Part shown: positions 1 to 64,000 of the stretch, piece after piece
Numbering within the stretch: position 1 is the first letter of the stretch
Layout: each line of letters starts with the position of its first letter
Virus record (IMG/VR): IMGVR_UViG_3300028840_005860
Coordinates: 166,070-230,069 of that record
Reading direction: 5' to 3' (one strand)
Length of the DNA: 64,000 nt
Program-made: the position numbers and the translations under genes
The notes under the pieces: generated by a model
Told to the model about the DNA's origin: nothing
The model's database searches: none
Seen by the model: the letters and a program-made list of their open reading frames with translations, nothing else

Positions 1-3
1 GAG

Positions 4-2484
4 GTGAGCGCCGCGACCCTGGAGTTCTTCGACGGAGACGAGTTGGCGGCAGACACGTGGGTCTCGAAGTACGCGCTGCGAGACGGCGACGGGCGGTACG
101 TCGAGAAGACCCCCCCCGACATGCACTGCAGGCTCGCGCGAGAGTTCGCCAGGATCGAGAAAAGCTACGAGAACCCGATGTCCGAGGAGGAGATCTTCGG
201 CCTGCTGAGCGACTGGACAGTCGTGGCCCAGGGTTCTCCGATGAGCGGCGTCGGCAACCCGTTCCAGCTCCAGAGCGTCTCCAACTGTTTCGGAATATCG
301 CCGCCGTTCGACTCCTATGGTGGGATCCTGCTCACGGACCAGCAGCAGGCGCAGATCATGAAACGTCGCGGGGGCGTCGGAACCGACATCTCGACGTTGC
401 GTCCCAAGGGGATGCCCACGGCCAACGCGGCCCACACGACGGACGGCCTCGGGATCTTCATGGAGAGGTTCAGCCACACCTGTGGCGAGGTCGGCCAGGG
501 CGGACGACGCGGGGCCCTCATGCTCACCTGCGACGTGCACCATCCCGAGATTCGACGGTTCATCGGCATCAAGGATGAGCGCTCCTCCTGCCGCGTCTGC
601 GGCCACGAGGAGCGCACGCGCGTCACGAAGGCGAACGTGAGCGTGCGCCTGAGCGACGAGTTCCTCGAGGCAGTCGAGAAGGGGGAGAAGTACCAGATGC
701 GCTGGCCGTGCGACCCGGATCAGAAGCCGGTCCTGGAGGAGTGGACCGACGCGCAAGAGATCTGGGACGACATCAACCAGCACGCGCGAGACAGCGCCGA
801 GCCCGGGCTCCTGTTCTGGGATCGCATCCTCCGCGAGAGCCCGGCGGACTGCTACGCGGACGTGGGCTTCAGGACGATCACCACGAACCCGTGCTCGGAG
901 ATTCCCCTGAGCGGCGCGGACGCGTGCCGGCTGCTGCTCGTGAACCTCGCGAAGTTCGTGAAGGACCCCTTCACCGACAAGGCGACGTTCGAGTGGGCGC
1001 GCCTGCACGAGGTCACCAAGAAGGCTCAGCGCCTCATGGACGACCTCGTGGACATTGAGCTCGAGCAGGTCGACAAGATCATCGCGAAGATCGAGGCCGA
1101 CCCGGAACCCCCCGAGGTCAAGACCGTCGAGCTCGGGCTCTGGCGGAAGATCCGGGCCTCCGGACACAACGGCCGCCGCACGGGCCTCGGCGTCACGGCG
1201 GTCGGGGACACCATCGCGATGCTCGGTCACAAATACGGCAGCGATGAGTCGATAGATCTCGTCGAGAAGATCTACAGGGCGCTGGCCGTGGCCTCCTACG
1301 AGTCCTCGATCGAGATGGCCGGAGAGCGCGGGTGCTTCCCCGTCTACAACTACAAGAAGGAGGAGGGACATCCCTTCATCGAGCGCGTCCTCGAGGCGGG
1401 GGGCGAGGAGCTGCGCACCAAGTATGAGCGGCACGGACGCAGGAACATCGCGAACCTGACGACGGCGCCCACAGGAAGCGTCAGCCTGCTGACCCAGACC
1501 TCGAGCGGCATCGAGCCGATCTACAGGGCCATCTACACGCGTCGCAAGAAGATCAACTCCGGGGATCCTGACGCCCGGATCGACTACGTGGACGCGTCGG
1601 GCGAGGCGTGGTCCGAGTACACGGTGCGTCACCACGGACTCGTCAGGTGGGAGCAGGTCACCGGCAAGGGGGACGAGGACTTCGAGGAGAGTCCCTACCA
1701 CGGGGCCGAGGCCCACGACCTGGACTGGAACCAGCGCGTCAGGTTTCAGGCGGCGGCGACCCGGTGGCTCGACCACGCCGTGAGTTCTACGATCAACCTA
1801 CCGGAGGACGTGTCCGTCGACACGGTCAAGCAGATCCACTGGATGGCGTGGAAGTCGGGATGCAAGGGCATCACGACCTACCGCGAAAACTCGCGGGACG
1901 GCGTGCTCGTCGAGAAGCGCGAGTTCCTCCAGCACAGCGCGCCTAAGCGTCCCGAGCGGCTGCCCTGCGACATTCACCGCAGCCGCGTCAAGCGGGAGGA
2001 CGGCGAGTACGAGGACTGGATCATCTTCGTCGGACTGTTCGAGGGCAAGCCGTACGAGGTCTTCGGCGGCACGACCGAGAACATCGAGCTCCCGAAGAAG
2101 GTCACCGAGGGTCACATCGTGAAGCGGGCGCTGAGGTCGGGCGGCAAGTACGATCTTCACTATGGAGAGGCCGACGACCCGCTCAAGATCAAGGATATCG
2201 TCCGGCAGTTCGACAACGCCGATAGGGGCTGGGCGACCCGCATGATCTCACTGGCCCTCCGACACGGGTCTCCGCCGCAGTACATGGTCGAGCAACTCCA
2301 GCACGATAAGGACAGCGACCTCTACGACTTCGCGAAGGCCGTCGCCCGCGTCCTCAAGAAGTACATCCAGGACGGGACGAAGTCGGGGAAGAAGATCTGT
2401 CCGAAGTGCGAGGCACACGACAGCCTCCGGTATCAAGAGGGGTGCCTGCTCTGCATCTCGTGCGGCTACAGCAAGTGCATGTAG
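4..2484 (+). CDS. nrdJ: Class II (B12-dependent) ribonucleotide reductase with C-terminal TSCPD/zinc-ribbon region
   Basis: SNCF, GGVG, TNPCSEI (thiyl Cys), TAPTGSVS, SSGIEP, SSTIN and KGITTYR motifs; C-terminal CPKC...CxSCGYSKC. The start lies at the window edge. Confidence 0.93.
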   Translation: MSAATLEFFDGDELAADTWVSKYALRDGDGRYVEKTPPDMHCRLAREFARIEKSYENPMSEEEIFGLLSDWTVVAQGSPMSGVGNPFQLQSVSNCFGISPPFDSYGGILLTDQQQAQIMKRRGGVGTDISTLRPKGMPTANAAHTTDGLGIFMERFSHTCGEVGQGGRRGALMLTCDVHHPEIRRFIGIKDERSSCRVCGHEERTRVTKANVSVRLSDEFLEAVEKGEKYQMRWPCDPDQKPVLEEWTDAQEIWDDINQHARDSAEPGLLFWDRILRESPADCYADVGFRTITTNPCSEIPLSGADACRLLLVNLAKFVKDPFTDKATFEWARLHEVTKKAQRLMDDLVDIELEQVDKIIAKIEADPEPPEVKTVELGLWRKIRASGHNGRRTGLGVTAVGDTIAMLGHKYGSDESIDLVEKIYRALAVASYESSIEMAGERGCFPVYNYKKEEGHPFIERVLEAGGEELRTKYERHGRRNIANLTTAPTGSVSLLTQTSSGIEPIYRAIYTRRKKINSGDPDARIDYVDASGEAWSEYTVRHHGLVRWEQVTGKGDEDFEESPYHGAEAHDLDWNQRVRFQAAATRWLDHAVSSTINLPEDVSVDTVKQIHWMAWKSGCKGITTYRENSRDGVLVEKREFLQHSAPKRPERLPCDIHRSRVKREDGEYEDWIIFVGLFEGKPYEVFGGTTENIELPKKVTEGHIVKRALRSGGKYDLHYGEADDPLKIKDIVRQFDNADRGWATRMISLALRHGSPPQYMVEQLQHDKDSDLYDFAKAVARVLKKYIQDGTKSGKKICPKCEAHDSLRYQEGCLLCISCGYSKCM

Positions 2485-2490
2485 CGGCCG

Positions 2491-2655
2491 CTAGACGTAG
2501 CAGCTGAAGCTCACGTCGACGCTGAAGTCGACCTTCGGGTCCCGTCTCGGTCGCTCCTCCTCGCGCCTCGTCGCGGGCGCGTCGTCCTCGGGGGGAGGCG
2601 CCGGCGGGGGCGCGCGGGGCTCGTCTTGGGTCGGAATGGGCCGGGTCGGTCTCAC
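2491..2655 (-). CDS. Small Pro-rich hypothetical protein (54 aa, below the ORF track cutoff)
   Basis: Manual translation: GTG start, MRPTRPIPTQDEPRAPPPAPPPEDD...VDFSVDVSFSCYV*; GAGGG upstream; fills the gap between two + genes. Confidence 0.45.
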   Translation of the reverse strand: MRPTRPIPTQDEPRAPPPAPPPEDDAPATRREEERPRRDPKVDFSVDVSFSCYV

Positions 2656-2739
2656 GCCCTCTGCACGAGGCGTCGGAGTAATTTACAGGAAACGCCGGTT
2701 TTCACGTTCTACGGGATCCTGAGGGGGTAAATTCCGTAG

Positions 2740-3285
2740 ATGACGACCCCGCTCAAGGGACTCAAGGTCGTGGACGCGCTGGGCGCGTTCTACCGCGACG
2801 GCGACCGCCTCATGGTGGCCGACGAGCTCGAGGGTACGCGCGACGTGGACAAGATTTTGAGCGCGTTCGAGGGTCACGAGGTGAGGCTCCTGGCGCACCA
2901 TCGACCGCCTGACGTCCCGCTGCGAGACAGGTGGGGAGCGGGCTGCTGCCTGCTCGAGAACACGGGCCGCTGCCACTACGGGCACCACGATGATCCCGGG
3001 CTCCTGTTCGCCTTCGACTCCGTCGGCGTCCTGCGACGGGAGAAGGACGACTGGATCGTGGAGAGGTCTGACGGCGAGCGACTGCGGGTTTACGTGAACT
3101 TCTTGGTGGGGCACAGGTCGCAGGTCGTTGTCACGTCTATTCCCGACCTAGAGAGCATCGACGAAAAGATCAAGTCGTTCGATCCGTCGAACCTGGACCC
3201 TACCAACCTCGAGGACCTCACCGGGCGCCTTCACGAGATCCGCGAGTTCCTTCAGCAGGTCGAATCCCTCAAGCGAGATCTTTGA
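2740..3285 (+). CDS. Hypothetical protein
   Basis: Genome-typical codon usage; stop overlaps the next start (TGATG); GGGGTA promoter-like motif upstream. Confidence 0.8.
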   Translation: MTTPLKGLKVVDALGAFYRDGDRLMVADELEGTRDVDKILSAFEGHEVRLLAHHRPPDVPLRDRWGAGCCLLENTGRCHYGHHDDPGLLFAFDSVGVLRREKDDWIVERSDGERLRVYVNFLVGHRSQVVVTSIPDLESIDEKIKSFDPSNLDPTNLEDLTGRLHEIREFLQQVESLKRDL

Positions 3286-6200
3286 TGTCCAACTACTACG
3301 CCGGGCGCGTCCAGACGGTCGTCTTCGAGAACGACGCCCAGAGCTTCTACGTCGTCAAGATGGTCCTCGACGGTCGAAAGGGGAAGAACGCCTCGGTGAC
3401 GGTCCGCGGGAACGTCCCCGGACTCGAGGTGAGGGAGGGCAGCTGGTTCGGCTTCGAGGCGAAGTGGCAGAACCATCAGACCTACGGACGCCAGCTCGTC
3501 ATCTCGCGCGCTCCGGTCGTCAAGAGTTGGGACGCCCAGACGACCGTGAAGATGCTGCAGGGCCACGGCGTGGGGAGCAGGGTGTGCGAGGCGCTGCTCG
3601 CCCACTTCGGAGAGGGGCTGCCCGACGCGCTCTCGGACAGCGAACGTCTCCAGGAGGTCCCCTCGGTCTCGGAGTTCACGGCGCACTACCTGGTGAGCAG
3701 GTGGCAGGCCGTGCGTTCCATGTTCCAGTCGCTCAAGTTCCTCTCGGACCTGAACCTGCCCAAGCGAAAGATCGAGCGGATCTACACCCGTTTCGGGGAC
3801 GAGGCCGAGCAGGTCCTGAGCGAGAACCCGTGGGCGCTGGTCGAGATCGACGGGATCACGTTCGACCAGGCCGACGAGGTCGCGATGCGCCTCGGACTCG
3901 ACCTGAAGTGTGCCGGACGCATCAGGGGCGCGGTCCTCCACACCTGCAAGGTGCGCCGCGGCATGGGGCACCTGTACCTGAACTCCGGCGAGATCGTGCA
4001 GGGCGTGCACCAGTACGCGCCCGACACGGAGCGACAGCGCATCGCGGAGACCCTCAAGGGGCTCCACGACGAGTCCCTGCTCGTGCTCGACAACCAGACC
4101 CGGCCACAGACCACGGCCATCTACGAGCCCTGGTTCCACGAGGTCGAGAGGGAGAGCGCCCGTCTCCTAGCGGAGAGGATGGAGCACGCGAGCTTCGAGG
4201 ACGACGACGACTTCGCGGAGTACCTCGAGAAGCTCTCCTCCGTGGGCCCCGAGACGAAGAAAGTCGCGGAGGCAGGGAGTCGCGGGCTCGGGGACGTCGC
4301 GCAGGCGGCCATCACCGAGTGGTCGAGCCACGGCGAGATCCGACTCTCCGAGGCCCAGCTCGAGGGCGCCGTCAACGCCCTAGTCGAGCCGGTGTCGATA
4401 GTGACGGGACTTCCCGGGACTGGGAAGTGCGTGGTACCCACCACTTTAGTGAGCGGCCCCTGGGGCGCGCGGCCCATCGGAGACTTCCTACCGACGGGTC
4501 TTGCACCTGACCAAGACCAGACGCTTTCCCTCGACATTGATACGAGCAGGGGAATCGAAAAAACGGCGTACATCTACAATGGAGGCGTAGCTCCCACTGT
4601 CCGCATCACGACGCAATCGGGGTATACCTTGGAGGGCACTCCAGAACATCCCATCCGCATCGTTCAGGAAGGGGACTTCGTCTGGAAAAAGATGGGCGAC
4701 CTGGGCGTCGGTGATGTCCCTGTCATAGTTCGGGGCAGTTTCCACTCCTCAGGGTCCGGCGGCGCGGAGCTGCCCCCGCTGACCGAAGGCGACTATCGGG
4801 AATTTCGATACCGCAGCCCTAGACGGATGTCGGAGGCTCTTGCGCGGGTCTTGGGTTACCTGATCTCAGAGGGCACCGTCACGAGTGCCTCCCACTGGGC
4901 CGTGACCAACCACGATCCTCGCGTCCGCAACGACGTCAGGCGGTGGTGCCAAGATCTGTTCGGCTACGAGGTCCGAGATCATTATGACAAGCGAGTCGGT
5001 GGCCTCGTGGGTGTCCGTCTCAACAGCGTACAGCTTATCAGGTGGTTTCGGGCGTTGGGCGTGGGTGCCGCCACCTCCTTCACTAAAACCGTCCCGCATG
5101 TCATTTTGGCGGGATCGGAAGGCGAGCGCCGAGGTTTCCTTTCCGCTCTATTTGAAGGAGACGGCACCGTGCACGCTGAGCGGTTTTCGGTTGAATATGG
5201 AACCCGGTCCGAGAAACTTGCACGCGGTATCCAGTATCTACTTCTGACGCTCGGCATCGTCTGTTCTTTTCGTGAAGAACAGAGAGAGGGCGCCTCGTGG
5301 TACCGGCTCTCCATGTACGGGCAGGACTACGACAGGTTCCGAGAACGTGTGGGGTGCGAGTTCAAGGTCCTCCCTGAGAGAACCACGAAGACCAACACGA
5401 ACCGGCACCTGATTTACAACGCCGAGTCGCTCATCGAGGCACTCATGGCACAGACGCGTCCCAGGAAAGGAACTGATTACGATCGGTTTTACCGATATGG
5501 GAAGGGGAAAAACGGTAATGAACGGCATCCGTCCCGCGAACATCTGGAGCAGCTGCTGGGTTACGCGAAGAGGTCAACGCCAGTCACCGAGAGACTCCGG
5601 GCTTTGATGCGAGAGGATTTTTTCTACGACCCCATCACGACTATTGAAAGCGGCGTTTCCCAAGTTGTCGATTTCGGTGCGCCAGAAAGTCACGAGTTTC
5701 TCTCAAACGGGTTCATCAGCCACAATACGACCCTGCTGAGGATCGTCGTCAAGGTGCTCCAGGACGCGGGGGTGCCCTTCCTGCTCGTGGCCCCGACGGG
5801 CATCGCCGCCAAGCGCATCACGGCGGTCACGGGCGCCGAGGCGTCGACCATCCACCGGGCGTTCGGAGCCCGTGGCGCCAGGAGCGAGGACGGTCGAGAG
5901 AGCACCTACGCCGGGATCGTGGGTGACGCGGTGTCCACCGTGGACGCCGACGGCAGCGACGAGTACTGGAGCTTCTCGACGATGCGCCCGCACCCGGCGC
6001 GCGTGGTGGTCGTGGACGAGAGCAGCATGATGGACCAGCACCTCCTCTTTCGGCTCCTGAGTTGCACCGTCTCGAGCTGCCGGCTGGTGTTCGTGGGCGA
6101 CGCCGCCCAGCTGCCCTCGGTCGGGCCCGGAAACGTGCTGCGCGACTTGGTGGACAGCGAGCGTTTTCCGGTCGTGAATTTGCGGGAGATCTTCCGTCAG

Positions 6201-6932
6201 GACGAGGCCAGCGACATCGTGATCGCGGCTCACGCCATCAACGGAGGCACCGTCCCGAGTTTCAAGGATGGCTCGAGGGACTTCACCTTCGTGGAGGTCC
6301 GAGACGAGGCGCAGGTGCTCGAGATGGTCGTGGGCACGGTCGAGAAGCTCTACGCTCGCAGAACCAACTTTCAGGTGCTCAGCCCGCGTCACAAGGGGAC
6401 CCTGGGCGTCACGAACCTGAACCTGCGCATCCGCGAACTCCTGAACCCCAAAACTCCCGGCCTCCGGGAGATGCGCCTCGGCTCGGAGACGGTTCGCGAG
6501 GGAGACCGCGTGATGGTCTCCAAGAACAACTACCGCTACGAGATCTTCAACGGGGACGTAGGCAAGGTCACCCGGCTGGACGAGAGGTCGAAGTCGGTCT
6601 CCGTGAAGATCCACGGTCCTCCGGTCATGCAGGTGGAGATGCCGTTCAGGGACGCCCCTGAGCACCTTCGGCTGGCCTACTGCGTGACCATCCACAAGAG
6701 CCAGGGCCAGGAGTACGACGTCATCCTTATGCCGTGGGTGGGCGGCTTCCACCACCAGCTCCAGCGCAACCTGATCTACACGGCGATCACGCGAGCGCGG
6801 AAGAAGGTGATTCTCGTCGGACATCCCGAGGCTTTGGAAAAAGCCGTTCGTAACAGCAAGATCGATACGCGAAATACTCTCTTTCCCGACCGTCTGAGGG
6901 CGTTTCTCGGCCGATTCAGCAGGACCCCGTGA
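3285..6932 (+). CDS. recD2: RecD2-like SF1B DNA helicase, intein-containing
   Basis: N-terminal OB-like and HhH regions (ENPWAL..IDGITFDQAD), Walker A GLPGTGK/TT interrupted by an intein, VVDESSM, GDAAQLPSVGPG, IFRQ, TIHKSQGQEY, YTAITRAR. Confidence 0.93.
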   Translation: MSNYYAGRVQTVVFENDAQSFYVVKMVLDGRKGKNASVTVRGNVPGLEVREGSWFGFEAKWQNHQTYGRQLVISRAPVVKSWDAQTTVKMLQGHGVGSRVCEALLAHFGEGLPDALSDSERLQEVPSVSEFTAHYLVSRWQAVRSMFQSLKFLSDLNLPKRKIERIYTRFGDEAEQVLSENPWALVEIDGITFDQADEVAMRLGLDLKCAGRIRGAVLHTCKVRRGMGHLYLNSGEIVQGVHQYAPDTERQRIAETLKGLHDESLLVLDNQTRPQTTAIYEPWFHEVERESARLLAERMEHASFEDDDDFAEYLEKLSSVGPETKKVAEAGSRGLGDVAQAAITEWSSHGEIRLSEAQLEGAVNALVEPVSIVTGLPGTGKCVVPTTLVSGPWGARPIGDFLPTGLAPDQDQTLSLDIDTSRGIEKTAYIYNGGVAPTVRITTQSGYTLEGTPEHPIRIVQEGDFVWKKMGDLGVGDVPVIVRGSFHSSGSGGAELPPLTEGDYREFRYRSPRRMSEALARVLGYLISEGTVTSASHWAVTNHDPRVRNDVRRWCQDLFGYEVRDHYDKRVGGLVGVRLNSVQLIRWFRALGVGAATSFTKTVPHVILAGSEGERRGFLSALFEGDGTVHAERFSVEYGTRSEKLARGIQYLLLTLGIVCSFREEQREGASWYRLSMYGQDYDRFRERVGCEFKVLPERTTKTNTNRHLIYNAESLIEALMAQTRPRKGTDYDRFYRYGKGKNGNERHPSREHLEQLLGYAKRSTPVTERLRALMREDFFYDPITTIESGVSQVVDFGAPESHEFLSNGFISHNTTLLRIVVKVLQDAGVPFLLVAPTGIAAKRITAVTGAEASTIHRAFGARGARSEDGRESTYAGIVGDAVSTVDADGSDEYWSFSTMRPHPARVVVVDESSMMDQHLLFRLLSCTVSSCRLVFVGDAAQLPSVGPGNVLRDLVDSERFPVVNLREIFRQDEASDIVIAAHAINGGTVPSFKDGSRDFTFVEVRDEAQVLEMVVGTVEKLYARRTNFQVLSPRHKGTLGVTNLNLRIRELLNPKTPGLREMRLGSETVREGDRVMVSKNNYRYEIFNGDVGKVTRLDERSKSVSVKIHGPPVMQVEMPFRDAPEHLRLAYCVTIHKSQGQEYDVILMPWVGGFHHQLQRNLIYTAITRARKKVILVGHPEALEKAVRNSKIDTRNTLFPDRLRAFLGRFSRTP
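4428..5726 (+). mobile_element. Intein with LAGLIDADG endonuclease in the helicase P-loop (433 aa)
   Basis: GK|CVVPTTLV...GTPEHP...LGYLISEG...FLSALFEGDG...NGFISHN|T; lower GC than the exteins. Confidence 0.95.
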
Positions 6933-6940
6933 GGGGTAAA
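6912..6940 (+). promoter_or_regulatory. Putative early/middle promoter (CGATTCAGC...GGGGTAA)
   Basis: 22/29 identical to 17057..17085. Confidence 0.6.
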
Positions 6941-6976
6941 CCCGATGAGGATTTCCACGACGGAGCCCCTGTCGAA

Positions 6977-7414
6977 ATGTCAGAAGCGCACAGCCAGAAC
7001 CCTCCCTCCAAGGACGAGGCGCGCCGGTGGCTACGCCGAGTTCGGCGGGGCATCCGCGTCACGAAGATAACGTGCACGCGCTGCGTGAAGGGCCGGAACG
7101 GAGACAGCTTCGTCGGCTTCTCGGCGGCGTGGCAGTCCGTGCAGGACGACATGGGTGGGTCGGGCGACGTCCACGTGGAGGAGGACGATGCCGAGGAGCA
7201 GGCGGCCCAGGGGCTCAACCTGAAGGACGCCAAGCTGGCGCGGCACATGCTCGCGATGGAGGTGGACCTCGCCGCGCTTGAGTCCGCGGTCGCGAACGGC
7301 ACCATCAGCGCGAGCTACTTCGCGGACGCCACGAAGGGCGTCCGAAACAACTACAACGAACTCATCATGCGAGAGATGGGACTTCTGACCGATGACGGCG
7401 ACCAAGGCAAGTAG
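6977..7414 (+). CDS. Hypothetical protein
   Basis: ORF 6929..7414; ATG 6977 preferred because a promoter-like motif occupies 6912-6940. Confidence 0.75.
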   Translation: MSEAHSQNPPSKDEARRWLRRVRRGIRVTKITCTRCVKGRNGDSFVGFSAAWQSVQDDMGGSGDVHVEEDDAEEQAAQGLNLKDAKLARHMLAMEVDLAALESAVANGTISASYFADATKGVRNNYNELIMREMGLLTDDGDQGK

Positions 7415-8357
7415 CGAGCAGAAGAGGCCCGCGCCCGTCGTCGATCTCGAGCGGATCGGGCGGACGTACGCCGAGCTCAAGGACATGGAGGTCAAGCTCG
7501 ACCCTAATCCCATCGAGTACGGCCCCAAGCGGTTCAACAACCGCATCGCCCGCGTCAGGGCCCTCCTGAACCGCGTCGATCAGATCTTCCTCCAGATCTC
7601 GGAGGATCTCCACTACTTCCAGCGAGACATCAACGCCCGGCGCACCCTCTACGAGCTCGAGAAGCGCGAGCTGCTCGTGAACGATCCGAGGTGTCGGGTG
7701 GGGCGCTCGCAGCAGGAGCGCGAGGCCCTGGCCGACGTGCAGCTCAGGGACCAGATCGAGAAGATTCAGAACCTCGAGGCGCAGGCCCACGACCTGGAGA
7801 CGCTCATGATCTCGGTCAAGTCCAAGCGGACGGACCTCAAGAACGTTCAGGGTCGGATGAAGGACCAGATGAAGCTCATCGAGCACGACATCGGGATGGG
7901 CGCGCGCTGGGGCGGCGATGGCGGCCCTTCGCTCCTCAGCGACGGGGTGAAGGAGATCGACGAGATGCTTGCCAGCGTGGACGAGCGCATGAGCTGGACG
8001 GACGAGGGCGACGAGGTGGCCCCCACCTCGGGGAAGGACGCGACCGCGGACGAGCCCGACGAGGACGACGAGGAAGTCGAGGCGAGCGACGACCAGGATC
8101 CGGCCCCGCAGGCGTCCGAGGAGCCCGTGCTCGAGTTCGGGGCGCCCGACGGAGAGGCCGTTCCCGACATCGCCGAGCTGCTGCCCTCGACCGAGGAGCA
8201 GACGCCCCTTCCCGACGACGGCGTCGAGCGGGACGCCGACGACTTCCTGACGAATTTCGATCCAGAGACGGAGGACGGCGAGGAAAGCGCGGAGGGAGGA
8301 GAAGCCCCAACCTCGGACGGGATCGATGACCTGATCGCGAGCTTCGCCGACGACTAG
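7392..8357 (+). CDS. Coiled-coil protein with acidic tail, possible UvsY-like recombination mediator
   Basis: Helical N-half (DVQLRDQIEKIQNLE...VKSKRTDLKN), long acidic disordered C-half ending IDDLIASFADD; lies upstream of the SSB-like gene, ruvC and recA. Confidence 0.45.
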   Translation: MTATKASSEQKRPAPVVDLERIGRTYAELKDMEVKLDPNPIEYGPKRFNNRIARVRALLNRVDQIFLQISEDLHYFQRDINARRTLYELEKRELLVNDPRCRVGRSQQEREALADVQLRDQIEKIQNLEAQAHDLETLMISVKSKRTDLKNVQGRMKDQMKLIEHDIGMGARWGGDGGPSLLSDGVKEIDEMLASVDERMSWTDEGDEVAPTSGKDATADEPDEDDEEVEASDDQDPAPQASEEPVLEFGAPDGEAVPDIAELLPSTEEQTPLPDDGVERDADDFLTNFDPETEDGEESAEGGEAPTSDGIDDLIASFADD

Positions 8358-8440
8358 GCGGTCGCGGTCTCGGGGCCAAACGAATCGGCAAAGTCTGACG
8401 GACACGCCACCTGAGGAAAGAACAAGGACGAGAGGAAGCA

Positions 8441-9199
8441 ATGACCGACTCACAGGAGACCTTCGGCTTCGGCCAGAACGACGCGGGCGTAGGAGGTCGC
8501 GTCCAGAAGTTCAAGGGCGAGAAGGGGCGGACCTACAGGATAGGGTTCGCTTGGTGGCCCGGCATGGAGGGAGGCCGAGATTTCACGCACAAGGACCTCT
8601 GTCCGAAGGAGGACCAGAACGAGGACGAGCTCACGCCGTTGTTCATCCGGGCGCCCCGGAACTTCATCAACAGCGTTGGCTACGTCATCAACAAGGGGCC
8701 CGAGTTCACTAAGCTCGCCGGGCAAGCTCCGAAGATGATGATCGCGACGATCATCGTCTCGTGGCCACTGGGCAAGCAGGGAACCCCGACGAAGGAGTCG
8801 CTGTTCGGTCAGAAGCCGGACGTGATGCCCTGGATCTTCTCCGGCGACAAGTACGAGAAGCTGAAGAAGATGCACACGTCGGGGTACCCGATGCACGACT
8901 GGGACGTGCAGCTCGACTGCGAGGACTCGCAGTTCCAGAAGTTCGGGTTCCTGCCCGCGAAACAGTGCGTCCTCAAGGAGATGCTGAAGGCCCAGAACCC
9001 CGCGGGACAGGAGATCGCCCAGCACGTGCTCGCCCAGGTCCGCGCCCTCGCGCCCACCCTGGGCAACGAGATCGGACAGGATCTCACCATCGACCAGCTC
9101 CGCGAGCGTATGGGCCAGGACGTGGCCAGCCCGGTGGCGAACATCGTGGCCGGGGACCAGGAGGTGGACAGCATGCTCGGCTCGCTGCTCGACGAGTAG
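8441..9199 (+). CDS. Putative single-stranded DNA-binding protein (gp32-like)
   Basis: Beta-rich core, acidic/hydrophobic tail (EVDSMLGSLLDE), strong RBS, position in the recombination cluster. Confidence 0.55.
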   Translation: MTDSQETFGFGQNDAGVGGRVQKFKGEKGRTYRIGFAWWPGMEGGRDFTHKDLCPKEDQNEDELTPLFIRAPRNFINSVGYVINKGPEFTKLAGQAPKMMIATIIVSWPLGKQGTPTKESLFGQKPDVMPWIFSGDKYEKLKKMHTSGYPMHDWDVQLDCEDSQFQKFGFLPAKQCVLKEMLKAQNPAGQEIAQHVLAQVRALAPTLGNEIGQDLTIDQLRERMGQDVASPVANIVAGDQEVDSMLGSLLDE

Positions 9200-9216
9200 G
9201 GAGCGAGACGTCCCCG

Positions 9217-9861
9217 ATGCTGGTGCTGGGACTTGATCCGTCGTTGACAAATTTCGGATGGGCCCTTCACGACACCGATGCCGAGGGAGCGCCGAGATGC
9301 GTCGAGAGAGGGCGCTTCAGGACGGGTCCCCGTGACTTCCGCGACGAGATCGACAGGTACGTGCATCTCCGCGAGGCGCTCCGCGACAAGGTCGTGGAGC
9401 TTGAGCCCGATCACATGGGTATCGAGCATCCCGTCTTCAACGAAGACTATTCCGAGGGGATGTACGGCCTGTTCCTGTTCAGCCTGGAGGCCATCAAGGA
9501 CTGCGGCCAGGACCTCGTCCTGTTCGCGCCTCCCCAGGTCAAGAAGTTCGCGAAACTCATTCTCGAGCGCCCCCGCGGCTGGTCCATGGCGAAGTCGGAC
9601 ATGGTGGACGCCGCGCGGGAGGACTCGGGGGGAGGCCCCTGGAACCACAACGAGGCGGACGCCTACCTGGTCGCCGCCTTCGCGGGCCGGTTCTGGAAAT
9701 TCTACGAGGGGAGCCTCGTCGAGGACGACCTCACACCCTACGAGAAGAAGACGTTCACGCACATGCGTACCATCACCAAGGGCAAGCGCGCCGGCCAGCT
9801 CGAGATCAAGGGGATCCTGCATCGCGAGTCGGAGAGGTTCTTTCTCTGGTCGATGAAGTAG
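9217..9861 (+). CDS. ruvC: RuvC-like Holliday junction resolvase
   Basis: MLVLGLDPSLTNFGW, IEHP, VKKF, KSDMV, HNEADAY; start reassigned to ATG 9217. Confidence 0.88.
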   Translation: MLVLGLDPSLTNFGWALHDTDAEGAPRCVERGRFRTGPRDFRDEIDRYVHLREALRDKVVELEPDHMGIEHPVFNEDYSEGMYGLFLFSLEAIKDCGQDLVLFAPPQVKKFAKLILERPRGWSMAKSDMVDAAREDSGGGPWNHNEADAYLVAAFAGRFWKFYEGSLVEDDLTPYEKKTFTHMRTITKGKRAGQLEIKGILHRESERFFLWSMK

Positions 9862-9870
9862 AGGGCAGCG

Positions 9871-11166
9871 ATGGTGAAGAAGAAGGAAACCAAGAAGACC
9901 TCCAAGAAGACCGCCAAGAAGAAGACCAAGAAGAAGGCCAAGGCGAAGTCTGCGCTCCTCCAGGCGAAGGGTCTGCTGAACCACGCCCTCAAGAGCAACG
10001 ACTGGCAGGCGAACCTAGACCCCAAGACCGCCAACAAGCCGCTGGATATCCTCTCGACGAGCTCGATCATCATCGATCACCTCATCGGCGGCAAGTTGAA
10101 CGAACGGGGAATCGCCCCCTGTCCGGGCCTCCCTCGAGGTCGCATCGTGAACGTCTACGGGCGCGAGGGCAGCGGCAAGACCACGCTAGCCCTTGGGACA
10201 TCAGCCCAGACGATCCACGACGGGGGGGTCGTCTGCTACATCGACTGGGAGCACGAGATCGTGCCCGGCTATGCCCTGGCGCTCGGCGTGCCCATCGGTG
10301 ACGAGGAGAGGTTCATGCTCTGCCAGCCTGACACTCTCGACGAGGGCATAGCCATCCTCTGGACGATGGTGAACTCCGGCGTGGACCTGGTCGTGCTCGA
10401 CTCCGTCGGGGCTGGCGTTCCCAGGGCGTACTTCGAGAAGTCCATCAAGGAGACCGCCGAGCAGGGACGCGTCGGGATGAACGCCGCTGTGTGGTCGGCT
10501 TTCCTGCCGAAGCTGAAGGCCCGCACGAGCAAGACGGGTTCGGCCGTGCTCGGGGTCTCCCAGATCCGAGACGCTATCAACACTGGCGGGGGTTACGGCG
10601 ACACCTTCACGGTCCAGGGTGGGAAGGCGTGGAAGTTCTACAGCGCGATCCGCCTGCGTCTTCAGCCGATAGGCGTCGAGAAGGCGTCCGACTACTCCGC
10701 CTTGACGAACAAGGCGCAGGATCGGGTGATCGGGGCGAAGATCCGGGCGAAACTCGACAAGTGCAAGGTCAGTCCGCAGCAGGGGAACGAGGAGATTTTC
10801 TACATCCGGTGGGGCGAGGGCATCGACGATCTACGCTCTCTCATCGAGATCGGCTGCGCCCACAGGCTCGTTCAGAAGAAGGGCTCGTGGCTCTACTGGG
10901 TCGACCCGGACGGCGAGCAGCACGGCAAGCAGGGAATGGAGAACTTCCGCAGGATGTTCGTGGACAACGAGCGTCTGGCCGTGGCCCTGGAGAAGCAGGT
11001 CAAGCCGTTCATGGGCGCCACAGGTAGCTCGAAGGACGAGGATGAGGACGAGGACGAAAACGAGCTGTTCGCCGCCGACGCGTTCCAGGACGACGGCGAA
11101 CTCAGGGAGATCCTCTCGAGCATTCAGACGGACGACCCGGAGATTCCTCCCGACGAACCCGCGTGA
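9871..11166 (+). CDS. recA: RecA recombinase
   Basis: GLPRGRIVNVYGREGSGKTT, YIDWEH, VLDSV, SQIR, GGKAWKFYSAIRL, KCKV; Lys-rich N-terminus and acidic tail. Confidence 0.95.
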   Translation: MVKKKETKKTSKKTAKKKTKKKAKAKSALLQAKGLLNHALKSNDWQANLDPKTANKPLDILSTSSIIIDHLIGGKLNERGIAPCPGLPRGRIVNVYGREGSGKTTLALGTSAQTIHDGGVVCYIDWEHEIVPGYALALGVPIGDEERFMLCQPDTLDEGIAILWTMVNSGVDLVVLDSVGAGVPRAYFEKSIKETAEQGRVGMNAAVWSAFLPKLKARTSKTGSAVLGVSQIRDAINTGGGYGDTFTVQGGKAWKFYSAIRLRLQPIGVEKASDYSALTNKAQDRVIGAKIRAKLDKCKVSPQQGNEEIFYIRWGEGIDDLRSLIEIGCAHRLVQKKGSWLYWVDPDGEQHGKQGMENFRRMFVDNERLAVALEKQVKPFMGATGSSKDEDEDEDENELFAADAFQDDGELREILSSIQTDDPEIPPDEPA

Positions 11167-11182
11167 GGCGGTAGAGTAGGTC

Positions 11183-12424
11183 GTGCCCCTGAAGATCCGC
11201 GTGAGGAACTTCCAGAGCGTCGAGGACGCGGAGATCGTGGTGGACGGCCTGACGGTCGTCACGGGCACGAACAACGCGGGCAAGTCGGCGTTCTTCCGCG
11301 CCGTCCGCGGCGCCCTGACGAACGCGCGAGGTTCGGACTTCGTGCGGCACGGGACGAGCTCCTGCACCGTCGACGTCGAGGATCTCGAGTCCGGCCGCAA
11401 GCTCACGTGGGAGAAGGGGGCCAAGGTGAACCGCTACACGGTAGACGGCGAGGTCTTCGACCGCGTGGGACACGGGGTTCCGCCGGAGGCGCGCGTCTTC
11501 GGAGTGGAGTCCGTCGGCGCCGGCAACTCCGAGCTGTGGCCTCAGATCGCGCCCCAGATCACGGGCGTGAGCTTCCTGCTCCACGAGCCCGGCTCCGTGA
11601 TCGCCGAGGCCGTGGCCGACGTGGAGCGCGTCAACCAGCTCGGCCGCGCTCTCAAGGCGTGCGAGTCTGACCGGCGCGCGGCCAAGGGCGACCTCAAGAC
11701 CCGACGAGCCGACGCCGCGATTCTGAGCCGCCGCCGCGAGGGGTTCGCAGGCCTGGACGAGTTGCTGCAGCGGCTGACGGAGCTGGAGGCGCGCCGGGTG
11801 GCGGCAGATCGCGTGGCGAAGGCCCACGGCAACCTATCGAAGATGGGTCGCAGGTACCACGATGCCGCGGAGGCCGTCGAGAAACTCGCCGGACTGGAGG
11901 ACCTGGAGGCCCCCGTCCCTCCGGAGGAGCGGGTCGTCGCCGTGCAGGGTGTCGCGACCGAACTCGCCGCCACGCGTTCTCTGCGGTGTCGTCATGACCT
12001 CGCGGCGACCGTCGTCCGAAATCTCGAGGGTTCGGACCAGGTGGGAGACCTCTTGCCCTCGGACGAGCGCGTCGCGTATGTCGAGAAGTTTAGGCACGCT
12101 CTCGGAATGTCCGTGGGCCTGGCCCTCCGGCACGACGAGGCCGTCGAGGAGCGAGACCGGACGCTCGAGGTAGAGGCGGCGCTCGAGGGGATCCTCCTCG
12201 ACGACCAGGTCCTCGACCGCGTGGAGAAGCTCCGACGGGCCGTCGTCAACGCGCGTGGTCTCGTGAGGCGGCGCGCGGAGCTGGGTAAGGAGGTGGCGCA
12301 GCTCGAGCGTGAGCTAGCTCGACACGAGGAGGCCCTTGAGCAGACGATGCTGACGGCGGCCCAGCTGCTTGGGACGTACGAGGAGTGCCCCACCTGCGGC
12401 GGCGCGCTAGACCACGTCCACTGA
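11183..12424 (+). CDS. SbcC/Rad50-like ATPase, N-terminal half ending at the zinc hook
   Basis: IRVRNFQS, Walker A GTNNAGKS, coiled coil, terminal CPTCG; no signature motif or Walker B. Confidence 0.85.
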   Translation: MPLKIRVRNFQSVEDAEIVVDGLTVVTGTNNAGKSAFFRAVRGALTNARGSDFVRHGTSSCTVDVEDLESGRKLTWEKGAKVNRYTVDGEVFDRVGHGVPPEARVFGVESVGAGNSELWPQIAPQITGVSFLLHEPGSVIAEAVADVERVNQLGRALKACESDRRAAKGDLKTRRADAAILSRRREGFAGLDELLQRLTELEARRVAADRVAKAHGNLSKMGRRYHDAAEAVEKLAGLEDLEAPVPPEERVVAVQGVATELAATRSLRCRHDLAATVVRNLEGSDQVGDLLPSDERVAYVEKFRHALGMSVGLALRHDEAVEERDRTLEVEAALEGILLDDQVLDRVEKLRRAVVNARGLVRRRAELGKEVAQLERELARHEEALEQTMLTAAQLLGTYEECPTCGGALDHVH

Positions 12425-12427
12425 GAA

Positions 12428-12736
12428 CTACGACCCGGTGCCCGTGTCGGTTTCTCCGGTTTCGGTACCGGAGCCGTCGGTGGGGGTCTCGGTCCCTTCC
12501 GTGTCGGAGCCGTCGGTGGGGGTCTCGGTCCCTCCCGTGTCGGAGCCGTCGGTGGGGGTCTCGGTCCCTTCCGTGTCGGAGCCGTCGGTGGGGGTCTCGG
12601 TCCCTTCCGTGCTGGAGGCATCGGCGGAGGTCCCGCTGTCGGTACCCGAACCGGTCCCGTCGGTGTCGTCATCGTCCGACCCACAGCATGGAACCACGCT
12701 AAGGATCACGGCAAGTACAGCGTGCTCGATCTTCAT
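12428..12736 (-). CDS. Small secreted/lipoprotein-like protein with Thr/Gly/Asp repeats
   Basis: Signal peptide MKIEHAVLAVILSVVPCC followed by TEGTETPTDGSD repeats. Confidence 0.7.
   Translation of the reverse strand: MKIEHAVLAVILSVVPCCGSDDDDTDGTGSGTDSGTSADASSTEGTETPTDGSDTEGTETPTDGSDTGGTETPTDGSDTEGTETPTDGSGTETGETDTGTGS
12469..12611. repeat. 36-bp tandem repeat, 4 copies
   Basis: Unit CGGAGCCGTCGGTGGGGGTCTCGGTCCCTTCCGTGT at 12469, 12505, 12541 and 12577; coding repeat. Confidence 0.95.
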
Positions 12737-12817
12737 GGCGTAGAAGGCAATCCAATAGGGGAATCAGCGGGTTCTTTGCACCATCTCCGAGTTTCACGTA
12801 GAAACAGAGGAGGCCAG

Positions 12818-15064
12818 ATGACCACCCTGTTCGACGTGGACCTGTACACCGTCTTCCTCGGGTTGACCGGCTCGCACGCCTACGGGACGGCGCGGCCGGG
12901 CTCCGACGTGGACGTTCGGGGAGCCTGTCTCGTCCCCGGTCGGGTCCGGGAGAGCTTCTACCAGACGTTCGAGCAGTTCCTCTCCGAGAACCAGAAGGGG
13001 CCCTGGGGCGATAACGCGCGTCGTGCGGTCGAGGTCGTCCTCCGGCACCCGACGGCGGGCCCGGCGTACACGGACGGTGGCGAGGTCCTGGACCTCTGCG
13101 TGTACTCGATCCACAAGTACGTGGCGCTCGCCGCCAACGCCAACCCAAACGTGCTCGAGCTCCTGTTCTTGGACGACCGAGACGTGCTCTTCACGACGCC
13201 GGCGTGGGACCGGCTCCGGGAACACAGAGACCTGTTCCTGTCGAAGAAGTGTCGTCACACGTACACGGGCTACGCGATGTCGCAGCTCAAGCGCATCAAG
13301 GGGCATCGAGCGTGGCTTCTGAACCCGCCGAAGGCCGAGCCCACGCGGGCGGAGTTCGGACTGCCCGAGGAGTCCGTGCTCCCGGCCGACGTACGCAACC
13401 AGATCGACGAGGCGGTGTCGAAGATCATCCGTGACTGGGGAGTCGAGGACGGTCTCGACGAGCATATCAAGGGTGCTCCACAGGACGTGCTGCGCGAGCG
13501 CATGGCCGATTTCCAGGCGACCGTCCTGAACTGCACGGAGGACATGCTGGACGAGAGGACCTACGAGCTGGCCGGGGCGAGTCTCGGACTCACGAAGGAC
13601 GTGCTCTACGCGATCAAGCAGGAGCGGCGGTACCGGGTGGCGCGGAAGCACTGGGAGCAGTTCAAGCGGTGGGAACGTGACCGCAACCCGGCCCGCGCCG
13701 AGCTCGAGGCGAAGCACGGCTACGACTGCTATTCGGCGGACACGCAGTTTCTGACCGACAGCGGGTGGAAGTACTTCGACGAGGTGGGTCAGGAGGACAT
13801 GCTTGCGACCATGTACGTCGGCAGAGACATGCAGCACAGGCGGCTTGGTGCCCTGGAGTATCAAGAGCCTCTTGAGAGGTTCGACGGGACCTTCACAGGC
13901 AACCTGTATGCGTTCAAGGGTTACCACACCGACGTGCTCGTGACCCCCAACCACAGAATGCTTCATCGTCAGGTCTCGCGAAGGAAGGATGAGACCTACG
14001 GCATCACCATGACAGAAGCCGCGCGGCTGCCGGATGCCTTCGATTTCTTCCGAACGATCCGCCCACGCAAGAAGAGGTACTCCACACAGGACCTTTTCGC
14101 CAACCTTCCAATCAAACCGGAGGCGTTCCTCCGTCTGATGGGCTGGTATCTCTCGGACGGGACCGCGTCAAAGCCGAAGGGTTCGGCGCGCGTGAAGGAT
14201 GTCCGCGTCAGCCAGAAAAAGGGAGGCCGTCTTCATCGGGGCCTTTCCCGGTTTCATGGTCAGTACGGAAAGAGCGCGAACGCCACTCTGCATTCCTACG
14301 ACAGAGAGAGTGGAACGGGAGAGCGGATTACGGAGATGGTCCTGGTGGTCCGAAACAAGATTATCCGGGAGAGGCTCGTGTCGGAGTGCGGCAGGAAGAA
14401 GGACAAGCGCATCCCCCGGTGGGTGTTTGGCCTTTCGAAACGCATGATGGAGATCCTTTTCGATGCGATGTGCGGAGGTGACGGCACCGTCCGTCCCACT
14501 TCCAAGAGAAGTTGGATCTACTACTCGTCCCTGGAGGGACTCGCGGACGACGTCAACGAGCTGGCCGTACACTGCGGCTGGGAGACGTCGCGTTGGGGGC
14601 CGTATCCGAGCCCGACCGACTGGAATCCTGATGCCGTCATGTACCAGGTCCACGTCGATAAGAAGGCGAAGCGGTTTCAGCGGTTCGTCCGGCACGGGGC
14701 CGTTGAGACGGTGCCCGTGAAGAACCATCGAATCGTGTGTTTTACGGTTCCTAACGGAACCTTGATCACCAGGCGCAACGGGCGTGTCGGCATCCATGGG
14801 AACAGCAAGCACGGGGCTCATCTCATCCGTCTCTTGAGGACGGGACTGGAGATTCTGCGAGACGGGGAGTTGCTCGTGCGGCGTCCTGATGCCGAGGAAC
14901 TTGCAAAGATCAGGGACGGTTACTACACGTACGACGACCTGATGGCCGAGGCCGAATCGCTCCAGGAGGCGATGAAGGAGGCTGCCAAGGACTCCGCGCT
15001 GCCGGAGGCTCCCGACAGGGAGCGCATCGACGAGGTTCTTTTCTCGATCCTTGAGACCGCCTAA
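12818..15064 (+). CDS. Pol-beta superfamily nucleotidyltransferase (YcgL/RlaP/T4 NrdC.11-like), intein-containing
   Basis: GSHAYGTARPGSDVDVRG, NPNVLELLF, GYAMSQL, GYD|intein|SKHGAHLIRLL; GAGGAGG RBS before ATG 12818. Confidence 0.88.
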   Translation: MTTLFDVDLYTVFLGLTGSHAYGTARPGSDVDVRGACLVPGRVRESFYQTFEQFLSENQKGPWGDNARRAVEVVLRHPTAGPAYTDGGEVLDLCVYSIHKYVALAANANPNVLELLFLDDRDVLFTTPAWDRLREHRDLFLSKKCRHTYTGYAMSQLKRIKGHRAWLLNPPKAEPTRAEFGLPEESVLPADVRNQIDEAVSKIIRDWGVEDGLDEHIKGAPQDVLRERMADFQATVLNCTEDMLDERTYELAGASLGLTKDVLYAIKQERRYRVARKHWEQFKRWERDRNPARAELEAKHGYDCYSADTQFLTDSGWKYFDEVGQEDMLATMYVGRDMQHRRLGALEYQEPLERFDGTFTGNLYAFKGYHTDVLVTPNHRMLHRQVSRRKDETYGITMTEAARLPDAFDFFRTIRPRKKRYSTQDLFANLPIKPEAFLRLMGWYLSDGTASKPKGSARVKDVRVSQKKGGRLHRGLSRFHGQYGKSANATLHSYDRESGTGERITEMVLVVRNKIIRERLVSECGRKKDKRIPRWVFGLSKRMMEILFDAMCGGDGTVRPTSKRSWIYYSSLEGLADDVNELAVHCGWETSRWGPYPSPTDWNPDAVMYQVHVDKKAKRFQRFVRHGAVETVPVKNHRIVCFTVPNGTLITRRNGRVGIHGNSKHGAHLIRLLRTGLEILRDGELLVRRPDAEELAKIRDGYYTYDDLMAEAESLQEAMKEAAKDSALPEAPDRERIDEVLFSILETA
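13727..14803 (+). mobile_element. Intein with LAGLIDADG endonuclease (359 aa)
   Basis: D|CYSADTQFLTDSGW...VTPNHRM...MGWYLSDG...MCGGDG...VGIHGN|S. Confidence 0.93.
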
Positions 15065-15108
15065 ACGGCAGCCGGTTTCGCGCAAATCTGGTGGGTACAA
15101 GTGAGGAG

Positions 15109-16098
15109 ATGCTTCGTCTCCTCTGGCGCACCGACGTCCACTACTCCGACCAGACGCCTTCCTCCCGGACAGACGACTGGACGGAGACGGTCGCTCACAA
15201 ACTCGCCGAGGTCGGCCGAATCGCGCGCGACCACGAGTGCAGGGCCGTGATCGACGGCGGCGACTTCTTTAACGAGAAGACTCCCGTCCGCACGAGCCAC
15301 CGTCTCGTGGGGCGCATCGCCCGCATCCACGCGCACTACCCGTGCCCCGTGTTCTGCAACGTGGGCAACCACGACGTGCGCCTTGCCAGACTCGAGAACC
15401 TCGCTGAGAGCCCGCTCGGGAGCCTCTTCGACGCGGGCGTGTTCTACCCTCTGCACGACAGCAACGAGATGCTCGTGGACCACGAGGGGGTGAAGGTCCG
15501 GGCCGTCGGCATCCCGTACCACGGGCCGCGCTACGATCTCGACAGGTTCCGCGCGATCAGTCGTCGCGACGAGGACTGGCTCCTGTGTGCGGCCCACCTG
15601 CTCGCGTCTCCGCATGGCGGAGAGATGTTCAAGAAGGAGGACATCGTCCGCTACTCCGACCTGCCCGAGCTCGCGCCCGACGTGGACATTTTCCTGCTGA
15701 GCCACTGGCATAAGGACCAGGGCATCGAGGAGGTCGCGGACGGCAAGTGGGTGGTGAACGTGGGGAGTTTGACGCGAGGAGCCCTGACGCAGGACAACGT
15801 GGACCGAGAGCCGGGCGTGGTGGTCATCGGCCTCTGGCCGCGATCTCGGGGGATCCCGCCCCAGCTGGAGTTCGTGAAAATCTCGGTCCGGCCCGCGAGC
15901 GAGGTCTTCGACATGGAGAAGCGCACTCGAGAGGAGGCACGGCTCATGACGGTGGATGCCTTCGTCGAGTCGGTGAGGCGCGAGCTCCAGTCGTCGTCCG
16001 ACCGTCCTTTCAGCGAGATCGTCGCCGAGATGGACCTTCCCGACAGGGTGAGGGAACGGGCGATGGCGTACATCGAGGAGGCCGCGAGGCCGCGATGA
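15109..16098 (+). CDS. SbcD/Mre11-like metallophosphoesterase nuclease
   Basis: TDVH, GGDFF, VGNHD, SHWH, VGSL motifs; GAGGAG before ATG 15109. Confidence 0.9.
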   Translation: MLRLLWRTDVHYSDQTPSSRTDDWTETVAHKLAEVGRIARDHECRAVIDGGDFFNEKTPVRTSHRLVGRIARIHAHYPCPVFCNVGNHDVRLARLENLAESPLGSLFDAGVFYPLHDSNEMLVDHEGVKVRAVGIPYHGPRYDLDRFRAISRRDEDWLLCAAHLLASPHGGEMFKKEDIVRYSDLPELAPDVDIFLLSHWHKDQGIEEVADGKWVVNVGSLTRGALTQDNVDREPGVVVIGLWPRSRGIPPQLEFVKISVRPASEVFDMEKRTREEARLMTVDAFVESVRRELQSSSDRPFSEIVAEMDLPDRVRERAMAYIEEAARPR

Positions 16099-17084
16099 GC
16101 GAGCTAGGACCGCGGGAGGCCTCGGTAGAGTGCCCCCCGATGCCTCCCCCGCGCACCTTGTTCTGGACGCACCTCGACTCGTACGAGAAGTGCCCTCAGA
16201 AGTGCCTCTGGTCGGCGGGTTGGGGCGGCATCGACCTGGGCGCCGGTCCGGGCAAGGCGAAGCCCAAGCCGAACGACAAGTCCCGACACCACGCCGTCAT
16301 GGGCATTGTGATCCAGGCCGTGCTGGAGGACCTCTACAATCAGTATCTCTGGAAGCATCGGCAGGGCCTCCAGACGCGGCTCACGCAGCTCACGCGCGAG
16401 AAGCTGTCGGCCACGTGCGCCAGGTCGTACATCGACTGGCACCAGGCCCCCTCCTACGAGGAGATGGAGCAGATCTGCGTCGCGGGCGTGCTCGGCTACC
16501 TGAAGACGATGAAGGGTCATCGCCTCCTGGGCCAGTACGCGCGCAGCGAGGTGGAGCTATTCGGTCACGCCGCGAGCTGGCTCCCGCTCGGAGGACGCGC
16601 GGACTTCGTGATCCGTCGCGACGACACGGGCATCACCCTGCTCGACGGCAAGAACAGCGAGACGAAGATGAAGTACGTCGATCCGGACCAGCTGCGCTGG
16701 TACGCGCTGTGCTTCGTCCTGAGCTACCACCAACTCCCGCAGCGGCTCGGCTTCGTCTGGTACCGCTACCCGTTCGATGAGCAAACCGGGGAGTCGGGAG
16801 TCGACTGGGTAGAGTTCACGAAGCGCGACCTGGCCGAGCTCGTCGAGCGCGCCAAGAAGGTGCGCCGTGGACAGGAGGCCGAGAAGTTCGACGCGTCCCC
16901 GGCCTACAAGGTCTGCCGGTTCTGCGACTACGAGTCCGTGTGCCCGCAGCGCCAGGAGGCCAAGGCGAAGAACGTGGCGAAGCGCAAACGTGAAAATCCC
17001 GAATTGTACGTCTCGGGGGACGACCCTCTGGGCATCGTGGAGTTCGGGTTCGGAGGCGATTCAGCGGTCCTCCGCAAGGGGTAA
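16095..17084 (+). CDS. PD-(D/E)XK exonuclease (RecB/AddB/Cas4-like) with Fe-S cysteines
   Basis: YEKCP, GRADFV, LDGK, QLRWYA, CRFCDYESVC; ATGA overlap with the upstream gene. Confidence 0.87.
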   Translation: MSELGPREASVECPPMPPPRTLFWTHLDSYEKCPQKCLWSAGWGGIDLGAGPGKAKPKPNDKSRHHAVMGIVIQAVLEDLYNQYLWKHRQGLQTRLTQLTREKLSATCARSYIDWHQAPSYEEMEQICVAGVLGYLKTMKGHRLLGQYARSEVELFGHAASWLPLGGRADFVIRRDDTGITLLDGKNSETKMKYVDPDQLRWYALCFVLSYHQLPQRLGFVWYRYPFDEQTGESGVDWVEFTKRDLAELVERAKKVRRGQEAEKFDASPAYKVCRFCDYESVCPQRQEAKAKNVAKRKRENPELYVSGDDPLGIVEFGFGGDSAVLRKG

Positions 17085-17085
17085 C
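17057..17085 (+). promoter_or_regulatory. Putative early/middle promoter (CGATTCAGC...GGGGTAA)
   Basis: Matches 6912..6940 with identical spacing. Confidence 0.6.
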
Positions 17086-17137
17086 AGGGACAGGAGCATG
17101 TCCCGGCACCAATCCAGGGGCCCTCGGGAGGAGCGGC

Positions 17138-17437
17138 GTGACCAACCTCGACCAGGAACTTGAGAACGTCGTCAGGAAGCGAAAGCAGCTCCAGGGGGAG
17201 CTCGAGCGCCTGCGCGGTCGCAAGGAGCAGGCCGAGGCTAATCTCGAGGCCGTCGAGAAGGAGATTCGGTCCAAAGGAATCGAACCCTCCGAGATCGACG
17301 AGAAGCTCCGCCAGCTCGAGGAGAAGTACCAGACCCTCGTCGAGGAACTCAAGAAAGACACCGAAGCAGCCGAGCGGGCCCTCGCCCCGTTCGTCGGAGG
17401 AAGCGAAAACAATGAAGATCGAAGTAGCCAAGCCTGA
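17138..17437 (+). CDS. Small coiled-coil protein
   Basis: GGAGG RBS; heptad-rich 99 aa. Confidence 0.75.
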   Translation: MTNLDQELENVVRKRKQLQGELERLRGRKEQAEANLEAVEKEIRSKGIEPSEIDEKLRQLEEKYQTLVEELKKDTEAAERALAPFVGGSENNEDRSSQA

Positions 17438-18572
17438 TCTCGAGGCGGCGCTCCAGGTCGCATCCATCGGGACCGCGTCGACCGGAAGCGACCTCACGAC
17501 CCACTTCGTATTCTGGCACAGGCCAGACGGCATCGTCGAGGTTCTGTCCAGTAACAACCGTCTCGGCGTCTCGATGCCCATCGCGGGCTGCAAGGCGGTC
17601 CTCCCGGACGGCGACGACACGGGCTCGTTCACCATCGAGTCGTGGCGCCTCAACAAGTGGATCGCGGCGGTCGAGGACGCCGTGCTCGCGCTGGAGCTGG
17701 AGGACGGCGTCGTCAAGGCGACGTGCCCGAAGGGTTCGGTCAAGTTCCAGTCCCTCGATCCCTCGGAGTTCCCTCACTGGGAGGAGGCTCTCGCGGAGAG
17801 CCCGGCCGGGACCGCCATCGCGGCGCGGCGGCTCCACGCGGCCCTGTCCCACGTCAAGCTGTTCATCTCGGACAAGGACACCACCACCCCGAAGCTGGCG
17901 GTGACCGAGATCCTGAACGAGTCCCTCCAGGCGACCGACAAGGGCGCGCTCGGGGTCGTGACTATCGATGAGCTGGCCAAGAGCAACCTCCGCATCCACG
18001 GCAAGGACCTGGGCCAGGTGCTCTCCTTCCTGGCCGCGTGCGGCGACGACGAGGTGCAGGTTCGGGAGCACGAGAGGTGCCTCTTCCTCGTGCGTCAGGA
18101 CGAGGGCGTCATGTCGGTCGGGCGGCCGCACCACGCCTTCCCGGACATCAAACTCGACAAGAAACCGGACGATCCGCATCACTGGACGATCAAGACGGCG
18201 GAACTTCGCATGGCAATCAACGCCCTCGCAGCCTCGGCCGCGAGGGAGGACACGCGGCTCAGCTTCGGGATCGACAGGAACATGGTCGGCCTGACGATGA
18301 CCAGCGCGTCGGGAGACCGCGTCACCCTGCACTTGGAGGCGCAGGACCAGAGTTCGGGCGAGGACGCCGAGGTCCCGCTCCCGGAGAGCGGTTTCGACAT
18401 CGCCTACCCCTACCTCCTCAAGCTGCTCGGCCAGTACCAGGCCGAGACCATCAAGTTCGGCCTCAATCCCCAGGTAGACCAGGCGACCGGAAAACCCCGT
18501 GGCGGCTGGGTGCGCTTCCGTGAGGATCGGGGTGGCGACGACTACCTCACGCTGCTCGTCTGGCTGCTCTAG
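17412..18572 (+). CDS. dnaN: DNA polymerase III beta sliding clamp-like protein
   Basis: About 386 aa; MKIEVAKPDLEAAL start, SLDPSEFP, LQATD, AFPD and three-domain periodicity; dnaX nearby. Confidence 0.75.
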   Translation: MKIEVAKPDLEAALQVASIGTASTGSDLTTHFVFWHRPDGIVEVLSSNNRLGVSMPIAGCKAVLPDGDDTGSFTIESWRLNKWIAAVEDAVLALELEDGVVKATCPKGSVKFQSLDPSEFPHWEEALAESPAGTAIAARRLHAALSHVKLFISDKDTTTPKLAVTEILNESLQATDKGALGVVTIDELAKSNLRIHGKDLGQVLSFLAACGDDEVQVREHERCLFLVRQDEGVMSVGRPHHAFPDIKLDKKPDDPHHWTIKTAELRMAINALAASAAREDTRLSFGIDRNMVGLTMTSASGDRVTLHLEAQDQSSGEDAEVPLPESGFDIAYPYLLKLLGQYQAETIKFGLNPQVDQATGKPRGGWVRFREDRGGDDYLTLLVWLL

Positions 18573-18598
18573 GAGGGGCCCTCGGGCCATCCCGAACC

Positions 18599-19270
18599 GT
18601 GACGGATCTCGCTGCCCTTCCCGACCTCACGGCCGCGCGTGCGATGGCCAACAAGGCCCTCGGGCTCCGGGACGCGCTCGACCAGCAGATCGAGGAGAAC
18701 GACCGACGCATCACCGACCTGGAGAGGGAGGAGGAGCTGCTCGAGCTCGTCGGCAACCTGCTCCGACGCCTCATCGACGCCGAGGTCACGGATGGCGTCC
18801 GGGCCGTCGAGAAGCTTCAGACGGAGGGACTCCAGGAGATCTTCCACGACCAAGAGATGTCCGTGCGCGCCGAGGTAGAGGAGTCGAGGGGCAGGATCTC
18901 CGTCACTCTCCTGACGCAGCGCAGGCAGAAGGACGGTTCTTTCGTAGAGGGCGTCGTAGATCAGTCGTTCGGCGGCAGCGTGCTCACGATGCAGAGCATT
19001 CTCATGCGGATCACGGTCATCTTCCGTCGGGGACTGCGGCCGCTCCTCCTCCTGGACGAGACGCTGGGGGCCGTGGCGAACAAGTACGTCGACCGGGCGG
19101 CGCGGTTCCTGTCCACGCTCTGCCGACGCCTAGAACTCGACATTCTCCTGATAACCCACGACGAGGCCCTAGTGGGCGCGGGCCATCGAGCCTACTACGT
19201 GACCTACGCCAAGGACCGCGCGAGGTTCCGGGAGATCTCCTCCGAGGAGATGCAGGGAATCAGACGATGA
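18599..19270 (+). CDS. SbcC/Rad50-like ATPase, C-terminal half
   Basis: Short coiled coil, signature-like SFGGS, Walker B LLLLDE, H-loop LITHD; no Walker A. Confidence 0.85.
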   Translation: MTDLAALPDLTAARAMANKALGLRDALDQQIEENDRRITDLEREEELLELVGNLLRRLIDAEVTDGVRAVEKLQTEGLQEIFHDQEMSVRAEVEESRGRISVTLLTQRRQKDGSFVEGVVDQSFGGSVLTMQSILMRITVIFRRGLRPLLLLDETLGAVANKYVDRAARFLSTLCRRLELDILLITHDEALVGAGHRAYYVTYAKDRARFREISSEEMQGIRR

Positions 19271-19785
19271 AGACGGAGGGTCAGATCAAGCAGAAGGCCA
19301 AGCAGGTGATCTTCCGTCACCGCAAGGAGTACGTCCGTCAGGGACTCGCCCGGCGGCCGCCGAACTGCCTCTACAACGAGGAGGTCACGCTTCCCGTCCA
19401 CATGGCGAACCGAGCGACCATCCACGTCTGCGGATACTATCCCGGTGCCGACCGCAACAACGTCGTCTGCGACTCGACCATGGGAGGCGACCGGCAGGCG
19501 GCCGAGTGCCCCTACTTCCGCGTCCGCCGGAGTCCGGAGGCCCTCAAGGACGAGTTTCACGACAGGATAGGTCGAGGGATCGGCTACCTTGCGAAGGCGT
19601 ACCCGGACGTGGCCGCGCTCATGTGGGTGATGGGTCCCGGCAAGGAGACGAGTCGGGAGGAGGCCGAGTCCGAACCCGAGCCCGAGAACCAGGGCAACAT
19701 CCTCGCGTTCTTCGGCGAGGAGGAACCCGAGGACCTACCTGAGCGTCCTCTCGTGGAGGAGGGATCCGATGACGAGTCTCCTTGA
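19267..19785 (+). CDS. Cys-containing hypothetical protein
   Basis: ATGA overlap with the upstream gene; four spaced Cys and an acidic tail. Confidence 0.7.
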   Translation: MKTEGQIKQKAKQVIFRHRKEYVRQGLARRPPNCLYNEEVTLPVHMANRATIHVCGYYPGADRNNVVCDSTMGGDRQAAECPYFRVRRSPEALKDEFHDRIGRGIGYLAKAYPDVAALMWVMGPGKETSREEAESEPEPENQGNILAFFGEEEPEDLPERPLVEEGSDDESP

Positions 19786-20308
19786 GGTGATGGACTTCGG
19801 AGCCACTATCAAGGAGACCCGGCGTGGGCGGGTAGCTCCCGCGATGATGGAGTTCGAGGTGAACCCGGAGCTCGCGCCATACCTCGTCTCGAGCACGCGC
19901 TCGGTCCTGTGGGTTCCCCACGCCTCGCAGGCGCAGACGATCCGGGCAGCTGTCCGCAAGCGCAAGGGACTCGAGGCGGAGCTCGTCGCCGCCATCGTCA
20001 GCATGGGAGAGCAGGCGGAGTGGGGGAACGCCCATCCGCTGACCTCCGAAGGACTCGACGCGTGCATCGAGCACCTGAAGTACTACGGCCTCGAGCAGCT
20101 CGAGATGCTCATCGCGCCCGAGACCGACGTGTCGGGACTGCTCGTTCCCGACATCCCGCTCGTCAGGGCGTCCTGGATGCCCGAGGAGGCGGTCGTGGTC
20201 GTCCCCGCCGACCGGGGGTTCGTGGGCACCCTCGGAGTCATCGGGCAGTACAAGGCGGTCGCGGTGGTCCACAATGCGAGCCGAGGAGTCGCGGTCGCGT
20301 GGAGGTGA
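19769..20308 (+). CDS. Hypothetical protein resembling the C-terminal half of the major capsid protein
   Basis: By-eye alignment to 57248..58126 (see findings). Confidence 0.5.
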   Translation: MTSLLEVMDFGATIKETRRGRVAPAMMEFEVNPELAPYLVSSTRSVLWVPHASQAQTIRAAVRKRKGLEAELVAAIVSMGEQAEWGNAHPLTSEGLDACIEHLKYYGLEQLEMLIAPETDVSGLLVPDIPLVRASWMPEEAVVVVPADRGFVGTLGVIGQYKAVAVVHNASRGVAVAWR

Positions 20309-20982
20309 GCGAGTGGATCGGTCGTGCGCTAGACGACTCGACCCTGCTGGACGAGCACCGCGACTACCTCATGGGACGCGGCGCGACGCCCGACCTGATC
20401 GAGAAGTGGGGTATCCGCACCTTCGAGTGCCCCTTCTCGCGCTGTCCCGACCCAGTTCTGGCCAAGCGATACGGTCCGCACCTGGAGACTTTCAGGGAGC
20501 GCATCGTCTACCCGCTCCGGTCGCTGCGCGGACGCCTGCTGGGCTTCGACAGCCGTCATGTGGACCAGAAGGACGACTTGCGGCTGCTCCTCGCCGAGAG
20601 CCGCTGGAACTGCGTCTGGATCGGGGCCCCCCAGGGAATGGACCTGATCTGGGCGGGCTCGGATCTCGTCGTCGTCGAGGGCCGCTACGACGTGTTCGCC
20701 ATGCTCCAGATCGTCGGCGACAAGGCGGTCTGGGGTTCGGGACCGGCTCACCTGTCGTGGAAACACGTCGAGTCCGTGCGCCGCTGGGTGCGCGGGACCG
20801 TGCACGTAGTCTACGACCAGGACGAAGCGGGACGCAGGGGCACCGAGAAGGGGTTAGGAGAGATGCGGCGGCACGAGGTAAGGTGCATCGAGGTTCCTTA
20901 CGGCGCGTCCGGGGACGACCCCGGCGCAATCTGGGATCGCGGAGGGAGAGAGGCACTCCGCGAGGCATTCCCGTCCCTCTGA
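20305..20982 (+). CDS. DnaG-type primase catalytic core/TOPRIM, lacking the zinc-binding domain
   Basis: YLMGRG, FRERIVYP, GFDSR, VVEGRYD, YDQDEAG, DDPG; GTGA overlap with the upstream gene. Confidence 0.85.
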   Translation: MSEWIGRALDDSTLLDEHRDYLMGRGATPDLIEKWGIRTFECPFSRCPDPVLAKRYGPHLETFRERIVYPLRSLRGRLLGFDSRHVDQKDDLRLLLAESRWNCVWIGAPQGMDLIWAGSDLVVVEGRYDVFAMLQIVGDKAVWGSGPAHLSWKHVESVRRWVRGTVHVVYDQDEAGRRGTEKGLGEMRRHEVRCIEVPYGASGDDPGAIWDRGGREALREAFPSL

Positions 20983-20995
20983 AGGAGACATCGTC

Positions 20996-21529
20996 ATGGA
21001 GATCTACAAGGCCGGTGCCGAAGTGATGGACCGGGTCAAGAAGCTCGTCGCGGACTATCATCCTCACCTCGCGCTCATCCTGGACGACATCGGGGTGGTG
21101 TTCCGCGAGAAGGCGATCGAGAAGGGCGGGAAGGTGCTCCTCGGCGCCACGAAGAAGGCACCGCCCCTGCTCCCCGTGCTGACCGACAAGAAGTTCAACT
21201 ACAAGTTCATCATCGAGATCGGGGAGGACGTGTGGAAGGAGCTGACCCCCGCGCAGCAGACGGCCCTGCTCGACCACCACCTGTGCGCGATGAGGGTCGA
21301 GGAAGACGCCGAGAGTGGCACGATGAAGTGCTCGATCCGGCCGCCCGACTTCGTCGGCTACCGCGAGGAGGTCGAGCGCCACGGGATGTGGCGCCCCATG
21401 GATGACGACACCCTGTCGGTCATCGAGGAGATGTTCGGCAAGAAAGCCGAGGAGGTCCAGCAGGCCAGCGCGGCCTCGGAGACGGCGGACGAGGACGTAG
21501 AGGACATCGTCGAGGCGCTGAATGCCTGA
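20996..21529 (+). CDS. Putative phage metallopeptidase-like protein (degenerate HExxH)
   Basis: KFIIEI..DVW..L...QQTALLDHHLCAM...PPDFVGY.E.V.RHG.W pattern; strong RBS. Confidence 0.65.
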   Translation: MEIYKAGAEVMDRVKKLVADYHPHLALILDDIGVVFREKAIEKGGKVLLGATKKAPPLLPVLTDKKFNYKFIIEIGEDVWKELTPAQQTALLDHHLCAMRVEEDAESGTMKCSIRPPDFVGYREEVERHGMWRPMDDDTLSVIEEMFGKKAEEVQQASAASETADEDVEDIVEALNA

Positions 21530-21848
21530 GGCTAGGGTCGCTTCCGAGGCCGAGATCGACAGGATCCTCGGGGACTTTTTCGAGCGGGACCCGTACGCAG
21601 AGCGGCACTATGGGCTGCACCCGGATGGCTCGGTATCGACGCTGAGCCGTGGCACCACCCTGCATTGTCCTCTCTGTCACGAGAAACCGACGGGGCGCAT
21701 GCCTATCGTGAAAATCGAGGGGACCGACGGCACGATGCTGTTCGATGGGTGCGTGCGCTGCCTTGACCGGCATGTGCAGGAACCTCTGGCTAGAGCCTTC
21801 GTTCAGATAGCGCTGGCCACGCCCAAGCACACGGGATTTCAAGCCTAG
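21522..21848 (+). CDS. Small zinc-binding protein
   Basis: CPLC...CVRC. Confidence 0.6.
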   Translation: MPEARVASEAEIDRILGDFFERDPYAERHYGLHPDGSVSTLSRGTTLHCPLCHEKPTGRMPIVKIEGTDGTMLFDGCVRCLDRHVQEPLARAFVQIALATPKHTGFQA

Positions 21849-21869
21849 CCTGGGTGTAGAAAGAGGGCG

Positions 21870-23342
21870 GTGAGTCTCGCGACGAAATACCGGCCCCTGC
21901 ACTACGCCGACGTGCTCGGTCAGGAGGCGACCATCGCCGTCTGTCGGCAATACGTCAAGGAAGGTAAGGGATTCCAGCAGAGTTACGTGTTTGCCGGGGC
22001 GCACGGGGGCGGCAAGACCACCATCGCGCGCATCCTCGGTCGCGCCCTCCTGTGCGAGAATCCCCGGGACGGCGAACCCTGCGACGAGTGCTCTCAGTGT
22101 GCCGCAATGCTCGCGGACAAGTCGGAAAACCTGATCGAGGTCGACGCGGCGACGAACAGCGGCAAGGAGGACATGAAGCGCATCACCGAGGAGGCGCAGT
22201 TCGGGAGCTTCTCGGGACGCCGGAAGATCTACATACTCGACGAGGCGCACGAGCTCAGTCGGCAGGCGATGGACGCCCTCCTCAAGCCGCTCGAGGACAA
22301 TCGACGAGGGACGAGCGAGAAGCAGATCGTCTGCCTCTTCTGCACGACGGAGCCCGAAAAGATGCGCCCGGCGATCCTGAGCCGCTGCGCCCCCCTGTTC
22401 CGCATCCGGGCCAACACGCCCCAGGAGATCGCCGCGCGCCTGAGGCACATCTGCGAGAAGGAGGGGATCGACCACGACCCCGAGGTGCTGCCGCTGATCG
22501 CGGAGGTGACCGAGTGTCACGTCCGGGATGCCATCCAGGCCGTCGAGGGCGTCTCCATGCTCGGTCGAATCGACCGGGACAACGTGGCCCGCTACCTGCA
22601 CCTGGACGCCAACGCCCTGTACCTCGACGTGCTCGAGAACCTGGGATCGGATCTCCCGGCCCTGCTCGCGACCATCGAGAAACTCGACGAGAAGGTCTCC
22701 CCGGCCGTCCGCTACGAGCGCATGGCCGACGTGTGCATGCTGGCCTACCGGCTCGTCAACCTCGGAGAGGCGTCGATCCCCTCCTACTGGGATCGACAGC
22801 GACTCGAGGCCGTCGGGAAGTTGCACCGGGAGTTTTTGATCGAGTTCGCCCAGCGGTTCGCCCAGCGCCCCGTTCGCTCGACCTCGGCCATGTTCGCCTG
22901 CGACGTCTCGGCGCTGCACCAGCGACGTGCGGGCATCGTCGTTCGAACCGAGCGGTCCGAGGTCGTCGTGCCCTCGCACGCCTCGGTTCGGGCCTCTCCT
23001 ACGCCGACGGATCCTCCGGCGCCGACCGAGGCGACCGCGGCCCCTATCGAACCATCACCGAAGCCCGGGTCCCCCACGTCGCCTGGGACCGAGAACCTCT
23101 CCGCGAGCGTTGGTAGTATGAGCGCTGATCCCTACCTCACCGAGACGGGGATCGGCATCAACCCGCTTGCGCAGAACACCCGTCGCGCCCACGAGGCGCG
23201 GCGGCCAAACCCCGAAGAGACCATGCCGGCGATGCCGGCAGACGAGTTCGTGAAAACGCTGAAGCGCCGGGTCATTGAGCTGTTGGAGGAGCAGTCATCC
23301 AGTGGCAGACCGGCGCGACGAAACGACCTGGGTAGCCCTTGA
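21870..23342 (+). CDS. dnaX: DNA polymerase III gamma/tau clamp-loader subunit
   Basis: SLATKYRP, GAHGGGKTT, C-x8-C-xx-C-xx-C zinc site, EVDAA, ILDEAH, SRC motif. Confidence 0.93.
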   Translation: MSLATKYRPLHYADVLGQEATIAVCRQYVKEGKGFQQSYVFAGAHGGGKTTIARILGRALLCENPRDGEPCDECSQCAAMLADKSENLIEVDAATNSGKEDMKRITEEAQFGSFSGRRKIYILDEAHELSRQAMDALLKPLEDNRRGTSEKQIVCLFCTTEPEKMRPAILSRCAPLFRIRANTPQEIAARLRHICEKEGIDHDPEVLPLIAEVTECHVRDAIQAVEGVSMLGRIDRDNVARYLHLDANALYLDVLENLGSDLPALLATIEKLDEKVSPAVRYERMADVCMLAYRLVNLGEASIPSYWDRQRLEAVGKLHREFLIEFAQRFAQRPVRSTSAMFACDVSALHQRRAGIVVRTERSEVVVPSHASVRASPTPTDPPAPTEATAAPIEPSPKPGSPTSPGTENLSASVGSMSADPYLTETGIGINPLAQNTRRAHEARRPNPEETMPAMPADEFVKTLKRRVIELLEEQSSSGRPARRNDLGSP

Positions 23343-23832
23343 GCTCACGCACCACGGTGAGAAGCTAGTCGACGACGGAGTCCTCGCGGACGAGCTGCGC
23401 GCCGAACTCGACGTCGGGCCCGAGTGGCCGGTCTTCATTCCGGCTCGGGCCTTCGAGAAGAAGGGGCGACGAATCACCGTCCATCTCCTTGAGGGGTACG
23501 CGTTCGTCGCCACCGGACTGGACGAGGTCTGTTACTTTCGGCTCGAGCAGACCAAGCTCGTCAGCCAGGTCCTGGCCTCGCGCGGGCCGCGCGGCCTGCG
23601 GGTCTTGTCGGTGATCTCGGACGACAAAGTGGCCGAACTTCGGAGGCAGCTGAACGAGGAAGTGGCCTCCGACATCGTCCCCGGCATGGAGGTGCTCGTG
23701 ACGGACGGGACATACTGCAAATTGACGGGTACAGTCATGGACACGGAGGGCGATCACGCGGTCGTCCGCTTTGAGCTGCGTTCCCTGAGGATCCTGTCGA
23801 AGATCCCCAAGGTGTTCTTGGACACCGCGTGA
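23302..23832 (+). CDS. NusG/RfaH-family transcription elongation factor
   Basis: NGN domain (WVAL...VFIP...LLEGYAFV) and KOW (IVPGMEVLVTDGTYCKLTGTV); GGAGG before GTG 23302. Confidence 0.85.
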   Translation: MADRRDETTWVALELTHHGEKLVDDGVLADELRAELDVGPEWPVFIPARAFEKKGRRITVHLLEGYAFVATGLDEVCYFRLEQTKLVSQVLASRGPRGLRVLSVISDDKVAELRRQLNEEVASDIVPGMEVLVTDGTYCKLTGTVMDTEGDHAVVRFELRSLRILSKIPKVFLDTA

Positions 23833-23836
23833 CACG

Positions 23837-24448
23837 ATGACATCGAGCTGGGCGGATTGCAGGACGGTCGACCCCTCCGAGCTGGAGAGCCGGGTCAGCA
23901 CCGAGGACAACATCGAGTTCCTCGAGCAGATCCTCTCCGAGGAGCCGAGCGAGGAGTCGCAGCGCAACCTCGAGCGCGTGCGGGAGATCATGGAGGAGCT
24001 GCCGCCCCGCGAGGCCGACTTCGTCGACCTCTACTTCTTCTCCCACAAGACGCAGACCGACATCGCGGAGATCTTCAAGGTCTCGCAGCCCACCGTCTGC
24101 TACCGGCTCCAGCGCGCGACGGCCCGGATCCGGTTCGTGCTCGGGCTCCCCGACGTTTCCGAGGAGGAGATGCTCACCGCCCTGCGCGGTTTCCTCTCCG
24201 ACAACGAGGACGTTCAGATCATGCGGCTGATGTACGAGACCACGTGTCAGTCGGCCGTCGCCAAGCGCCTCGGCGTGACCCAAGGAAAGGTCCGGCATCG
24301 TTTCATGCGTTCCACGAAGCGGATGCTCGATCATCCTGGCATGCACAAGCTCGCGAAGATCTTCGCGAGCATCGCGGAAAACCTGAACATCCTGCACGAG
24401 GTGGACAGGCCCTCCTGGGACGAGAAGATCAGCTACGTCCTGGATTAG
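23837..24448 (+). CDS. Protein with two tandem sigma70 region-4-like HTH domains
   Basis: LPPREADFVDLYF..KTQTDIAEIFKVSQPTV and DVQIMRLMY..CQSAVAKRLGVTQGKV; no region 2 recognised. Confidence 0.8.
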   Translation: MTSSWADCRTVDPSELESRVSTEDNIEFLEQILSEEPSEESQRNLERVREIMEELPPREADFVDLYFFSHKTQTDIAEIFKVSQPTVCYRLQRATARIRFVLGLPDVSEEEMLTALRGFLSDNEDVQIMRLMYETTCQSAVAKRLGVTQGKVRHRFMRSTKRMLDHPGMHKLAKIFASIAENLNILHEVDRPSWDEKISYVLD

Positions 24449-24451
24449 GGC

Positions 24452-24466
24452 CGGTTTTCCTCCTAT
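24452..24466 (+). promoter_or_regulatory. Putative late promoter motif
   Basis: CGGTTTTCCTCCTAT; related copies at 28375, 39637 and 49858. Confidence 0.65.
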
Positions 24467-24493
24467 CCGAGGTCCCCGGTTAGGAGGCCAGCC

Positions 24494-25258
24494 ATGTCCC
24501 GTTTCGGCAAAATCAGCACGGTCGTCATGCTCGCGCTGCCCCTCGTCGTGGGAGGTTGCAGACCCAACAGGAAGACGGCGACTCCCGAGGACTACTATCC
24601 CCTCATCCAGGTCGCCTTCGAGGCCGGCGCGGTGGGTGCCATGATCGCGCGCAACGAGGCCATCGAGAAGAAGAATTTCGCGGCCTGCGTCGCCGCCGAC
24701 GTGCTCGCGGACGCGTTCGACAGCGCCGGAGACGCCCTCCAGGCGCGCATCTCCGACAAGATCGAGATCCCGGCCTTCGAGATGGACCTGACCGACTGTC
24801 TCGCCCTGCGTCCCGCGACCGATGAGGGGGACGAGAGCGCCCGCCTTGCGGGTCCCGTCGTCCTGATGACCATGGGCCCGGCCGAGGAGGAGAAGCCGAC
24901 CGAGGAAGCGGCCCCGGCCGAGGAGGAGAAGCCGACCGAGGAAGCGGCCCCGGCCGAGGAGGAGAAGCCGACCGAAGAGGCCGCGGCGGAGACTCCGGCC
25001 GAGGAGGTGGACGCCACGCTCGACAAGGGCAACCCGGACGCCGCCGTGCTCGTCGAGGCGATAGCAGGTATCACCCTGACCGCGGCCCTGTACTACGCGA
25101 ACAAGCTCAAGACAGCGAACTGCAAGAAGGGGGTCGCGGCGCTCGCGGCCATCCACTACGTCAACGGCATGATCAAGCCGATCGCGGACGAGATCGCGGA
25201 ACCCGACGGAAAGGTGTCGGTCCCGGCGGTCACCATCGACTTCTCGGAGTGCAAGTGA
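24494..25258 (+). CDS. Lipoprotein with internal two-domain duplication
   Basis: Signal peptide with lipobox LVVGG-C; two related domains ending IPAFEMDLTDC and VPAVTIDFSEC, separated by an acidic repeat linker. Confidence 0.75.
   Translation: MSRFGKISTVVMLALPLVVGGCRPNRKTATPEDYYPLIQVAFEAGAVGAMIARNEAIEKKNFAACVAADVLADAFDSAGDALQARISDKIEIPAFEMDLTDCLALRPATDEGDESARLAGPVVLMTMGPAEEEKPTEEAAPAEEEKPTEEAAPAEEEKPTEEAAAETPAEEVDATLDKGNPDAAVLVEAIAGITLTAALYYANKLKTANCKKGVAALAAIHYVNGMIKPIADEIAEPDGKVSVPAVTIDFSECK
24878..24985 (+). repeat. 36-bp tandem repeat, 3 copies (PAEEEKPTEEAA)
   Basis: Unit CCGGCCGAGGAGGAGAAGCCGACCGAGGAAGCGGCC. Confidence 0.92.
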
Positions 25259-25290
25259 GGAGCTGACGCGACGGCCACGCGAGGAGGCAC

Positions 25291-25596
25291 ATGACCGATA
25301 GACCCTCAGCACGTCGAATCGTGATGTCCAAATCGGTGGCCCGGCAGTGGCTCATCAAGCAGGCCCGCCCCGAGTACCGCATCAAGGTGTTCAACCCCAA
25401 CGCCCGAGACTACCCGTCCGTCCTGCGCGCTTTCCGGGACGAGAGGCTGAGGATGGCCGGGGTGTCGCCCCTCCCCGACCTCGGCGTGAGGGAGGACTTC
25501 GGCGGCTTCTACGTCTGGTCGTCCGACCGAGAGGCCCTCGCCACCCTCCAGGGGTGGTTCGAGAAGCGCGGCCTGGAGACCTCCTGGATCTGGTGA
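25291..25596 (+). CDS. Hypothetical protein (late operon)
   Basis: GAGGAGG RBS; carries SVARQWLIKQA. Confidence 0.75.
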   Translation: MTDRPSARRIVMSKSVARQWLIKQARPEYRIKVFNPNARDYPSVLRAFRDERLRMAGVSPLPDLGVREDFGGFYVWSSDREALATLQGWFEKRGLETSWIW

Positions 25597-25597
25597 G

Positions 25598-26041
25598 ATG
25601 GCCGCCGTTCGCACTCGCCTCCAGAGCTGCTTCGTCTACAACGTGCGGATCGATGATCCGTGCAACCCGTCGTGGCAGTTCACCATCATCGTCAACCAGG
25701 ACGGCACGTACGGAGTCGAGAACATCCGCTCACCGAACGGGAGCATCTGCGACCCCAACACCCAGCTCCCGGCGGAGGTCCTCGACGAGATCAACGCCGC
25801 CAAGGGAGACGTGGAGAACATCTTGGCACAGACGAGCGCAGTCAACGGAACCCTGACCTTCACGGCCCAGACCAGTCAGTCGATAGTGTTCGCCACGCCG
25901 TTCGCGAACACGCAGTACAGGGTCTACGTGTCGCTGCCGGACTTCGTCGACTGGAAGATCACCAACAAGACCCTCACCGGCTTCGACCTGGAGATCAATA
26001 CCACCTACACCGGGACGGTCGGCTACGACGTGTTCGTCTAG
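25598..26041 (+). CDS. Putative virion structural protein
   Basis: Thr/Asn/Val-rich beta protein; C-terminal IVFATPF....Y.V...NKTLTGF domain typical of fibre-tip/H-lectin-like modules. Confidence 0.6.
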   Translation: MAAVRTRLQSCFVYNVRIDDPCNPSWQFTIIVNQDGTYGVENIRSPNGSICDPNTQLPAEVLDEINAAKGDVENILAQTSAVNGTLTFTAQTSQSIVFATPFANTQYRVYVSLPDFVDWKITNKTLTGFDLEINTTYTGTVGYDVFV

Positions 26042-26049
26042 GAGGAAGC

Positions 26050-26118
26050 ATGTCTCGTGCCGACGAGAAGGACATGGTGAGCCACGACCCGCCCGAGGTG
26101 CGGCTCTGGTGGGACTAG
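26050..26118 (+). CDS. Micro-ORF, 22 aa (MSRADEKDMVSHDPPEVRLWWD)
   Basis: AGGAGG RBS at canonical spacing; fills the intergenic gap. Confidence 0.5.
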   Translation: MSRADEKDMVSHDPPEVRLWWD

Positions 26119-26138
26119 AAGCCTGAGAGGAACCTGAT

Positions 26139-27746
26139 ATGGCCGTTCAACCCCCATTCAGAAGCGACGTCTACGAGGTCGAGAACGCCGATGCGCCGGT
26201 CGGTCCACGACTGATCGAGGCCGACGAGAACGACGGCTCGCTCCGTTTCACCGATCCGAGGATCCCCGGGGGCATCGACCTATTCGAGCTCGCCGGACTC
26301 CAGCAGGCGAACAATACCATTGTCGTCTCGCCCACGGGGGCGGCGGCGAGCAAGGACGCGAACGGCGACTCCATCACCACGGTCCAGGCCGGACTCGATG
26401 CCGTACCCACCTCGGCCGACGTGAACGACCCTTGGACGGTTCTCCTGGCCCCCGGCATCTACGCCGAGGACGTGCTCTTCATCCGCGACGGGACGGTTCT
26501 GCGAGGACTCGGCAACGTCACGCTCCGATCCGCGGGCGCGTTCAGCACCGTCCGCATCGGCGCGGGACCGGCCAGCGTTCCCCGTCGGATCAGACTCCAG
26601 GACCTCAGGATTGAGAACTCCGTGGCGTCCGAGGCGTGCGTGGATATCGGCAGCGCGACGTTCGCCACGGGGACTTTCACGGTGGCCTCGGTTCCGAACG
26701 TGGGCGACCAGGTGACCGTGGACGTGACGACGCTGACGGCCATCGCCAACGGCGGTGTCCCGGCCCCCGGCGAGTTCGAGCTCGGAACGGACGCGGCCTC
26801 GACCGCCACGAACTTGGCCGACGCCATCAACGACCCCGTCAACGGGCTGAACGCCATCGTGGTGGCGACCGTGGTCGGGACCGTCGTCACCGTCCGGGCC
26901 CTGAATCCGGGCGTCGCGGGCAACCTCGTCGCCATCGCCTCGAGCGTCCCCCTGGTCCTCGTGCCCTCCGGCGCCACCCTCGCGGGCGGCGCGGACGCCA
27001 GTGCCGGCTCGACGGTCGGAAACGACCTTATCGAGATCGTCGACTGCGACCTCGTGGCTACCGGCGTCAACGGCTTCCAGATCCGGGCCGTCTCGATCAA
27101 CAACGTCTCCGTGAGGGGCGGCGACTGGAGTGGCGGCGTCACCACGAGCTCGGTGTGGGTCTCCGAGTGCGCCTCCTTCAGCCTGGTAGACCAGCAGGCC
27201 CTGTTCGGCGTCACCACGAACTACAACTCGGCCGCACCTAACATCCCGAGCATCGCGACCTCGGCCTACAGCCTCCAGCGGGTTCGCAGCGGCTACGCCT
27301 TCGCCTCGAACCTGGCCGGAGCGGGCAGCGTCACCATGCAGGACGTGACGTTCCTCGGGGCCGTCGGCTACACTGGAGACGCGGCCCTGCGTACGTTCGA
27401 GGCCACCCGGTGCCGATTCGGTCCCCTGACGCTCGGGGGGACCGGGACCGTCACCCTGAGCAACTCCACCCGCGGAGGTCTGGTCGCGGCCGGGACCGGC
27501 ACCCTAGCCGAGACCTCCGCGCAGGGGAGCGCGGCATTCGTCGCCGTCCCGGTGGTCACGGTGCCCTTCGTGGAACCCCAGCCCGACACCGCTTACACGG
27601 TGGCGCTCGAGTGGGACGGGCCGCCGGCCGCGATCACCGACGTTCCCTCGGTTCCGGCGTCGTCGAAGCTGACGAGCGGCTTCGACATCGCCTTCGGAGC
27701 GGCTCAGACCATGACCGTACACTACGTGATCAGGCGGGACGTCTAG
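26139..27746 (+). CDS. Putative virion fibre/spike structural protein
   Basis: Ala/Gly/Thr/Val-rich; TVQAGLDA...LLAPGIYAED beta-helix-type start; C-terminal domain related to that of 25598..26041. Confidence 0.6.
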   Translation: MAVQPPFRSDVYEVENADAPVGPRLIEADENDGSLRFTDPRIPGGIDLFELAGLQQANNTIVVSPTGAAASKDANGDSITTVQAGLDAVPTSADVNDPWTVLLAPGIYAEDVLFIRDGTVLRGLGNVTLRSAGAFSTVRIGAGPASVPRRIRLQDLRIENSVASEACVDIGSATFATGTFTVASVPNVGDQVTVDVTTLTAIANGGVPAPGEFELGTDAASTATNLADAINDPVNGLNAIVVATVVGTVVTVRALNPGVAGNLVAIASSVPLVLVPSGATLAGGADASAGSTVGNDLIEIVDCDLVATGVNGFQIRAVSINNVSVRGGDWSGGVTTSSVWVSECASFSLVDQQALFGVTTNYNSAAPNIPSIATSAYSLQRVRSGYAFASNLAGAGSVTMQDVTFLGAVGYTGDAALRTFEATRCRFGPLTLGGTGTVTLSNSTRGGLVAAGTGTLAETSAQGSAAFVAVPVVTVPFVEPQPDTAYTVALEWDGPPAAITDVPSVPASSKLTSGFDIAFGAAQTMTVHYVIRRDV

Positions 27747-27756
27747 GAGGAGAGCC

Positions 27757-28323
27757 ATGGCAGACGACGACTTCTGGACCGAGTTGACGCAGGGGCCTCA
27801 GACCCGAACGGCCTCGTCGCTCGACGCCCACCTCCAGGGGCGTGACGCGGGGGACTCGGGACTCCGGGTGCTCACCGACAAGGGACGCGCCGAGGCGGCC
27901 CTCCCGACGCCCGCGGAGGCAGGGACGAGGGTCCAGTTCGTCACCAATATCGGCAGCGTCCTCACCTACCCGAATCCTCCGCTCCCGGAGGCCGAGGGCA
28001 CCGTCGTCATGGTGCGGACCGCGGAGGGAGACCAGACCGGCCTGGACGAGATGGTCTTCGTGAAGTTCGACGACGGCAAGTTCCTCGCCGTCCACGCGGA
28101 GCACCTCAGGAGGGCATCGAGCGGCTCCAAGGTCGCGACGAGCTTCGCTCGCCGCGTGGGCTGCCTGGGTGATCTGAGCGGATTCCTGCGATGGGGTCAG
28201 GAGGAGGACAACGAGCTCGTGCACAGGGCCACGAGGGACCTCTGGTCCTACCAGCAGACCGAGGACGGAGACTTCGTGATCGCTCGTCTGTTCGACGACA
28301 CCGGAGAGCCGCTTCGGGTGTGA
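27757..28323 (+). CDS. Putative head-associated protein with SH3-like domain
   Basis: GTRVQF...EGTVVMV...VFVKFDDG...AEHL; RTAS/RRAS/KVAT motifs; strong RBS. Confidence 0.65.
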   Translation: MADDDFWTELTQGPQTRTASSLDAHLQGRDAGDSGLRVLTDKGRAEAALPTPAEAGTRVQFVTNIGSVLTYPNPPLPEAEGTVVMVRTAEGDQTGLDEMVFVKFDDGKFLAVHAEHLRRASSGSKVATSFARRVGCLGDLSGFLRWGQEEDNELVHRATRDLWSYQQTEDGDFVIARLFDDTGEPLRV

Positions 28324-28374
28324 TGCCATCGTCTCGCGGTCTTTGCGCCACGCCTCGAACGAGCCGTGGATTGG

Positions 28375-28389
28375 TGGTTTTCCCTTTAT
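28375..28389 (+). promoter_or_regulatory. Putative late promoter motif
   Basis: TGGTTTTCCCTTTAT, intergenic. Confidence 0.65.
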
Positions 28390-28416
28390 AGGCCCCCGTT
28401 GGCAGGAACTTTCGTC

Positions 28417-29358
28417 GTGCCCACTCCCGACCCGAAGAGAGTCGCCGCGGCCTACCGCCAGGACCTCGTGAAGACCGCCGGCGAGGTCATTTTCAAGAAG
28501 GACCGAAGCGGCGACGTGGGCTCGTGGGCCTACACGGACGTCGCGCCGAGTCGTCGCGAGATCCCGGCCGACTTCAACTACTCCCCGAAGAACCGCAAGT
28601 CGCTCGCGAAGATCCTGCGAGGGACGCTCGCGGGCCTCGGGCACGTGCTCGCCGCCTACACGCAGTTCGCGAAGCTGAAGTCCGCTCGCCTGAGCCCCGA
28701 CGGGAGCCTCGGCGGCCGCGGCTACATCCAGAACATCGCGGACATGCGCAAGCAGTACATGAACTGCGTCGAGGCCCTGTCGGCCCTGAGCGACACGGTC
28801 TACGACGAGCTCCACGCCCCGCACTGGGCCGTCGTCTCTCGCCAGGAGGACGACGGGGAGAAGGCGGAGGTCTCCGCCATCATCGACGACGCCGAGACCA
28901 TCCGTCGGGACCCGCAGGAGTGGGCCGAGGAGGTGGAGGCCGACGAGGCGATGCAGGGGAAGCGGAGGGGTCCTCGACCGCAGGTGCCGAAGATACGGGT
29001 GCCCGAGATGGAGCCTCACGAGATGCAGGAACGGGGAAGGGGACAGCCACCCGACCTGTTCGATGCCCAGAACCTGGTCCCGGCCACCATGGGCAAGGTG
29101 GCCTCTCTCGAGGAGAGCGTGCGACGAGTCGCCTACGGCTGGATCGCGGGAGAGTACAGGGATCGCATCCCGGGCGGACTGGCCGACGAGAAGCGGCCGT
29201 CCGACTTCGATCCCGTCCAGCTCGAGAAGGGAATCAAGGTCGAGCGCGAACATGCCGGGAAGGACACGGCCCTAGCCCGGGAGATCGCGATGGATCATCT
29301 CACCGAGGACCCCGACTATTACCGGAAGCTCGAGAAGATAGAGGAGGGAGCTCACTGA
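28417..29358 (+). CDS. Putative head-associated protein with C-terminal DUF5661-like domain
   Basis: GGLAD...FDPVQLEKGIKVEREH...AREIAMDHLTEDPDYYRKL; start placed after the late-type promoter motif. Confidence 0.7.
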   Translation: MPTPDPKRVAAAYRQDLVKTAGEVIFKKDRSGDVGSWAYTDVAPSRREIPADFNYSPKNRKSLAKILRGTLAGLGHVLAAYTQFAKLKSARLSPDGSLGGRGYIQNIADMRKQYMNCVEALSALSDTVYDELHAPHWAVVSRQEDDGEKAEVSAIIDDAETIRRDPQEWAEEVEADEAMQGKRRGPRPQVPKIRVPEMEPHEMQERGRGQPPDLFDAQNLVPATMGKVASLEESVRRVAYGWIAGEYRDRIPGGLADEKRPSDFDPVQLEKGIKVEREHAGKDTALAREIAMDHLTEDPDYYRKLEKIEEGAH

Positions 29359-31604
29359 TGGGTTCCAAGAAGGCCAATTCCACCCTCCCGAGCGAGCTCA
29401 ACGAGGACTGGGGCTCGAACTACATGATGGACGGCTTCTGGCACGACATGGAGTACGAGCACGGACTCCGCGAGAACCCGGCGCGTGACCCGGTGCCGCA
29501 ACCTTCGACCTCGGGTTTCGCCCAGCTGCCGGGAGCGCTGATCGTGGGCGACGAGGAGACGGAGCCTCCTCAGGAGGTCGAGCAGGAGGCGCTCATCGAC
29601 CTCGAGGCCCTGGGCATCGTCGCCTCGGTCGATCCCGACGTCGACCGCAGCGACGTGGGCGTCGTCGACTTCTCGTGGATCGGAGAGGCGCGTCAGGACC
29701 TCGACCGCCTGCCGAATCAGCCGGTCGACAACGGCATCCCAGAACTGCAGGAGGCGTGGGGGGACCGCACGGACGGCATCCATCGGATCGACCTGTACGA
29801 CCGGGACGAGACTCACTACGAGGACGCGGACCAGCGGAAGGAGGACGACGACCGCCTCAATCGCGAGAAGCTCGCGGGCCTCGTCGGCGCCGCCATGAGG
29901 CGCTCGGCGGCCGGAGATCCGCTGCAATCCATCAAGGCGGACCTCGCGGCCCACGTCGACTCCGAGGACGTGCCGAAGATCGTCCGAGCGGTTCGCGCCG
30001 TCGAGGCAGAGCACGGGCTTGTCGGCAACGTTTACGTCCGGGCCTCGGCGTACCCCGGTCTCCACAAGGGACGGCACCGGGAGGCGATGCAGCGAGCCGC
30101 CAAGGGGGCTCGGTACCTCGTGGCGCACGAGGGCTGCGACTGCACCGACTGTGCCTGTGCCCTGGGCCTGCGCGTCGTGGATCATGCGAATGAGATCGAC
30201 TGGAACGACGCCTACGAGCACTACGCGCCTCAGCTCGAGGCGACGGGACGTCTTGATAGGATGGCGACCATCATGGACAAGCGCGAGTCGCTCCGCAGGG
30301 CCTTCTTGGCCCACGAGGTCGCGCCTCGCCTCGCCGTCGAGAGCACCAAGGTGCGGCCCACGATGCCGGCCGACCGCGTGTCCTCCGAGGAGGCTCGCGC
30401 CGCCCTGGCGGCGCTGAAGACTGGCGAGCGCGAGACGTTGACGAACGAGGCGAGGGAGCACGCGGTCGTGATCCGGAACCTCGGGGTCAGGCTCGGAGCA
30501 CTCGTCAAGGCCAGCCTCATCACGCAGGAGGAGGCGGACAGGCTGTTCAAGTCGGAGGCTCCCGCAGAGATGCGTCTCCGCATGGCCCACCTGCTCGCCG
30601 CGCGGACGAAGCGGGCGAGTTACTCGGGAGCGAGCCTCCAGGACGCTCGAGTCAGGATCTCCGCCGAGCAGTTCGCCCGGGCGGCGGCGGACGCGTCGCG
30701 ACACGAGCACATGGCCCGGACGGCGTCTGCCGCCGAGGGGGCCGAGCGCCTGCGCCTTCTCGAGGGGTTCAGGCGCGTCGAGGCCCGCTACGAGCAGGCG
30801 CGGAGGAAGTTCGCCCAGGTGCTCGAGGCCGTCGAGAAGGGAGACGTCAAGGGCGCGGCCCTGCGGAAGATGGTCGACGGCCTTTTCGACGGGCTAGAGC
30901 GCAGGATGGTCGCATTCGAGCTCGACCCCGTGCTCGCGAGGAACGGCTACTACGAGCAGTCCGAGGCTCCTCGGGACTACCAGGACGCGGCGGTCCGCGA
31001 GGCGGTGCCGGCGAGACACGAGCCCGTAGTCTCCGCTGGGGAGGTCTCGGGGGCGGTGCGCTGGACGCGGCGGCAGATGAGCGAGGGCGCGGCGGGGCGC
31101 GAGCTCGACCGCCTCCTTCGGGCAAGGTTCGAGCCGCGCGTGATGAAGGCCGCGAGCGAGAAGATTGCCGCCGCCAGACGCGAGCACGAGGGGTTGTCGG
31201 GTCACCTCTACGCCGATGCGGGCGCGTACGCGACGAGGAAGACGGCCAAGGGCTGCGAGGAGGGTGGACTGCGCCATCGGGCCAACGGGCTGAAGTACGT
31301 CCTGGCGATGCCCCGCTGCGAGGGGTGCGTCTTCAAGAACGCCGACGGCGTCTGCCAGAAGTACAACAAGGTCCTGGCCGACGAGTTCTCCGGCGACGAC
31401 GTCGAGCAGCTTCGGCGCCGCACGATCGCGTCGCACGAGATGACCGACCAGGAGCAGACGGCGGCGATGTTCGCGGTCGGGACTCAGGCGGCCGACGAGG
31501 CCACCCGGTTCGGCCTCCACAACGCCATGCTCGACGACGTGGAGACCGAGGAACCCGAGCACGGGCTCCTCGACGGGATCTTCTTCGGAGGCTTCGAGAT
31601 ATGA
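29358..31604 (+). CDS. Large putative head/core protein with duplicated Cys-rich domain
   Basis: TGATG coupling; two related segments (EAEHGLVGNVYVRASAY / RREHEGLSGHLYADAGAY), each followed by Cys clusters. Confidence 0.7.
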   Translation: MGSKKANSTLPSELNEDWGSNYMMDGFWHDMEYEHGLRENPARDPVPQPSTSGFAQLPGALIVGDEETEPPQEVEQEALIDLEALGIVASVDPDVDRSDVGVVDFSWIGEARQDLDRLPNQPVDNGIPELQEAWGDRTDGIHRIDLYDRDETHYEDADQRKEDDDRLNREKLAGLVGAAMRRSAAGDPLQSIKADLAAHVDSEDVPKIVRAVRAVEAEHGLVGNVYVRASAYPGLHKGRHREAMQRAAKGARYLVAHEGCDCTDCACALGLRVVDHANEIDWNDAYEHYAPQLEATGRLDRMATIMDKRESLRRAFLAHEVAPRLAVESTKVRPTMPADRVSSEEARAALAALKTGERETLTNEAREHAVVIRNLGVRLGALVKASLITQEEADRLFKSEAPAEMRLRMAHLLAARTKRASYSGASLQDARVRISAEQFARAAADASRHEHMARTASAAEGAERLRLLEGFRRVEARYEQARRKFAQVLEAVEKGDVKGAALRKMVDGLFDGLERRMVAFELDPVLARNGYYEQSEAPRDYQDAAVREAVPARHEPVVSAGEVSGAVRWTRRQMSEGAAGRELDRLLRARFEPRVMKAASEKIAAARREHEGLSGHLYADAGAYATRKTAKGCEEGGLRHRANGLKYVLAMPRCEGCVFKNADGVCQKYNKVLADEFSGDDVEQLRRRTIASHEMTDQEQTAAMFAVGTQAADEATRFGLHNAMLDDVETEEPEHGLLDGIFFGGFEI

Positions 31605-32140
31605 GCACGGAGCGATGGACCTTCATGGGTGGCCGCAACGCGGCCGATGACCGCGCCCAGGCGGTGGAGATCCTGCGGTGGCTCCTCGCGTGCCTGCGCG
31701 GCCAGTACTGGTCGTACCAGCAGTCTCACTGGCAAGCTCAGGGAGCGCCCGCGTACGGCGACCACCTCCTGTTCCAGCGGCTCTACGAGAGCGTCCAGGA
31801 CCACGTCGACACGCTCGCGGAGAAGATGGTCGGCCTGTACGGGAACGAGGCGGTGAACACCCTGAGCCTCGCGCCGAAGTTCGACTCCTGGGTCGCCCGG
31901 TGGGCGGAGGTCCAGTGCCTCCACAAGCGCGGGCTGCTCTCCGAGGACGACTTCCAGAAGGCGTGTCGGCAGACCTACGACAAGCTCGGAGACCTGGGCG
32001 AGCTGTCGCTGGGCATGGACGACTACCTGATGGCGACGGCTAGCGACCACGAGACGAACCAGTTCCTGCTGCGCCAGGTCCTCCGGCAGAAGCAGGCGTC
32101 GGCCGACTGGGCCGAGCTCAGGAGGAGCTTGAAGGAGTAG
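31601..32140 (+). CDS. Dps/ferritin-like protein
   Basis: HWQAQG..YGDHLLFQRLYE....VDTLAEK ferroxidase-type pattern; HE near the C-terminus. Confidence 0.8.
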   Translation: MSTERWTFMGGRNAADDRAQAVEILRWLLACLRGQYWSYQQSHWQAQGAPAYGDHLLFQRLYESVQDHVDTLAEKMVGLYGNEAVNTLSLAPKFDSWVARWAEVQCLHKRGLLSEDDFQKACRQTYDKLGDLGELSLGMDDYLMATASDHETNQFLLRQVLRQKQASADWAELRRSLKE

Positions 32141-32144
32141 TCGC

Positions 32145-32774
32145 ATGCCAACCGCCGCCAAAGTCGGGTACGAGATCCTCGTCGCGAACTTCTCGCGACC
32201 CTTCCCGAGCTCGATCACGGGGGCGGACCCCGTTCACGACGCCCCGACGAAGACGCGCACGGGTTTCGAGTTCACCCACGTGCAGACCCTCGGGTTCGCC
32301 TTGGACCACACGCAGGCAGGCGCCGCGCGGTCGGTCGTGGTCAGCAGCCTGCAGCAGGGGTTCGAGCCCTTTCCGCCGACCGCGCTGCCGCAGGCGAGCC
32401 TCGACGTCGTGGACAACACGTTCGCCGGACTCTCCGCGATCCTGTACCTCGGTCCCTATGAGTTAGTCTCCAACCGCGACTACGTGGTCGGGGCCGGCGT
32501 CAACGCGACGGCGGCGGCGATAGGCGCGGCCATCGACAACCTTCCCGGCTACAGTACCGTGGTCGCGCTCGCGAACGTGGCCGTGAGCGGTCCGCGAGGC
32601 CAGGTCGGGCTGCGTTTCGACGCGACCTACAGGGGAGGCAACGACAACTTCACGTTCAACTATCCGGCAGGCTCCCCGGACGGGGTCCTCGGCTACGGAC
32701 CCTCCCCGGGCGACGGGCCGATCAAGCCGCCGCACATCCTGCCGCCGGGCCTGCCGAACGGCGTGGCCCCCTAG
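32145..32774 (+). CDS. Putative virion structural protein
   Basis: Gly/Ala/Pro/Val-rich; NATAAAIGAAIDN resembles TATNLADAIN in 26139..27746. Confidence 0.55.
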   Translation: MPTAAKVGYEILVANFSRPFPSSITGADPVHDAPTKTRTGFEFTHVQTLGFALDHTQAGAARSVVVSSLQQGFEPFPPTALPQASLDVVDNTFAGLSAILYLGPYELVSNRDYVVGAGVNATAAAIGAAIDNLPGYSTVVALANVAVSGPRGQVGLRFDATYRGGNDNFTFNYPAGSPDGVLGYGPSPGDGPIKPPHILPPGLPNGVAP

Positions 32775-32788
32775 CCCGCGGAGGCTGA

Positions 32789-33484
32789 ATGGAAGCAGAG
32801 AGGCAGAGCACCCGCGACGAGATCCTCGCCCTCATTCCCGACGACGCCAAGCGCGTGAAGGTGAAGACGGAGAAGGGCGGCGAGCGCTGGCGCGACATCG
32901 AGGGAGGCAACCTGAGCGGCATCCTCGAGGGCGACGAGATCGTCGTTCTGAACGGGAAGCCCGTGGTCATGAAGACAAAGCCGGGTCGCAAGGCCAAACC
33001 CCCGGCCCCGAAGGCACCTCCTCCCGTGACCCAGACGGTCGCGCAGCTCCAGGTCGCGAAGCAGCACTTCTTCGACATGGACCCCCTGCTCCGGCAGCTC
33101 TCGAAGGGAGTCGACTCGGAGGACGTGCTGCACCTCGTCATGCACGGGTTCGCGCAGGAGGCGGCGTCGCTTGAGTTCGAGCGGCAGGAGGCCGAGCGCA
33201 CCGGCAAGGAGACGAGCCAACTCTCCATCCGCCGAATCAACGCCCTCAAGGCCCTGGCCGAGACGTGGATCAAGCGGAAGGAGCAGCTCTCCGGGAAGAC
33301 CATCGACATGGACAGTCCCGCGTTCCGCGAGCTGTTCAGCTTCATGCTCGACAACTTCCGCGAGGCCATGCACAAGGGCGGCGTTCCACGGGACCAGGCC
33401 GAGACCGTGTTCGTGAGTTTGTCGGAGCGGATGAGCGACGAGTCCTGGGAGCAGGAGGCGCGCAACCGGATGAAGGGAGGATGA
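32789..33484 (+). CDS. Hypothetical protein, candidate terminase small subunit
   Basis: Immediately upstream of the large terminase; helical C-half. The functional call is positional only. Confidence 0.45.
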   Translation: MEAERQSTRDEILALIPDDAKRVKVKTEKGGERWRDIEGGNLSGILEGDEIVVLNGKPVVMKTKPGRKAKPPAPKAPPPVTQTVAQLQVAKQHFFDMDPLLRQLSKGVDSEDVLHLVMHGFAQEAASLEFERQEAERTGKETSQLSIRRINALKALAETWIKRKEQLSGKTIDMDSPAFRELFSFMLDNFREAMHKGGVPRDQAETVFVSLSERMSDESWEQEARNRMKGG

Positions 33485-33488
33485 GGCG

Positions 33489-35390
33489 TTGGCGAAGGGC
33501 ACGGCCAACCTGGCTCGGATGGCCCTCAACGCCGGGCGACGGTCGGAGAACGCGGGGCAGCGCGACGTCGTAGACATCATCACGTTCGTCGAGGCCGAGT
33601 GGGGCCTCGACATGCGCCTGTACCCCGTCCAGCGCGTCATCCTGAAGGCCCACTACGGGATCCCGCTCGACGACAACCTGGCGAACAGCTTCGTCATCAC
33701 GGACTGGAGGCGGGAGAATCCCCGGAGGTTCACGGAGGCCGAGTACCTCCGGTACCTCAACGACGAGGGCCGCTGCAACATCCGAGAGGTCGTGCCGGGA
33801 CAGGAACGCCGACAGATGATCCTGAGCGTCGGACGCCGGAGTGGCAAGACCTTGATCAGCTCTTGCGTCGCGGCCTACGAGACCTACAAGCTGATCAACA
33901 AGGGCAACCCGCAGCACTACTACGGCCTGAGCCCGTCGAGCAACATCCAGCTCATCTCGGTCGCGACCGGCAAGGACCAGGCGGGCCTCCTCTACCAGGA
34001 GGTGTCGGGCCACTATGCGAAGTGCTCGTTCTTCAGGCGCTACACGGCGAACCACACGATGTCGTACGCGCGGTTCCAGACCCCCCACGACATCGAAGAG
34101 TTCGGCCCGTACTCCGAGAACCCCCAGGCGCGGGCGAGCATCAAGGCCACTTTCCATGCTTGCAACGCCAAGGGCCTGCGCGGCGCGGGGAACGTGGTCG
34201 TCATCCTCGACGAGGTGGCCCACTTCGTCGAGCAGGGCGGGAGCTCGGCCGAGGACGTCTGGAAGGCTATCGCACCCTCGATAGGTACGTTCACCCCGAA
34301 GGACGAGTACGGCGAGCCGATCGATGGTCCCGGCACCCCCTCGGAGGGTCGCACGATCCTCATCTCCTCCCCGCTCGGCACGCAGGGCCTGTTCTACAAC
34401 AAGTTCCGACAGGGGATGTCGGGCGGCGAGTCGTCCGAGCACATGCTGTGCGTTCAGGCCCCGACCTGGGAGGTCAACCCGACGGTCTCGGCGTCCGTGT
34501 TCAAGGACGCCTACGCCGAGGATCCCCGGATCTTCTTCACCGAGTGGGGGGGCGAGTTCAGGAGCGCCACCCTGGGCTGGCTGGAGGACCCGAAAGACCT
34601 CTTCGACTGCGTGGATCCGCATCTGCGTCCCCGGTCTCGGGGACAGGCGAGGCGCCCGTACTTCGTGGGATTCGACCTCGGCCTGGCGGGGAACGGGAGC
34701 GCCCTGGCCATCGTCCACATCGACGAGCTCAACCGGATCGTCCTCGACTTCGTCGGCCAGATGAAGGCCGGAGAGGGAGAGCACGCCGACAAGGAGCGCC
34801 TCGACTTCGAGGAGGTCGCGGCCTGGATCTTCTCCCTGTCGCGGCGCTTTCACTTCTACAAGGGCCTCTTCGACCAGTGGGGCGCGATCCCTCTCGAGCA
34901 GGCGCTCGCGAAGAAGGGCCTCAAGCAGTTCGAGGGCAAGCTGTTCTCGCCGCAGGAGAGGTCCCAGATCTGGCAGAACTTCAAGTCGATCCTCTGGGAC
35001 CGCGTGAACGGAAAGCCGCGCCTCGTCCTGTACGACATCACTCCGGAGGAGAAGGCGAGGTACGAGGCTCGAGACGAGAAGCCGCCCGAGCACCTCCTCT
35101 ACCTCACGCAGCTGACCGAGCTGCAGGCGACCTACAGGAGCAAGTACGTCATCCACGTGGAGGCGCCCCAGGTCGAGGGCAAGCACGACGACATGCCCGA
35201 CGCCCTGTCGCGAGCCGTGTGGCTCGCGAGCCAGCATCTCGGCAAGATGAAGCACATCGCGCGGTCGAAGAACGGCATCAACCCAAGCTGGCCGCAACCC
35301 TCGTCGAAGGTCCGGCGTGCGAACCATCGCAAGAGGCTCCTCGGAGGCTCGGACCCGAAGAGGCAGGTCCCGCGGAGGCGCTACAGGTAG
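33489..35390 (+). CDS. terL: Terminase large subunit
   Basis: Walker A GRRSGKT, Walker B VVILDEVAH, ISSP coupling motif, nuclease GFDLG and HDDMPDA. Confidence 0.92.
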   Translation: MAKGTANLARMALNAGRRSENAGQRDVVDIITFVEAEWGLDMRLYPVQRVILKAHYGIPLDDNLANSFVITDWRRENPRRFTEAEYLRYLNDEGRCNIREVVPGQERRQMILSVGRRSGKTLISSCVAAYETYKLINKGNPQHYYGLSPSSNIQLISVATGKDQAGLLYQEVSGHYAKCSFFRRYTANHTMSYARFQTPHDIEEFGPYSENPQARASIKATFHACNAKGLRGAGNVVVILDEVAHFVEQGGSSAEDVWKAIAPSIGTFTPKDEYGEPIDGPGTPSEGRTILISSPLGTQGLFYNKFRQGMSGGESSEHMLCVQAPTWEVNPTVSASVFKDAYAEDPRIFFTEWGGEFRSATLGWLEDPKDLFDCVDPHLRPRSRGQARRPYFVGFDLGLAGNGSALAIVHIDELNRIVLDFVGQMKAGEGEHADKERLDFEEVAAWIFSLSRRFHFYKGLFDQWGAIPLEQALAKKGLKQFEGKLFSPQERSQIWQNFKSILWDRVNGKPRLVLYDITPEEKARYEARDEKPPEHLLYLTQLTELQATYRSKYVIHVEAPQVEGKHDDMPDALSRAVWLASQHLGKMKHIARSKNGINPSWPQPSSKVRRANHRKRLLGGSDPKRQVPRRRYR

Positions 35391-35393
35391 ACG

Positions 35394-35654
35394 ATGTCGA
35401 AGGGGATCATGCCGGGAGACCCGTCCAGGGCCGATCACAGGCTCGTGGGTTACGTCCTCAAGACCTTCTTCAAGGACAGGAAGGTCCTGCACGTGCCCGA
35501 AGAGTTCGACCGCGTGGGGCGCGTGTTCGAGCGGGCCGGGGGTTCCTGGGAGCACCTGTTCAAGGGCTCGATCAGGGACATCAACCTCCTCAAGCGGATC
35601 GTGAAGATCGCGATCAAAGAGGGTTTCATGTCGAAGGCTCCGCGCTTTCGGTAG
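35394..35654 (+). CDS. Hypothetical protein
   Basis: Tightly packed ORF with typical codon usage. Confidence 0.7.
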   Translation: MSKGIMPGDPSRADHRLVGYVLKTFFKDRKVLHVPEEFDRVGRVFERAGGSWEHLFKGSIRDINLLKRIVKIAIKEGFMSKAPRFR

Positions 35655-35655
35655 G

Positions 35656-36138
35656 ATGACGAGCGACGTGACCGATACGCCCGACAGCACGCCCGAGACC
35701 GAGCCCAAGCCCCGGACGGAGGACGCCGAGGTCGAGCGCGAGACCATCCGGGAGGCCGTCGTCGCCCAGCAGGAGCTCGAGCGCGAGCAGCGGATCGCGG
35801 TCGAGCGAGCGGAGGCTCGGAGGGCACGGGATCGCCGCGCCGAGCAGCGTCGGGAGGAGCGCGTCGCGCAGGCCAGGGAGGCCCAGGCGCGGCGCGTAAG
35901 GGCCCTCGAGGAGGCCAACGACAGGGTCGCGGCGAACGTCGCGGAAGCCTCACGGGCTCTCAGAGGCGCCCTGAGAGCGGCCTCGGAGGTGCCCCTAGGG
36001 CGCCAGTCGGTCGAGGGACGCGAGCAGCGGCGCCTCGTGCGGAGCATCGAGGACGCCATGGGTGCCCTGCGCCGCATCCGGCGCGGGACTTTTCACGAAG
36101 GAGAGCTCGAGCTCGACCTGGATCTTCACATCGACTGA
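35656..36138 (+). CDS. Coiled-coil hypothetical protein
   Basis: Arg/Glu/Ala-rich helix; tightly packed. Confidence 0.7.
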   Translation: MTSDVTDTPDSTPETEPKPRTEDAEVERETIREAVVAQQELEREQRIAVERAEARRARDRRAEQRREERVAQAREAQARRVRALEEANDRVAANVAEASRALRGALRAASEVPLGRQSVEGREQRRLVRSIEDAMGALRRIRRGTFHEGELELDLDLHID

Positions 36139-36184
36139 ACCACCCACAGGAGCACAGAACACAGGACCCCAGGAGTAGCGAGCG

Positions 36185-39100
36185 ATGGCAGCGGAAGGCA
36201 GCAAGAACGCAATCGCGGGATCGGCGTCCCCGTCCTCACAGAGGAAGAACGAGGACGAGCGCGTCGTGGCGGACGTCCCGAACACCCGGCCCGAGCTGCA
36301 CATCGGCAAACCCACCCGCGTCGTCGTCGGATCTATGAGATCGAGGGGCGGCCCTACCAGCTTCCGCGCGAGGGTGGCGAGCTGCGGGCCGGGCACCGGC
36401 AGCTACGGCGGCGTCAGTGCCGGAGGCGGCGGCACCGGCTACGGAGGGTACGGAGGCTTCGGAGGGAACTTCGGAGCCGGAGCCGTCATGCAGGCGAGCT
36501 CCGGAAACTTCTACTCCCCCGAGCTGAGCACCGACTTCCTTGAGCTTCCCCAGTCGCTCAACGAGCAGTGGAACTACTACAGGTTCTTCTACGACAACGA
36601 ACCGTTCGTCGGGCAGGCGCTCGACCTGCACACCGAGCTGCCGCTGTCCAAGGTCCGGCTCGGGCGCCCGAAGGCCAACGACAGGCGGATGGCCGAGGCG
36701 TCTCTGCGGTTCTGCGAGAAGTGGGTGAAGCGCATCGGGCTGCTCCAGCGTCTGCTCGAGATCGTCCACGACTACTTCAAGATCGGAGAGGTCTACATCT
36801 TCTGCGAGGACGCCAACCCGGAGATCCCACAGGACGTCCGGAAGAAGGTCGTGAGGCGCGTCGAGGCGGACGGCACGCTGACGGAGACGTGGGTCGACCG
36901 CGAGGACGCGAACGAGCGCACCGTCAGGTGGATGAAGCAGCACTACAAGGGGTGGACCAGCATCAGGACCGTCCCGCCCGAGCAGATCCACCTCCAGACG
37001 TTCCCGTTCACCGACGAGGTGTTGATCGATCTGATCCCCGACTCGAAGAGCAGGCACCTGCTCGACATGGCCGACCAGGGCGACAAGTACGCCGCGCGCG
37101 TCGTCAAGTCCATGGATCCGGTCGTGGTGGAGGCCCTTCGCAGGGGAGAAAACGTCCCGCTCAGCACCGACCCGGACGGCGGCTCCTTCGTCCACTACAT
37201 GGCGAACAAGAAGTCGCAGTACGAGCCGAGGGGCCACAGCATCCTCCAGCGGTGCCTTCTTCCCGGCACGCTCATAACCGTCCAGCGCAACGGGATCGTG
37301 CGGCAGGTCCCCGTGGAGGACGTCGACACGACTACGGATCTCCTGTTGACCCACAAGGGTCGGTTCCGTCGGGCCACGGCAGGTTCTCGCCCGGTGCGCG
37401 AGAGGGTCGCGGTCCTGCGCATCGAAGGCGTCGAAGACCCCTTGGCCCTCACCACTGACCACGAGGTGCTCCTCGTGCGGGAAGACGGCACCGAGGCGTG
37501 GGTGCCCGCGGGCGAAGTGCGCGAGGGCGACATCGTGCGCGAGAGTCACGTTGTCCCGGAGAACGAGCCCGTCCCTGAGATCGACCTCGCGACGTGGTGG
37601 AGTAATCGGAGGCTCAACGTTGCGCGACGTTTCCGTGAAAACGCGAAGGAAGTCGAAATCCGCAACCGTGAGGTTCGCGTCATCGACGTCGAGGATGGTC
37701 CCGATGGGCTCACCGTCACCTTCGAGCACGACAACGACGACGCGGGTCAGATCGAGGCGACTGAGGGGATGCGTCGGTTCGTGGCATGGCTCAAGAACCT
37801 GGACGCGCCCACGGAGGCCACCTATGACGAGATCGCGGCCGTCACCGGAGTCGACAAGTCGAAACTCAGGAACTACGCGCACCTCCTCCGAAGGGAAGCG
37901 GATCTGCGCACCGAGAGTCGGAGCCTTGGACGGGGTCGAGGTCGTCGCACGACCTGGTGGCCCCTCTCTGGCGACGCGGTCGTCCCGCGAGAGACCCGCT
38001 GCGTCACGATGACGTCCCCCGTCGCCCGGATCGAGGTGGACGAGGGATTCTGTTACCTGCTCGGCACGTGGGTCGGAAACGGCAACATCTGGACCTCGGA
38101 CGAGTTGGTCCTCAATTCTCATTCCGTCGCTTGGACCGCGGGCACCGGCGACCTGGAGCAGGAAATCAAGGCAGAGGAGATGAGGCTCGCCAGTGCCTCC
38201 TTCGGCGACCAGTGCTCGGACGGCCACCTGTTTGGAGAGGAGTCCGGCTCCGACGCGTTCAGGATTGAGGATCCGCTCCTGGCGCGGTGGTTTATGGATG
38301 AGTTCGGGCACTCGGCCCAGAGCAAGCGGATCCCGAGGTGGCTCTTCGACCTCGACGAGGCTCGCGTGTTGGCGTTCCTGCGGGGACTGCTCGACACGGA
38401 CGGGAATCTCCAGGAGAGGACGACACAGACGACCATCAGGTTTGAGATGGATAACCGCGTCCTCCTCGACCAGGTGCATCTCCTCTGCAACAGGCTCGGG
38501 ATAAAGACCCAGGTCAGGAACTATGTGAAACCCGCGCGGTCGTGGACGCGGCGCTGGAAGACCAAGAGGGGTTGGAAAGAGAAGAGTTACCATTACGATG
38601 CCAAGGCGTACGCGACTCTCACGGCGACGCGCCACGCTGACGTGCGTCGTTGGGCCGAGGGGTCCGTCAAGGGATCGAAGGTCGAGTGGCAGGACAAGAC
38701 GCACCCGAACGCCCTGCGTACACAGTTCGTGAACGGATGGCTCACGCGGAGGGTCGAAGGCACCGGTTTGGTGCCATACGAAGGACTCGTGTTCTCGTTC
38801 GATGTCGAGGGAGACGAGTCTCACGTAACACATCAAATGGTGACCCATAACTGCTTGAGAACATTAGTATTTTTTGATAAGTTGAGACAGGCCCAGACCA
38901 GCATCGCCTCCCGGCACATGACGCCGATCCGGCTCGTCTACGCCGAGGACATGGACGAGGAGAACACCGAGGCCCTCCGCGACCAGATCGACCTCGCCCT
39001 CCAGGACCCGGACTACACCATCGTCACCAACTTCCAGGTGACGTGGGAGGAGATGAACTCGAACGGGCGCCTCCTCGAACTCTCGAGCGAGTACGACCTC

Positions 39101-39634
39101 ATCGCGCGGCAGCTCTACGCGGGGCTCGGCGTCACCGAGACCCTCCTGAACGGAGAGTCGAGCTACAGCGGCGACCGCATCAACCTCGAGGTCATCAACA
39201 CGCGCTACATGCTGCTCCGCGAGAACGTCCAGCGCCTCGTCGAGGAGTACTTCTTCAAGCCCATGTGTCGTCGGATGGGCTTCGTCGAGGAGGACGAGGA
39301 CGGCCAGCTCGAAGTGATCTACCCGCGCCTGAGCTTCACGCGGCTCGCCCTGCGCGACAACCAGGACACCTTCGACGCGCTGTTCAACCTCTACCAGAAG
39401 GGGAGCCTCGACATAGAGACGATCCTCGACCTGCTCAACATCGACCCGGTGGTCGTCCGTGAGAGGCTCGAGGCCGACTTCGGGACCTTCAACGACTCGC
39501 AGTTCAACGAGGTCCTGCGCTCCGCCTACGGGCGCGTCGGCGACCAGCTCGTCGAGGGGTCCGACATCGTTCAGAAGATCGCCGACGTCCTGGGCGTGGA
39601 CTACAAGAAGCCCGAGGAACCCGGACGGTTCTAG
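36185..39634 (+). CDS. Portal protein, intein-containing
   Basis: Downstream of TerL; about 616 aa after intein removal; RFFY..EPFVGQALD, G.SILQR and PIRLV portal-like segments. Confidence 0.8.
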   Translation: MAAEGSKNAIAGSASPSSQRKNEDERVVADVPNTRPELHIGKPTRVVVGSMRSRGGPTSFRARVASCGPGTGSYGGVSAGGGGTGYGGYGGFGGNFGAGAVMQASSGNFYSPELSTDFLELPQSLNEQWNYYRFFYDNEPFVGQALDLHTELPLSKVRLGRPKANDRRMAEASLRFCEKWVKRIGLLQRLLEIVHDYFKIGEVYIFCEDANPEIPQDVRKKVVRRVEADGTLTETWVDREDANERTVRWMKQHYKGWTSIRTVPPEQIHLQTFPFTDEVLIDLIPDSKSRHLLDMADQGDKYAARVVKSMDPVVVEALRRGENVPLSTDPDGGSFVHYMANKKSQYEPRGHSILQRCLLPGTLITVQRNGIVRQVPVEDVDTTTDLLLTHKGRFRRATAGSRPVRERVAVLRIEGVEDPLALTTDHEVLLVREDGTEAWVPAGEVREGDIVRESHVVPENEPVPEIDLATWWSNRRLNVARRFRENAKEVEIRNREVRVIDVEDGPDGLTVTFEHDNDDAGQIEATEGMRRFVAWLKNLDAPTEATYDEIAAVTGVDKSKLRNYAHLLRREADLRTESRSLGRGRGRRTTWWPLSGDAVVPRETRCVTMTSPVARIEVDEGFCYLLGTWVGNGNIWTSDELVLNSHSVAWTAGTGDLEQEIKAEEMRLASASFGDQCSDGHLFGEESGSDAFRIEDPLLARWFMDEFGHSAQSKRIPRWLFDLDEARVLAFLRGLLDTDGNLQERTTQTTIRFEMDNRVLLDQVHLLCNRLGIKTQVRNYVKPARSWTRRWKTKRGWKEKSYHYDAKAYATLTATRHADVRRWAEGSVKGSKVEWQDKTHPNALRTQFVNGWLTRRVEGTGLVPYEGLVFSFDVEGDESHVTHQMVTHNCLRTLVFFDKLRQAQTSIASRHMTPIRLVYAEDMDEENTEALRDQIDLALQDPDYTIVTNFQVTWEEMNSNGRLLELSSEYDLIARQLYAGLGVTETLLNGESSYSGDRINLEVINTRYMLLRENVQRLVEEYFFKPMCRRMGFVEEDEDGQLEVIYPRLSFTRLALRDNQDTFDALFNLYQKGSLDIETILDLLNIDPVVVRERLEADFGTFNDSQFNEVLRSAYGRVGDQLVEGSDIVQKIADVLGVDYKKPEEPGRF
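37253..38851 (+). mobile_element. Intein with LAGLIDADG endonuclease and extra HTH-like insertion (533 aa)
   Basis: R|CLLPGTLITV...LTTDHEV...LGTWVGNG...FLRGLLDTDG...MVTHN|C. Confidence 0.93.
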
Positions 39635-39636
39635 GA

Positions 39637-39651
39637 CGGTTTTCGCCCTAT
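39637..39651 (+). promoter_or_regulatory. Putative late promoter motif
   Basis: CGGTTTTCGCCCTAT, intergenic. Confidence 0.65.
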
Positions 39652-39675
39652 CGTGCGGCCTCTAGCGGAGGCCCC

Positions 39676-42240
39676 GTGCCCTCGCTCATCCCCGACAATT
39701 TCACGAAGGAGACGCCTCCCGAGCCGGTGCGTCAGCTCGCGGAGGCGTGGCTTCGCGCGAGGCTTCGGGGTGCCGAGCCCGACTTCCTCGACGTGGCGGA
39801 CGGGGCGGTGATCGGCGTCTACCGGCTGCCCTGCGGCCTCGTCAGGCGGGCGAGCCACAGCTTCTCGCGGTGCATGGCGAAGGGCTGCCAGAAGCCGCCC
39901 GAGGTGGAGTGCCTCTGGGCCGAGGGTCGCGGCCGTGCCTGGCACTGTCAGAAGCACCACGACGCCTGGGTGAAGGAGGACGGTCCGGACGGGCGCGACA
40001 TCATCAAGCAGCAGAAGATTCCCGACGGCGTCGTGGGCGAGAAGTACGGCGAGTATCCGGCGAAGAAGACGGCCGGGGACGGCGACGAGTTCAAGAAGGG
40101 CGACAGGATCGTCTACGGCCCGCTCGTGCCGCCCGGCCCCAGGTACCTGCCGGGGATCGTCGTGAAACCGCAGGCCCCCTCGAGCCTCGACAACCCCGTG
40201 ACGATCAGGGTGAAGGGAGAGGGCACGTTCGAGACCGACCCCGACAGCGTGACTCCGCTGTCCCGGTGGAAGCGAAACCCGGATCTCGGCAAGACGGCCA
40301 AGGCGACAGGCAAGAAGACCGGCGTCGGCGAGCACGTCGGGCTGTTCATCCCGCTTCCGAAGGATCTAGCCAAGAAGTTCCCGTCGCTCGGCGAGGACGA
40401 CCCGTCCCCGTCCCACGTGACCTTCCTCTACATCGGCGACTGCAAGGGCAAGCGCGACCAGAAGGTCCTGGTCGACACGCTCCGGGACGCCTGTCGGCGC
40501 TGGTGGCCCGGCGCCAAGGCCACGCTCGGGGGCCTCGAGTACTTCACCCACGAAGACAAGGATCGTCGCGTCCCCCACGTCTCCGTGGACTTCGACAAGG
40601 ACCTGTCGGGTTTCAAGCACCGCATCAGGCAGGAGCTCGAGGAGAACGGCGTCGAAGTCGAGGACAGCTGGCCCGACTTCAAACCCCACGTGACGCTCGG
40701 ATACCTACCGGGTACGGACTCCGAGTGGAAGGGCAAGGTTCCGAAGGGTTCCTGGAGTTTCGACGAGATGGAGGTCTGGGGTCTCCCGAAGGTCCACAAG
40801 CTCAAGCTCGGTCCCTCCATCTACAAGATCTCCGACACGTGGCTCCGCGGGAGGTTGCACCGCTACGTTGCCGCGCGCTACCTCGTTCGCAAGATCGCCG
40901 GATGGTGGGCCATCAGGCCGGGCAGTCCGGGAATCAACTGCCCGCCCGTGGACAAGGGCGGCCTCATGAATGCCATCCCCGGCACGGACCCGCCGGACGC
41001 CCGCTACAACGGGGACGGCCCGGCCGACATCATGGACGCCGCGCTCGCGGACGTCGACATGGAGTACCTGATGGAGTGGGGGCGCCCCGCGACCAAGCAG
41101 GAGCTCCAGGCGGTGTTCGACTTCTGCACTGGGGCCCTCCGCGAGGACGGTTCGAGGGACTACGGCAAGCACGAGCACGTGAATCAGTGGTTCGTCGAGT
41201 TCGCGGAATGGCTTGGCAAGAGGCCGAATGAGATCCGGTTCTTTCAGGGCGACAGCGACATCGTGGACGCCCTCCGGCAGAACTGGGACGGTACGGGCGA
41301 GTCCCTGGACGCCTACAAGAAGGAGATCCTGGACCTCGTCGACAAGACCAAGAAGTTCGAGGGCGGTCTCGAGGCCAAGGACCTGGCAGAGCGTCTGAAG
41401 GCCAGAACCCAGGTGATCCACGACGAGACCTTCCGGGGCGAGGACTGCCTGGAGGGGGGAGAAGATCCCGAGATCGTCATAAAGCGGGTAGCATCGAGGT
41501 ACATGGCCTCGATCCCGCACGGCAAGAACGTCGCCCTGATGAAGTGGCTCTCGGACGTGACCAGGCGCCTGGGCGTCGCCCGGGACACCTACGTCGTCGG
41601 GGGTGCGGTCAGGAACTTCCTCATCGGTCGGCCCATCAAGGATCTCGACGTGGTGATCGACTCGGTTCGGGCCGGACGCGACTCCGCGTGGCTGGCGGCT
41701 CAGATCTCCCGGCACGTGCCCGCTCCGACGAACGTCACGACGAACCAGTACGGCGTCGCCATCCTGACGATCAAGGGGAGCTGGGTCCTCGACGGCGAGG
41801 ACATGCGAGGCGAGGTGATCGAGATCGCCAACGCCCGCAAGGAGAGCTACGCGGAGGGACTCGGGAAGGGGCACAAACCCCATACGGTTGCCCCGGCCAC
41901 CATCGAGGAGGACGTCAGGCGTCGAGACTTTACGATGAACGCGCTTCTCTGGCGTCTGATGGACCTGGCGCACGGGCCCGAGAAGGCCGAGGTGATCGAC
42001 CTCACCGGCTGCGGCCGGCGCGACCTTGAGCAGGGGGTCCTGCGGTGCCCGCAGCCGCCCGACAAGGTGTTCTCTGACGATCCGACGAGGATGCTGCGTC
42101 TTGTTCGACTCGCCTCCAAGTACAATCTGAAAATCCCACCTGATGTGGCTGCCTCAGTACGCCGGAATGCAAGCAAACTGAAGAGAATGCCTTGGGAGGC
42201 GGTCGCGACGATCCTCATGCAGACACTGGAGGGCAGGTAA
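39676..42240 (+). CDS. Multidomain protein: Zn-finger-like, SH3-like, 2H phosphoesterase, and N-terminal part of a CCA-adding-type nucleotidyltransferase
   Basis: Two HxT motifs (SHVTF, PHVTL); YVVGGAVRN...KDLDVV, ARKESY, EEDVRRRDFTMNA, FSDDPTRMLR. Confidence 0.88.
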   Translation: MPSLIPDNFTKETPPEPVRQLAEAWLRARLRGAEPDFLDVADGAVIGVYRLPCGLVRRASHSFSRCMAKGCQKPPEVECLWAEGRGRAWHCQKHHDAWVKEDGPDGRDIIKQQKIPDGVVGEKYGEYPAKKTAGDGDEFKKGDRIVYGPLVPPGPRYLPGIVVKPQAPSSLDNPVTIRVKGEGTFETDPDSVTPLSRWKRNPDLGKTAKATGKKTGVGEHVGLFIPLPKDLAKKFPSLGEDDPSPSHVTFLYIGDCKGKRDQKVLVDTLRDACRRWWPGAKATLGGLEYFTHEDKDRRVPHVSVDFDKDLSGFKHRIRQELEENGVEVEDSWPDFKPHVTLGYLPGTDSEWKGKVPKGSWSFDEMEVWGLPKVHKLKLGPSIYKISDTWLRGRLHRYVAARYLVRKIAGWWAIRPGSPGINCPPVDKGGLMNAIPGTDPPDARYNGDGPADIMDAALADVDMEYLMEWGRPATKQELQAVFDFCTGALREDGSRDYGKHEHVNQWFVEFAEWLGKRPNEIRFFQGDSDIVDALRQNWDGTGESLDAYKKEILDLVDKTKKFEGGLEAKDLAERLKARTQVIHDETFRGEDCLEGGEDPEIVIKRVASRYMASIPHGKNVALMKWLSDVTRRLGVARDTYVVGGAVRNFLIGRPIKDLDVVIDSVRAGRDSAWLAAQISRHVPAPTNVTTNQYGVAILTIKGSWVLDGEDMRGEVIEIANARKESYAEGLGKGHKPHTVAPATIEEDVRRRDFTMNALLWRLMDLAHGPEKAEVIDLTGCGRRDLEQGVLRCPQPPDKVFSDDPTRMLRLVRLASKYNLKIPPDVAASVRRNASKLKRMPWEAVATILMQTLEGR

Positions 42241-42242
42241 TC

Positions 42243-43070
42243 GTGGCCGGAAGACCTTGGACGGAAGGAGAGGAGAGGCTTCTTCGCCACTTATGGAAGT
42301 CCGACCTCACGCGGGAGGAGGTCGCGGCACGGTTGCTAGGACGAACGCCGGTCGCCATACAGGTGAGGGCAAAGCGTCTTGGTCTTCGCCATACGGATGA
42401 GCAGTTCCGCCGGATCCTTTCGAAGAAAAGCAAGGGGGAGAACAATGGGATGTTCGGACGTGAGGGGCCGCGCAGAGGTGTAGTGCTCACTGTTACCCAG
42501 CGAGATCTTCTCAGAAAGAAGGCGCTCAACTCCTACAAGAATGGGCGACCCAAGATGGTCGGTGCTCGAAACCCGATGTTTGGTAAGCCGGGCACGATGC
42601 GCGGCAAGAAGTTGCCACCGTCGGCCAAGGCCACCCTCTCCGAGAAAGCCAAAGTCCGTTGGTGTCAGGCATCGGACGAGGAAAAGGCCAAGAAAGTCGC
42701 TCAGCTTCGTGAGGGTCGCGAGCGTCTCGGACGTGACAGCCCCTCATCGATCGAGGTGGCGATGAGGGAATGGTTGTCAGACTTGCAAACTGACTTTGAA
42801 GCACAGGTCGTGATTGGGTTCTACACCGTCGATTTCCTTGTATCGGAGAACAAGGTCATCGAGTGTCACGGCGACTATTGGCACGCGCACCCTGAGAAGT
42901 ACGCGAGCGGCGACCTTGATGAGACGCAACGGCATAATGTTCACCGAGACCGCCGCAAGGCCACTTTTCTCCGAAATCGGGGTTATGGGCTGCTTGTGAT
43001 GTGGGAGAGTGACATCAAGGAGCGTCCTTCGTGGTGCGTCTCGCAAGTGGAGGATTTTCTTCATGGGTGA
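42243..43070 (+). mobile_element. Free-standing homing endonuclease (HTH + NUMOD3 + Vsr/DUF559-like nuclease)
   Basis: WTEGEE..L...GRT..AI..RA..LGL; GENNGMFG and GARNPMFG; SSIE...YTVDF...IECHGDYWH; lower GC; own RBS. Confidence 0.85.
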
Positions 43071-43503
43071 TCCCAGGAAGGCTCTTCAGCAGATGAAGCA
43101 GCTCGGGCTGCTCGAGGTGGTCTCCGAGATGATCAGGTCGAGCAAGCCCTTCTCCGCCTACATGGCGAACCAGCTGCGGACGAACAGGAGGGTCCCCCTC
43201 CTCCTCGACCTCATGGACATGGGGGTCCCCGCGACCACGCCCCTCTCGTTCCTCGACCGCGCGGGACAGCAGCGCGTCCGCGAGGTCACGATGCCGATGA
43301 CAGAGCGCGAGGCCGCGGACTTCGTGAACCTCCTGATCAAGCCGCCCGTGGACAACAGGCGGATCATCGAGGAGCTCGGGCTCCCAGGTCCCGAGCGGCG
43401 CCTCATCCTGCCGATGGCGCGCGACCTGATCCTCAAGAACCCCCCTCTCGCGGCCGACGGGCGCAGGCTGACCGAGGAGGTCCTCCGAGCATGGCCGCGC
43501 TAG
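43063..43503 (+). CDS. C-terminal part of the split CCA-adding enzyme
   Basis: MGDPRKALQQMKQLGLLE matches the helix that follows motif E in class II CCA enzymes; VDNRRIIEELGLPGPE tail motif; GGAGG RBS inside the endonuclease gene. Confidence 0.75.
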   Translation: MGDPRKALQQMKQLGLLEVVSEMIRSSKPFSAYMANQLRTNRRVPLLLDLMDMGVPATTPLSFLDRAGQQRVREVTMPMTEREAADFVNLLIKPPVDNRRIIEELGLPGPERRLILPMARDLILKNPPLAADGRRLTEEVLRAWPR

Positions 43504-46500
43504 CACAGCTGGCCCTCCGCGTCGCCGCGAGGCACCTCGCAGCCGACGCCTACTTCGAGGTCGGCGAGGAGGTGCTGTACGGCAAGTTCAAGAACCGTCG
43601 CGGTCGGGTCGTCAGGATCTTCGACGACGAGCGCGGCGTCCCCTCCGTGGAGATTGAGCCGATCCCGAAGGGCCGCAGGCAGAACAGGATGGTGGGCCTC
43701 TACGGGATCTGGAAGCTGCCCGAGGCGCGGAAGACCGCAGCGATGGACCGCGAGGCCTGCATCATCGCGGGCCGCAAGTTCGGGGACGGCCTGTGCCTCA
43801 TGAAGACCCGCGACCGGGCCTACGATCCGAAGCTCCAGGTGCTCCACGTCGAGCGGGACGGCACCGAGATGGCCGTGGTGTTCGACAAGACCACGGGCTA
43901 CCTGGAGGGCGTCAACGAGCACGGCATCGGCATCGTCAACACGACGCTCATGGTCGTCCGGGACGAGCAGGAGGGCGTCAAGAAGACCAAGGGCGACAAG
44001 CAGAAGGGGCCCAAGAGGTCCAAGGACGGTCCCAAGATCTTCAAGGCGCTCGAGGCCGAGACCCTCGACGACGCCATCCGCTCCCTCGTCTCCTTCCGCG
44101 GCGGCATCAAGGGTCACACGTTCGTGGCGGACGGCGAGCGCATGGTCTGCATCGAGCGCAGCGGCAGGCATCCGGCCAAGATCCACCGCCTCGACCCGAC
44201 GCGCGTGAACACGCGCACCAACCACGGAGTCGCCTACCCCGACGCCGGCTACACCCACGGGGACGACTACGTGTCGTCCATCGTGCGGCGCTGGGAGGCC
44301 CAGAAGCGCCTCCAGAACGTGAACAATCCCGAGGTCGTGGCCCCGGCCCTGGTCCAGGCGATCCACGAGGCCGACAGCCCGTTCAACCCGGTCCGCTGCA
44401 CCGACAAGATGCGGACCACGAGCCAGCTCACCATCGACACGACGAACCCGACGCTCTACCTGTACGTCATCCCCGGGCACGCCGACCTCTCCCCCCCGCG
44501 CAACGTCCTCCCCGACGGCCGACGCCCCAAGATCCCCGTGCGGACCTTCCGCTACCGGCAGAGGATGGAGGACCGCACGGAGCAGCCGGGCCGGAAGACC
44601 GCGCGGGAGGTGCTCGCGCGCTACAAGTCGAAGAAGAAGGTCAGGTCCGAGGACGGCGACGAGACGACCGTCTACGAGTACTCCGAGCGCCAGGTCCAGC
44701 ACCGCAACCGCGAGAAGGCCGAGCGCATCGAGAGGCTCCGTGGATCGATAGGCAAACTCCGCGCGCAGCTCGAGAAGGACATCAGATCCGACGACCCCAA
44801 GAAGCGCGACGTCGCGGCCGCCGTGGGCCTCATGGATCACACGTACGAGCGTCCCGGCAACGACGAGTCGGCGTCCGACGGCCACTATGGCGTGACCAAC
44901 TGGAAGGTGCGGCACGTCAGGTTCGGCGACGGCCAGGCCAAGATCAGCTACGTCGGCAAGTCGGGCGTCAGGCAGCAGAAGTCCGTCACGGACCGAGACC
45001 TCGTGAAGGCGCTCAGGGCCGCCTGCGCCGACAAGGGCGCCGAAGCGACCTGCCTGGACGTGAGCGCCGACGAGGTCAACGAGTACCTCAGGCCCTTCGG
45101 CGTCACGGCGAAGGACCTGCGAGGGCTGCACGCCAACGGGGAGATGAAGGACCGGCTCAGGCGCGTGCGCCGGGAGGGCGGCCCGCTGCCCGAGGACCCG
45201 GAGAAGCGCGAGGAGAAGCTCAGGAAGGAGTTCGACAGGGCCCTGGACGAGGCCGCGGAGACGGTGGGCCACGAGCCTTCGACCCTCAAGAGCCAGTACC
45301 TCGTGCCCGGCCTGGAGGAAGACTACAAGAGGGACGGCACCGTGAGCGAGAGCCACGCCAAGAAGGCGGCCGAGGCCGTGACCGACACGGCGTCCTTCTA
45401 CGTGATCGCGCCCGAGGCGCTCAGGGGCATGCTCGACGACACCGACTGGCTCGAGCTCGCTCACGACCTATGGCCTGGAGAAGGGCGCCCGGGCGGCGAC
45501 GCCGAGGTGCTCGTGCCCGAGATGGAACGCCAGGTCCGCGAGAGCGGTGGCGCCGTGCTCGACACCGGATGGGACGGCGGCTTCGACGTCGGCGTGAGGG
45601 GCAAGTACGACGAGCTGGGCCGGATCGAGCCCTTCGACCTGCCCGTTCGCGAGAAGGGCGCGGTGCCTCCCTACGGGTTGCGCAAGAGCGCGTCGCTGCT
45701 GCGCGTCGCCGCCGAGGAGGGGACCTCGGCCGAGCGCAGGATCCTCGCCAACGCCCTGGTGGCCCCCGTGCTCGTGGCCCGGACGCGCGAGTGGTGGCTC
45801 CGCGAGGCGCCCCACCTGTACCGGATTGCTCGCGATCACGAGAAGCCTCGACCTCGCATCGAGGGCCTCGAGTTTCCGTCCAATCTTTTCACGATCCTAT
45901 GGTACGAAGACGCGGACGGGAACGACCTGGGAGACGGGGACCTTGAAGGAGAGCCGGGCGCGCCAGAAGGAGCACAGTACCAGCACAGCCAGTTCCCGCA
46001 CGTCCTGCACCACAACGTCCTGCGCCTCAACGACGACGGAACCTCCACGGACCTCGGCGGCGGCGAGGCGTCCTACCCGGAAGACCTCGTGAACGCGATG
46101 GTTCGCAGCGGGGACTGGGACGTGGGCGACGCGATCATGGTCGCCGCCCAGTCGTGCGAGCGGTGCCTGAACGTCCTGTGCCACCATTACGACCTGGACG
46201 ACGGCTACCCGTTCGGGTCCGAGGAGTACTGGAGCGCTGGCACCCGTTGTCCGATGTGCGAGAACGTGCATGCTCCCGCTCGCACGGCCGCGACGCCGAA
46301 CTACGAGGCGTACGTCGAGCGCAAGAGGCGGGAGGGAGAACCCCCGCTCGACCGCGAGCGGTGGGAGCGCAGGGTCCTGGGCGTGCGCGACGAAGAGGGT
46401 CCGCGCGACTGGGACGCGCACCGCAGAGACGTGATGCGGCGTCACGAGCTGGACAAGCTGCACGCGCCCTACGATCCCGAGAACAAGCACCTGCGCATCG

Positions 46501-49500
46501 ACCTGATCAGCGTCCGAAGGGACGCGCGCGGAGAGGGTCACGCCCGACGGGCGATGGAGGAGATCCTCGGATGGGCGGACCGGGCCGGAGCGACCGTCAC
46601 GCTGACGCCGACCTCCGAGTTCGGCGCGTCCAAGAAGCGCCTGACGCGGTGGTACGAGGGCATGGGGTTCGTCCCGAACAAGGGCAGGAACAAGGATTTT
46701 CGGTTTCAGGACGCGATGATCCGCGCCCCCCAAGTCAAGACCGCCACGAAGTCCGACGCCGAGCTCGACGAAGAGGCGGTCGAGGAGATGCTCCGCGAGG
46801 AGCCCAAGAAGAAGCCGCCTCGCTACGATCTGCGGGACAACCGACCCTTGGAGGACGACGACGAGGAGGACCTCGAGGGCCTCGGCGGCGGGGACCGGGG
46901 CGACCGGGACCTGAGCCTCAAGTGGAACAAGGTCGGCAGGCGCGTGGCGTTTCGCTGGCTGGCGACTCCCGGAAGGCTCTCGGCGGTCAGGACCGCCATG
47001 CGTCATCGGGCGAAGGTCACGCCCGACTCCGAGTTCCAGAAGGAGATCGCGGACAAGAAGTTCAGGCACCCGGAGACGGGCAACGAGGTCGCGTTCGGCT
47101 CCCTGCCGACCGAGGAACAGCACCGGATTTTCGAGGAGTGGAAGAAGAAGCACGCGCCGAAGGGGGAACCGGCCGAGGGCAAAGAGAAACCCAAGGAGGA
47201 GCCCGAGGGTCGGTCGCCCGAGGAGATCGACCAGGACATCTCCGAGGCCCGCGAGGCGGCCAAGAAGTTGAAGGGCGAGATCCGCGACCTGAAGGAGAAG
47301 ATTGGCGACGCGAAGAAGGCCATCGAGGACTGGACCGAGCTCACGAAGGGAGAGGTCGGCGAGGAGATGAGGAAGAAGGGCGACGCCGTCATCAAGGAGA
47401 TGAAGCGCATCGTCCTGGATGCCGAGGACGACATCGAGTACAAGACCCAGGACCTCAAGGACGCGCGCAGACGCGTCCAGGAGCTGAAGGAGGAGCGCGA
47501 GGACCCGACCGGAGCTAAGGCGAAGAAGGAGCAGGAGGAGAGGGAGCAGAAGGAGAAGCGGACGCGGCAGGCCGTCAAGGACACGGTCGCGGCGATGGAG
47601 AAGATGCTCGGCAGGGGGTCGAGGCTGCCGCAGGGGACGAGGCAGGAGATCGAGAGTGCGCTGGGCGACTTCGACTACCCCCAGCTCGAGGCGTTCGCGC
47701 TGGCGTTTCAGGGCGAGCTCAAGGACCTCAGCGGACAGGACCCGACGTCGCCCGACGTGATCTCCATGGCGAACCGGCAGGCGAAGATCGGCTTCGACGT
47801 GGAGGGTGTCACGGATCCCGAGGAGCTGGCGAGGCGTGCCGCGGAGGTCGGCTACGTGACGAACGTGGTCGCCAACCCGATGGTCGTGGGAGGCAGGCCC
47901 GTCGGGCAGACGGAGATGGACGACGCGGCACGGTCGGCGCGGGCGAGGGAGGCGTTCGCCCAGTTCGAGAATCTCCACCCGAAGCTGCAGCGCATGGCGG
48001 CGGAGCGCATCCGCGAGGAGCTAAGGGGCCTCGACGAGGACACCGACCGCGCCGTGGAGCTCGAGTCGATCCTCAGCGCCGTCGACCTGGCGCACGTGGG
48101 CCAGACCGGAGAGGCCCTCCCCGGACGCCCGCAGCCGAGCGCCGGCAACGCCGCGCTGATCAAGCGCATGATCGCGGACGGCAACGCCGACAGGATGTTC
48201 CAGACGAAGAAGGACTTCTTCTCGGAGGGATCGCGGGAGGCGATGGCGCAGGCGCTCGAGGAGATGGACGACGCCGACGTGGCCAATTTCATCACGGGCG
48301 ACGACCCGAGCCACCCGTTCTACGAGCTCTCCCAGAGCATGAGGACCGAGGGCGCGGGCGAGTTCAACCAGATGATCAAGGACTTCCTGATCAAGGACTT
48401 CCTGAACGACACGTGGGGCGACCGGGCCGCGCGCGACGTGATGGAGGCCGCGGGCGTCGAGGACTGGGACAGCCCGGAGGCGCGGGCCGAGCTGCTCGAG
48501 GAGTCCAAGCGAGCCGGCGAGACGCCCCTGGGTCAGGTGCTGGAGGCGAAGGAGCGTGTCGAGGCGGCGCGGGCCGCGGGCGAGGAACCCAGCCAGGACG
48601 ACCTGGACCTCGTGAGTTCGTACTTCGAGCCCGAGGCCGGCGAGGGGGTCGTCGGCAATGCCAGGGCCCTCCTCGGCCTCCTGAGGGACAAGTTCAAGAA
48701 GCACGTGATCTCGCCCGCCGTGGCCGTGCTCAACCACTTCGTGAAGACGCGGGATCCGAAGGTACTCAGCCAGGAGACGTTGCCGCACCCGGACGAGAGA
48801 TCCCCTGAGCCGAGACCCAAGGAGGAGCGCGAGAAGGCGCGGGTCGAGATGCCCACCGAGGCAGAGGCGCCCGAGAGCAAGCCTGGTAAGCCCGAGGTCG
48901 TGGCTCCCGAGTGGGCCGCGGAAGGACGCAAACCGGCCGAGGACCTGACCCCTGAGAAGGCGATGCGCAGGCGCATCGTCCTGAAGAGCGAGCGCCAGAA
49001 GCTAGAGGCCCAGCGAGAGAAGGCGCCGCCCGAGGAGCGCGGCAAGTACGACGTCAAGATCAGGAAGCTGGACAAGGAACTCGAGAGAGCCAGCGTTCCG
49101 AAGAGACCGGAGAAGAAGGCCCCTGAGCCGGAGAAGAAGGCCCCTGAGCCGGAGAAGGTGAAGGAGCCTGAGGTGGTGCGGAAGCGTCGCAAGCAGCTCG
49201 AGAAGGTGAAGTCCGTGCGCGACGAGGCCAGGGCGGCGCTGAAGGAGATGGAGCCCGCGGCCCGGAAACAGCTCGAACAGAAGCTCGAGAAGATGGACGC
49301 CGCCATCAGGCAGGTCGAGGAGCAGCACGCCGAGGACGAGAAGCACGGCCCCGGGGACGTCTGGAAGACCAAGGGAGGAAACTGGCGCGCCAAGAACGAG
49401 GAGGGTCTCTCCAGGAGTTTCAAGAAGAGGGACGAGGCCGAGACGTACGCGAGAGGGGAGCCCGAAAAGGAGTGGAGCGCCGAGTTCAAGGCAGTCTCGC

Positions 49501-49625
49501 CCGAGGAGGCCTGGCGCGGGCCGACGCGCTTCGCGGGGAACGTGACCGACGCGTGGCTCGCCCGCATCCGAAGCATCCATCCCGACGATCCCGACCGCCC
49601 CGTCATCGTGCTCGACGCGGCCTGA
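43491..49625 (+). CDS. 2044-aa polyprotein-like head protein: SH3-like, Ntn hydrolase, DNA topoisomerase IB, GNAT, coiled-coil domains
   Basis: CIIAG...KTRD...EGVNEHG...RTNHG (Ntn); ERPGN, VGKSG, KDLRG, VGHEP..LKSQY (Topo IB R-K-R-H-Y); ISVRRDARGEGHARRAM...WYEGMGF (GNAT). Confidence 0.85.
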   Translation: MAALAQLALRVAARHLAADAYFEVGEEVLYGKFKNRRGRVVRIFDDERGVPSVEIEPIPKGRRQNRMVGLYGIWKLPEARKTAAMDREACIIAGRKFGDGLCLMKTRDRAYDPKLQVLHVERDGTEMAVVFDKTTGYLEGVNEHGIGIVNTTLMVVRDEQEGVKKTKGDKQKGPKRSKDGPKIFKALEAETLDDAIRSLVSFRGGIKGHTFVADGERMVCIERSGRHPAKIHRLDPTRVNTRTNHGVAYPDAGYTHGDDYVSSIVRRWEAQKRLQNVNNPEVVAPALVQAIHEADSPFNPVRCTDKMRTTSQLTIDTTNPTLYLYVIPGHADLSPPRNVLPDGRRPKIPVRTFRYRQRMEDRTEQPGRKTAREVLARYKSKKKVRSEDGDETTVYEYSERQVQHRNREKAERIERLRGSIGKLRAQLEKDIRSDDPKKRDVAAAVGLMDHTYERPGNDESASDGHYGVTNWKVRHVRFGDGQAKISYVGKSGVRQQKSVTDRDLVKALRAACADKGAEATCLDVSADEVNEYLRPFGVTAKDLRGLHANGEMKDRLRRVRREGGPLPEDPEKREEKLRKEFDRALDEAAETVGHEPSTLKSQYLVPGLEEDYKRDGTVSESHAKKAAEAVTDTASFYVIAPEALRGMLDDTDWLELAHDLWPGEGRPGGDAEVLVPEMERQVRESGGAVLDTGWDGGFDVGVRGKYDELGRIEPFDLPVREKGAVPPYGLRKSASLLRVAAEEGTSAERRILANALVAPVLVARTREWWLREAPHLYRIARDHEKPRPRIEGLEFPSNLFTILWYEDADGNDLGDGDLEGEPGAPEGAQYQHSQFPHVLHHNVLRLNDDGTSTDLGGGEASYPEDLVNAMVRSGDWDVGDAIMVAAQSCERCLNVLCHHYDLDDGYPFGSEEYWSAGTRCPMCENVHAPARTAATPNYEAYVERKRREGEPPLDRERWERRVLGVRDEEGPRDWDAHRRDVMRRHELDKLHAPYDPENKHLRIDLISVRRDARGEGHARRAMEEILGWADRAGATVTLTPTSEFGASKKRLTRWYEGMGFVPNKGRNKDFRFQDAMIRAPQVKTATKSDAELDEEAVEEMLREEPKKKPPRYDLRDNRPLEDDDEEDLEGLGGGDRGDRDLSLKWNKVGRRVAFRWLATPGRLSAVRTAMRHRAKVTPDSEFQKEIADKKFRHPETGNEVAFGSLPTEEQHRIFEEWKKKHAPKGEPAEGKEKPKEEPEGRSPEEIDQDISEAREAAKKLKGEIRDLKEKIGDAKKAIEDWTELTKGEVGEEMRKKGDAVIKEMKRIVLDAEDDIEYKTQDLKDARRRVQELKEEREDPTGAKAKKEQEEREQKEKRTRQAVKDTVAAMEKMLGRGSRLPQGTRQEIESALGDFDYPQLEAFALAFQGELKDLSGQDPTSPDVISMANRQAKIGFDVEGVTDPEELARRAAEVGYVTNVVANPMVVGGRPVGQTEMDDAARSARAREAFAQFENLHPKLQRMAAERIREELRGLDEDTDRAVELESILSAVDLAHVGQTGEALPGRPQPSAGNAALIKRMIADGNADRMFQTKKDFFSEGSREAMAQALEEMDDADVANFITGDDPSHPFYELSQSMRTEGAGEFNQMIKDFLIKDFLNDTWGDRAARDVMEAAGVEDWDSPEARAELLEESKRAGETPLGQVLEAKERVEAARAAGEEPSQDDLDLVSSYFEPEAGEGVVGNARALLGLLRDKFKKHVISPAVAVLNHFVKTRDPKVLSQETLPHPDERSPEPRPKEEREKARVEMPTEAEAPESKPGKPEVVAPEWAAEGRKPAEDLTPEKAMRRRIVLKSERQKLEAQREKAPPEERGKYDVKIRKLDKELERASVPKRPEKKAPEPEKKAPEPEKVKEPEVVRKRRKQLEKVKSVRDEARAALKEMEPAARKQLEQKLEKMDAAIRQVEEQHAEDEKHGPGDVWKTKGGNWRAKNEEGLSRSFKKRDEAETYARGEPEKEWSAEFKAVSPEEAWRGPTRFAGNVTDAWLARIRSIHPDDPDRPVIVLDAA

Positions 49626-49857
49626 CCGTAGTTTCAGGGAACGAAAACCACCCTGAAAACCCGGAGGGCCGGTTTCTTCTCGACGCTGGGTAGGCAAACC
49701 ACCCTCGGAGCCCGCACTAGGGAGGTTTTTCCTACCTGCGAGTCAGGGTTTCAAGGTTCGTCGGGGGTTTGGTGCGCGCTACCGCTCCTCGGGAACTTCA
49801 AGGAGCGGAGGAGGGGATCTGTGAGTGACCTTGCGCCCCCTGAAACCCGGTTTGTGT

Positions 49858-49872
49858 CGATTTTCCTCTTAT
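49858..49872 (+). promoter_or_regulatory. Putative late promoter motif
   Basis: CGATTTTCCTCTTAT upstream of the protease/scaffold/capsid operon. Confidence 0.65.
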
Positions 49873-49952
49873 ATGGGTCGCCAGATAGGACAAGGGGCCC
49901 CCCTCTGGCGAGGGCGTCGCATGGCCCTGCTGCAGTCCTCAGGAGAACTTCG

Positions 49953-50456
49953 ATGCCGAAAAAGCTCAGCAAGCAAGGTGCCATGCAGGTCACGACCGAC
50001 CTGGATCGAATCGCGTCCCTCTTCGAGCAGGAGCACGAGACGCTCGGGATCTCCGACAAGATCGCCGGCGACTTCGCGCTTCGCTGCGACATCCTCTCGA
50101 CCGCGGTGGAGAAGACCGCGGGCATCGAGCGCACCCCTGAGGGGAAGCTCAAGGACCCCGAGCTCCTCAAGCTCGCGCAGATGGACCCGACCCAGAACTA
50201 CACGGAGACCAAGGTCAAGCCGAACGAGTTCGATCCCTCCGAGATCGCCAAGGAGACCCCGGCCGCGCTCCTGCGGAACACCGACGAGCCGTACATGGAC
50301 GTCTTCCGTCAGGACGAGTACGACCAGCTCCGCGAGGTCCAGCAGACGGGCATGTTCTCGAACGCCAAGACGGCCGCCGTCCTCGTGAAGAAGATGGCCG
50401 CCCTGCTGGCTCAGAACAACGTGCCCCTTCCCGTCGCACGTCAGCAGGCCGAGTAA
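49953..50456 (+). CDS. Putative head/core protein
   Basis: AGGAG RBS before ATG 49953, downstream of a late-type promoter motif; KTAG and KTAA motifs. Confidence 0.7.
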   Translation: MPKKLSKQGAMQVTTDLDRIASLFEQEHETLGISDKIAGDFALRCDILSTAVEKTAGIERTPEGKLKDPELLKLAQMDPTQNYTETKVKPNEFDPSEIAKETPAALLRNTDEPYMDVFRQDEYDQLREVQQTGMFSNAKTAAVLVKKMAALLAQNNVPLPVARQQAE

Positions 50457-50481
50457 CCCCTTCCTGGTCGGTTCTCTGCCC

Positions 50482-51411
50482 ATGCAGACGCCCAGCAACA
50501 TCGACCGTCTCGCCGGTCTCGAGGCGGAGCTAGTCAAGGCGCAGAAGGAGGCGGAGACGGTCGCGGGCTCGGTCGGGAAGGAGAACCCGGCCGGGGTCTC
50601 CCAGCTCAAGGCGGCCGCCAAGGAGCTGGGAGAGAAGCGTCGTCACGTCGTCGCCGCGCGAGAGGCCCTGCTGGAATTCGACGGCTACCTCCGAGCTAGG
50701 CAGGAGCTCGGGCGCCAGGAGTCCGACGATCCCGAGAAGCAGGGGCGTGCCGACCGGTTCGTCGGGGCCATCGGACAGCGGATGGCGGCGCGGATCGAGG
50801 AGGTCGTCGGGCGCCTCAGCGACGAGGTCATGGGCGACGTGTCTCACGTCTCCTCGGTCGTCCAGACGATCCGCTCCGTCCAGGACTCGGCCGCGCGCAC
50901 GAAGGCGGCCGAGGAGTGTGCCGCCCAGGTCGAGAAGATCCTGGCGGCGGCCAGGAAGGCGGTCGACAAGGCCGTCGAGGGGCGCCTCCCCGAGCCCGAG
51001 ATCGAGGAGGGGCTCGTCGACGACGTCGACGACGTGGAGGAGGCCGAGGAGATCGAAGTCGCCCCCGCGGACGATCACGGGTACGACCTCACCGCCTCCA
51101 AGATGTCCGACTTCATCAAGGAGAAGATCGAGGAGCGGGAGAAGGAGAAGGGGGACGAGGAGGGCAAGGAGAAGGGCGAGAAGCCGAAGAAGGGCGAGGT
51201 CCCTCCGCAGTTCCTCGAACACATGAAGAAGAAGAAGGCCGACGGCCACGGCTACGACCTCACGGCCGAGTCGCGCGTTCCGGGCAACGAGTCCAAGGGA
51301 CCGAAGGAGCTGGAAGAGGAGGACGAGGGTTGGGTCCCGGGTCACCGCACGCAGAAGAAGGCGTATGCCCTCACCGACGACGAGCCTCACGGCTACAGGC
51401 TGGACGCGTAG
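50482..51411 (+). CDS. Putative head/core protein with three HGYxLxA motifs
   Basis: Coiled-coil N-half, charged C-half containing HGYDLTA twice and HGYRLDA. Confidence 0.7.
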   Translation: MQTPSNIDRLAGLEAELVKAQKEAETVAGSVGKENPAGVSQLKAAAKELGEKRRHVVAAREALLEFDGYLRARQELGRQESDDPEKQGRADRFVGAIGQRMAARIEEVVGRLSDEVMGDVSHVSSVVQTIRSVQDSAARTKAAEECAAQVEKILAAARKAVDKAVEGRLPEPEIEEGLVDDVDDVEEAEEIEVAPADDHGYDLTASKMSDFIKEKIEEREKEKGDEEGKEKGEKPKKGEVPPQFLEHMKKKKADGHGYDLTAESRVPGNESKGPKELEEEDEGWVPGHRTQKKAYALTDDEPHGYRLDA

Positions 51412-51419
51412 GAGCACCG

Positions 51420-52061
51420 ATGCACAGACGTCAGGCGGATGAGGGCAACTGGCAGGCACGGGGGCAGGAGTTCGCCGTCGGCCAGTCCGTCAGGATGGTC
51501 AACGGGGGCTCGACCGACGAGGGCCGCGTGGTGGCCGTCTGGCCGGGCATCGGCATGGTGGACGTGCAGTTCCCGCACACGAGCTACAGGATGCCCGTCG
51601 AGAGCCTGCAGATCGTGAGTCCGGGCGACGACTCGTTCGTCACGCCCCTCCACGAGATGGTCCCGGGAGGGGCCGGAACCGTGGCCGAGGTGCCCGAGGG
51701 TGCCCTGGCGGAGGACCTTATCACGGCCGAGGAACCGCGCGTAGAGCTCGTCCACGAGGTCGGTCCCCTCGAGGAGCTCCGCAGGCAGGCGAGCATGGCG
51801 TCGAGGGTCGCCCGGGCCTTCGTCAAGAAGTCCCTCTACTGGCACGCCCGCGACCGCAAGTACCGGGTGAGCCGCGAGGAGCACGACAACGGGCAGTACC
51901 GCTGCCCGATCCGTGGCTGCGACGGCCACCTTCGGCGCGCGACCTACAAGATGCGCGACGGCGCGAAGATCAAGCTCCACGCCTGTCCCGCGTGCCTGTT
52001 CATGATCCGGGCGTCGGACCTCCTGGTCGACCACTGCGAGCCCGAGGAGGAGGTCTGCTGA
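51420..52061 (+). CDS. Putative head protein: SH3-like domain plus zinc ribbon
   Basis: FAVGQSV...GRVVAVWPGIGMVDVQF; CPIRGC...CPAC; AGGAG RBS. Confidence 0.7.
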   Translation: MHRRQADEGNWQARGQEFAVGQSVRMVNGGSTDEGRVVAVWPGIGMVDVQFPHTSYRMPVESLQIVSPGDDSFVTPLHEMVPGGAGTVAEVPEGALAEDLITAEEPRVELVHEVGPLEELRRQASMASRVARAFVKKSLYWHARDRKYRVSREEHDNGQYRCPIRGCDGHLRRATYKMRDGAKIKLHACPACLFMIRASDLLVDHCEPEEEVC

Positions 52062-52062
52062 C

Positions 52063-54843
52063 GTGGCGTTCCTGAAGACCGCGCGCGCGGGCATCATCCA
52101 CCGGGACTGGTCCCCCGAGAACTGGGGCAACTGGGTCGGACGACACCGCGACACCATCGCCAACGGCCCCTACCGGACGGCGTCGAGCTCCCCGAACCTC
52201 ATCGCCCAGGCCTCGGAGATCCTCAAGGAGGACTTCGACCCGAGGAACTACCTGCTGACCCACGCGACGATAGTCGCCTCCGTAGACACGGAGGACGTGC
52301 CGAACGTGAAGCTCGGCACCGTCACCGAGCTCGGGAGGAAGATCGACCGGCGCTGGCCGAACTACCACATCACGCCCGAGACCGAGCGCTGGACCAACAA
52401 CAACGGCGACTCCTGGGACCGTCCCGTGCTCCTCAAGAGCTACCGGACCTTCGTCGGATCGCACAACTGGGTCGAGCACGTCCAGGTCGAGGAGCAGTCG
52501 AAGGGCCGCATCATCGACGCCGTCGCGCGCGACATCGGCCCCTCCATCTACGTCGACATCCTGACGGCCACCAACCGGAGGCATGCCAGCCTGATCCGCG
52601 ACATCGAGAGCGGACGCCTGAACACGCTGTCCATGGGCTGCTTCCTTGCCGGCACCCAGGTCACGATGGCCGACGGGACTCGCGTCGCCATCGAGGACGT
52701 GGTGCCCGGCGACATGGTCCTCACCCACAGGGGACGTGCTCGTGAGGTGGTCAACAAGCAGATCCGAACTTACCGGGGGCCCTTGCGCCGTATCAAGGCC
52801 GTCGGCGTGTCCTCCACCATCCGAGCGACGGCGAATCACGGGTTCCACGTCCTGCGTGCCGCGAAAACCTGCGCCTGTGGCTGTGGCGAGGCTCTGCCGA
52901 CGACGAGCACCCTGACGCGCCGCATGACCCGGCGGTTCAAGCACGGACACGACAAGCGCATCTACAACCCGAACAACACCTACTCTCTGGAAGAGGCGCG
53001 CCGTCGCGAGGAACGGGTTCGATCTCTCAAGGAGTTCACCTTCGAGAAGATTCGTGCGGACGAGCTCGAGATCGGGGACTTCCTCGCCTTCCCGCGCCCC
53101 GCCGAGGGCGTCTCCGAGGGTTGGACTTCCGGCAAGGCGCGCCTCGTCGGCTACTTCTTGGCCGAGGGCTCGTATCTGAAGCACCGGGGTAGGCCCGTCG
53201 AGGTGCAGTTCAGTTTCTCCATGTCGGAGAGGGACACGTACGTCCGGGAGGTGGTCGATCTTCTTCGGCAGGAGTTCCCGTCGGCCAACGATCCCTGGGT
53301 GCAGGAGCGACCGACGAGGGGTGGCTGTGTCGTTCACATGACGGGCCCTGAGGCGGTCGAGTGGTTCTACCGGCATTGCGGCGAGTACAGCCACGGCAAG
53401 CGCATGAGCGCCGAGACCATGTCGCTGCCTGTCGAGCTACATAGGCATCTCGTGGGTGCGTGGATCAACGGCGACGGGACGTTCGGCGAGGCGAACAAGA
53501 CCCTCTCCGGCACGAGCGTGTCTTACGACCTCGCCTGTCAGATGCACTACCTCCTCGCTCGGTGCGGAGTCTTCGCGCGCATGGGGTGCGACCAGGAAGG
53601 TCGCAGCATCGAGGTCTCGGAGGCCATCGGTGCCGGATGGTTGCCCGACCCGGAGACCAGAAAGCGACCCGCGCTCACGTTGGTCATGGGACTCACGGGG
53701 CAGCAGCCCCTCGCGGGATTCTCCGACAAGGTCGGCAGGAACTCGCAGGCCGAGCAACAGCTTCGAGTGCTCGACGACTACGTGATCTTCCCGATCACCT
53801 CGATCGAATCCGAGTGGTACGAAGGGCCCGTTCACAACATGGAGGTGGAGGAGGACCACACCTACGTTGTGGAGGGCGTGACGGTTTACAACTGCTCGGT
53901 CACCGAGACGCAGTGCACCAAGTGCGGAAACGTCGCGGCCGACGAGACGGAGATGTGCCCGTGCGTCAAGTACGAGAAGCACAACGTCTTCTTCGACTCT
54001 CGCGGGGTCCGTCGCAAGGTCGCCGAACTCTGCGGCCACCACTCGCTCGACCCGACCGGCGGCGTGAACTTCATCGAGGCGTCCTGGGTCGCCGTCCCGG
54101 CCTTCGCCGGGGCCGTCACCCGCAACATCCTCCAGCCCGAGACCATCAGCGTCCAGACGACCGAGAAGATGCGGAGCGTCCTCGCGTCGCCGCCGCCCGA
54201 GTGGGTCGAGGGCGCCATTCCGAAGGCCGCGTCCTTCGAGAGTCCCAGCGTGTCGCCGCGCACCGACGTGACCACCCTGGAGGGGCGCGTCGCCCAGATG
54301 CCGGCCGCTCCCGAACCCGCGCCGGGCGGCATGCCCGGGATGCCGGGCGGCATGCCCGGGATGCCGGGGATGCCCGGCGCCGAGGAGAAGGACCCGCTCG
54401 AGGAGCTCGAGGACGAGGTCGAGAAGTTCGTCGTTGACAAGGTGAAGAAGAAGCTGCGCAAGAAGCTGCGCGAGGAGGTCGCCGAGAAGGCGGTCTCCGA
54501 GCCCGAGCTCGGCGCCTCCACCAACGAGAACGTCAACCACCAGGCGTCGGACCGCAGGATCGCCGCGCTCGTCAGCGGCACCTCGGCCCTGCTGAGGATC
54601 GCCCGCTCGGACGTCGAGCTGCTCGACGGCGTGGCCAGGCTCAGCGACGACCTGGGAGTCGAAGTTTCGAGGGACCTCTACCGCGCGGCCCTCCGCGTCG
54701 GGTCTACGGAAGGCCACCCGTCCCTCGATAGGTACCTCTCGCGTGCTGCGGAGGTACTCGGCCGCAAACCGACAACGGGAGAAGCCAAGACCCTGGTGCG
54801 TCTTGGGCGGATCCTTTCACTGCGAAAGAAGACCCGGTTCTAG
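52063..54843 (+). CDS. Prohead maturation protease (assemblin/HK97-type serine protease), intein-containing
   Basis: NNNGD, VEH (candidate catalytic His), LSMG|C (candidate catalytic Ser), CTKCG, FIEASWVAVPAF.GA; sits upstream of the scaffold and capsid genes. Confidence 0.8.
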   Translation: MAFLKTARAGIIHRDWSPENWGNWVGRHRDTIANGPYRTASSSPNLIAQASEILKEDFDPRNYLLTHATIVASVDTEDVPNVKLGTVTELGRKIDRRWPNYHITPETERWTNNNGDSWDRPVLLKSYRTFVGSHNWVEHVQVEEQSKGRIIDAVARDIGPSIYVDILTATNRRHASLIRDIESGRLNTLSMGCFLAGTQVTMADGTRVAIEDVVPGDMVLTHRGRAREVVNKQIRTYRGPLRRIKAVGVSSTIRATANHGFHVLRAAKTCACGCGEALPTTSTLTRRMTRRFKHGHDKRIYNPNNTYSLEEARRREERVRSLKEFTFEKIRADELEIGDFLAFPRPAEGVSEGWTSGKARLVGYFLAEGSYLKHRGRPVEVQFSFSMSERDTYVREVVDLLRQEFPSANDPWVQERPTRGGCVVHMTGPEAVEWFYRHCGEYSHGKRMSAETMSLPVELHRHLVGAWINGDGTFGEANKTLSGTSVSYDLACQMHYLLARCGVFARMGCDQEGRSIEVSEAIGAGWLPDPETRKRPALTLVMGLTGQQPLAGFSDKVGRNSQAEQQLRVLDDYVIFPITSIESEWYEGPVHNMEVEEDHTYVVEGVTVYNCSVTETQCTKCGNVAADETEMCPCVKYEKHNVFFDSRGVRRKVAELCGHHSLDPTGGVNFIEASWVAVPAFAGAVTRNILQPETISVQTTEKMRSVLASPPPEWVEGAIPKAASFESPSVSPRTDVTTLEGRVAQMPAAPEPAPGGMPGMPGGMPGMPGMPGAEEKDPLEELEDEVEKFVVDKVKKKLRKKLREEVAEKAVSEPELGASTNENVNHQASDRRIAALVSGTSALLRIARSDVELLDGVARLSDDLGVEVSRDLYRAALRVGSTEGHPSLDRYLSRAAEVLGRKPTTGEAKTLVRLGRILSLRKKTRF
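52639..53892 (+). mobile_element. Intein with LAGLIDADG endonuclease (418 aa)
   Basis: G|CFLAGTQVTMADG...ATANHGF...VGYFLAEG...AWINGDG...VTVYN|C. Confidence 0.93.
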
Positions 54844-54874
54844 CCAACCGAGACCACCGAGGAGAGGTAATCAC

Positions 54875-56383
54875 ATGCAGCGTCAACGACGTACCTGGAC
54901 GAAGAAGGCCGAGCAGGACAAGACGGCTTCCCCGCCGCCTCAGATGCCGGCCGTGGACCGTACCGAGGGGCCCGACCACCCCGCGTACCACGCGGACCCC
55001 GACGCCGACCAGTACAAGTCGGGCGACACCAGCTCGTGGGCCGAGGACCCCCACAAGCCGATGAGCCCGGAGTCCCCGCCCCCGGCAATGCCGGGCAACC
55101 TGACCACCGACGAGCTCGACCACCCGGGCACCTCGGACTTCCAGAAGACGCCCGAGAGCCCCGAGAAGGCCGAGGCGGCCGGAGGCGGCGGCAAGCAGGC
55201 GTCCAAGGAGCCGACGCTCCGCCAGCTCGCCGAGCAGCGCGCGACGCTCTGCGTCCGCATCGCCAGCGCCCTCATGCCGCAGGCCGACGTCAAGACCGTC
55301 GAGAACAAGGCCCTCGAGCTGATGGACCTCGACGACGCGCAGCTGCGGGCCACCGCCAGCACCCTCAAGATCGTCGCTGGCGAGGAGGAGGAGGAGGAGG
55401 TCGAAAAGGAGATGGAGACCGAGGCCGGCAAGAAGGCCAACGTCGAGGTCGTCGCCCGCGTCGAGAGGCTCGAGGGCGCCGTCGGCAAGCTCGTCAAGGC
55501 GATGAGCCACTTCTTCGGCCAGGAGGGCGACGAGTCCGACACGGACGGGATGTCCGACAGGGAGCTCCTCGCGTACCTGACGGCCGAGGACACGGACGGC
55601 GACGGCATCGACCAGAGCAAGAACGACTACCCGCAGGGGTACGACGTCGAGAAGATGGGCCAGGAGGAGGACGAGGAGGAGATGCTCAAGGCGATGCTCG
55701 AGGAGATGGACGAGGAGATGGCCGTCACCGCGGCCACCAAGGAGGAGGAGGTCACCGAGCCGCTCGCCAAGGGCGAGAGCATTCAGTCGGGCGAGGGCGG
55801 CAACGTCAACCCCGACGAGAAGGCCGAGACCCCTCAGGTCGAGCAGAGCGACGGCTCCGAGAAGACCGCCCAGGACGACGAGGCGAAGGAGAAGCCGAAG
55901 GAGTTCATCGAGGGCGAGGAGTCCGAGGGCACCAAGGAGTCCGACGAGGGCGAGAAGGAGGGCGCCTGCAAGAAGAAGGCGGAGGACGAGGAGACCCCCA
56001 AGGCGGCCGAGAACGACATCGACATCACCGCGGGCGTCGATCCGATGGGCCTGATGGAGGAGACGAGGGAGGCGTCGGCCGACGACGAGCTGATGCAGCT
56101 GTACGCCGACCTCGACCTGCCGAAGACCGTGGGCGAGGAGCCCGAGGAGGAGGCCCCCGTCGAGGAGGTCGTCGAGGAGACCGTCGAGGAGGAGAAGGAG
56201 GCTGGCAAGAAGAAGGCGGCCGACGAGCCCGAGCTCAAGCCGCAGGCCAAGGTCGCCAGCTCCGGCGCCAAGACCATCGGCAACGTCGCCCTCAGCAAGG
56301 AGGCTCGCGACGAGATCAGCGAGCTCGAGAAGATGTGGGAGCACGCTCCTAGCGTCAACAAGGTCTTCGGACTCCCCGAGTAG
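54875..56383 (+). CDS. Capsid scaffolding protein
   Basis: Highly acidic and disordered; lies between the protease and capsid genes; C-terminal LEKMW...PSVNKVFG. Confidence 0.7.
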   Translation: MQRQRRTWTKKAEQDKTASPPPQMPAVDRTEGPDHPAYHADPDADQYKSGDTSSWAEDPHKPMSPESPPPAMPGNLTTDELDHPGTSDFQKTPESPEKAEAAGGGGKQASKEPTLRQLAEQRATLCVRIASALMPQADVKTVENKALELMDLDDAQLRATASTLKIVAGEEEEEEVEKEMETEAGKKANVEVVARVERLEGAVGKLVKAMSHFFGQEGDESDTDGMSDRELLAYLTAEDTDGDGIDQSKNDYPQGYDVEKMGQEEDEEEMLKAMLEEMDEEMAVTAATKEEEVTEPLAKGESIQSGEGGNVNPDEKAETPQVEQSDGSEKTAQDDEAKEKPKEFIEGEESEGTKESDEGEKEGACKKKAEDEETPKAAENDIDITAGVDPMGLMEETREASADDELMQLYADLDLPKTVGEEPEEEAPVEEVVEETVEEEKEAGKKKAADEPELKPQAKVASSGAKTIGNVALSKEARDEISELEKMWEHAPSVNKVFGLPE

Positions 56384-56572
56384 GGGAGCCCGACTCCAGG
56401 GAAACGCCCCATAGTTCGACTATAGGGGCGTTTGCCCTCGGTAAAACGTGAATAGATGGGCCCGTATGTGTACCGGAAGGGTTCGTGATCGGTAGCGTGA
56501 AAAGTGACCCCACGGTGGGGTCGGCCGGCGCGAACACCACCCCAACCCTGTAAACAAGGAGCAGAAGCACAG

Positions 56573-57232
56573 ATGCCAATGCTTGGACAGGCGAGCGGTG
56601 GATGGACCGAGTCAAGCGCCGCGCTGAGACTTCTCCACGTGCAGATCAGGAACGCCACGGGAGTCCTCACCGCGGACGGCTTCACTCAGGCCAACCCGCC
56701 CATCGTCACCACCGCGGGCACGATCTCGACGCAGGTCAACACCGGAGTCTCCGGCGTCCTCTCGGGATCCGTCGCCTTCACACGGCCCGACCAGGGCTCG
56801 AACTTCATCGGCGGCCCCGTCGAGCCGGGCGCCCCCGATGAGATCCTCATCCAGCCCCTCGGCGTGTTCGTGAACACGGCCGTCGGCAACGCGTACGAGA
56901 ACCAGCCGGGGCCCGCCTCGGGGAAGAACACGTACGTGTCGGCTTCGGGCACGTTCGGCAACCAGCTGTTCGAGACCGAGGCGCTGGCCGCGGCGGGCGC
57001 GCTCGCCGTGGGCGCGGACCTCATCTACACCGCCGGACAGCAGCTCGTCGCCTCCCGCAACGGGTACCTCATCATGAGGGTCACCACCCAGACGGGCGTG
57101 GCGATCTCACTGGACCTCGCGACCATCACCTCAGAGGTGGCAAACGGTGCCGCGGCGTCCACCACGCTGGCCATCCTCAAGATGCCGCCCGACTCGGAGC
57201 AGTTCGAGTTGGTCTACGACCAAAGGATCTAG
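56573..57232 (+). CDS. Head decoration/cement-like protein
   Basis: Gly/Ala/Thr-rich beta protein immediately upstream of the capsid gene; AAGGAG RBS. Confidence 0.6.
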   Translation: MPMLGQASGGWTESSAALRLLHVQIRNATGVLTADGFTQANPPIVTTAGTISTQVNTGVSGVLSGSVAFTRPDQGSNFIGGPVEPGAPDEILIQPLGVFVNTAVGNAYENQPGPASGKNTYVSASGTFGNQLFETEALAAAGALAVGADLIYTAGQQLVASRNGYLIMRVTTQTGVAISLDLATITSEVANGAAASTTLAILKMPPDSEQFELVYDQRI

Positions 57233-57247
57233 GAAAGGAGATAGAAG

Positions 57248-58126
57248 ATGCCTACTGGTGTTGACAACGCAGTAAAGCAGCGGCTGATCTCCGAGTACAT
57301 CCGGACTCCGGCAGGTCGTGCCAAGCTCGCAGCCTCCCTCACCCAGCCCCTCCGCACGCGGCGGGACTACACGTCGGTCGGTCGGAAGACCTTCCTCGTC
57401 GAGCAGCTGCCCGACGGGGCCCTCCCGATCTACGACAAGGACCCGGACGTCACCGCGTTCGTGGTGGGTGAAGAGGGCGAGAACATCATCGCGGTCACCA
57501 AGCCGCGCCGGGTCATCTTCCCGTTGTTCGAGATCGCGAGCAACCCGGAGATCCCGCTCACCCAGATCAAGGAGCGCCGCTTCGACCTCATCGAGCGTGC
57601 CCAGGACCTCGCGCGTGCGCAGATCCAGGCCGCTGAGGACGAGCGCGTGTTCGCCGTTCTCGATGCCATCGCGACCAACGGTTTCGACAGCATCGCCGGC
57701 GGGACGAACCCGGACATCCCGGTCGTCGCTCCCATCTCTGGTGCGGTACTCGCCGACGCCTTCGCACTCATCGAGCGCCACGACCTCAGGGTCGCTCGCG
57801 TGTACATGAATGCGCGGGACTACGCGGACATCCGCAAGTTCGGCAGGGACATCCTCGACATCGAGTCGCAGGCCACCCTGCTGAAGACTGGTCTCCAGGC
57901 CACCCTCTGGGGTGCCCAGGTGATCACCTCGCGCATCGTGCCGGCAGGCACGGTGTACGTGTGCTGCGAGCCCGAGATGTTCGGGCGCATCCCCGTGCGC
58001 ACCGAGCTGACTGTGCTCTCCGCCGACGATCCGAAGGCTCGAACCATTGGCTTCAGTGTGTTCGAAAACCTCGGCATAGGCGCGTATAACCCGCGTGGGT
58101 TGACTCGCCTCGTCGTCACGCGCTAG
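57248..58126 (+). CDS. Major capsid protein (HK97 fold)
   Basis: 292 aa; GRAKLAASL.QP.R.RRDY...GRK...LP.GA.P.YD, FEIASNP, AQIQAAED, NPRG; resembles the Bxz1/E3-type capsid family as recalled (not searched); strong RBS and downstream terminator. Confidence 0.88.
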   Translation: MPTGVDNAVKQRLISEYIRTPAGRAKLAASLTQPLRTRRDYTSVGRKTFLVEQLPDGALPIYDKDPDVTAFVVGEEGENIIAVTKPRRVIFPLFEIASNPEIPLTQIKERRFDLIERAQDLARAQIQAAEDERVFAVLDAIATNGFDSIAGGTNPDIPVVAPISGAVLADAFALIERHDLRVARVYMNARDYADIRKFGRDILDIESQATLLKTGLQATLWGAQVITSRIVPAGTVYVCCEPEMFGRIPVRTELTVLSADDPKARTIGFSVFENLGIGAYNPRGLTRLVVTR

Positions 58127-58140
58127 TCCAACTAGCCGCT

Positions 58141-58182
58141 AGAGACCCCGAAGGGCCGCGAGGTTCTTCGGGGTTTCTGTTT
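58141..58182 (+). terminator. Rho-independent terminator after the capsid gene
   Basis: AGAGACCCCGAAGGGCC-GCGA-GGTTCTTCGGGGTTTCT stem with GNRA loop and T-rich tail. Confidence 0.85.
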
Positions 58183-58292
58183 GGTCGGATGCCACGCTAC
58201 ACGGACAGACCAAAAAGCTCCACTAACGGATTCTGAAACACCGGAAGGCACGGTCTTGACGGCGAAGGTGTTGTTCGTCATGGTACCGAAAC

Positions 58293-61200
58293 ATGACGGA
58301 CGCGGCGGACCCTCGAAGATCTGGACGAACACGTAGGCGTGAGCAGAGACCGACACGCCCGGACATGGAGAGCCCGTTCTGGACGCGTGCCGTTGGGTTA
58401 GGGTTGCCTGAGGAGGAGCGAGACGGGTACGTCGCTCTGTTCGAGAGTCAGCAGGGCAAGAAGAAGCGTCACGGGTTGGTGACGGGGCTCGGACTCTCGC
58501 TGGAGGCGTGGCAGACGCTCGCTCACGAGTTCACGGACTTGGAGATGGGACGGGCTCTAGGGCTCCTCTCGGCTGCGGTGACCGTCTTTCGCAAGCGCCG
58601 GGGCATCAACACCCTGACGGCCCGACAGCGTCGTGAGAAGGCGCAGGGAGGGCGACGACGGTCGCTCGATGACCTCACCAAGGCCCAACTTGAGAGTCTG
58701 ATCGCCGAGATGCCTCTGAAGGCGGTGGCCGCCCTCTACGGGGTGGCGCCTCCCGCGATACGGGCTCGATGTCGTCGGTGGGACATTTACGTGCCCTCCA
58801 AGTCGGAGCGCGCCGTTTCCGACAAGACTCTGACCGAGGAACAGAAGCAGGCCGTCTGGGGGATGATGCTAGGCGACGGGCACCTGACCGAGACGGGCTA
58901 CTTTAGGCTGGCGCACGGCTACGAGCAGTACGAGTACCTGATGCACTGCCGAAAACTCCTCGCCTGCATCGCCCGGTCCGTGACCTACGACGAGTCGGTG
59001 AAGGACAACGGCACGCTGTATCACGAGTTCTCCTTTCGGACGGACAACCATCCGTGGCTCAGGATGCAGCGCCCGCTCTGGTATCCGAACGGTTCGAGGA
59101 CGAAACGGCCGCTCCCCGAGGTGATCGACCGCCTCAGCCCGTTCGGTCTGGCCCTTTGGTTCATGGACGACGGTCATCGGGGGGACGTGGCTTCGTTCGC
59201 CGTAGGCGACGTGCCGTTTGATTTGGCCGAGGAGGTCGCCAGACGGACCGCGGCTCGCTTCGGGATCGAGACGTACATCAAGCCGCACAGTCGTCACACG
59301 ACCTGCAAGAGTTTGGCGATCCGCGGCGCGAGCCTCGACAGGTTTTTCTCTCTCATAAGGGACTACGTTCCGAACAACCTGTTGCACAAGCTGCCCGCTT
59401 CTTACTGGAAGGAGGGCACGCGCGCTGAGGGTCGTGTGGACGAGACGGACGGGCGCCTGTTCCCGAGAAGCGTTGCCGCACGCAGCAGAGACTACGAGAC
59501 CTTAGACGACCAGGAACGGGAGATTCTCGTGGACGAGGTGGTGGAGTACTGGCGCCGAGAGGGGTTTCCCTTTCACGAGCCTCGCGTGCGAGACCTGAGG
59601 ACGCTGGTGAACGTGACGGGGCGCCAGGCATTGAAGGGAGACCTGCTGCGGGCGTGGCAGGTGGGGCAGTCGTCCTGTCTGGCTTTCCAGCCCCATTACT
59701 GGGAAACGCCGGTTCACGGGCGAGAGGGCGAGACGCCGCTTGAGAGGTTCGGACGCGACGACGATCTGCGGAGGGAGATTCTGCGACTCCTCACGAAGGG
59801 GCGCGTTCCGAATGGTGCTCGTCTGAGGTCGGCCCTAGCGGGATCTCACAACTCGGTGTCGAACTTTCGTCCGAGCTCCGCGAAGGTTCTGGTGGAACGG
59901 TTCTGTCCCACGGGAGGCACAGTGTGGGACCCTTGCGCTGGCTGGGGCGGCCGTCTTCTGGGAGCTACGATGGCCTCCTGCATGCCGCGGTACGTCGCGT
60001 GCGAACCGCAGCCCTTGACGTTGCAGGGGTTGCGCGCGCTCGTTGACTGGCTGGGGCGGTTCGTGCCGGGTGCCGAAGAACGAGTCGAGCTCCACGCGGC
60101 CCCCGCGGAAGACTTCGAGCCGCCTTCTGGTCTTGACCTTGTCTTCACGAGTCCTCCGTATTTCAAGAAGGAGGTCTACGGGCACGAGGACACGCAGTCG
60201 TGGGTCCGTTATCCGAGCTACAGGGAGTGGATCGAGGGTTTCCTGGCTCCGGTCATGGTCAGGGCTCGCGATAGGCTCAGGCCCGGCGGCTGGCTCGTGC
60301 TCAACGTCGCGGACGTCACCATCGAAGGAAATCGCTATCCTCTCGTAGCGGACGCGAGGCGCGTGGCCGAGGAACTCGGACTCGGGGAGCCTGAGATCCT
60401 TCGCTACGAGCTCCCGTCGCTGCTCGGGGACGACCGCGAGGAGCCCGTCCTCTGTTGGTCGAAGTCAAGGGAGGCCACGCACCATCTCGGAGGTCCAGGG
60501 TTGCAGCTCGTCATGTGCGAGAAGTGTGGTCGGGTCACGGACCATCGGGTGCTTCGCGCTGGGATCTGCCCCTCCTGTGATGCGAAGGTCGTACGCTGTC
60601 AGTACCCGGGTTGTGGAAAGGACCTCCCCGGCGCCATCGCGACCCGCAGGTACTGTGATGACTGCGCCAGGAGGATCGACGCCGAACGGGCTCGGGATCG
60701 TCGGCGCGTCCTCCGGGAAAGGGTCCCCGTCAGAGTAATCAGGAAGTTTACCTGTACATGCGGGGTCGAATTCGAAGTACCAACGGACGGAGGGCGCCCC
60801 CGTGCATGCCCTTCCTGCACGAGCGCCCGCAAGGCCGAGGAGGCCGAAGCCGAGATCCGACGTCGCACCAAGACCTGCGCCTACCGACACTGTGATCGCG
60901 CGTTCGTAGATCATAGTCCGAGGAACAGTGCGAAATTCTGTCACGAGGAGCATCGGCGACGTGAGAAGGCATTTCGAACTGGTCGTGTTACCAGCGTAAA
61001 GGACTTCCGCAAGTCCGATCCCGTGTTGGACGAGAGGCCGTCCTCGGCGATCCACACCTGCAAGGGATGCGGAAACCCCTTCGAGTTGCCGAAGGGATCA
61101 CAGAGAACGCGATGTTCCGACTGCGAAGCCGAAGCGCGGAAGAAGGTCTGCAAGACGGAAGGCTGCGAGACGGAGTTTCACGACGAGTCCGAGCGCAACA

Positions 61201-61436
61201 ATCGGCGCTACTGTGAGGCTTGTCAGGCGAAGACGTCGGGACGGACGGGCAAGAGGAGGACAATCCAACGCAAACTCGATCCCGACAGGCTCGCCGTTCT
61301 CGCGGCTGCGGGCGTGCCTATCAAGAAGATGGCTGAGGTGTTGGGGGTAGGTGCTTCGACGCTCGATCGGTATCTCCGCAAGCACGGCATCGAGCACCCA
61401 CGGACGGGGGGCAACCCGAAGCACCGAGGCGCCTGA
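58293..61436 (+). CDS. Fusion: HTH + LAGLIDADG endonuclease + amino-DNA methyltransferase + zinc ribbons + HTH
   Basis: WGMMLGDG and LALWFMDDG; NFRP, WDPCAGWGGR (motif I), FTSPPYF (motif IV); many CxxC pairs; C-terminal IKKMAEVLGVGASTL. Confidence 0.85.
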   Translation: MTDAADPRRSGRTRRREQRPTRPDMESPFWTRAVGLGLPEEERDGYVALFESQQGKKKRHGLVTGLGLSLEAWQTLAHEFTDLEMGRALGLLSAAVTVFRKRRGINTLTARQRREKAQGGRRRSLDDLTKAQLESLIAEMPLKAVAALYGVAPPAIRARCRRWDIYVPSKSERAVSDKTLTEEQKQAVWGMMLGDGHLTETGYFRLAHGYEQYEYLMHCRKLLACIARSVTYDESVKDNGTLYHEFSFRTDNHPWLRMQRPLWYPNGSRTKRPLPEVIDRLSPFGLALWFMDDGHRGDVASFAVGDVPFDLAEEVARRTAARFGIETYIKPHSRHTTCKSLAIRGASLDRFFSLIRDYVPNNLLHKLPASYWKEGTRAEGRVDETDGRLFPRSVAARSRDYETLDDQEREILVDEVVEYWRREGFPFHEPRVRDLRTLVNVTGRQALKGDLLRAWQVGQSSCLAFQPHYWETPVHGREGETPLERFGRDDDLRREILRLLTKGRVPNGARLRSALAGSHNSVSNFRPSSAKVLVERFCPTGGTVWDPCAGWGGRLLGATMASCMPRYVACEPQPLTLQGLRALVDWLGRFVPGAEERVELHAAPAEDFEPPSGLDLVFTSPPYFKKEVYGHEDTQSWVRYPSYREWIEGFLAPVMVRARDRLRPGGWLVLNVADVTIEGNRYPLVADARRVAEELGLGEPEILRYELPSLLGDDREEPVLCWSKSREATHHLGGPGLQLVMCEKCGRVTDHRVLRAGICPSCDAKVVRCQYPGCGKDLPGAIATRRYCDDCARRIDAERARDRRRVLRERVPVRVIRKFTCTCGVEFEVPTDGGRPRACPSCTSARKAEEAEAEIRRRTKTCAYRHCDRAFVDHSPRNSAKFCHEEHRRREKAFRTGRVTSVKDFRKSDPVLDERPSSAIHTCKGCGNPFELPKGSQRTRCSDCEAEARKKVCKTEGCETEFHDESERNNRRYCEACQAKTSGRTGKRRTIQRKLDPDRLAVLAAAGVPIKKMAEVLGVGASTLDRYLRKHGIEHPRTGGNPKHRGA

Positions 61437-61457
61437 CGGGGTATAAGGGTCGAGATG
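61414..61457 (+). repeat. Junction repeat copy 1 (stop codon + promoter-like GGGGTATAAG + ATG)
   Basis: ACCCGAAGCACCGAGGCGCCTGACGGGGTATAAGGGTCGAGATG. Confidence 0.93.
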
Positions 61458-61655
61458 GAGCTGTCTGAACGCGTGCGGAGCATGGGGGACGACGAGCTCG
61501 AGCGGGTGATCGCGAAACTCGAGACCGAGCGGGGGACCTGGCACGACGAGCTGGAACGCGACGGTCTCGTCGCCCTCCTGCGGCTGGAGCAGAAGAGACG
61601 AGACGGCACCGAGACGCATCCGACGAAACACGAGGACCGAGATGACCGACCCTGA
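61455..61655 (+). CDS. Small hypothetical protein (paralogue at 63930)
   Basis: MELSERVRSMGDDELER vs MELSERIRSMTDDELER. Confidence 0.75.
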   Translation: MELSERVRSMGDDELERVIAKLETERGTWHDELERDGLVALLRLEQKRRDGTETHPTKHEDRDDRP

Positions 61656-62457
61656 CGTGCCGGTTGACGAACGAGATGCCTGTCGGATCCTTCAGGAGTT
61701 CTATCGGGAGCGGGGCCACCGTCCTTCGTGCGGCGACCTCAGGGAACTCGACAGGGCACTCAGGCGACGGGGAACTTCCCTCTTCGTCCTGTGCAACGAC
61801 ATGGGGTTTCCGGAGACGTACCGCACCCAAGAGCGAGGCTGGACGAGACGGAAGGCTCAAGAAAAGGTGTTCCAGTTCCATGCGAGTCACGGAAGACGCC
61901 CGAGTTGTAAGGAGATGGGATCGCTTCCAACCTGGCTCAAGTACCATCTCGACGAGACGCTGAGCGACTTCTGCAACGAGATCGGCATCCCGGAGGACCA
62001 ACCCCTCCGAACTCGGGACTCGATCCGGGCAGATGTTCAAGCGTTCTATGACGAGCATGGCCACCGTCCGACTCAGAGGGACTTCAAGAACCATGACGAC
62101 TGGCTCCAGAAGCAGGGGAGTTCCATCTCGAGGATGTGTGACGAGATGGGCCTGGTCGGAGACCGATTCGGACGGAGGAGGAGACGCAGCGAGAAGGAGA
62201 TCGAGCAGCGCGTGCGGGCCTTCTACACCGAGCACGGTCGGCGTCCCACCCAGGCTGACCTTCCAGGCGACAACAGATGGCTCCACAGGATCTTGGGGAG
62301 TTCGCTCCCGAAGCTCTGTGATGCAATGGGGTTTCCTCGAAGTCCCCCAACGCGTCGCCGACCCCCAGCTCGGATCATGGAGGCGATGAGGACCGAGATC
62401 CGGGAGTTCTTCGACCAACACGATCCCTCGACAGACCCGAAGCACCGAGGCGCCTGA
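61642..62457 (+). CDS. Protein of four ~55-aa helical repeats (homing-endonuclease-associated repeat-like)
   Basis: F[YH]xxxGxRP...[WA]L...[ST][LI]..[LFM]Cxx[MI]G four times. Confidence 0.75.
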   Translation: MTDPDVPVDERDACRILQEFYRERGHRPSCGDLRELDRALRRRGTSLFVLCNDMGFPETYRTQERGWTRRKAQEKVFQFHASHGRRPSCKEMGSLPTWLKYHLDETLSDFCNEIGIPEDQPLRTRDSIRADVQAFYDEHGHRPTQRDFKNHDDWLQKQGSSISRMCDEMGLVGDRFGRRRRRSEKEIEQRVRAFYTEHGRRPTQADLPGDNRWLHRILGSSLPKLCDAMGFPRSPPTRRRPPARIMEAMRTEIREFFDQHDPSTDPKHRGA

Positions 62458-62478
62458 CGGGGTAGAAGGATCGAGATG
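62435..62478 (+). repeat. Junction repeat copy 2
   Basis: ACCCGAAGCACCGAGGCGCCTGACGGGGTAGAAGGATCGAGATG (42/44 identical to copy 1). Confidence 0.93.
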
Positions 62479-62664
62479 GCCCACCTCGAGTTCCGTTGCC
62501 GGTATTGCGCCTCGCTGATGAACGTGAGCGCGGCGTCCTACGCGGAGAACCCTTGGTGTGTGAACTGCCTGGACGAGCGCATGGCAAGGGCGGCTGCCGA
62601 AAATCCGCTCATCGGCTGGCGCGTGGAGGGCGACTACATGGTTCCGATCTGGAGGGACGACTGA
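62476..62664 (+). CDS. Small zinc-ribbon protein
   Basis: CRYC...CVNC; starts at the ATG of the repeat. Confidence 0.7.
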   Translation: MAHLEFRCRYCASLMNVSAASYAENPWCVNCLDERMARAAAENPLIGWRVEGDYMVPIWRDD

Positions 62665-62689
62665 CCCGAGGCACCGAGGCGCCTGACGG
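62664..62689 (+). repeat. Junction repeat, left half only
   Basis: ACCCGAGGCACCGAGGCGCCTGACGG. Confidence 0.9.
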
Positions 62690-62880
62690 CTGCGCTAACA
62701 GCGCACTCCCTTTTGGAGTACAAGGGAGGAAGGCGCCGGGAGTGCCTGCCGTTCGCGCCTCCTCCGGGGGCATGGTGAAACTTCCTGGAATCCTGAGTCT
62801 CCTGGTCGCTGACCGTTTCCCGAGACCCAGCCCCCGCAACGCGAACACGGAGCCCTGACGGGTCTCAAGGAAAGGATCAA
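62690..62880 (+). ncRNA. Candidate structured leader RNA
   Basis: Non-coding gap with several complementary pairs (TGCGC/GCGCA, GCACTCCC/GGGAGTGC, GGAGG..GGCG/CGCCTCCTCC, GAGACCC/GGGTCTC). Confidence 0.4.
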
Positions 62881-62885
62881 CGATC

Positions 62886-63911
62886 ATGGACGGGAAAAAT
62901 TCGTCTACCGCTCCTCTCAAGACCCAGGCCAAGGCGCTTCGCAAGTATCTGGCCGAGCAAGGTGTCGAGCTCGGGCACTCGAAGTGCCTCGAGGCCGTCG
63001 CACGAACCCAGGGATTCAAGAACTGGGACACGGCGTCGGCCCGCGTGAAAGGGGGTGAGGGGGTTCTTGGAGAGTCCGAGTTTGACGCCCGTCGCCCCGC
63101 GGGGGCACGTGGAGTTCTCGAGGCCGGCGAGGAGGGGCACGTCGTTCGCGTGTTCGTGGACGATCAGGAAGTACTCGGCCAGCTCGTGGACGCGGGGGTG
63201 AGTTTGACCGGCTCGCGTACTCTCCGTTTCGATCGGGAGACCGAGATTCCCCTTCCAGAGCAGGGGGCTCGCGTCCTGCTCCGCGTGGGGAACGAGGTCG
63301 TTGAGCGCGGGGTGGGGGGCGCAAGGTCGGCGCACGGCGAGACCGAGGTGCGGTTCTTCGAGGTAGACGACCTCGCGGAGGACATGCCAGCCCACGTGTT
63401 CGCCAGGTATGACTGTCTGCTCCCCGTATCTCTCCCCGGAAACGATCTCCGTGATCAATTAAAGCACTGGCCTCCAGGTCGCGCCTTCCTGTGGCTCGCC
63501 AAGCGGTACGACGCGGCCGCCGCTCAGTGTCGCCGTGTCGGAGGGGTCCTGAAGGAACTTTCGGACATCGAGATTCGCGCCGACGGACACGACATCGTCA
63601 TCTCTGCCTCTAGCGAAGCGCTGGAGCCTCTGCGGGACGAGGGGGTCCTGCAAAGGAGTCCGGAGGAGCAGCAGGAATCCTGGGAAACGAAGGAAGCGTT
63701 CTCCGCGGCCCTGCCTACAGAGATGACGGAGCTGGGTTTGCCATTCAGTCTCTCCGACGTGCTCAAGTGGTTCGAGAACAGGTACGAGGAACTCTGCGGA
63801 CTGAACCCGGCTTGGGTTCGCCTTCAGCTCGAGAACATGACCCGAGAGGGCCTGCTTCAGGATGTCGGTGACGGGAAGTACGTGGTCAAGGACGAGAGCG
63901 CAGATACCTGA
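62886..63911 (+). CDS. Protein with N-terminal Glyoxalase_8-like (glyoxalase superfamily protein) helical domain
   Basis: LKTQAKALRKYL...G.EL.HSKCLEAVAR..GFKNWDT. Confidence 0.7.
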   Translation: MDGKNSSTAPLKTQAKALRKYLAEQGVELGHSKCLEAVARTQGFKNWDTASARVKGGEGVLGESEFDARRPAGARGVLEAGEEGHVVRVFVDDQEVLGQLVDAGVSLTGSRTLRFDRETEIPLPEQGARVLLRVGNEVVERGVGGARSAHGETEVRFFEVDDLAEDMPAHVFARYDCLLPVSLPGNDLRDQLKHWPPGRAFLWLAKRYDAAAAQCRRVGGVLKELSDIEIRADGHDIVISASSEALEPLRDEGVLQRSPEEQQESWETKEAFSAALPTEMTELGLPFSLSDVLKWFENRYEELCGLNPAWVRLQLENMTREGLLQDVGDGKYVVKDESADT

Positions 63912-63932
63912 AGGGGTATAAGGACCGAGATG
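63907..63932 (+). repeat. Junction repeat, right half only
   Basis: CCTGAAGGGGTATAAGGACCGAGATG. Confidence 0.85.
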
Positions 63933-64000
63933 GAGTTGTCCGAGCGCATCAGGAGCATGACCGACGACGAGCTCGAGCGCGCGGCGGCGAAGTTGGAGGC
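63930..64000 (+). CDS. Small hypothetical protein, paralogue of 61455..61655 (runs off the window)
   Basis: MELSERIRSMTDDELERAAAKLE. Confidence 0.7.
   Translation, partial: MELSERIRSMTDDELERAAAKLE

Follow-up and report, generated by a model that had tools for sequence, protein, structure and literature searches.

Besides its major capsid gene, the 230-kb jumbo phage of IMG/VR record IMGVR_UViG_3300028840_005860 carries a 179-residue, stripped-down version of the capsid (HK97) fold, as predicted by AlphaFold2, which lies directly downstream of a cysteine-rich protein in 46 of 46 related loci examined and directly upstream of a DnaG-type primase in 45 of 45. This suggests that the capsid fold has been reused for a job in DNA replication, although this function is inferred. 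All coordinates refer to the window, that is, the whole 64,000-nt stretch of DNA analysed (positions 166,070 to 230,069 of the record), which was read with genetic code 11.

A capsid-like ORF among replication genes

We first examined whether the ORF described in the original prediction, a truncated capsid-protein paralogue lying within the replication module, is real. The ORF is found at 19769..20308 (+) and encodes 179 aa, and a ribosome-binding-like site, GGAGGAGGG (19755..19763, +), lies 6 nt upstream of its ATG, inside the 3′ end of the upstream gene. The N-terminus read from this ATG (M-x-x-L-L-E-V) is conserved in homologues. The three sequence blocks that had been aligned by eye are all present at collinear positions in the ORF and in the 292-aa ORF at 57248..58126 (+), which is the major capsid protein (MCP) of the phage (phrog_2522, E 7e-50; Pfam Phage_capsid_4, PF25209). 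This MCP has 2082 homologues annotated as HK97-family MCP and is 38% identical to phage G gp27 and 48.5% identical to the Tunturi_5 major head protein. The 179-aa ORF lies 37 kb away from it, among replication genes, which include a beta-clamp-like sliding clamp (17412..18572, +; phrog_947, E 5e-23, with a weak TIGR00663 dnaN hit), an ABC-type ATPase, C-terminal-half-like protein (18599..19270, +; phrog_15167, E 7e-19, with ABC ATPase hits at residues 149-202), a primase and a clamp-loader subunit (21870..23342, +; PF13177 DNA_pol3_delta2, E 2.9e-27). Hence, the original observation is confirmed.

The ORF belongs to an undescribed family. Homologue searches gave 63 and 256 clusters, the 256 at 50% identity with a median length of 181 aa, and the gene is single-copy in the 230-kb genome. 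The near-invariant residues of the family are P37, L39, V40, W48, W85, G95, L114, W136, P146, R149, G153, H168, N169 and R172, with a C-terminal H-N-x-S-R-G motif at 20270..20287. Searches of the ORF and of family members against Pfam, PHROGs, NCBIfam and PADLOC gave no hits (for Pfam, the ORF and 44 family members, including no match to Linocin_M18, PF04454, and none to DUF1884), and profile searches of PDB sequences with two alignments of the family (A1 and the broader A4) returned only noise, with E of 0.1 or worse.

Profile similarity to the capsid protein family

We next asked whether the similarity to the MCP exceeds chance. As raw pairwise similarity it does not, since the three blocks have 3/29, 5/25 and 3/9 identities and BLOSUM62 scores of 1, 2 and 5, the whole-protein Smith-Waterman score is 35 against 31.9 +/- 5.1 for shuffles (125 of 500 shuffles reach it), and the best BLASTP E value is 0.35, on a different segment. 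The hhalign comparison with a shallow MCP profile, in which all members are at least 88% identical, was not significant either (E 0.39 and 0.15). However, when a broad profile of the ORF family (126 representatives) was aligned with a diverse MCP profile, hhalign gave P = 0.003-0.0035 over ORF residues 17-179 and MCP residues 84-290, at about 15% identity, and reproduced the by-eye register for all three blocks, with P90-L-T-S aligned with P162-I-S-G, I129 with A223, H168-N169 with Y280-N281, and R172-G173 with R283-G284. The observed score of 26.8 was reached by 0 of 150 column shuffles (13.5 +/- 2.2) and 0 of 150 block shuffles (14.7 +/- 2.9), and the reversed profile scored 11.9. The alignment leaves 16 residues of the ORF before its start, compared to 83 in the MCP, and the segments aligned with MCP 188-222 and 250-278 are much shorter in the ORF.

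The predicted structure is a reduced HK97 fold

Structure prediction supports the relationship independently. The AlphaFold2 model is very confident (pLDDT 96.3, pTM 0.90, all five models with pLDDT of at least 95). In Foldseek searches of PDB and BFVD, all top 50 hits were capsids or encapsulins, the best being phage G gp27 (E 4.5e-6, TM by query 0.57). VIA-align gave Z 11.0 over 143 aa at 3.6 A to the encapsulin EncA and Z 9.4 to HK97 gp5 residues 133-381, and in a Foldseek-independent scan of 48,161 chains all top 50 were capsid, encapsulin or GTA shell entries (Z 6.6-9.9). Matches in the ESM Atlas had TM values of 0.57-0.65 by query and included fused rubrerythrin-encapsulin clusters. Thus, in four libraries and with three aligners, no other fold appeared among the top hits, and about 140 of 179 residues aligned at about 3.2 A (range 3.1-4.0 A). 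On the other hand, TM-scores normalised by target are low (0.2-0.43), sequence identity is 6-13%, and Z values of 8-11 are only moderately above the stated background of the tool (7-8). The ESM Atlas's own model of this sequence is poor (pLDDT 0.33), so that the neighbours found by a look-alike search with it are meaningless.

A predicted structure unrelated to the HK97 fold had been named in advance as the outcome that would refute the original prediction, and this was not what we found. In contrast to the original proposal of an A-domain derivative, the alignments span the whole model and MCP residues 84-290 (HK97 gp5 residues 133-381), so P-domain elements are retained. What is missing is the N-arm, the E-loop and two internal segments, and the model shows only short strands in residues 1-61. 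Nor is the ORF a recent or sporadic truncation, as it represents an old family of constant length, about 180 aa, evolving at the rate of its replication neighbours. Its identity to the homologue in LR745208.1 is 33%, whereas the MCP remains at 90%.

A conserved position between a 4-Cys protein and a minimal primase

We then looked at the genomic context. The gene directly upstream (19267..19785, +) encodes a novel 172-aa partner protein with 74 homologues, which has a basic N-terminal helix, four conserved cysteines (C34/C55/C68/C81) and a YPDxAALMWV motif. Its disordered acidic tail carries Q-G-N-I-L-A-F-F-G (19690..19716), which is PIP-box-like, and P-E-R-P-L-V-E (19738..19758). AlphaFold2 gives residues 1-125 a pLDDT above 90 and predicts a disordered tail with a helix at 145-149, but fold searches found no convincing match (best Z 5.8; Foldseek E above 2). 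The conserved C-terminal peptide occurs only in the closer subclade. The sliding clamp is a possible target of the PIP-like motif, but a search for PIP-like terminal motifs on other proteins of the genome, to support clamp binding, gave nothing convincing. To test for duplication of a two-gene head cassette, we compared the partner with the protein upstream of the MCP, and the two are unrelated.

The gene directly downstream (20305..20982, +) encodes a minimal DnaG-type primase of 225 aa, consisting of the catalytic core plus Toprim only (Pfam DNAG_N/Toprim_2), which covers only positions 190-355 of 414 of the TIGR01391 profile and has no zinc finger. Neither a DnaG zinc ribbon nor a DnaB_C helicase was found in the genome. 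It is followed by a PhageMetallopep-family protein (20996..21529, +; PF18894, E 1.9e-21), conserved downstream of the primase in most loci. In the window, the start of the partner gene overlaps the ATPase stop (ATGA), the partner gene overlaps the ORF by 17 nt, and the GTG start of the primase overlaps the TGA stop of the ORF (GTGA). The block reads as one uninterrupted transcription unit with the replication genes.

In the related loci, retrieved with alignment A1, the partner is directly upstream in 46 of 46 and the primase directly downstream in 45 of 45, with a 4-nt stop/start overlap in 19 of 36 distinct loci. Insertions occur elsewhere in the block but not inside the trio, apart from one 716-nt gap, and the trio also holds in LR745208.1 at 33% identity. 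However, the whole 8-kb block is collinear across this clade, so adjacency alone partly reflects shared ancestry. In three cluster representatives (P0201, P0215 and P0265), the partner is fused to the domain of the ORF; one of these fusions is carried on 4 contigs and occupies the place of the two separate genes. A few members carry C-terminal Rho_N (E 7e-11) or HhH-like tails, although these amount to only about 5 of 209 members and the family is acidic (median pI 5.6). The ORF family is absent, with both profiles, from the cultured relatives Tunturi_5, in which the partner homologue abuts the primase, and phage G, which has the primase only. Hence, the partner is primase-linked, but the ORF is not universally needed for priming. 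A complex prediction for the ORF with the full-length partner scored 0.01 against a mark of 0.32, which counts neither for nor against binding. Among sequencing runs, the locus was found only in DNA runs from sediment and seawater and in no RNA run.

Discussion

In summary, the ORF encodes a compact, highly diverged protein with a predicted HK97 fold, a reduced relative of the phage-G-type MCP lineage, which in an uncultured clade of marine and sediment jumbo phages is no longer part of the head module. In our view, it is a fixed, translationally coupled member of a three-gene unit comprising a novel 4-Cys protein, the HK97-like protein and a bare DnaG-core primase. We favour, with about even odds (0.5), that it is an exapted non-capsid scaffold or adaptor subunit, perhaps self-associating as HK97-fold proteins do, which would work in one complex with the 4-Cys partner, as the natural fusions suggest, and would organise or tether the minimal primase, which has no zinc finger and no helicase-binding domain, at the replisome or on DNA. 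The analysis establishes the predicted fold, the remote homology to the MCP family, the size and constant length of the family, the single copy, the invariant gene order, the overlapping junctions, the fusions and the nucleic-acid-binding tails, whereas physical complex formation, oligomerisation and any effect on priming are inferred. The original interpretation is therefore only partly supported: the HK97-fold derivative holds and an exapted factor fits the fixed position in a primase operon, but the restriction to an A-domain needs correction, and neither the decoy nor the assembly modulator is supported on present evidence.

Other explanations appear less likely. The protein could still work in head morphogenesis, as a minor, vertex or capping capsid protein or as an assembly or size modulator engaging MCP capsomers through retained A/P-domain surfaces, its gene merely happening to lie in the replication block. 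The HK97 fold is otherwise known only from self-assembling shells (PMC8346489), the nearest viral structural neighbour is the MCP type of its own lineage, and jumbo phages often scatter structural genes, so that position does not exclude a virion role. However, it lacks counterparts of MCP residues 1-83, the N-arm and E-loop that make lattice contacts, it is translationally coupled to the primase and the partner rather than lying in the head module, it is fused to the partner in some lineages, some members carry HhH or Rho_N tails, and its divergence to 33% identity is not expected of a lattice partner of an ultra-conserved MCP, which makes this reading unlikely. Similarly doubtful is an encapsulin-like pair, in which the 4-Cys protein would be cargo, recruited by its C-terminal peptide or by N-terminal fusion to an oligomer or mini-shell that sequesters or concentrates a metal-dependent activity during replication. 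The layout mirrors Family 1 encapsulins, with the putative cargo gene directly upstream, a disordered linker and a conserved C-terminal peptide that the alternative N-terminal fusions lack, the best PDB Z-score is to an encapsulin, and a truncated HK97 fold paired with an enzyme has a precedent in Family 4 encapsulins (PMC8346489). Against this, the E-loop and N-arm needed for closed shells are missing, there is no Linocin_M18 or DUF1884 match, the peptide fits a clamp-binding PIP box equally well, and nothing in the present data indicates assembly.

An enzyme or ligand-binding protein built on an HK97 scaffold seems improbable. Polar residues (R149, H168, N169, R172 and, in the closer subfamily, E28, D148 and H102) are unusually well conserved, including the H-N-x-S-R-G motif, across 126 representatives at 30-58% identity, but N169, R172 and G173 align with the equally conserved N281, R283 and G284 of the MCP family, so the motif may be a structural inheritance of the fold, and no enzyme family matched by sequence or structure. 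A decoy that would soak up host sensors of the capsid protein (CapRel, Lit or PifA-type triggers) is very unlikely: although the protein shares the fold of a class that triggers such defences and lies in one apparent transcription unit with the replication genes, it has no meaningful surface similarity to the MCP, lacks its N-terminal third, diverges freely without covariation with it, keeps a fixed position in 46 of 46 loci and is coupled to the primase rather than lying in a variable anti-defence locus, is fused to the 4-Cys protein in some lineages and has no PADLOC-related neighbours. Least likely is that the HK97 resemblance is an artefact or a convergence, through an over-confident model or an unrelated alpha/beta fold that merely superposes, despite the low target-normalised TM-scores and the poor Atlas model, given the high confidence of all five models, the exclusive HK97-fold matches and the independent profile signal, collinear from residue 17 to the C-terminus.

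A further, more tentative possibility is that the HK97 fold, so far known only from virus capsids, gene-transfer agents and encapsulin shells, has been exapted inside a virus for a non-shell role, in which a reduced, capsomer-like oligomer would serve as the organising platform of a split primosome made of a 4-Cys (perhaps metal or Fe-S) template or clamp adaptor, the HK97-like scaffold and a bare DnaG catalytic core, in a widespread clade of marine and sediment jumbo phages lacking both a DnaG zinc finger and a DnaB helicase. The HK97 fold is the signature of the whole realm of tailed phages and herpesviruses, and outside capsids it is known only in encapsulins. A conserved, shrunken HK97-fold protein wired into a primase operon would be a first clear case of a virus reusing its own capsid fold for genome replication, and a tractable example of how far the fold can be reduced while still folding, from 292 to 179 residues. 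The finding also defines two uncharacterised protein families, the HK97-like protein and the 4-Cys partner with no known fold, and points to an unconventional priming system in abundant environmental jumbo phages. As ESMFold-type models miss this fold and all curated profile libraries miss the family, similar hidden capsid-fold derivatives may be common.

Comparison with known HK97-fold proteins

Compared to the MCPs of the phage G/Tunturi_5 lineage, including that of this phage, the ORF has the same predicted fold and collinear profile similarity with a shared C-terminal N-x-R-G motif, but it is 179 aa against 292 aa, has no Pfam or PHROG hit, lies in the primase operon and evolves far faster. 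Family 1 encapsulins such as Myxococcus xanthus EncA give the highest structural Z-score and a gene layout reminiscent of cargo and shell, but the ORF is about 90 residues shorter than these shell proteins of about 260-300 aa, lacks the E-loop and N-terminal helix, and is phage-encoded within a replication operon. Our literature searches for a non-capsid or truncated HK97-fold phage protein turned up only the work on Family 4 'A-domain encapsulins' (DUF1884, PF08967; PDB 2PK8; Andreas & Giessen 2021, PMC8346489), the only described class of strongly truncated HK97-fold proteins, which are encoded next to a non-structural partner (an enzyme) with which they are proposed to form a complex. Those proteins are about 100 aa, A-domain only, restricted to Euryarchaeota and a few Bacteroidetes, and placed downstream of metabolic enzymes, whereas the present family is about 180 aa, keeps P-domain elements, is viral and has no PF08967 match, and 2PK8 was not among the top structural hits. 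Finally, second capsid-fold paralogues such as the T4 gp24 vertex protein also represent a second HK97-fold gene besides the MCP in a phage, but gp24-type paralogues are full-length, clearly similar in sequence to the MCP, sit in the head module and are built into the capsid, which, as far as the evidence goes, does not hold here.

The ORF and its sequence similarity to the major capsid protein

The window is the last 64 kb of a 230,069-bp virus record that is estimated to be about 90% complete, indicating a jumbo phage of about 65% GC. Using genetic code 11 only, we confirmed that the 179-aa ORF at 19769..20308 (+) exists, with a coding-like GC3 of 0.87 and a GGAGGAGGG site 6 nt upstream of its ATG. 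The original prediction, made by eye, was that this ORF is a truncated paralogue of the phage capsid protein located among replication genes. All of the peptides on which it was based are present, and the capsid strings lie in the 292-aa ORF at 57248..58126, which is the major head protein (phrog_2522, E 7e-50; weak Pfam Phage_capsid hits) and has 2082 homologues annotated as HK97-family MCPs.

We then examined whether the similarity between the two proteins exceeds chance. As raw pairwise similarity it does not, since the best BLASTP hit has an E of 0.35 and falls on another segment, the three blocks aligned by eye have only 3/29, 5/25 and 3/9 identities (BLOSUM62 scores of 1, 2 and 5), and the Smith-Waterman score is reached by 125 of 500 shuffles. 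An hhalign comparison with an MCP profile made of near-identical sequences was also insignificant. We therefore built a broad profile of the ORF family from 126 representatives at 30-58% identity and a diverse MCP profile from the MCP of the window, Tunturi_5 gp334, phage G gp27, Rctr197k and two actinophage MCPs. With these, hhalign gave P = 0.0035 over ORF residues 46-157 against MCP 112-250 and, with a greedier threshold, P = 0.0029 over ORF 17-179 against MCP 84-290. Both alignments reproduce the register read by eye for all three blocks, including N169/R172/G173 against N281/R283/G284. An empirical null supports this result, as the observed score of 26.8 was reached by 0 of 150 column-shuffled MCP profiles (13.5 +/- 2.2) and 0 of 150 block-shuffled profiles (14.7 +/- 2.9), and the reversed profile scored 11.9. 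In summary, the observation behind the original prediction holds, and the eye had picked out a true but very faint signal.

The predicted structure is HK97-like

With a 44-sequence alignment, AlphaFold2 gave a very confident model of the ORF protein (mean pLDDT 96.3, pTM 0.90, all five models at 95 or above). Foldseek searches of the PDB and of BFVD with this model returned only HK97-fold capsids, encapsulins and GTA shells in the top 50, the best being phage G gp27 (E 4.5e-6, TM 0.57 by query). VIA-align gave Z-scores of up to 11.0 (EncA, 143 residues, 3.6 A) and a Z of 9.4 to HK97 gp5, with residues 1-179 of the model spanning chain residues 133-381. A Foldseek-independent scan of 48,161 representative chains again listed only capsid-type shells in the top 50 (Z 6.6-9.9), and a structural search of the ESM Atlas gave TM 0.57-0.65 by query over 136-147 residues at about 3.1 A, all to MCP or encapsulin clusters, the first of which belongs to the same Pfam family as the MCP of this phage. 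The ESM Atlas holds the exact sequence of the ORF protein, but with a failed model (pLDDT 0.33), and single-sequence structure atlases therefore hide this fold assignment.

A predicted structure unrelated to the HK97 fold had been named in advance as the outcome that would rule out the original prediction, and this was not what was found; the fold is HK97-like. The protein had been proposed to be a derivative of the A-domain, whereas the match covers both A- and P-domain regions. Relative to the MCP, the ORF lacks residues 1-83 (N-arm, E-loop) and is also much shorter in two internal stretches, aligned with MCP 188-222 and MCP 250-278.

A stable protein family of constant length

A word-indexed search found 63 homologues of 34-77% identity, and an exhaustive HMMER search found 256 clusters at 50% identity. 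Among 209 collected sequences, the median length is 181 aa and the median pI is 5.6, showing that this is a stable family of constant length and not an occasional truncation. No match was found in the curated libraries searched, and the gene is single-copy in the genome. A handful of family members carry C-terminal Rho_N (E 7e-11), HhH/alpha-CTD-like or Lys-rich tails. The source environments are marine sediment and seawater, and no RNA run holds the locus.

The named relatives of the phage, as judged by the MCP, are LR745208.1 (485 kb, 55% GC; 89.7% identical), Tunturiibacter phage Tunturi_5 (48.5%) and Bacillus phage G (38.3%), and of these only LR745208.1 has the ORF family, at 33.5% identity. 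The 120 best of the 2082 MCP homologues are all at least 89% identical, yet the 172-aa protein encoded upstream of the ORF, the HK97-like protein and the primase (19267..20982 together) are only 33-39% identical between this phage and LR745208.1. The capsid protein is either under extraordinary constraint or has been exchanged horizontally across this clade.

The ORF lies in a fixed position between a four-cysteine protein and a primase

The ORF sits in an uninterrupted run of + strand genes, encoding a PD-(D/E)XK nuclease, a small protein, a beta-like clamp, an ABC-type ATPase, the 172-aa protein (hereafter the partner), the ORF, a primase, a PhageMetallopep protein, a small protein, a clamp loader, a small protein and a sigma factor. 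No terminator-like site was found on the + strand between 15685 and 23514. The junctions are ATGA between the ATPase and the partner, a 17-nt overlap between the partner and the ORF, and GTGA between the ORF and the primase. We next compared 44 viral loci and 2 MAG loci and found the partner directly upstream in 46 of 46, and the primase directly downstream in all 45 that extend far enough. Insertions occur between the ATPase and the partner in about 7 loci and after the primase in several, while inside the trio there is only a single 716-nt gap. Of 36 distinct loci, 19 have the 4-nt stop/start overlap between the ORF and the primase. The same trio was seen in individually inspected homologues at 35-42% identity and in LR745208.1. 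The gene for the sigma factor, a sigma-70 region-4 protein (23837..24448), is a conserved end-marker of the replication block in most related loci.

The partner (19267..19785) forms a new family of its own with 74 homologues. It has a basic N-terminal helix, conserved C34, C55, C68 and C81, a YPDxAALMWV motif and an acidic disordered tail, and its folded domain, although confidently predicted, matches no known fold. In the closer subclade the tail carries Q-x-N-I-L-A-F-F-G (Q-G-N-I-L-A-F-F-G in this phage) and P-E-R-P-L-V-E. The first of these fits the PIP-box consensus Qxx(I/L)xxFF, and a clamp gene lies two genes upstream, but clamp binding is a hypothesis only, and no supporting motif was found on other proteins. 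In three independent cluster representatives the partner is fused, through an acidic linker, to the N-terminus of the HK97-like domain; one such 370-aa protein is carried on four contigs and occupies the place of the two separate genes. In Tunturi_5, where the HK97-like gene is absent, a partner homologue (gp21) abuts the primase (gp22) with nothing between them, and phage G has the primase alone. Hence, the partner-primase link is the older one, and the HK97-like gene is a clade-specific insertion between them or a loss in the relatives.

The primase (20305..20982) matches only the catalytic core of DnaG (TIGR01391 positions 190-355 of 414). Searches of the roughly 90%-complete genome found no DnaG zinc ribbon (PF01807) and no DnaB_C helicase (PF03796), while the controls for both searches gave the expected hits, which points to an unconventional priming and unwinding system.

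Other features of the window

The ATPase upstream of the partner may be part of a split SbcC/Rad50-like ATPase (11183..12424, 15091..16098 and 18599..19270), as an N-terminal Walker-A/AAA_23 protein and, 6 kb away, a 223-aa protein with ABC signature/Walker-B-like hits are encoded separately, with an Mre11/SbcD-like Metallophos gene between them. Several large genes (3282..6932, 36185..39634, 52063..54843, 58293..61436) carry intein/Hint and LAGLIDADG homing-endonuclease domains, including a RecD2-like helicase and the gene just downstream of the MCP, so that the region is heavily invaded by selfish elements. RNA-repair-type genes are also present (12722..15064 and 39676..42240), encoding an RlaP-like nucleotidyltransferase and a protein that combines a 2'-5' RNA ligase/2H domain with a poly(A) polymerase/CCA-adding head domain. 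The phage further encodes a class I/II-type ribonucleotide reductase large subunit (4..2484), a RecA homologue (9871..11166) and, at 43491..49625, a 2044-aa ORF with a strong coding signal (GC3 0.92).

Possible roles and relation to known systems

Our analysis shows a reduced HK97-fold protein that is remotely homologous to the MCP of the lineage and conserved as a fixed, coupled member of a partner-ORF-primase unit. From this we infer, in the absence of expression or proteomic evidence, that the protein has left capsid duty and acts as a scaffold or adaptor subunit with the four-cysteine partner in a primase/replisome complex, possibly self-associating as HK97-fold proteins do. The one complex prediction gave no verdict and is not evidence either way, and we put this reading at a probability of about 0.5.

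Among the alternatives, a residual role in head assembly and an encapsulin-like cargo/shell pair formed with the partner both remain possible but unlikely, an enzyme built on an HK97 scaffold is less likely still, and a modelling artefact is the least likely of all. The original prediction had suggested a decoy, an assembly modulator or an exapted factor, an interpretation that is only partly supported. An immune decoy is very unlikely, as the protein shares only about 15% identity with the MCP and lacks its N-terminal third, diverges freely while the MCP is about 90% conserved, and sits in a fixed operonic position rather than in a variable accessory locus.

We found no paper describing a phage HK97-fold protein in a replication operon. 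The fold itself is known, and the nearest described proteins are the MCPs themselves, the classical encapsulins, which give the best Z-score and whose cargo-like gene logic the partner-ORF layout resembles, although binding of the partner to the ORF protein is unproven and its tail peptide also fits a clamp-binding motif, and the Family 4 "A-domain encapsulins" (DUF1884, about 100 aa, archaeal, next to metabolic enzymes; PMC8346489). Compared to these, the ORF protein lacks the lattice elements and the head-module position of the MCPs, and has neither the Linocin_M18 or DUF1884 profiles nor the sizes of the encapsulins.

Follow-up and report, generated by a model that had tools for sequence, protein, structure and literature searches.

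The window analysed here, a 64,000-nucleotide stretch, is the end of a 230-kb phage from a cosmopolitan clade of very large phages related to Bacillus phage G. Its positions 25291-56383 hold 22 genes of a head module, and the features on which the analysis below relies, including two just outside these limits, are the following.

36185..39634 (+), portal protein carrying a LAGLIDADG intein (residues 357-889, nt 37253-38851)
39676..42240 (+), 854-aa protein: N-terminal Cys-rich region, 2H phosphoesterase, unknown module, then the head domain of a CCA-adding nucleotidyltransferase
42243..43070 (+), free-standing HNH/DUF559-type endonuclease ORF with lower third-position GC, between the two pieces of the CCA-adding enzyme
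43093..43503 (+), 136-aa ORF
43491..49625 (+), 2044-aa polyvalent protein anchored on topoisomerase IB (the giant protein): N-terminal box and small beta domain, Ntn hydrolase, Topo IB, two unknown domains, GNAT, a conserved peptide, then a long charged C-terminal region
43518..43526 (+), R-V-A of the N-terminal RVAARY box, giant residues 10-12
43749..43760 (+), R-E-A-C, giant residues 87-90, the R-E-A lying directly before the Cys that starts the Ntn-hydrolase fold
44595..44603 (+), K-T-A followed by R, giant residues 369-371, in the linker before Topo IB
44619..45353 (+), topoisomerase IB domain, giant residues 377-621, the invariant core of the family
45360..45371 (+), K-K-A-A, giant residues 624-627, directly after Topo IB
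45684..45710 (+), K-S-A followed by S and R-V-A followed by A, giant residues 732-740, at the boundary to the next conserved domain
46281..46289 (+), R-T-A followed by A, giant residues 931-933, in the linker before the GNAT domain
46737..46745 (+), K-T-A followed by T, giant residues 1083-1085, opening a strongly conserved peptide (T-K-T ... P-K-K-K-P-P-R-x-D-L-R)
46941..46949 (+), R-V-A followed by F, giant residues 1151-1153, a second box that closes the conserved peptide
49821..50456 (+), small head-module protein (211 aa) with 6 sites
52063..54843 (+), predicted prohead serine protease (926 aa) interrupted by an intein, with exteins at 52063-52638 and 53893-54843: catalytic domain, acidic Pro/Gly/Met linker, then a conserved C-terminal helical domain
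52075..52083 (+), K-T-A, protease residues 5-7
52174..52182 (+), R-T-A followed by S, protease residues 38-40, ahead of the catalytic domain
52639..53892 (+), intein (residues 193-610, Hint plus LAGLIDADG), inserted between LSMG and C beside the putative catalytic Ser190
54223..54231 (+), K-A-A followed by S, protease residues 721-723, immediately after the catalytic domain
54875..56383 (+), acidic scaffolding protein (502 aa) with 14 [KR]-x-A sites
56504-57232, decoration-like protein
57248..58126 (+), major capsid protein (MCP, 292 aa), outside the first reading's limits but in the same module

A megablast search of 16 kb against GenBank phages returned nothing, and relatives were therefore reached through the capsid protein (phrog_2522, E 7e-50), related copies of which were found on 573 IMG/VR contigs, the best 80 of them 89-98% identical. 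The order portal, giant protein, small proteins, protease, scaffold, decoration protein, MCP holds in the window and in over 20 relatives spanning 33-65% GC. The portal was assigned by phrog_16240 and Pfam LAGLIDADG_3, and the relative examined lacks the insert; likewise, the protease intein is supported by Pfam Hom_end_hint, Hint_2, LAGLIDADG_3 and Intein_splicing and is absent from relatives.

A sequence-only reading of the window had reported a basic-x-Ala tripeptide, mostly followed by A, S, G, E or D, in the scaffold, the protease and most neighbouring genes, and at domain boundaries of the two largest proteins. Every tetrapeptide it listed is present: in the scaffold KKAE10, KTAS16, KQAS107, KKAN186, KTAQ330, KKAE367, REAS398, KKAA446 and KVAS459, plus five more; in the protease KTAR5, RTAS38, KAAS721 and RVAQ742; in the giant protein KTAA81, REAC87, KTAR369, KKAA624, KSAS732, RTAA931 and KTAT1083; and in the 854-aa protein RRAS57, KTAG131, KTAK206, KIAG406 and RVAS604. 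As had been suggested, we compared the motif's frequency with shuffled backgrounds. In the 22 genes of 25291-56383, [KR]xA occurs 166 times against about 127 expected (z 3.8), and [KR]xA[ASGED] 86 times against about 50 (z 5.0-5.5) under both whole-protein and 20-residue local shuffles, while the other 300 genes give 693 against 650-659 and 241 against 241-244, respectively. KTA is the second most enriched tripeptide of the region, at 11 against 2.2, compared to 13 against 10.7 in the rest of the genome, and genes in the region rank higher for excess than the remainder (Mann-Whitney p 0.0035). Within this one genome, however, no single protein is individually significant, the giant protein is not enriched overall (39 against 35 expected), and several genes of the region (25598, 26139, 32145, 32789 and TerL) show no excess, so that the attribution of the motif to most neighbours was an overstatement. 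The result was replicated in the orthologous module of LR745208 (54% GC, proteins 35-65% identical; longest ORFs matched by BLAST), which gives 54 against 30, whereas its other ORFs give 17 against 17. The observation itself is confirmed, and it extends well beyond the window.

In 35 scaffold homologues, an unbiased scan of 337 spaced residue pairs ranks K-x-A first (445 against 192), R-x-A second (241 against 99) and H-x-A fourth, indicating that His also serves as the basic residue, a feature absent from the initial description. There are about 22 sites per protein, and 35 of 35 homologues are enriched (median 2.35-fold) in low-GC and high-GC genomes alike, although the family z-scores are inflated because the sequences are related. 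Across 789 scaffold sites Ser is 3.6-fold over-represented just after the Ala and Gly 2-fold just before the basic residue (P4), and thirteen alignment positions carry the motif in at least 60% of sequences. In the family of the small protein at 49821..50456, K-x-A is again the top pair (108 against 43.5) and 13 of 13 members are enriched. Among distant cultured relatives, K-x-A is the top pair in the Tunturi_5 scaffold-like gp332, in its gp328 ('DNA ejection protein') and in the phage G protease gp19. These data lead us to reject chance, or a by-product of composition, codon usage or helical periodicity. Single proteins of this genome are indeed not significant and the motif was chosen after the sequence had been seen, but two shuffling schemes, a same-genome control and a second genome agree, the unbiased pair scans put K-x-A and R-x-A first, the signal holds from 33% to 65% GC, and an i to i+2 spacing with flanking Gly and Ser is not a helical pattern.

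In the protease, conserved sites flank the catalytic domain. A [KR]-x-A at residues 5-7 is conserved in 21 of 22 aligned homologues, including phage G and Tunturi_5, and lies in a low-pLDDT segment (1-16) of the model of a relative's protein; residues 38-40 form a conserved R-x-A-[SA] site whose equivalent segment (21-30) is also of low pLDDT; and the Lys of the site at 721-723 (K292 of the alignment) is invariant in 17 clade sequences and opens the disordered segment 287-341. The predicted fold, assigned with moderate confidence, best matches T4 gp21 and, second, VZV protease in a PDB scan, and a search of BFVD returned prohead proteases. His139 (in V-E-H-V-Q) and Ser190 (in L-S-M-G-C) are invariant in 17 homologues, an observation from alignment alone, without structural superposition on the gp21 catalytic residues.

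The giant protein belongs to a family of 152 homologues of 1100-3300 aa that share Topo IB plus variable enzyme domains, including CCA transferase, 2H, HAD_SAK_1, RNA ligase, PAP2, NUDIX, ART-PolyVal, InPase, ParB and SOD. Its Topo IB domain was identified by Pfam (Topoisom_I, E 1e-24) and by a structural match of the AlphaFold model to variola topoisomerase (Foldseek, E 4e-13), with an occupancy of 1.0 in the family alignment, while the Ntn fold matches isopenicillin N acyltransferase, penicillin V acylase and bile salt hydrolase. No peptidase family was found in the window protein by Pfam at E <= 0.01, none stands out in the precomputed Pfam lists of homologues, and no portal-binding or MuF-type domain was detected. 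A search of the ESM Atlas with the C-terminal half gave only sub-threshold leads to LPD34 and DarA_N. The 854-aa protein, annotated with Pfam and PHROGs, is a split-off part of the same polyvalent protein: its 2H and CCA modules are fused to Topo IB in relatives, and homology breakpoints at 200-213, 398-406 and 604-615 coincide with its sites K-T-A 206, K-I-A 406 and R-V-A 604 at the module starts. In BLASTP against 30 giant homologues, the segment corresponding to the 136-aa ORF directly follows the CCA head domain inside the giant proteins, and in some relatives the 49821 module is fused to the C-terminal part of the giant. A group I intron was considered around the HNH ORF that splits the CCA enzyme, but an Rfam search found none.

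We mapped the motif onto domain boundaries of the giant protein, defined either by AlphaFold confidence or by presence and absence of modules in homologues. Of 19 sites in residues 1-1200, 12 lie in low-pLDDT segments, mostly interdomain linkers, against 25% expected (p 4.7e-4), whereas six control motifs are flat; every interdomain linker carries a site, and all six module boundaries do so, mostly with 67-97% conservation. The R-V-A at residues 10-12 is conserved in 84% of aligned homologues. The R-E-A-C site (consensus K-x-A-C-I-I-A, 85% conserved) marks the end of low-pLDDT linker 78-87, with a strand beginning at residue 91. K-T-A 369-371 falls in low-pLDDT linker 361-378, and in 47 of 69 homologues (68%) the Ala of a [KRH]-x-A lies 1-3 residues before the Topo IB start, where chance gives 5%. 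K-K-A-A 624-627 (97% conserved) starts low-pLDDT linker 625-633. The pair at 732-740 lies by linker 712-733, where homologue occupancy jumps, and its R-V-A is 80% conserved. R-T-A 931-933 lies in low-pLDDT segment 929-936, ahead of a GNAT module that is lineage-specific. K-T-A 1083-1085 (67% conserved) lies in low-pLDDT segment 1082-1088; in relatives the peptide that it opens follows Topo IB directly and a basic-x-Ala/Gly is kept. The R-V-A at 1151-1153 is 97% conserved and nearly invariant. The motif is not enriched throughout the giant proteins, contrary to the initial impression, and only a few conserved sites at module junctions matter. An apparent K-x-A depletion in the giant family (ratio 0.82; median ratio 0.81) was considered as evidence of protease-site avoidance and dropped, since large control proteins of the same genome have a similar median (0.85).

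Many junctions carry a longer conserved box, R-V-A-A-R-Y, that the sequence-only reading did not see. It occurs 112 times against 1.5 expected in 120 giant homologues, where it sits at residues 6-15 of many, and 31 times against 1.2 expected in relatives' module proteins, with eight of those 31 within 25 residues of a C-terminus, against 8.7% expected. Conservation extends three residues past the Ala, beyond a minimal cut site, and AF2 predicts helix for two copies, which fits a docking element as well as a cut site. An alternative is therefore that the tripeptide and the box are short docking motifs for the capsid interior, the scaffold or the portal, acting as a cargo-loading peptide like those of encapsulins, and the exceptional conservation of the capsid protein would be expected of a hub with many partners. 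We consider this unlikely, as about 22 copies per scaffold, with only 3-4 conserved residues and a Gly/Ser context, look like cut sites rather than docking sites, and as sites flank the protease's own catalytic domain; docking and cleavage are also not exclusive, the T4 capsid-targeting peptide doing both.

A second alternative, somewhat less improbable but still unlikely in our view, is that the motif is the protease site for the scaffold and for self-processing only, the giant enzymes being ordinary late cytoplasmic proteins (an RNA-repair kit plus Topo IB) neither packaged nor cut by the head protease, and their junction box a conserved module-start helix or a joint left by gene fusion and fission. 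In its favor, the enrichment is carried mainly by the scaffold, the protease and the 49821 family, with K-x-A at 1.14-fold and R-x-A at 1.30-fold in the rest of the module once scaffold and protease are removed; the giants are not enriched overall and lack a detected portal-binding or MuF-type domain; and the box often follows a Met (M-A-E-R-V-A-A-R-Y), as if it were a former protein start. On the other hand, the gene is fixed between portal and protease across 33-65% GC, sites but not control motifs are over-represented in linkers, the K-x-A-rich 49821 module is fused to giants in some relatives, the R-E-A-C site precedes an Ntn nucleophile, and where the window lost the R-V-A of the box it carries a K-T-A four residues upstream.

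Our preferred model, to which we assign a probability of about 0.6, is that [KRH]-x-A, often followed by Ser, is the recognition site of this clade's prohead serine protease, which matures by intein splicing. Inside the assembled prohead the protease would trim itself on either side of its catalytic domain, chop the acidic scaffold into short peptides, and cut the interdomain linkers of the Topo IB-anchored polyvalent protein, in this phage split into 39676-42240, 43093-43503, 43491-49625 and 49821-50456. This would release an Ntn hydrolase (whose N-terminal Cys nucleophile would be exposed by the cut), topoisomerase IB, GNAT, a 2H phosphoesterase and a CCA-adding enzyme as separate proteins that stay in the head and enter the host with the DNA. 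The analysis establishes the motif statistics, positional conservation, linker location, modular and split architecture and head-module synteny and, with moderate confidence, the protease fold, whereas cleavage at the motif or of any head protein by this protease, packaging of the polyvalent protein and ejection are inferred, only synteny and the shared motif speaking for packaging and delivery to the host; a literature search for cleavage or virion data on phage G, Tunturi_5, PaBG or mycobacteriophage relatives found none. Furthermore, the residue after the Ala at the giant's junctions is variable (A, C, T, F, R), unlike the Ser bias in scaffolds. The earlier proposal that unrelated enzymes are loaded into the prohead as polyproteins and released by the phage protease for ejection is thus supported only in part, and the loading of multi-enzyme proteins into heads is already described for polyvalent proteins (PMC5512222).

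If correct, the model provides a concrete cleavage code for the prohead protease of a very widespread, almost uncultured group of huge phages, making the mature virion proteome predictable from sequence, a prediction directly testable in existing cultured phages with existing mass-spectrometry methods. It also proposes how polyvalent proteins lacking their own peptidase are split into working enzymes, and suggests that these phages deliver a topoisomerase and RNA-repair enzymes together with their DNA, which would be a new kind of pre-loaded counter-defence. More tentatively, and somewhat less likely than not, head maturation in this clade of jumbo and megaphages may double as an enzyme-activation step, where one assemblin-like protease would use a single short code, with an R-V-A-A-R-Y joint at module starts, both to dismantle the scaffold and to convert a rapidly shuffling polyvalent precursor into free enzymes ready for injection. 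These would be a topoisomerase IB plus an RNA-repair kit (2H phosphoesterase, CCA-adding enzyme and, in relatives, HAD phosphatase and RNA ligase), the cut would also unmask the Ntn nucleophile, and the shared joint would make new enzyme modules plug-and-play.

The closest known systems share parts of this arrangement. In T4, the gp21 prohead serine protease recognizes a short motif that recurs in the scaffold core and in internal proteins (IPI-III, Alt) that are packaged, trimmed and then injected with the DNA (PMC9026906), but T4 cuts after [LI]-x-Glu, and its cargo proteins are single proteins with an N-terminal targeting peptide, whereas here the motif is basic-x-Ala and the putative cargo a multi-enzyme precursor with sites at internal linkers. 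In the giant phages phiKZ and SPN3US, gp175 and gp245, respectively, process inner-body and ejection proteins, many internal proteins, including enzymes, being cut at a three-residue motif (A-x-E in SPN3US; PMC10052503); the specificity differs, there is no detectable sequence relationship, and substrates there lose N-terminal propeptides, while here the sites separate whole enzyme domains. In line with both distinctions, no [LISAG]-x-E pair is among the listed top pairs of our head-module scans. Herpesvirus assemblin sites ([VL]-x-A before Ser) share Ala before the cut and, here as a sequence preference only, Ser after it, and the protease is joined by a release-type site to a C-terminal scaffold-like domain; however, the position two residues before the Ala is Lys, Arg or His here and aliphatic in herpesviruses, whose scaffolds have one or two sites, not about twenty. 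The DarA/DarB/DdrB antirestriction proteins of phage P1 are large enzymes that are proteolytically processed and carried in the head for injection (as summarised in PMC5512222), with different enzymes and genome context, and with no homology detected apart from the weak, non-significant, feature-based lead to DarA_N. Finally, the polyvalent proteins of phages and conjugative elements (Iyer et al. 2017, PMC5512222) similarly combine many unrelated enzyme domains in one polypeptide, encoded among virion genes and hypervariable in composition, and homologues of the giant protein carry catalogued domains such as 2H, ART-PolyVal, InPase and ParB. A Topo IB anchor with RNA-repair modules was not noted there, in a text with a single hit for 'topoisomerase', and those proteins were proposed to be processed by their own zincin-like metallopeptidase domain; none is detected here, and a motif shared with the scaffold points to the prohead protease instead.

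A GC3 frame analysis combined with Pfam and PHROGs searches resolved, in the last 64 kb of the 230,069-bp IMG/VR phage record (about 65% GC), a collinear plus-strand module with the following features:

33489-35390 (+), large terminase
36185-39634 (+), portal with a LAGLIDADG intein
39676-42240 (+), an 854-aa protein with a 2H phosphoesterase and a CCA-adding nucleotidyltransferase head domain
42243-43070 (+), an HNH/DUF559 endonuclease
43093-43503 (+), a 136-aa ORF
43491-49625 (+), a 2044-aa protein with a weak Ntn (AAT) hit, topoisomerase IB and GNAT
three small ORFs (+)
52063-54843 (+), a 926-aa protein with an intein and a weak head-maturation-protease hit
54875-56383 (+), an acidic 502-aa protein
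56504-57232 (+), a decoration-like protein
57248-58126 (+), the major capsid protein

The two inteins sit in head-assembly genes, one in the portal (residues 357-889, 37253-38851) and the other in the prohead protease (residues 193-610, 52639-53892), where it is placed right beside the putative catalytic Ser. Within the same stretch, a ferritin/Dps-like protein with weak Pfam and PHROG hits (31601-32140) is encoded inside the block upstream of the terminase, and an acidic 309-aa protein (50482-51411), which matched no protein family, carries three copies of an H-G-Y-[DR]-L-[TD]-A peptide, one of them at its C-terminus. Just after the capsid gene, a 1010-aa ORF (58404-61436) features a LAGLIDADG-like motif, a possible methyltransferase motif and many Cys-x-x-Cys pairs, and has a 1229-aa homologue in the related uncultured phage LR745208.

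To evaluate the recurrence of a basic-x-Ala tripeptide noted in the sequence-only reading, we first confirmed that all of the tetrapeptides listed there are present, and then called 324 genes across the whole genome and shuffled residues both within proteins and within 20-residue blocks. The 22 genes of the flagged region hold 166 [KR]-x-A against about 127 expected (z 3.8) and 86 [KR]-x-A-[ASGED] against about 50 (z 5.0-5.5), whereas the other 300 genes hold 241 of the latter against 241-244. K-T-A is the second most enriched tripeptide of the region, at 11 against 2.2. No single protein is individually significant and the 2044-aa giant itself is not enriched (39 against 35 expected), but the region's genes rank higher than the rest (p 0.0035). 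The observation holds, and as shown below it extends to a whole clade. Outside the window, about 13-15 kb upstream (window coordinates -14909..-12980), two adjacent proteins of 338 and 303 aa are among the most [KRH]-x-A-rich in the genome and one carries an R-V-A-A-R-H box; they may be further substrates or virion proteins.

Searches with the capsid protein identified a 485-kb uncultured phage (LR745208, 90% identical) and, more distantly, Tunturiibacter phage Tunturi_5, Bacillus phage G and cluster C mycobacteriophages. IMG/VR holds 573 related contigs, of which the best 80 have capsid proteins 89-98% identical at 33-65% GC, and the gene order portal, Topo IB giant, small proteins, protease, scaffold, decoration, capsid is conserved in over 20 of them. 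In the same genomes the scaffold is about 39% identical and the protease about 50%, indicating unusually strong constraint for a phage capsid protein. The capsid protein of the window also features a K-L-A|A near the end of its N-terminal arm (57323-57331, residues 26-28), and if the motif is a cut site about 28 residues could be removed. LR745208 is syntenic across the whole flagged region but lacks both inteins, the 854-aa protein and the HNH ORF; its orthologous module repeats the enrichment (54 against 30, z 4.3-4.9), while its other ORFs give 17 against 17.

To gain further insights at the family level, we scanned all spaced residue pairs without bias. In 35 dereplicated scaffold homologues K-x-A ranks first of 337 pairs (445 against 192), R-x-A second (241 against 99) and H-x-A fourth, and all 35 are enriched, with a median of 2.35-fold and similar values in low-GC and high-GC genomes. 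There are about 22 sites per scaffold, with Ser 3.6-fold over-represented after the Ala, Lys 3-fold between the basic residue and the Ala, and Gly 2-fold before the basic residue; Gly and Ser flanks with an i to i+2 spacing argue against a helical-repeat origin. Moreover, thirteen alignment positions keep the motif in 60-100% of sequences, although the scaffolds are only about 39% identical. The family of the small head-module protein encoded at 49821 is also led by K-x-A (108 against 43.5; 13 of 13 enriched), and the protease family is enriched in 29 of 29 members, with a median of 1.8. Once scaffold and protease are removed, however, the module is only mildly enriched (K-x-A 1.14-fold and R-x-A 1.30-fold). 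Among distant kin, K-x-A is the top pair in Tunturi_5 gp332 and gp328 and in the phage G protease gp19.

An alignment of 22 protease homologues shows three conserved sites. The first, at residues 5-7 (M-A-F-L-[KR]-x-A), is kept in all but one of the 22 aligned sequences, including phage G and Tunturi_5; the second is an R-x-A-[SA] site about 30 residues in; and the third is K-A-A directly after the catalytic domain, with the Lys invariant in the 17 clade sequences of alignment A1, followed by an acidic linker and a conserved helical C-terminal domain.

A search of 5.8 billion proteins returned 152 homologues of the giant protein, of 1100-3300 aa, all with Topo IB joined to a changing set of domains: CCA transferase, several 2H families, HAD_SAK_1, RNA ligase, PAP2, NUDIX, GGACT, ART-PolyVal, InPase, ParB, SOD, GNAT, AAT and DUF5661. 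This matches the "polyvalent proteins" of Iyer et al. (PMC5512222). Several separate proteins of the window occur fused inside these giants, namely the 2H and CCA modules of the 854-aa protein, the 136-aa ORF, the 49821 protein and the DUF5661 end of the protein at 28366-29358, and the window therefore carries a split version of the gene. In many Topo IB giants the DUF5661 domain ends exactly where Topo IB starts (…K-I-E-K-H-G-A|R-Y-K-S-K-K), and in the window the 28366 protein, of which it is the C-terminal domain, stops at that same point. The HNH/DUF559 ORF (42243-43070), which has lower third-position GC, lies between the head and body parts of the CCA-adding enzyme (39676-42240 and 43093-43503), which are contiguous in relatives; an Rfam search for a group I intron in this gene-in-pieces arrangement found none.

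We next examined where the sites fall in the giant. An AF2 model of residues 1-1200, built with 38 homologues, gives pLDDT 73, and Foldseek confirms variola-type Topo IB (E 4e-13), an Ntn hydrolase like isopenicillin N acyltransferase (E 6e-7) and a GNAT. Twelve of the 19 [KR]-x-A sites lie in low-confidence segments, against 25% expected (p 4.7e-4), while six control motifs are flat, as are K/R alone and Ala alone. In addition, each of six module boundaries, defined separately from which homologues have which segment, carries a site within a few residues.

Conservation of basic-x-Ala sites of the giant protein in homologues (site, residue, conserved in):
R-V-A, residue 10, 84%
R-E-A|C, residue 87, 85%
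K-K-A-A, residue 624, 97%
R-V-A, residue 738, 80%
K-T-A|T, residue 1083, 67%
R-V-A, residue 1151, 97%

R-E-A|C lies directly before the Cys that starts the Ntn fold, where the family consensus is K-x-A-C-I-I-A. Before Topo IB, the Ala of a basic-x-Ala lies 1-3 residues upstream of the domain start in 47 of 69 homologues, where chance gives 5%, and this holds even when Topo IB is at the very N-terminus behind a short leader; the window lost the usual R-V-A at this junction but has K-T-A four residues upstream. A nearly invariant peptide (T-K-T..E.E-D-E ... P-K-K-K-P-P-R-x-D-L-R; 46746-46844, giant residues 1086-1118), which follows Topo IB directly in most relatives, is bracketed by K-T-A and a second R-V-A box. 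In the 854-aa protein, the three homology breakpoints (about 206, 400 and 604) each coincide with a site.

Many junctions carry a longer box that the sequence-only reading had missed, [KRH]-[VIL]-A-[ASG]-[RK]-[YFHW], typically R-V-A-A-R-Y. It occurs 31 times against 1.2 expected in relatives' module proteins and 112 times against 1.5 expected in 120 giant homologues, and it sits at residues 6-15 of many giants, immediately before Topo IB, and at C-terminal tails (8 of 31 within 25 residues of the end). The box may combine a docking function with the putative cut site, and it is mainly for this reason that we retain docking as an alternative explanation.

Overall, the proposal that basic-x-Ala sites serve to release enzymes loaded into the prohead is plausible and partly supported. 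The enrichment of the motif, its conservation and its placement at module boundaries are established here by sequence and model analysis, whereas cleavage, packaging and ejection are inferred, none having been observed for any member, and the giants are not enriched overall. A depletion of K-x-A, which we first considered as evidence of site avoidance, is matched by control proteins and was set aside. As phage G and Tunturi_5 are cultured, the prediction is open to direct testing. The simplest account is that basic-x-Ala is the cleavage motif of an assemblin-like prohead protease, which would trim itself, destroy the scaffold and cut the linkers of a packaged polyvalent precursor. Such a mechanism would work like T4 gp21 with its internal proteins and like the phiKZ/SPN3US proteases with their ejection proteins (PMC10052503), but with a different motif, one that resembles the herpesvirus Ala|Ser sites.

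Follow-up and report, generated by a model that had tools for sequence, protein, structure and literature searches.

A recurring RVAxR-aromatic helix motif in late proteins of uncultivated huge phages as a candidate capsid-targeting tag

Results

Carrier genes and tag copies in the window

The window, namely the whole stretch of 64,000 nt that was analysed (positions 166,070-230,069 of the IMG/VR record IMGVR_UViG_3300028840_005860), encodes TerL, portal, protease, scaffold and capsid protein, and a short peptide motif, called here the tag, recurs in several of its late proteins. The consensus of the tag is [S/M]-[A/P]-x-R-V-A-x-R-[Y/W/F/H]-[L/M/V]-[K/A], or R-V-A-x-R-aromatic-L/M in its short form. 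In the window, as well as in the head loci of the clade to which it belongs, its copies cluster in the genes that lie between portal and capsid (Table 1); the gene of the 854-aa carrier lies directly 3' of the portal gene, and that of the 213-aa carrier adjoins the protease gene immediately upstream. All 12 peptides quoted in an earlier note on this DNA were recovered at their places, in plus-strand frames marked as coding by GC3, and its description of an amphipathic helix in unrelated late proteins holds by prediction; the motif is attached to unrelated domains and concentrated around the portal-protease-capsid genes.

Table 1. Tag copies, carrier genes and head-module genes, in window coordinates
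Feature	Position	Strand	Remarks
Tag KSVARQWL	25330..25353	+	Residues 14-21 of 101-aa protein (25291-25596); 21.2 bits
Tag KRVAAAYR	28435..28458	+	Near N-terminus of 313/330-aa protein (28366(28417)-29358); 14.5 bits
Tag RRVAYGWI	29122..29145	+	330-aa protein; conserved G-K-x-A-S before, DUF5661 after (alignment A1)
Carrier gene, 854 aa	39676..42240	+	2H phosphoesterase and tRNA nucleotidyltransferase (Pfam, PHROG matches)
Degenerate tag RQLAEAWL	39730..39753	+	N-terminus of 854-aa protein; <8 bits
Tandem tags KISDTWL (degenerate) and YVAARYL	40825..40884	+	After 2H domain, followed by RKIAG; YVAARYL 14.5 bits
Tag KRVASRYM	41482..41505	+	27 residues upstream of CCA-adding (PolyA_pol) domain; 20.5 bits
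Carrier gene, 2044 aa	43491..49625	+	Topoisomerase IB, GNAT, long coiled-coil tail (Pfam, PHROG matches)
Tag LRVAARHL	43515..43538	+	About residues 9-16 of 2044-aa protein; 21.4 bits
Degenerate tag EVLARYK	44607..44627	+	KTA before, topoisomerase IB domain directly after; 8.5 bits
Tag RRVAFRWL	46938..46961	+	After GNAT, within DLSLKWNK-V-x-R-RVAxRW module; 12.6 bits
Degenerate tag NVTDAWL	49539..49559	+	28 residues before C-terminus of 2044-aa protein; 8.1 bits
Tag SRVARAFV	51801..51824	+	213-aa protein (51420-52061), between KOW/SH3-like domain and zinc ribbon; 24.1 bits
Head maturation protease with intein, untagged	52063..54843	+	PHROG 18299, Hint, LAGLIDADG; no PSSM match >=8 bits
Acidic scaffold-like protein, untagged	54803..56383	+	No PSSM match >=8 bits; conserved K-x-A-S sites
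Major capsid protein	57248..58126	+	PHROG 2522; 97-98% identical across the tag-bearing clade

The domains of the carriers lie as follows: 2H at residues 244-349 and PolyA_pol at residues 638-790 of the 854-aa protein, Topoisom_I at residues 403-601 and GNAT at residues 995-1061 of the 2044-aa protein, and DUF5661 at residues 285-327 of the 330-aa protein. The start codons (ATG) at 25291 and 43491 are each preceded by a GAGGAGG Shine-Dalgarno site, so that the motifs of these two proteins begin at about residue 14 and residue 9-10, respectively. The motif had been described earlier as lying at N-termini or just before domains; the N-terminal position is right for the proteins starting at 25291, 28417, 39676 and 43491, while other copies are internal or C-terminal, and SRVARAFV is internal, at residue 129 of 213.

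Statistical significance of the motif

Copies were scored with a position-specific scoring matrix (PSSM) of 14 columns, trained on the loci of relatives with the window's own contig excluded. At 12.8 bits or more the late genes of the window give 7 matches, against 0.14 in shuffles and 1 in reversed sequences, which shows conservation and not independent discovery, since the training set of the PSSM consisted of orthologues of these late proteins; the early genes give 0 matches. The replication module is likewise free of matches at this threshold, in agreement with the earlier remark that the motif is not seen in replication genes. At 10 bits or more there are 9 late matches versus 1 early match (one-sided Fisher p = 0.048); the late-versus-early contrast within the window alone is statistically weak because the counts are small. 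With the regular expression RVA..[YWFH], 7 late matches are found versus 0.61 in shuffles and 2 early ones versus 0.37.

Seven of the 12 quoted peptides score between 12.6 and 24 bits. The weak ones, EVLARYK and NVTDAWL at about 8 bits and RQLAEAWL and KISDTWL below 8 bits, all four occupy sites at which relatives have canonical copies: NFTK-RVAARWL (or KIAKRYL) at the N-terminal position of RQLAEAWL, KKVAASWL at the site of KISDTWL, RVAARYKSKKK at the junction of EVLARYK, and RVAQAWL, RVAQVWL or KVAELWL at the C-terminal position of NVTDAWL. A longer repeated domain around the motif was considered and rejected, as an all-against-all BLASTP of the window's proteins returned coiled-coil and low-complexity similarity only. 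The motif is a portable short linear motif, and the predicted structure is a single short amphipathic helix with V, A, the aromatic residue and L on one face and the two Arg on its flanks.

Conservation, placement and modularity across relatives

The motif is retained at orthologous positions in homologues that are otherwise 40-70% identical, with divergent flanks. Homologues of the 101-aa protein retain M[TA]K-[KRS][VL]A-x-[RQK]-W-[LV]; PDPKRVAxxY is conserved in the 8-9 homologues of the 330-aa protein (alignment A1), where AGEV of the following KTA-GEV is invariant; and the tag of the 213-aa protein is conserved in homologues from 39 loci, with a near-invariant V (29-sequence alignment A2). 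For the 854-aa protein, relatives have KKVAASWLRGKVAG and KVASTWI at the KISDTWL/YVAARYL tandem site, and homologues have RVAARYM, RVASQHL or RVASLTV at the KRVASRYM site. In the giant proteins of relatives, RVAARHM or RVAMRHL stands ahead of the same KOW-like GKYKNK segment, and the DLSLKWNK-V-x-R-RVAxRW module is conserved in relatives.

As for placement, tags occupy N-termini, domain junctions of multi-domain proteins and the very C-terminal end, where 4-9 residues separate them from the stop; their flanks are linker-like. Among 128 non-redundant copies, 52 lie within 40 residues of an ORF end, where 1000 random placements gave an expectation of 30 and a maximum of 44, and in many C-terminal copies a Ser/Pro-rich linker is followed by the tag, 4-9 residues and the stop. 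Large carriers hold 3-5 copies each. DUF5661, 2H phosphoesterase, topoisomerase IB and ART-PolyVal domains occur both tagged and untagged, either as genes of their own or as fusions, and the points of gene fusion and fission coincide with tags: four of eight homologues in alignment A1 stop just past the RRVAYGWI position and have no DUF5661, and one relative has a 212-aa protein which terminates directly past the KISDTWL/YVAARYL tandem site. Most unrelated phages with DUF5661 have no tag.

AF2 models of the 330-aa and 213-aa proteins place the motif in predicted helices outside the confidently folded domains. The model of the 330-aa protein is poor outside DUF5661 (pLDDT 47), with low confidence around both tags, and its helix at residues 6-14 is of low confidence. 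In the model of the 213-aa protein the tag lies within a helix at residues 116-134 (pLDDT 48-66) between two confident domains, after a linker with pLDDT below 50; fold searches with this model returned generic KOW/SH3/Tudor matches only.

Distribution among phages

In phages with the same capsid protein the tag is about 100-fold over shuffles (112 vs 0.8 and 47 vs 0.8 in the clade's loci), and the independent 485-kb genome LR745208.1 has 24 forward versus 2 reversed matches, a 12-fold excess. Carriers in LR745208.1 include an ART-PolyVal protein with an N-terminal tag, a 2H phosphoesterase with 3 tags and a HAD-TopoIB protein with 2. Most carriers of this genome have no annotation by Pfam and PHROGs, and the carriers are scattered genome-wide and not confined to the head module. 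Relatives with 55% GC or low GC keep the motif as KVASLYL or RVASKYM. In the cultured phages Tunturi_5 (58% GC) and G, of which 40 kb were scanned in the latter, the tag is at background. No near relatives were found by megablast against annotated phages, and the carriers belong to one clade of uncultivated huge phages distantly related to phage G, whose published particle proteome (PMC12484599) is uninformative on the tag because the 40 kb scanned lack it. Term searches of the literature gave no paper with a description of the motif in its title or abstract.

Head proteins and a second motif

Identity within the clade is 97-98% for the capsid protein, about 70% for TerL and portal and 50-58% for the scaffold. 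The capsid protein itself has a match of 15 bits, RVARVYM, which was rejected as a tag or a clue to mimicry and excluded from the tag count because phage G and Tunturi_5 share this segment as an element of the fold. A PDB sequence search with the N-extein of the protease gave no match.

Besides the tag, the late proteins have another motif specific to them, [KR]-x-A-S, which is conserved beside some tags and in the scaffold, where its K-x-A-S sites are kept in 11 homologues. Within 25 residues of the tag motif, K-x-A-[SG] shows a 3-fold enrichment, but it is found within 20 residues of only about 13% of the copies; it was thus rejected as a constant companion of the tag. In the 330-aa family such elements, a conserved KTA-GEV and G-K-x-A-S, flank both tags.

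Discussion

A proposed label for the interior of the head

The best-supported explanation, which we hold with a little less than even confidence, is that the tag is a capsid-targeting label that loads internal or ejected cargo into the procapsid interior. Each cargo module, whether a separate gene or fused, would carry at least one tag at an end or a junction; the tag helix would dock on a conserved part of the assembling head, which may be the near-invariant major capsid protein or the scaffold core, and cargo would be trapped inside the head by this docking before DNA is packaged. The docking, its receptor, for which the capsid protein is a candidate, the packaging and any release afterwards are inferred. 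In favour of the label are the enrichment, conservation, terminal bias and modularity of the motif, its predicted helices outside folded domains, the near-identity of the capsid protein and the precedents in T4 and P1. The carriers, putative internal head proteins by their gene position, are located between the portal and protease genes, which is likewise the position of the core and internal protein genes in T4, and they hold effector-type domains, such as 2H with PolyA_pol in the 854-aa protein and Topoisom_I with GNAT in the 2044-aa protein, of a type treated in the literature as injected with the DNA (PMC7824862). Against it, 3-5 copies per protein exceed what an address label needs, the carriers of LR745208.1 are dispersed and mostly unannotated, the late-versus-early contrast in the window is weak, the PSSM matches in the window reflect conservation, and protease and scaffold, both bound to enter the prohead, have no tag.

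Several known systems resemble the proposed label. The capsid targeting sequence (CTS) of the T4 proteins IPI-III and Alt is also a short peptide on unrelated proteins whose genes lie near portal, protease and scaffold, and it comes with the same notion that any protein gaining the peptide gets packaged. The comparison with T4 made in the earlier note extends to the short tag on unrelated proteins but not to its details. In T4 the CTS sits at the N-terminus as one copy of about 10 residues, has a demonstrated function and is cut off by gp21 at L/I-x-E; the tags here are also C-terminal or internal, reach 3-5 copies per protein, have another sequence and a putative targeting function. T4 Alt has propeptides at both ends (PMC9026906), and in this the 330-aa family, tagged at both ends, resembles it. 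In P1, an N-terminal signal suffices for capsid localisation of DarB, a very large anti-defence protein (PMC9024508), and the carriers here are also giant multi-domain proteins of effector type; however, the P1 signal is known for one protein and is not a motif common to many, and P1 has no separate scaffold. Polyvalent proteins (Iyer et al.; PMC7824862) are similar in that the carriers mix ART-PolyVal, 2H phosphoesterase, GNAT, topoisomerase IB, nucleotidyltransferase and peptidase-like domains, so that a single large protein of the virion module combines effector enzymes of several unrelated kinds, but that work concerns domain repertoires, and term look-ups in PMC7824862 returned no recurring junction or terminal peptide.

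The C-terminal copies, with a flexible linker before a conserved terminal peptide, recall yet another kind of signal. Cargo-loading peptides of encapsulins and the C-terminal targeting tail of the HK97 protease are terminal peptides that follow a flexible linker and bind the inner face of an HK97-fold shell. The arrangement here (linker, RVAxRYL, 4-9 residues, stop) is of that form, though the sequence differs and the shell is a phage capsid with terminase, portal and protease, not an encapsulin, which has no portal, terminase or tail.

Alternative explanations

In the strongest alternative, which we regard as unlikely, the motif plays no part in encapsidation. It would either dock to a different shared partner, namely the portal, a chaperone, a hub protein of phage or host or a protein encountered only upon ejection, or hold effector modules together by self-association. 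This would agree with its clade-specific character of a short linear motif, with the dispersed carriers in LR745208.1 and with the several copies per protein, which suit avidity or clustering. However, the copies in the window and the clade's head loci concentrate between portal and capsid, such a partner must match the invariance of the tag, for which the capsid protein is outstanding, and no candidate for another partner was found.

It is improbable, in our estimate, that the motif instead serves the head maturation protease for recognition or as an exosite, and would mark where multi-domain proteins and propeptides are processed in place of acting as a label. Its occurrence at N-terminal leaders, at junctions and near C-termini is like that of T4/phiKZ-type cleavage sites (PMC9026906), and the enrichment of K-x-A-[SG], which flanks both tags of the 330-aa family, points the same way. 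Yet the scaffold, usually the main substrate, has no tag copy and does have conserved K-x-A-S; the hydrophobic pattern at i, i+1, i+4 and i+5 is helical and not that of an extended P4-P1' site; cutting would gain little at the many copies that stand only 4-9 residues from the stop; and the small share of copies near K-x-A-[SG] also argues against it. A prohead cleavage motif should be present in the scaffold; [KR]-x-A-S fits this better and makes a likelier protease cleavage site than the tag.

Such a pattern might also arise from residue composition and helical periodicity where a proteome is GC-rich and Arg/Ala/Val-rich, or from a favoured linker helix with no specific partner, but this is very improbable and largely refuted. 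In its favour, no residues are commoner than R, A, V and L, the loosest regular expressions are expected to match fairly often by chance, and the 15-bit match of the capsid protein clearly belongs to the fold. Against it, reversed and shuffle controls give 1-2 matches versus 7-24 seen, Tunturi_5 is at background in spite of its 58% GC, the motif persists in the 55% GC and low-GC relatives, and codon usage differs among the copies read.

Implications for huge phages

Returning to the capsid-targeting label, a wider proposal, which we consider doubtful, is that one label readable from sequence defines the whole internal cargo proteome of the clade (uncultivated, 200-600 kb). Retaining or acquiring the RVAxRY helix would suffice for modules to be split, fused and recruited, [KR]-x-A-S would let the protease separate modules and tags, and the near-invariance of the capsid protein would follow from its recognising dozens of tagged clients.

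Even if the tag binds another partner, it would still be a new clade-wide interaction motif through which one partner is tied to dozens of proteins whose function is unknown. If it is a packaging label, the proteins delivered by huge uncultivated phages would become readable from metagenomic sequence; the delivered set of the window would include RNA-repair enzymes, a topoisomerase and an acetyltransferase, to which a relative adds an ADP-ribosyltransferase. Such a label could also serve as a small, transferable peptide that brings foreign proteins into large shells of HK97 fold. It would show by what route giant multi-domain proteins are assembled and dismantled in evolution, and would offer an explanation for why the capsid protein is so extremely conserved.

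Gene order and kinship of the window

The capsid protein of the window is 90% identical to that of LR745208.1, an uncultured phage genome of 485 kb, 48-50% to that of Tunturiibacter phage Tunturi_5 and 38-39% to that of Bacillus phage G, and it shares 89-98% identity with the capsid proteins of 80 IMG/VR contigs of up to 619 kb; by this kinship with huge phages and contigs the window therefore derives from a huge phage. Among the relatives the capsid protein is 97-98% identical, whereas terminase and portal reach about 70% and the scaffold 50-58%, and the constraint on this single protein is unusually strong.

Features of the window (65% GC; all genes on the + strand)
Feature	Position	Remarks
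Replication and recombination module	1-25.2 kb	Ribonucleotide reductase, RecD2-type helicase with intein, RecA, SbcC-like ATPase, RlaP, Mre11-like phosphoesterase, PD-(D/E)XK nuclease, primase, clamp loader
RecD2-type helicase	3282-6932
Conserved genes	from 25.3 kb, ahead of large terminase	No assigned function
313/330-aa protein	28366(28417)-29358	Tags KRVAAAYR, RRVAYGWI
Large terminase	33489-35390
Portal	36185-39634	With intein
854-aa protein	39676-42240	2H phosphoesterase and CCA-adding domains
Homing-type endonuclease gene	42243-43070	DUF559 in Pfam; HNH endonuclease in PHROGs
2044-aa protein	43491-49625	Topoisomerase IB and GNAT domains
D-x-D-L-S module	46890-46961
Three small proteins	between 2044-aa protein and protease
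Protease	52063-54843	With intein
Acidic scaffold-like protein	54803-56383
Protein aligning full-length with phage G capsid decoration gene	between scaffold and capsid genes	tblastn, significance unassessed
Major capsid protein	57248-58126
1047-aa protein	58293-61436	LAGLIDADG endonuclease, DNA methylase fragment, CGNR zinc finger, C-terminal HTH

A LAGLIDADG-containing intein interrupts each of three essential genes (helicase, portal and protease), and the 1047-aa protein lies directly 3' of the capsid gene. The endonuclease gene between the two large candidate cargo genes, which has an N-terminal GcrA/D5-like DNA-binding region and lacks an equivalent in four related contigs, has the appearance of a mobile homing endonuclease. 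The giant proteins on either side of it, next to the portal, are fusions of enzymes of the RNA-repair and host-takeover type; in Tunturi_5 a separate gene, at a long distance from the head module, encodes the tRNA nucleotidyltransferase.

The motif in the window and beyond

All 12 peptides quoted by the earlier note were found in the coding frames of the window. The expression RVA..[YWFH] has seven matches among late proteins, where shuffles give 0.61, and two among early ones (0.37). A scoring matrix (PSSM) of 14 columns was iterated on loci of relatives; the contig of the window itself was excluded to prevent circularity. At 12.8 bits or more it gave seven late matches in the window against 0.14 in shuffles and one in reversed sequences, and at 10 bits or more nine late versus one early (one-sided Fisher p = 0.048); the training set consisted partly of orthologues of the window's late proteins, and these matches therefore show conservation rather than independent rediscovery. 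At the stricter threshold the replication module has no match. The four weak examples, RQLAEAWL, KISDTWL, EVLARYK and NVTDAWL, coincide exactly in position with canonical copies in relatives.

The whole genome of LR745208.1, which was kept out of the training, contains 24 matches at 12.8 bits or more versus two in reversed sequences, and 30 at 10 bits or more versus 4.6 in shuffles. Loci of the capsid clade gave 112 PSSM matches versus 0.8, close relatives 47 versus 0.8, and unrelated phages having only DUF5661 in common 23 versus 2.2. Tunturi_5 (141 kb scanned, 58% GC) shows no enrichment, with two forward and three reversed matches, and the first 40 kb of phage G yielded none. Relatives of lower GC keep the motif as KVASLYL or RVASKYM, and the copies read in the window differ in their codons. 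The controls thus establish a genuine motif that works at the level of the protein and is limited to one clade.

In phage G (locus L168, 9524-18253), several head-module proteins, such as gp9, gp10, gp13, gp17 and gp20, have another basic pattern at their N-termini, x-R-L-K-K or S-K-T-A-A-R-Y, perhaps a signal of similar kind in the phage G lineage.

Anatomy and modularity

The consensus is [S/M]-[A/P]-x-R-V-A-[S/A]-R-[Y/W/F/H]-[L/M/V]-[K/A]-[K/A], whose V, A, aromatic residue and L (i, i+1, i+4, i+5) share a single helix face; all three copies modelled with AF2 are helical and lie outside confidently folded domains. Among 128 non-redundant copies, counted without the 213-aa family, whose gene in the window lies directly upstream of the protease, 52 are no more than 40 residues away from an ORF end (mean 30 and maximum 44 when placed at random), and many stand 4-9 residues before the stop, preceded by Ser/Pro-rich linkers. 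In the two large proteins of the window every copy is outside Pfam domains, at domain borders. In the PSSM columns for loci L001-L167, Met is favoured about 7-fold at -3, and a small residue is favoured at -2; this applies to internal copies as well, a hint that such copies once were N-termini or that translation can start there internally. In the window and in giant proteins of many relatives, some internal tags form a class preceded by a longer conserved module, D-x-D-L-S-[LM]-[NK]-[FYW]-[KN]-[KR]-V-A.

The tag is combined with varied domains. The family of the 313/330-aa protein has one tag at either end, and four of eight aligned homologues stop directly after the second, while others run on into DUF5661; in unrelated phages, DUF5661 proteins mostly lack a tag. 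The 2H domain with tags occurs as a stand-alone protein of 212 aa in one relative, as a 497-aa protein with three tags in LR745208.1 and within the 854-aa fusion of the window. Topoisomerase IB with a preceding RVAARYKSKKK is found in proteins of 508, about 1,050-1,700 and 2,044 aa, and an ART-PolyVal domain bears a tag at its N-terminus.

Another motif, [KR]-x-A-S, exceeds its shuffle expectation in late proteins only (25291-56383; 28 versus 7.8 in shuffles, as against 4 versus 5.2 in early proteins). It flanks both tags of the 313/330-aa family, stands at domain borders in both large proteins and, as K-x-A-S, is kept at several sites of the otherwise divergent scaffold. It would be a better candidate than the tag for the cleavage site of the maturation protease.

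Discussion

The tag is most likely a capsid-targeting label, as its terminal or junctional placement beside linkers, on unrelated effector-type domains, suggests; moreover, the carriers cluster between portal and protease, the region that in T4 holds the genes for core and internal proteins, and one head component of the clade, the capsid protein, is conserved to an extraordinary degree. Docking, receptor and packaging are all inferred. The T4 CTS and the P1 DarB signal are precedents for such a peptide; encapsulin loading peptides and the tail of the HK97 protease agree with this reading too. The tag may instead dock to a different partner, considering that the carriers in LR745208.1 are dispersed across the genome and mostly unannotated. 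Recognition by the protease is less likely, since no copy occurs in the scaffold, conservation follows a helical pattern and many copies are too near the stop. Chance or composition is excluded by the shuffled, reversed and other-genome controls.

Literature searches and term look-ups within single papers returned no description of this motif. The capsid-targeting peptide is already known as a concept; what is new is the sequence of the motif, its use at N- and C-termini as well as junctions, its multiple copies and its clade-wide spread over dozens of protein families.
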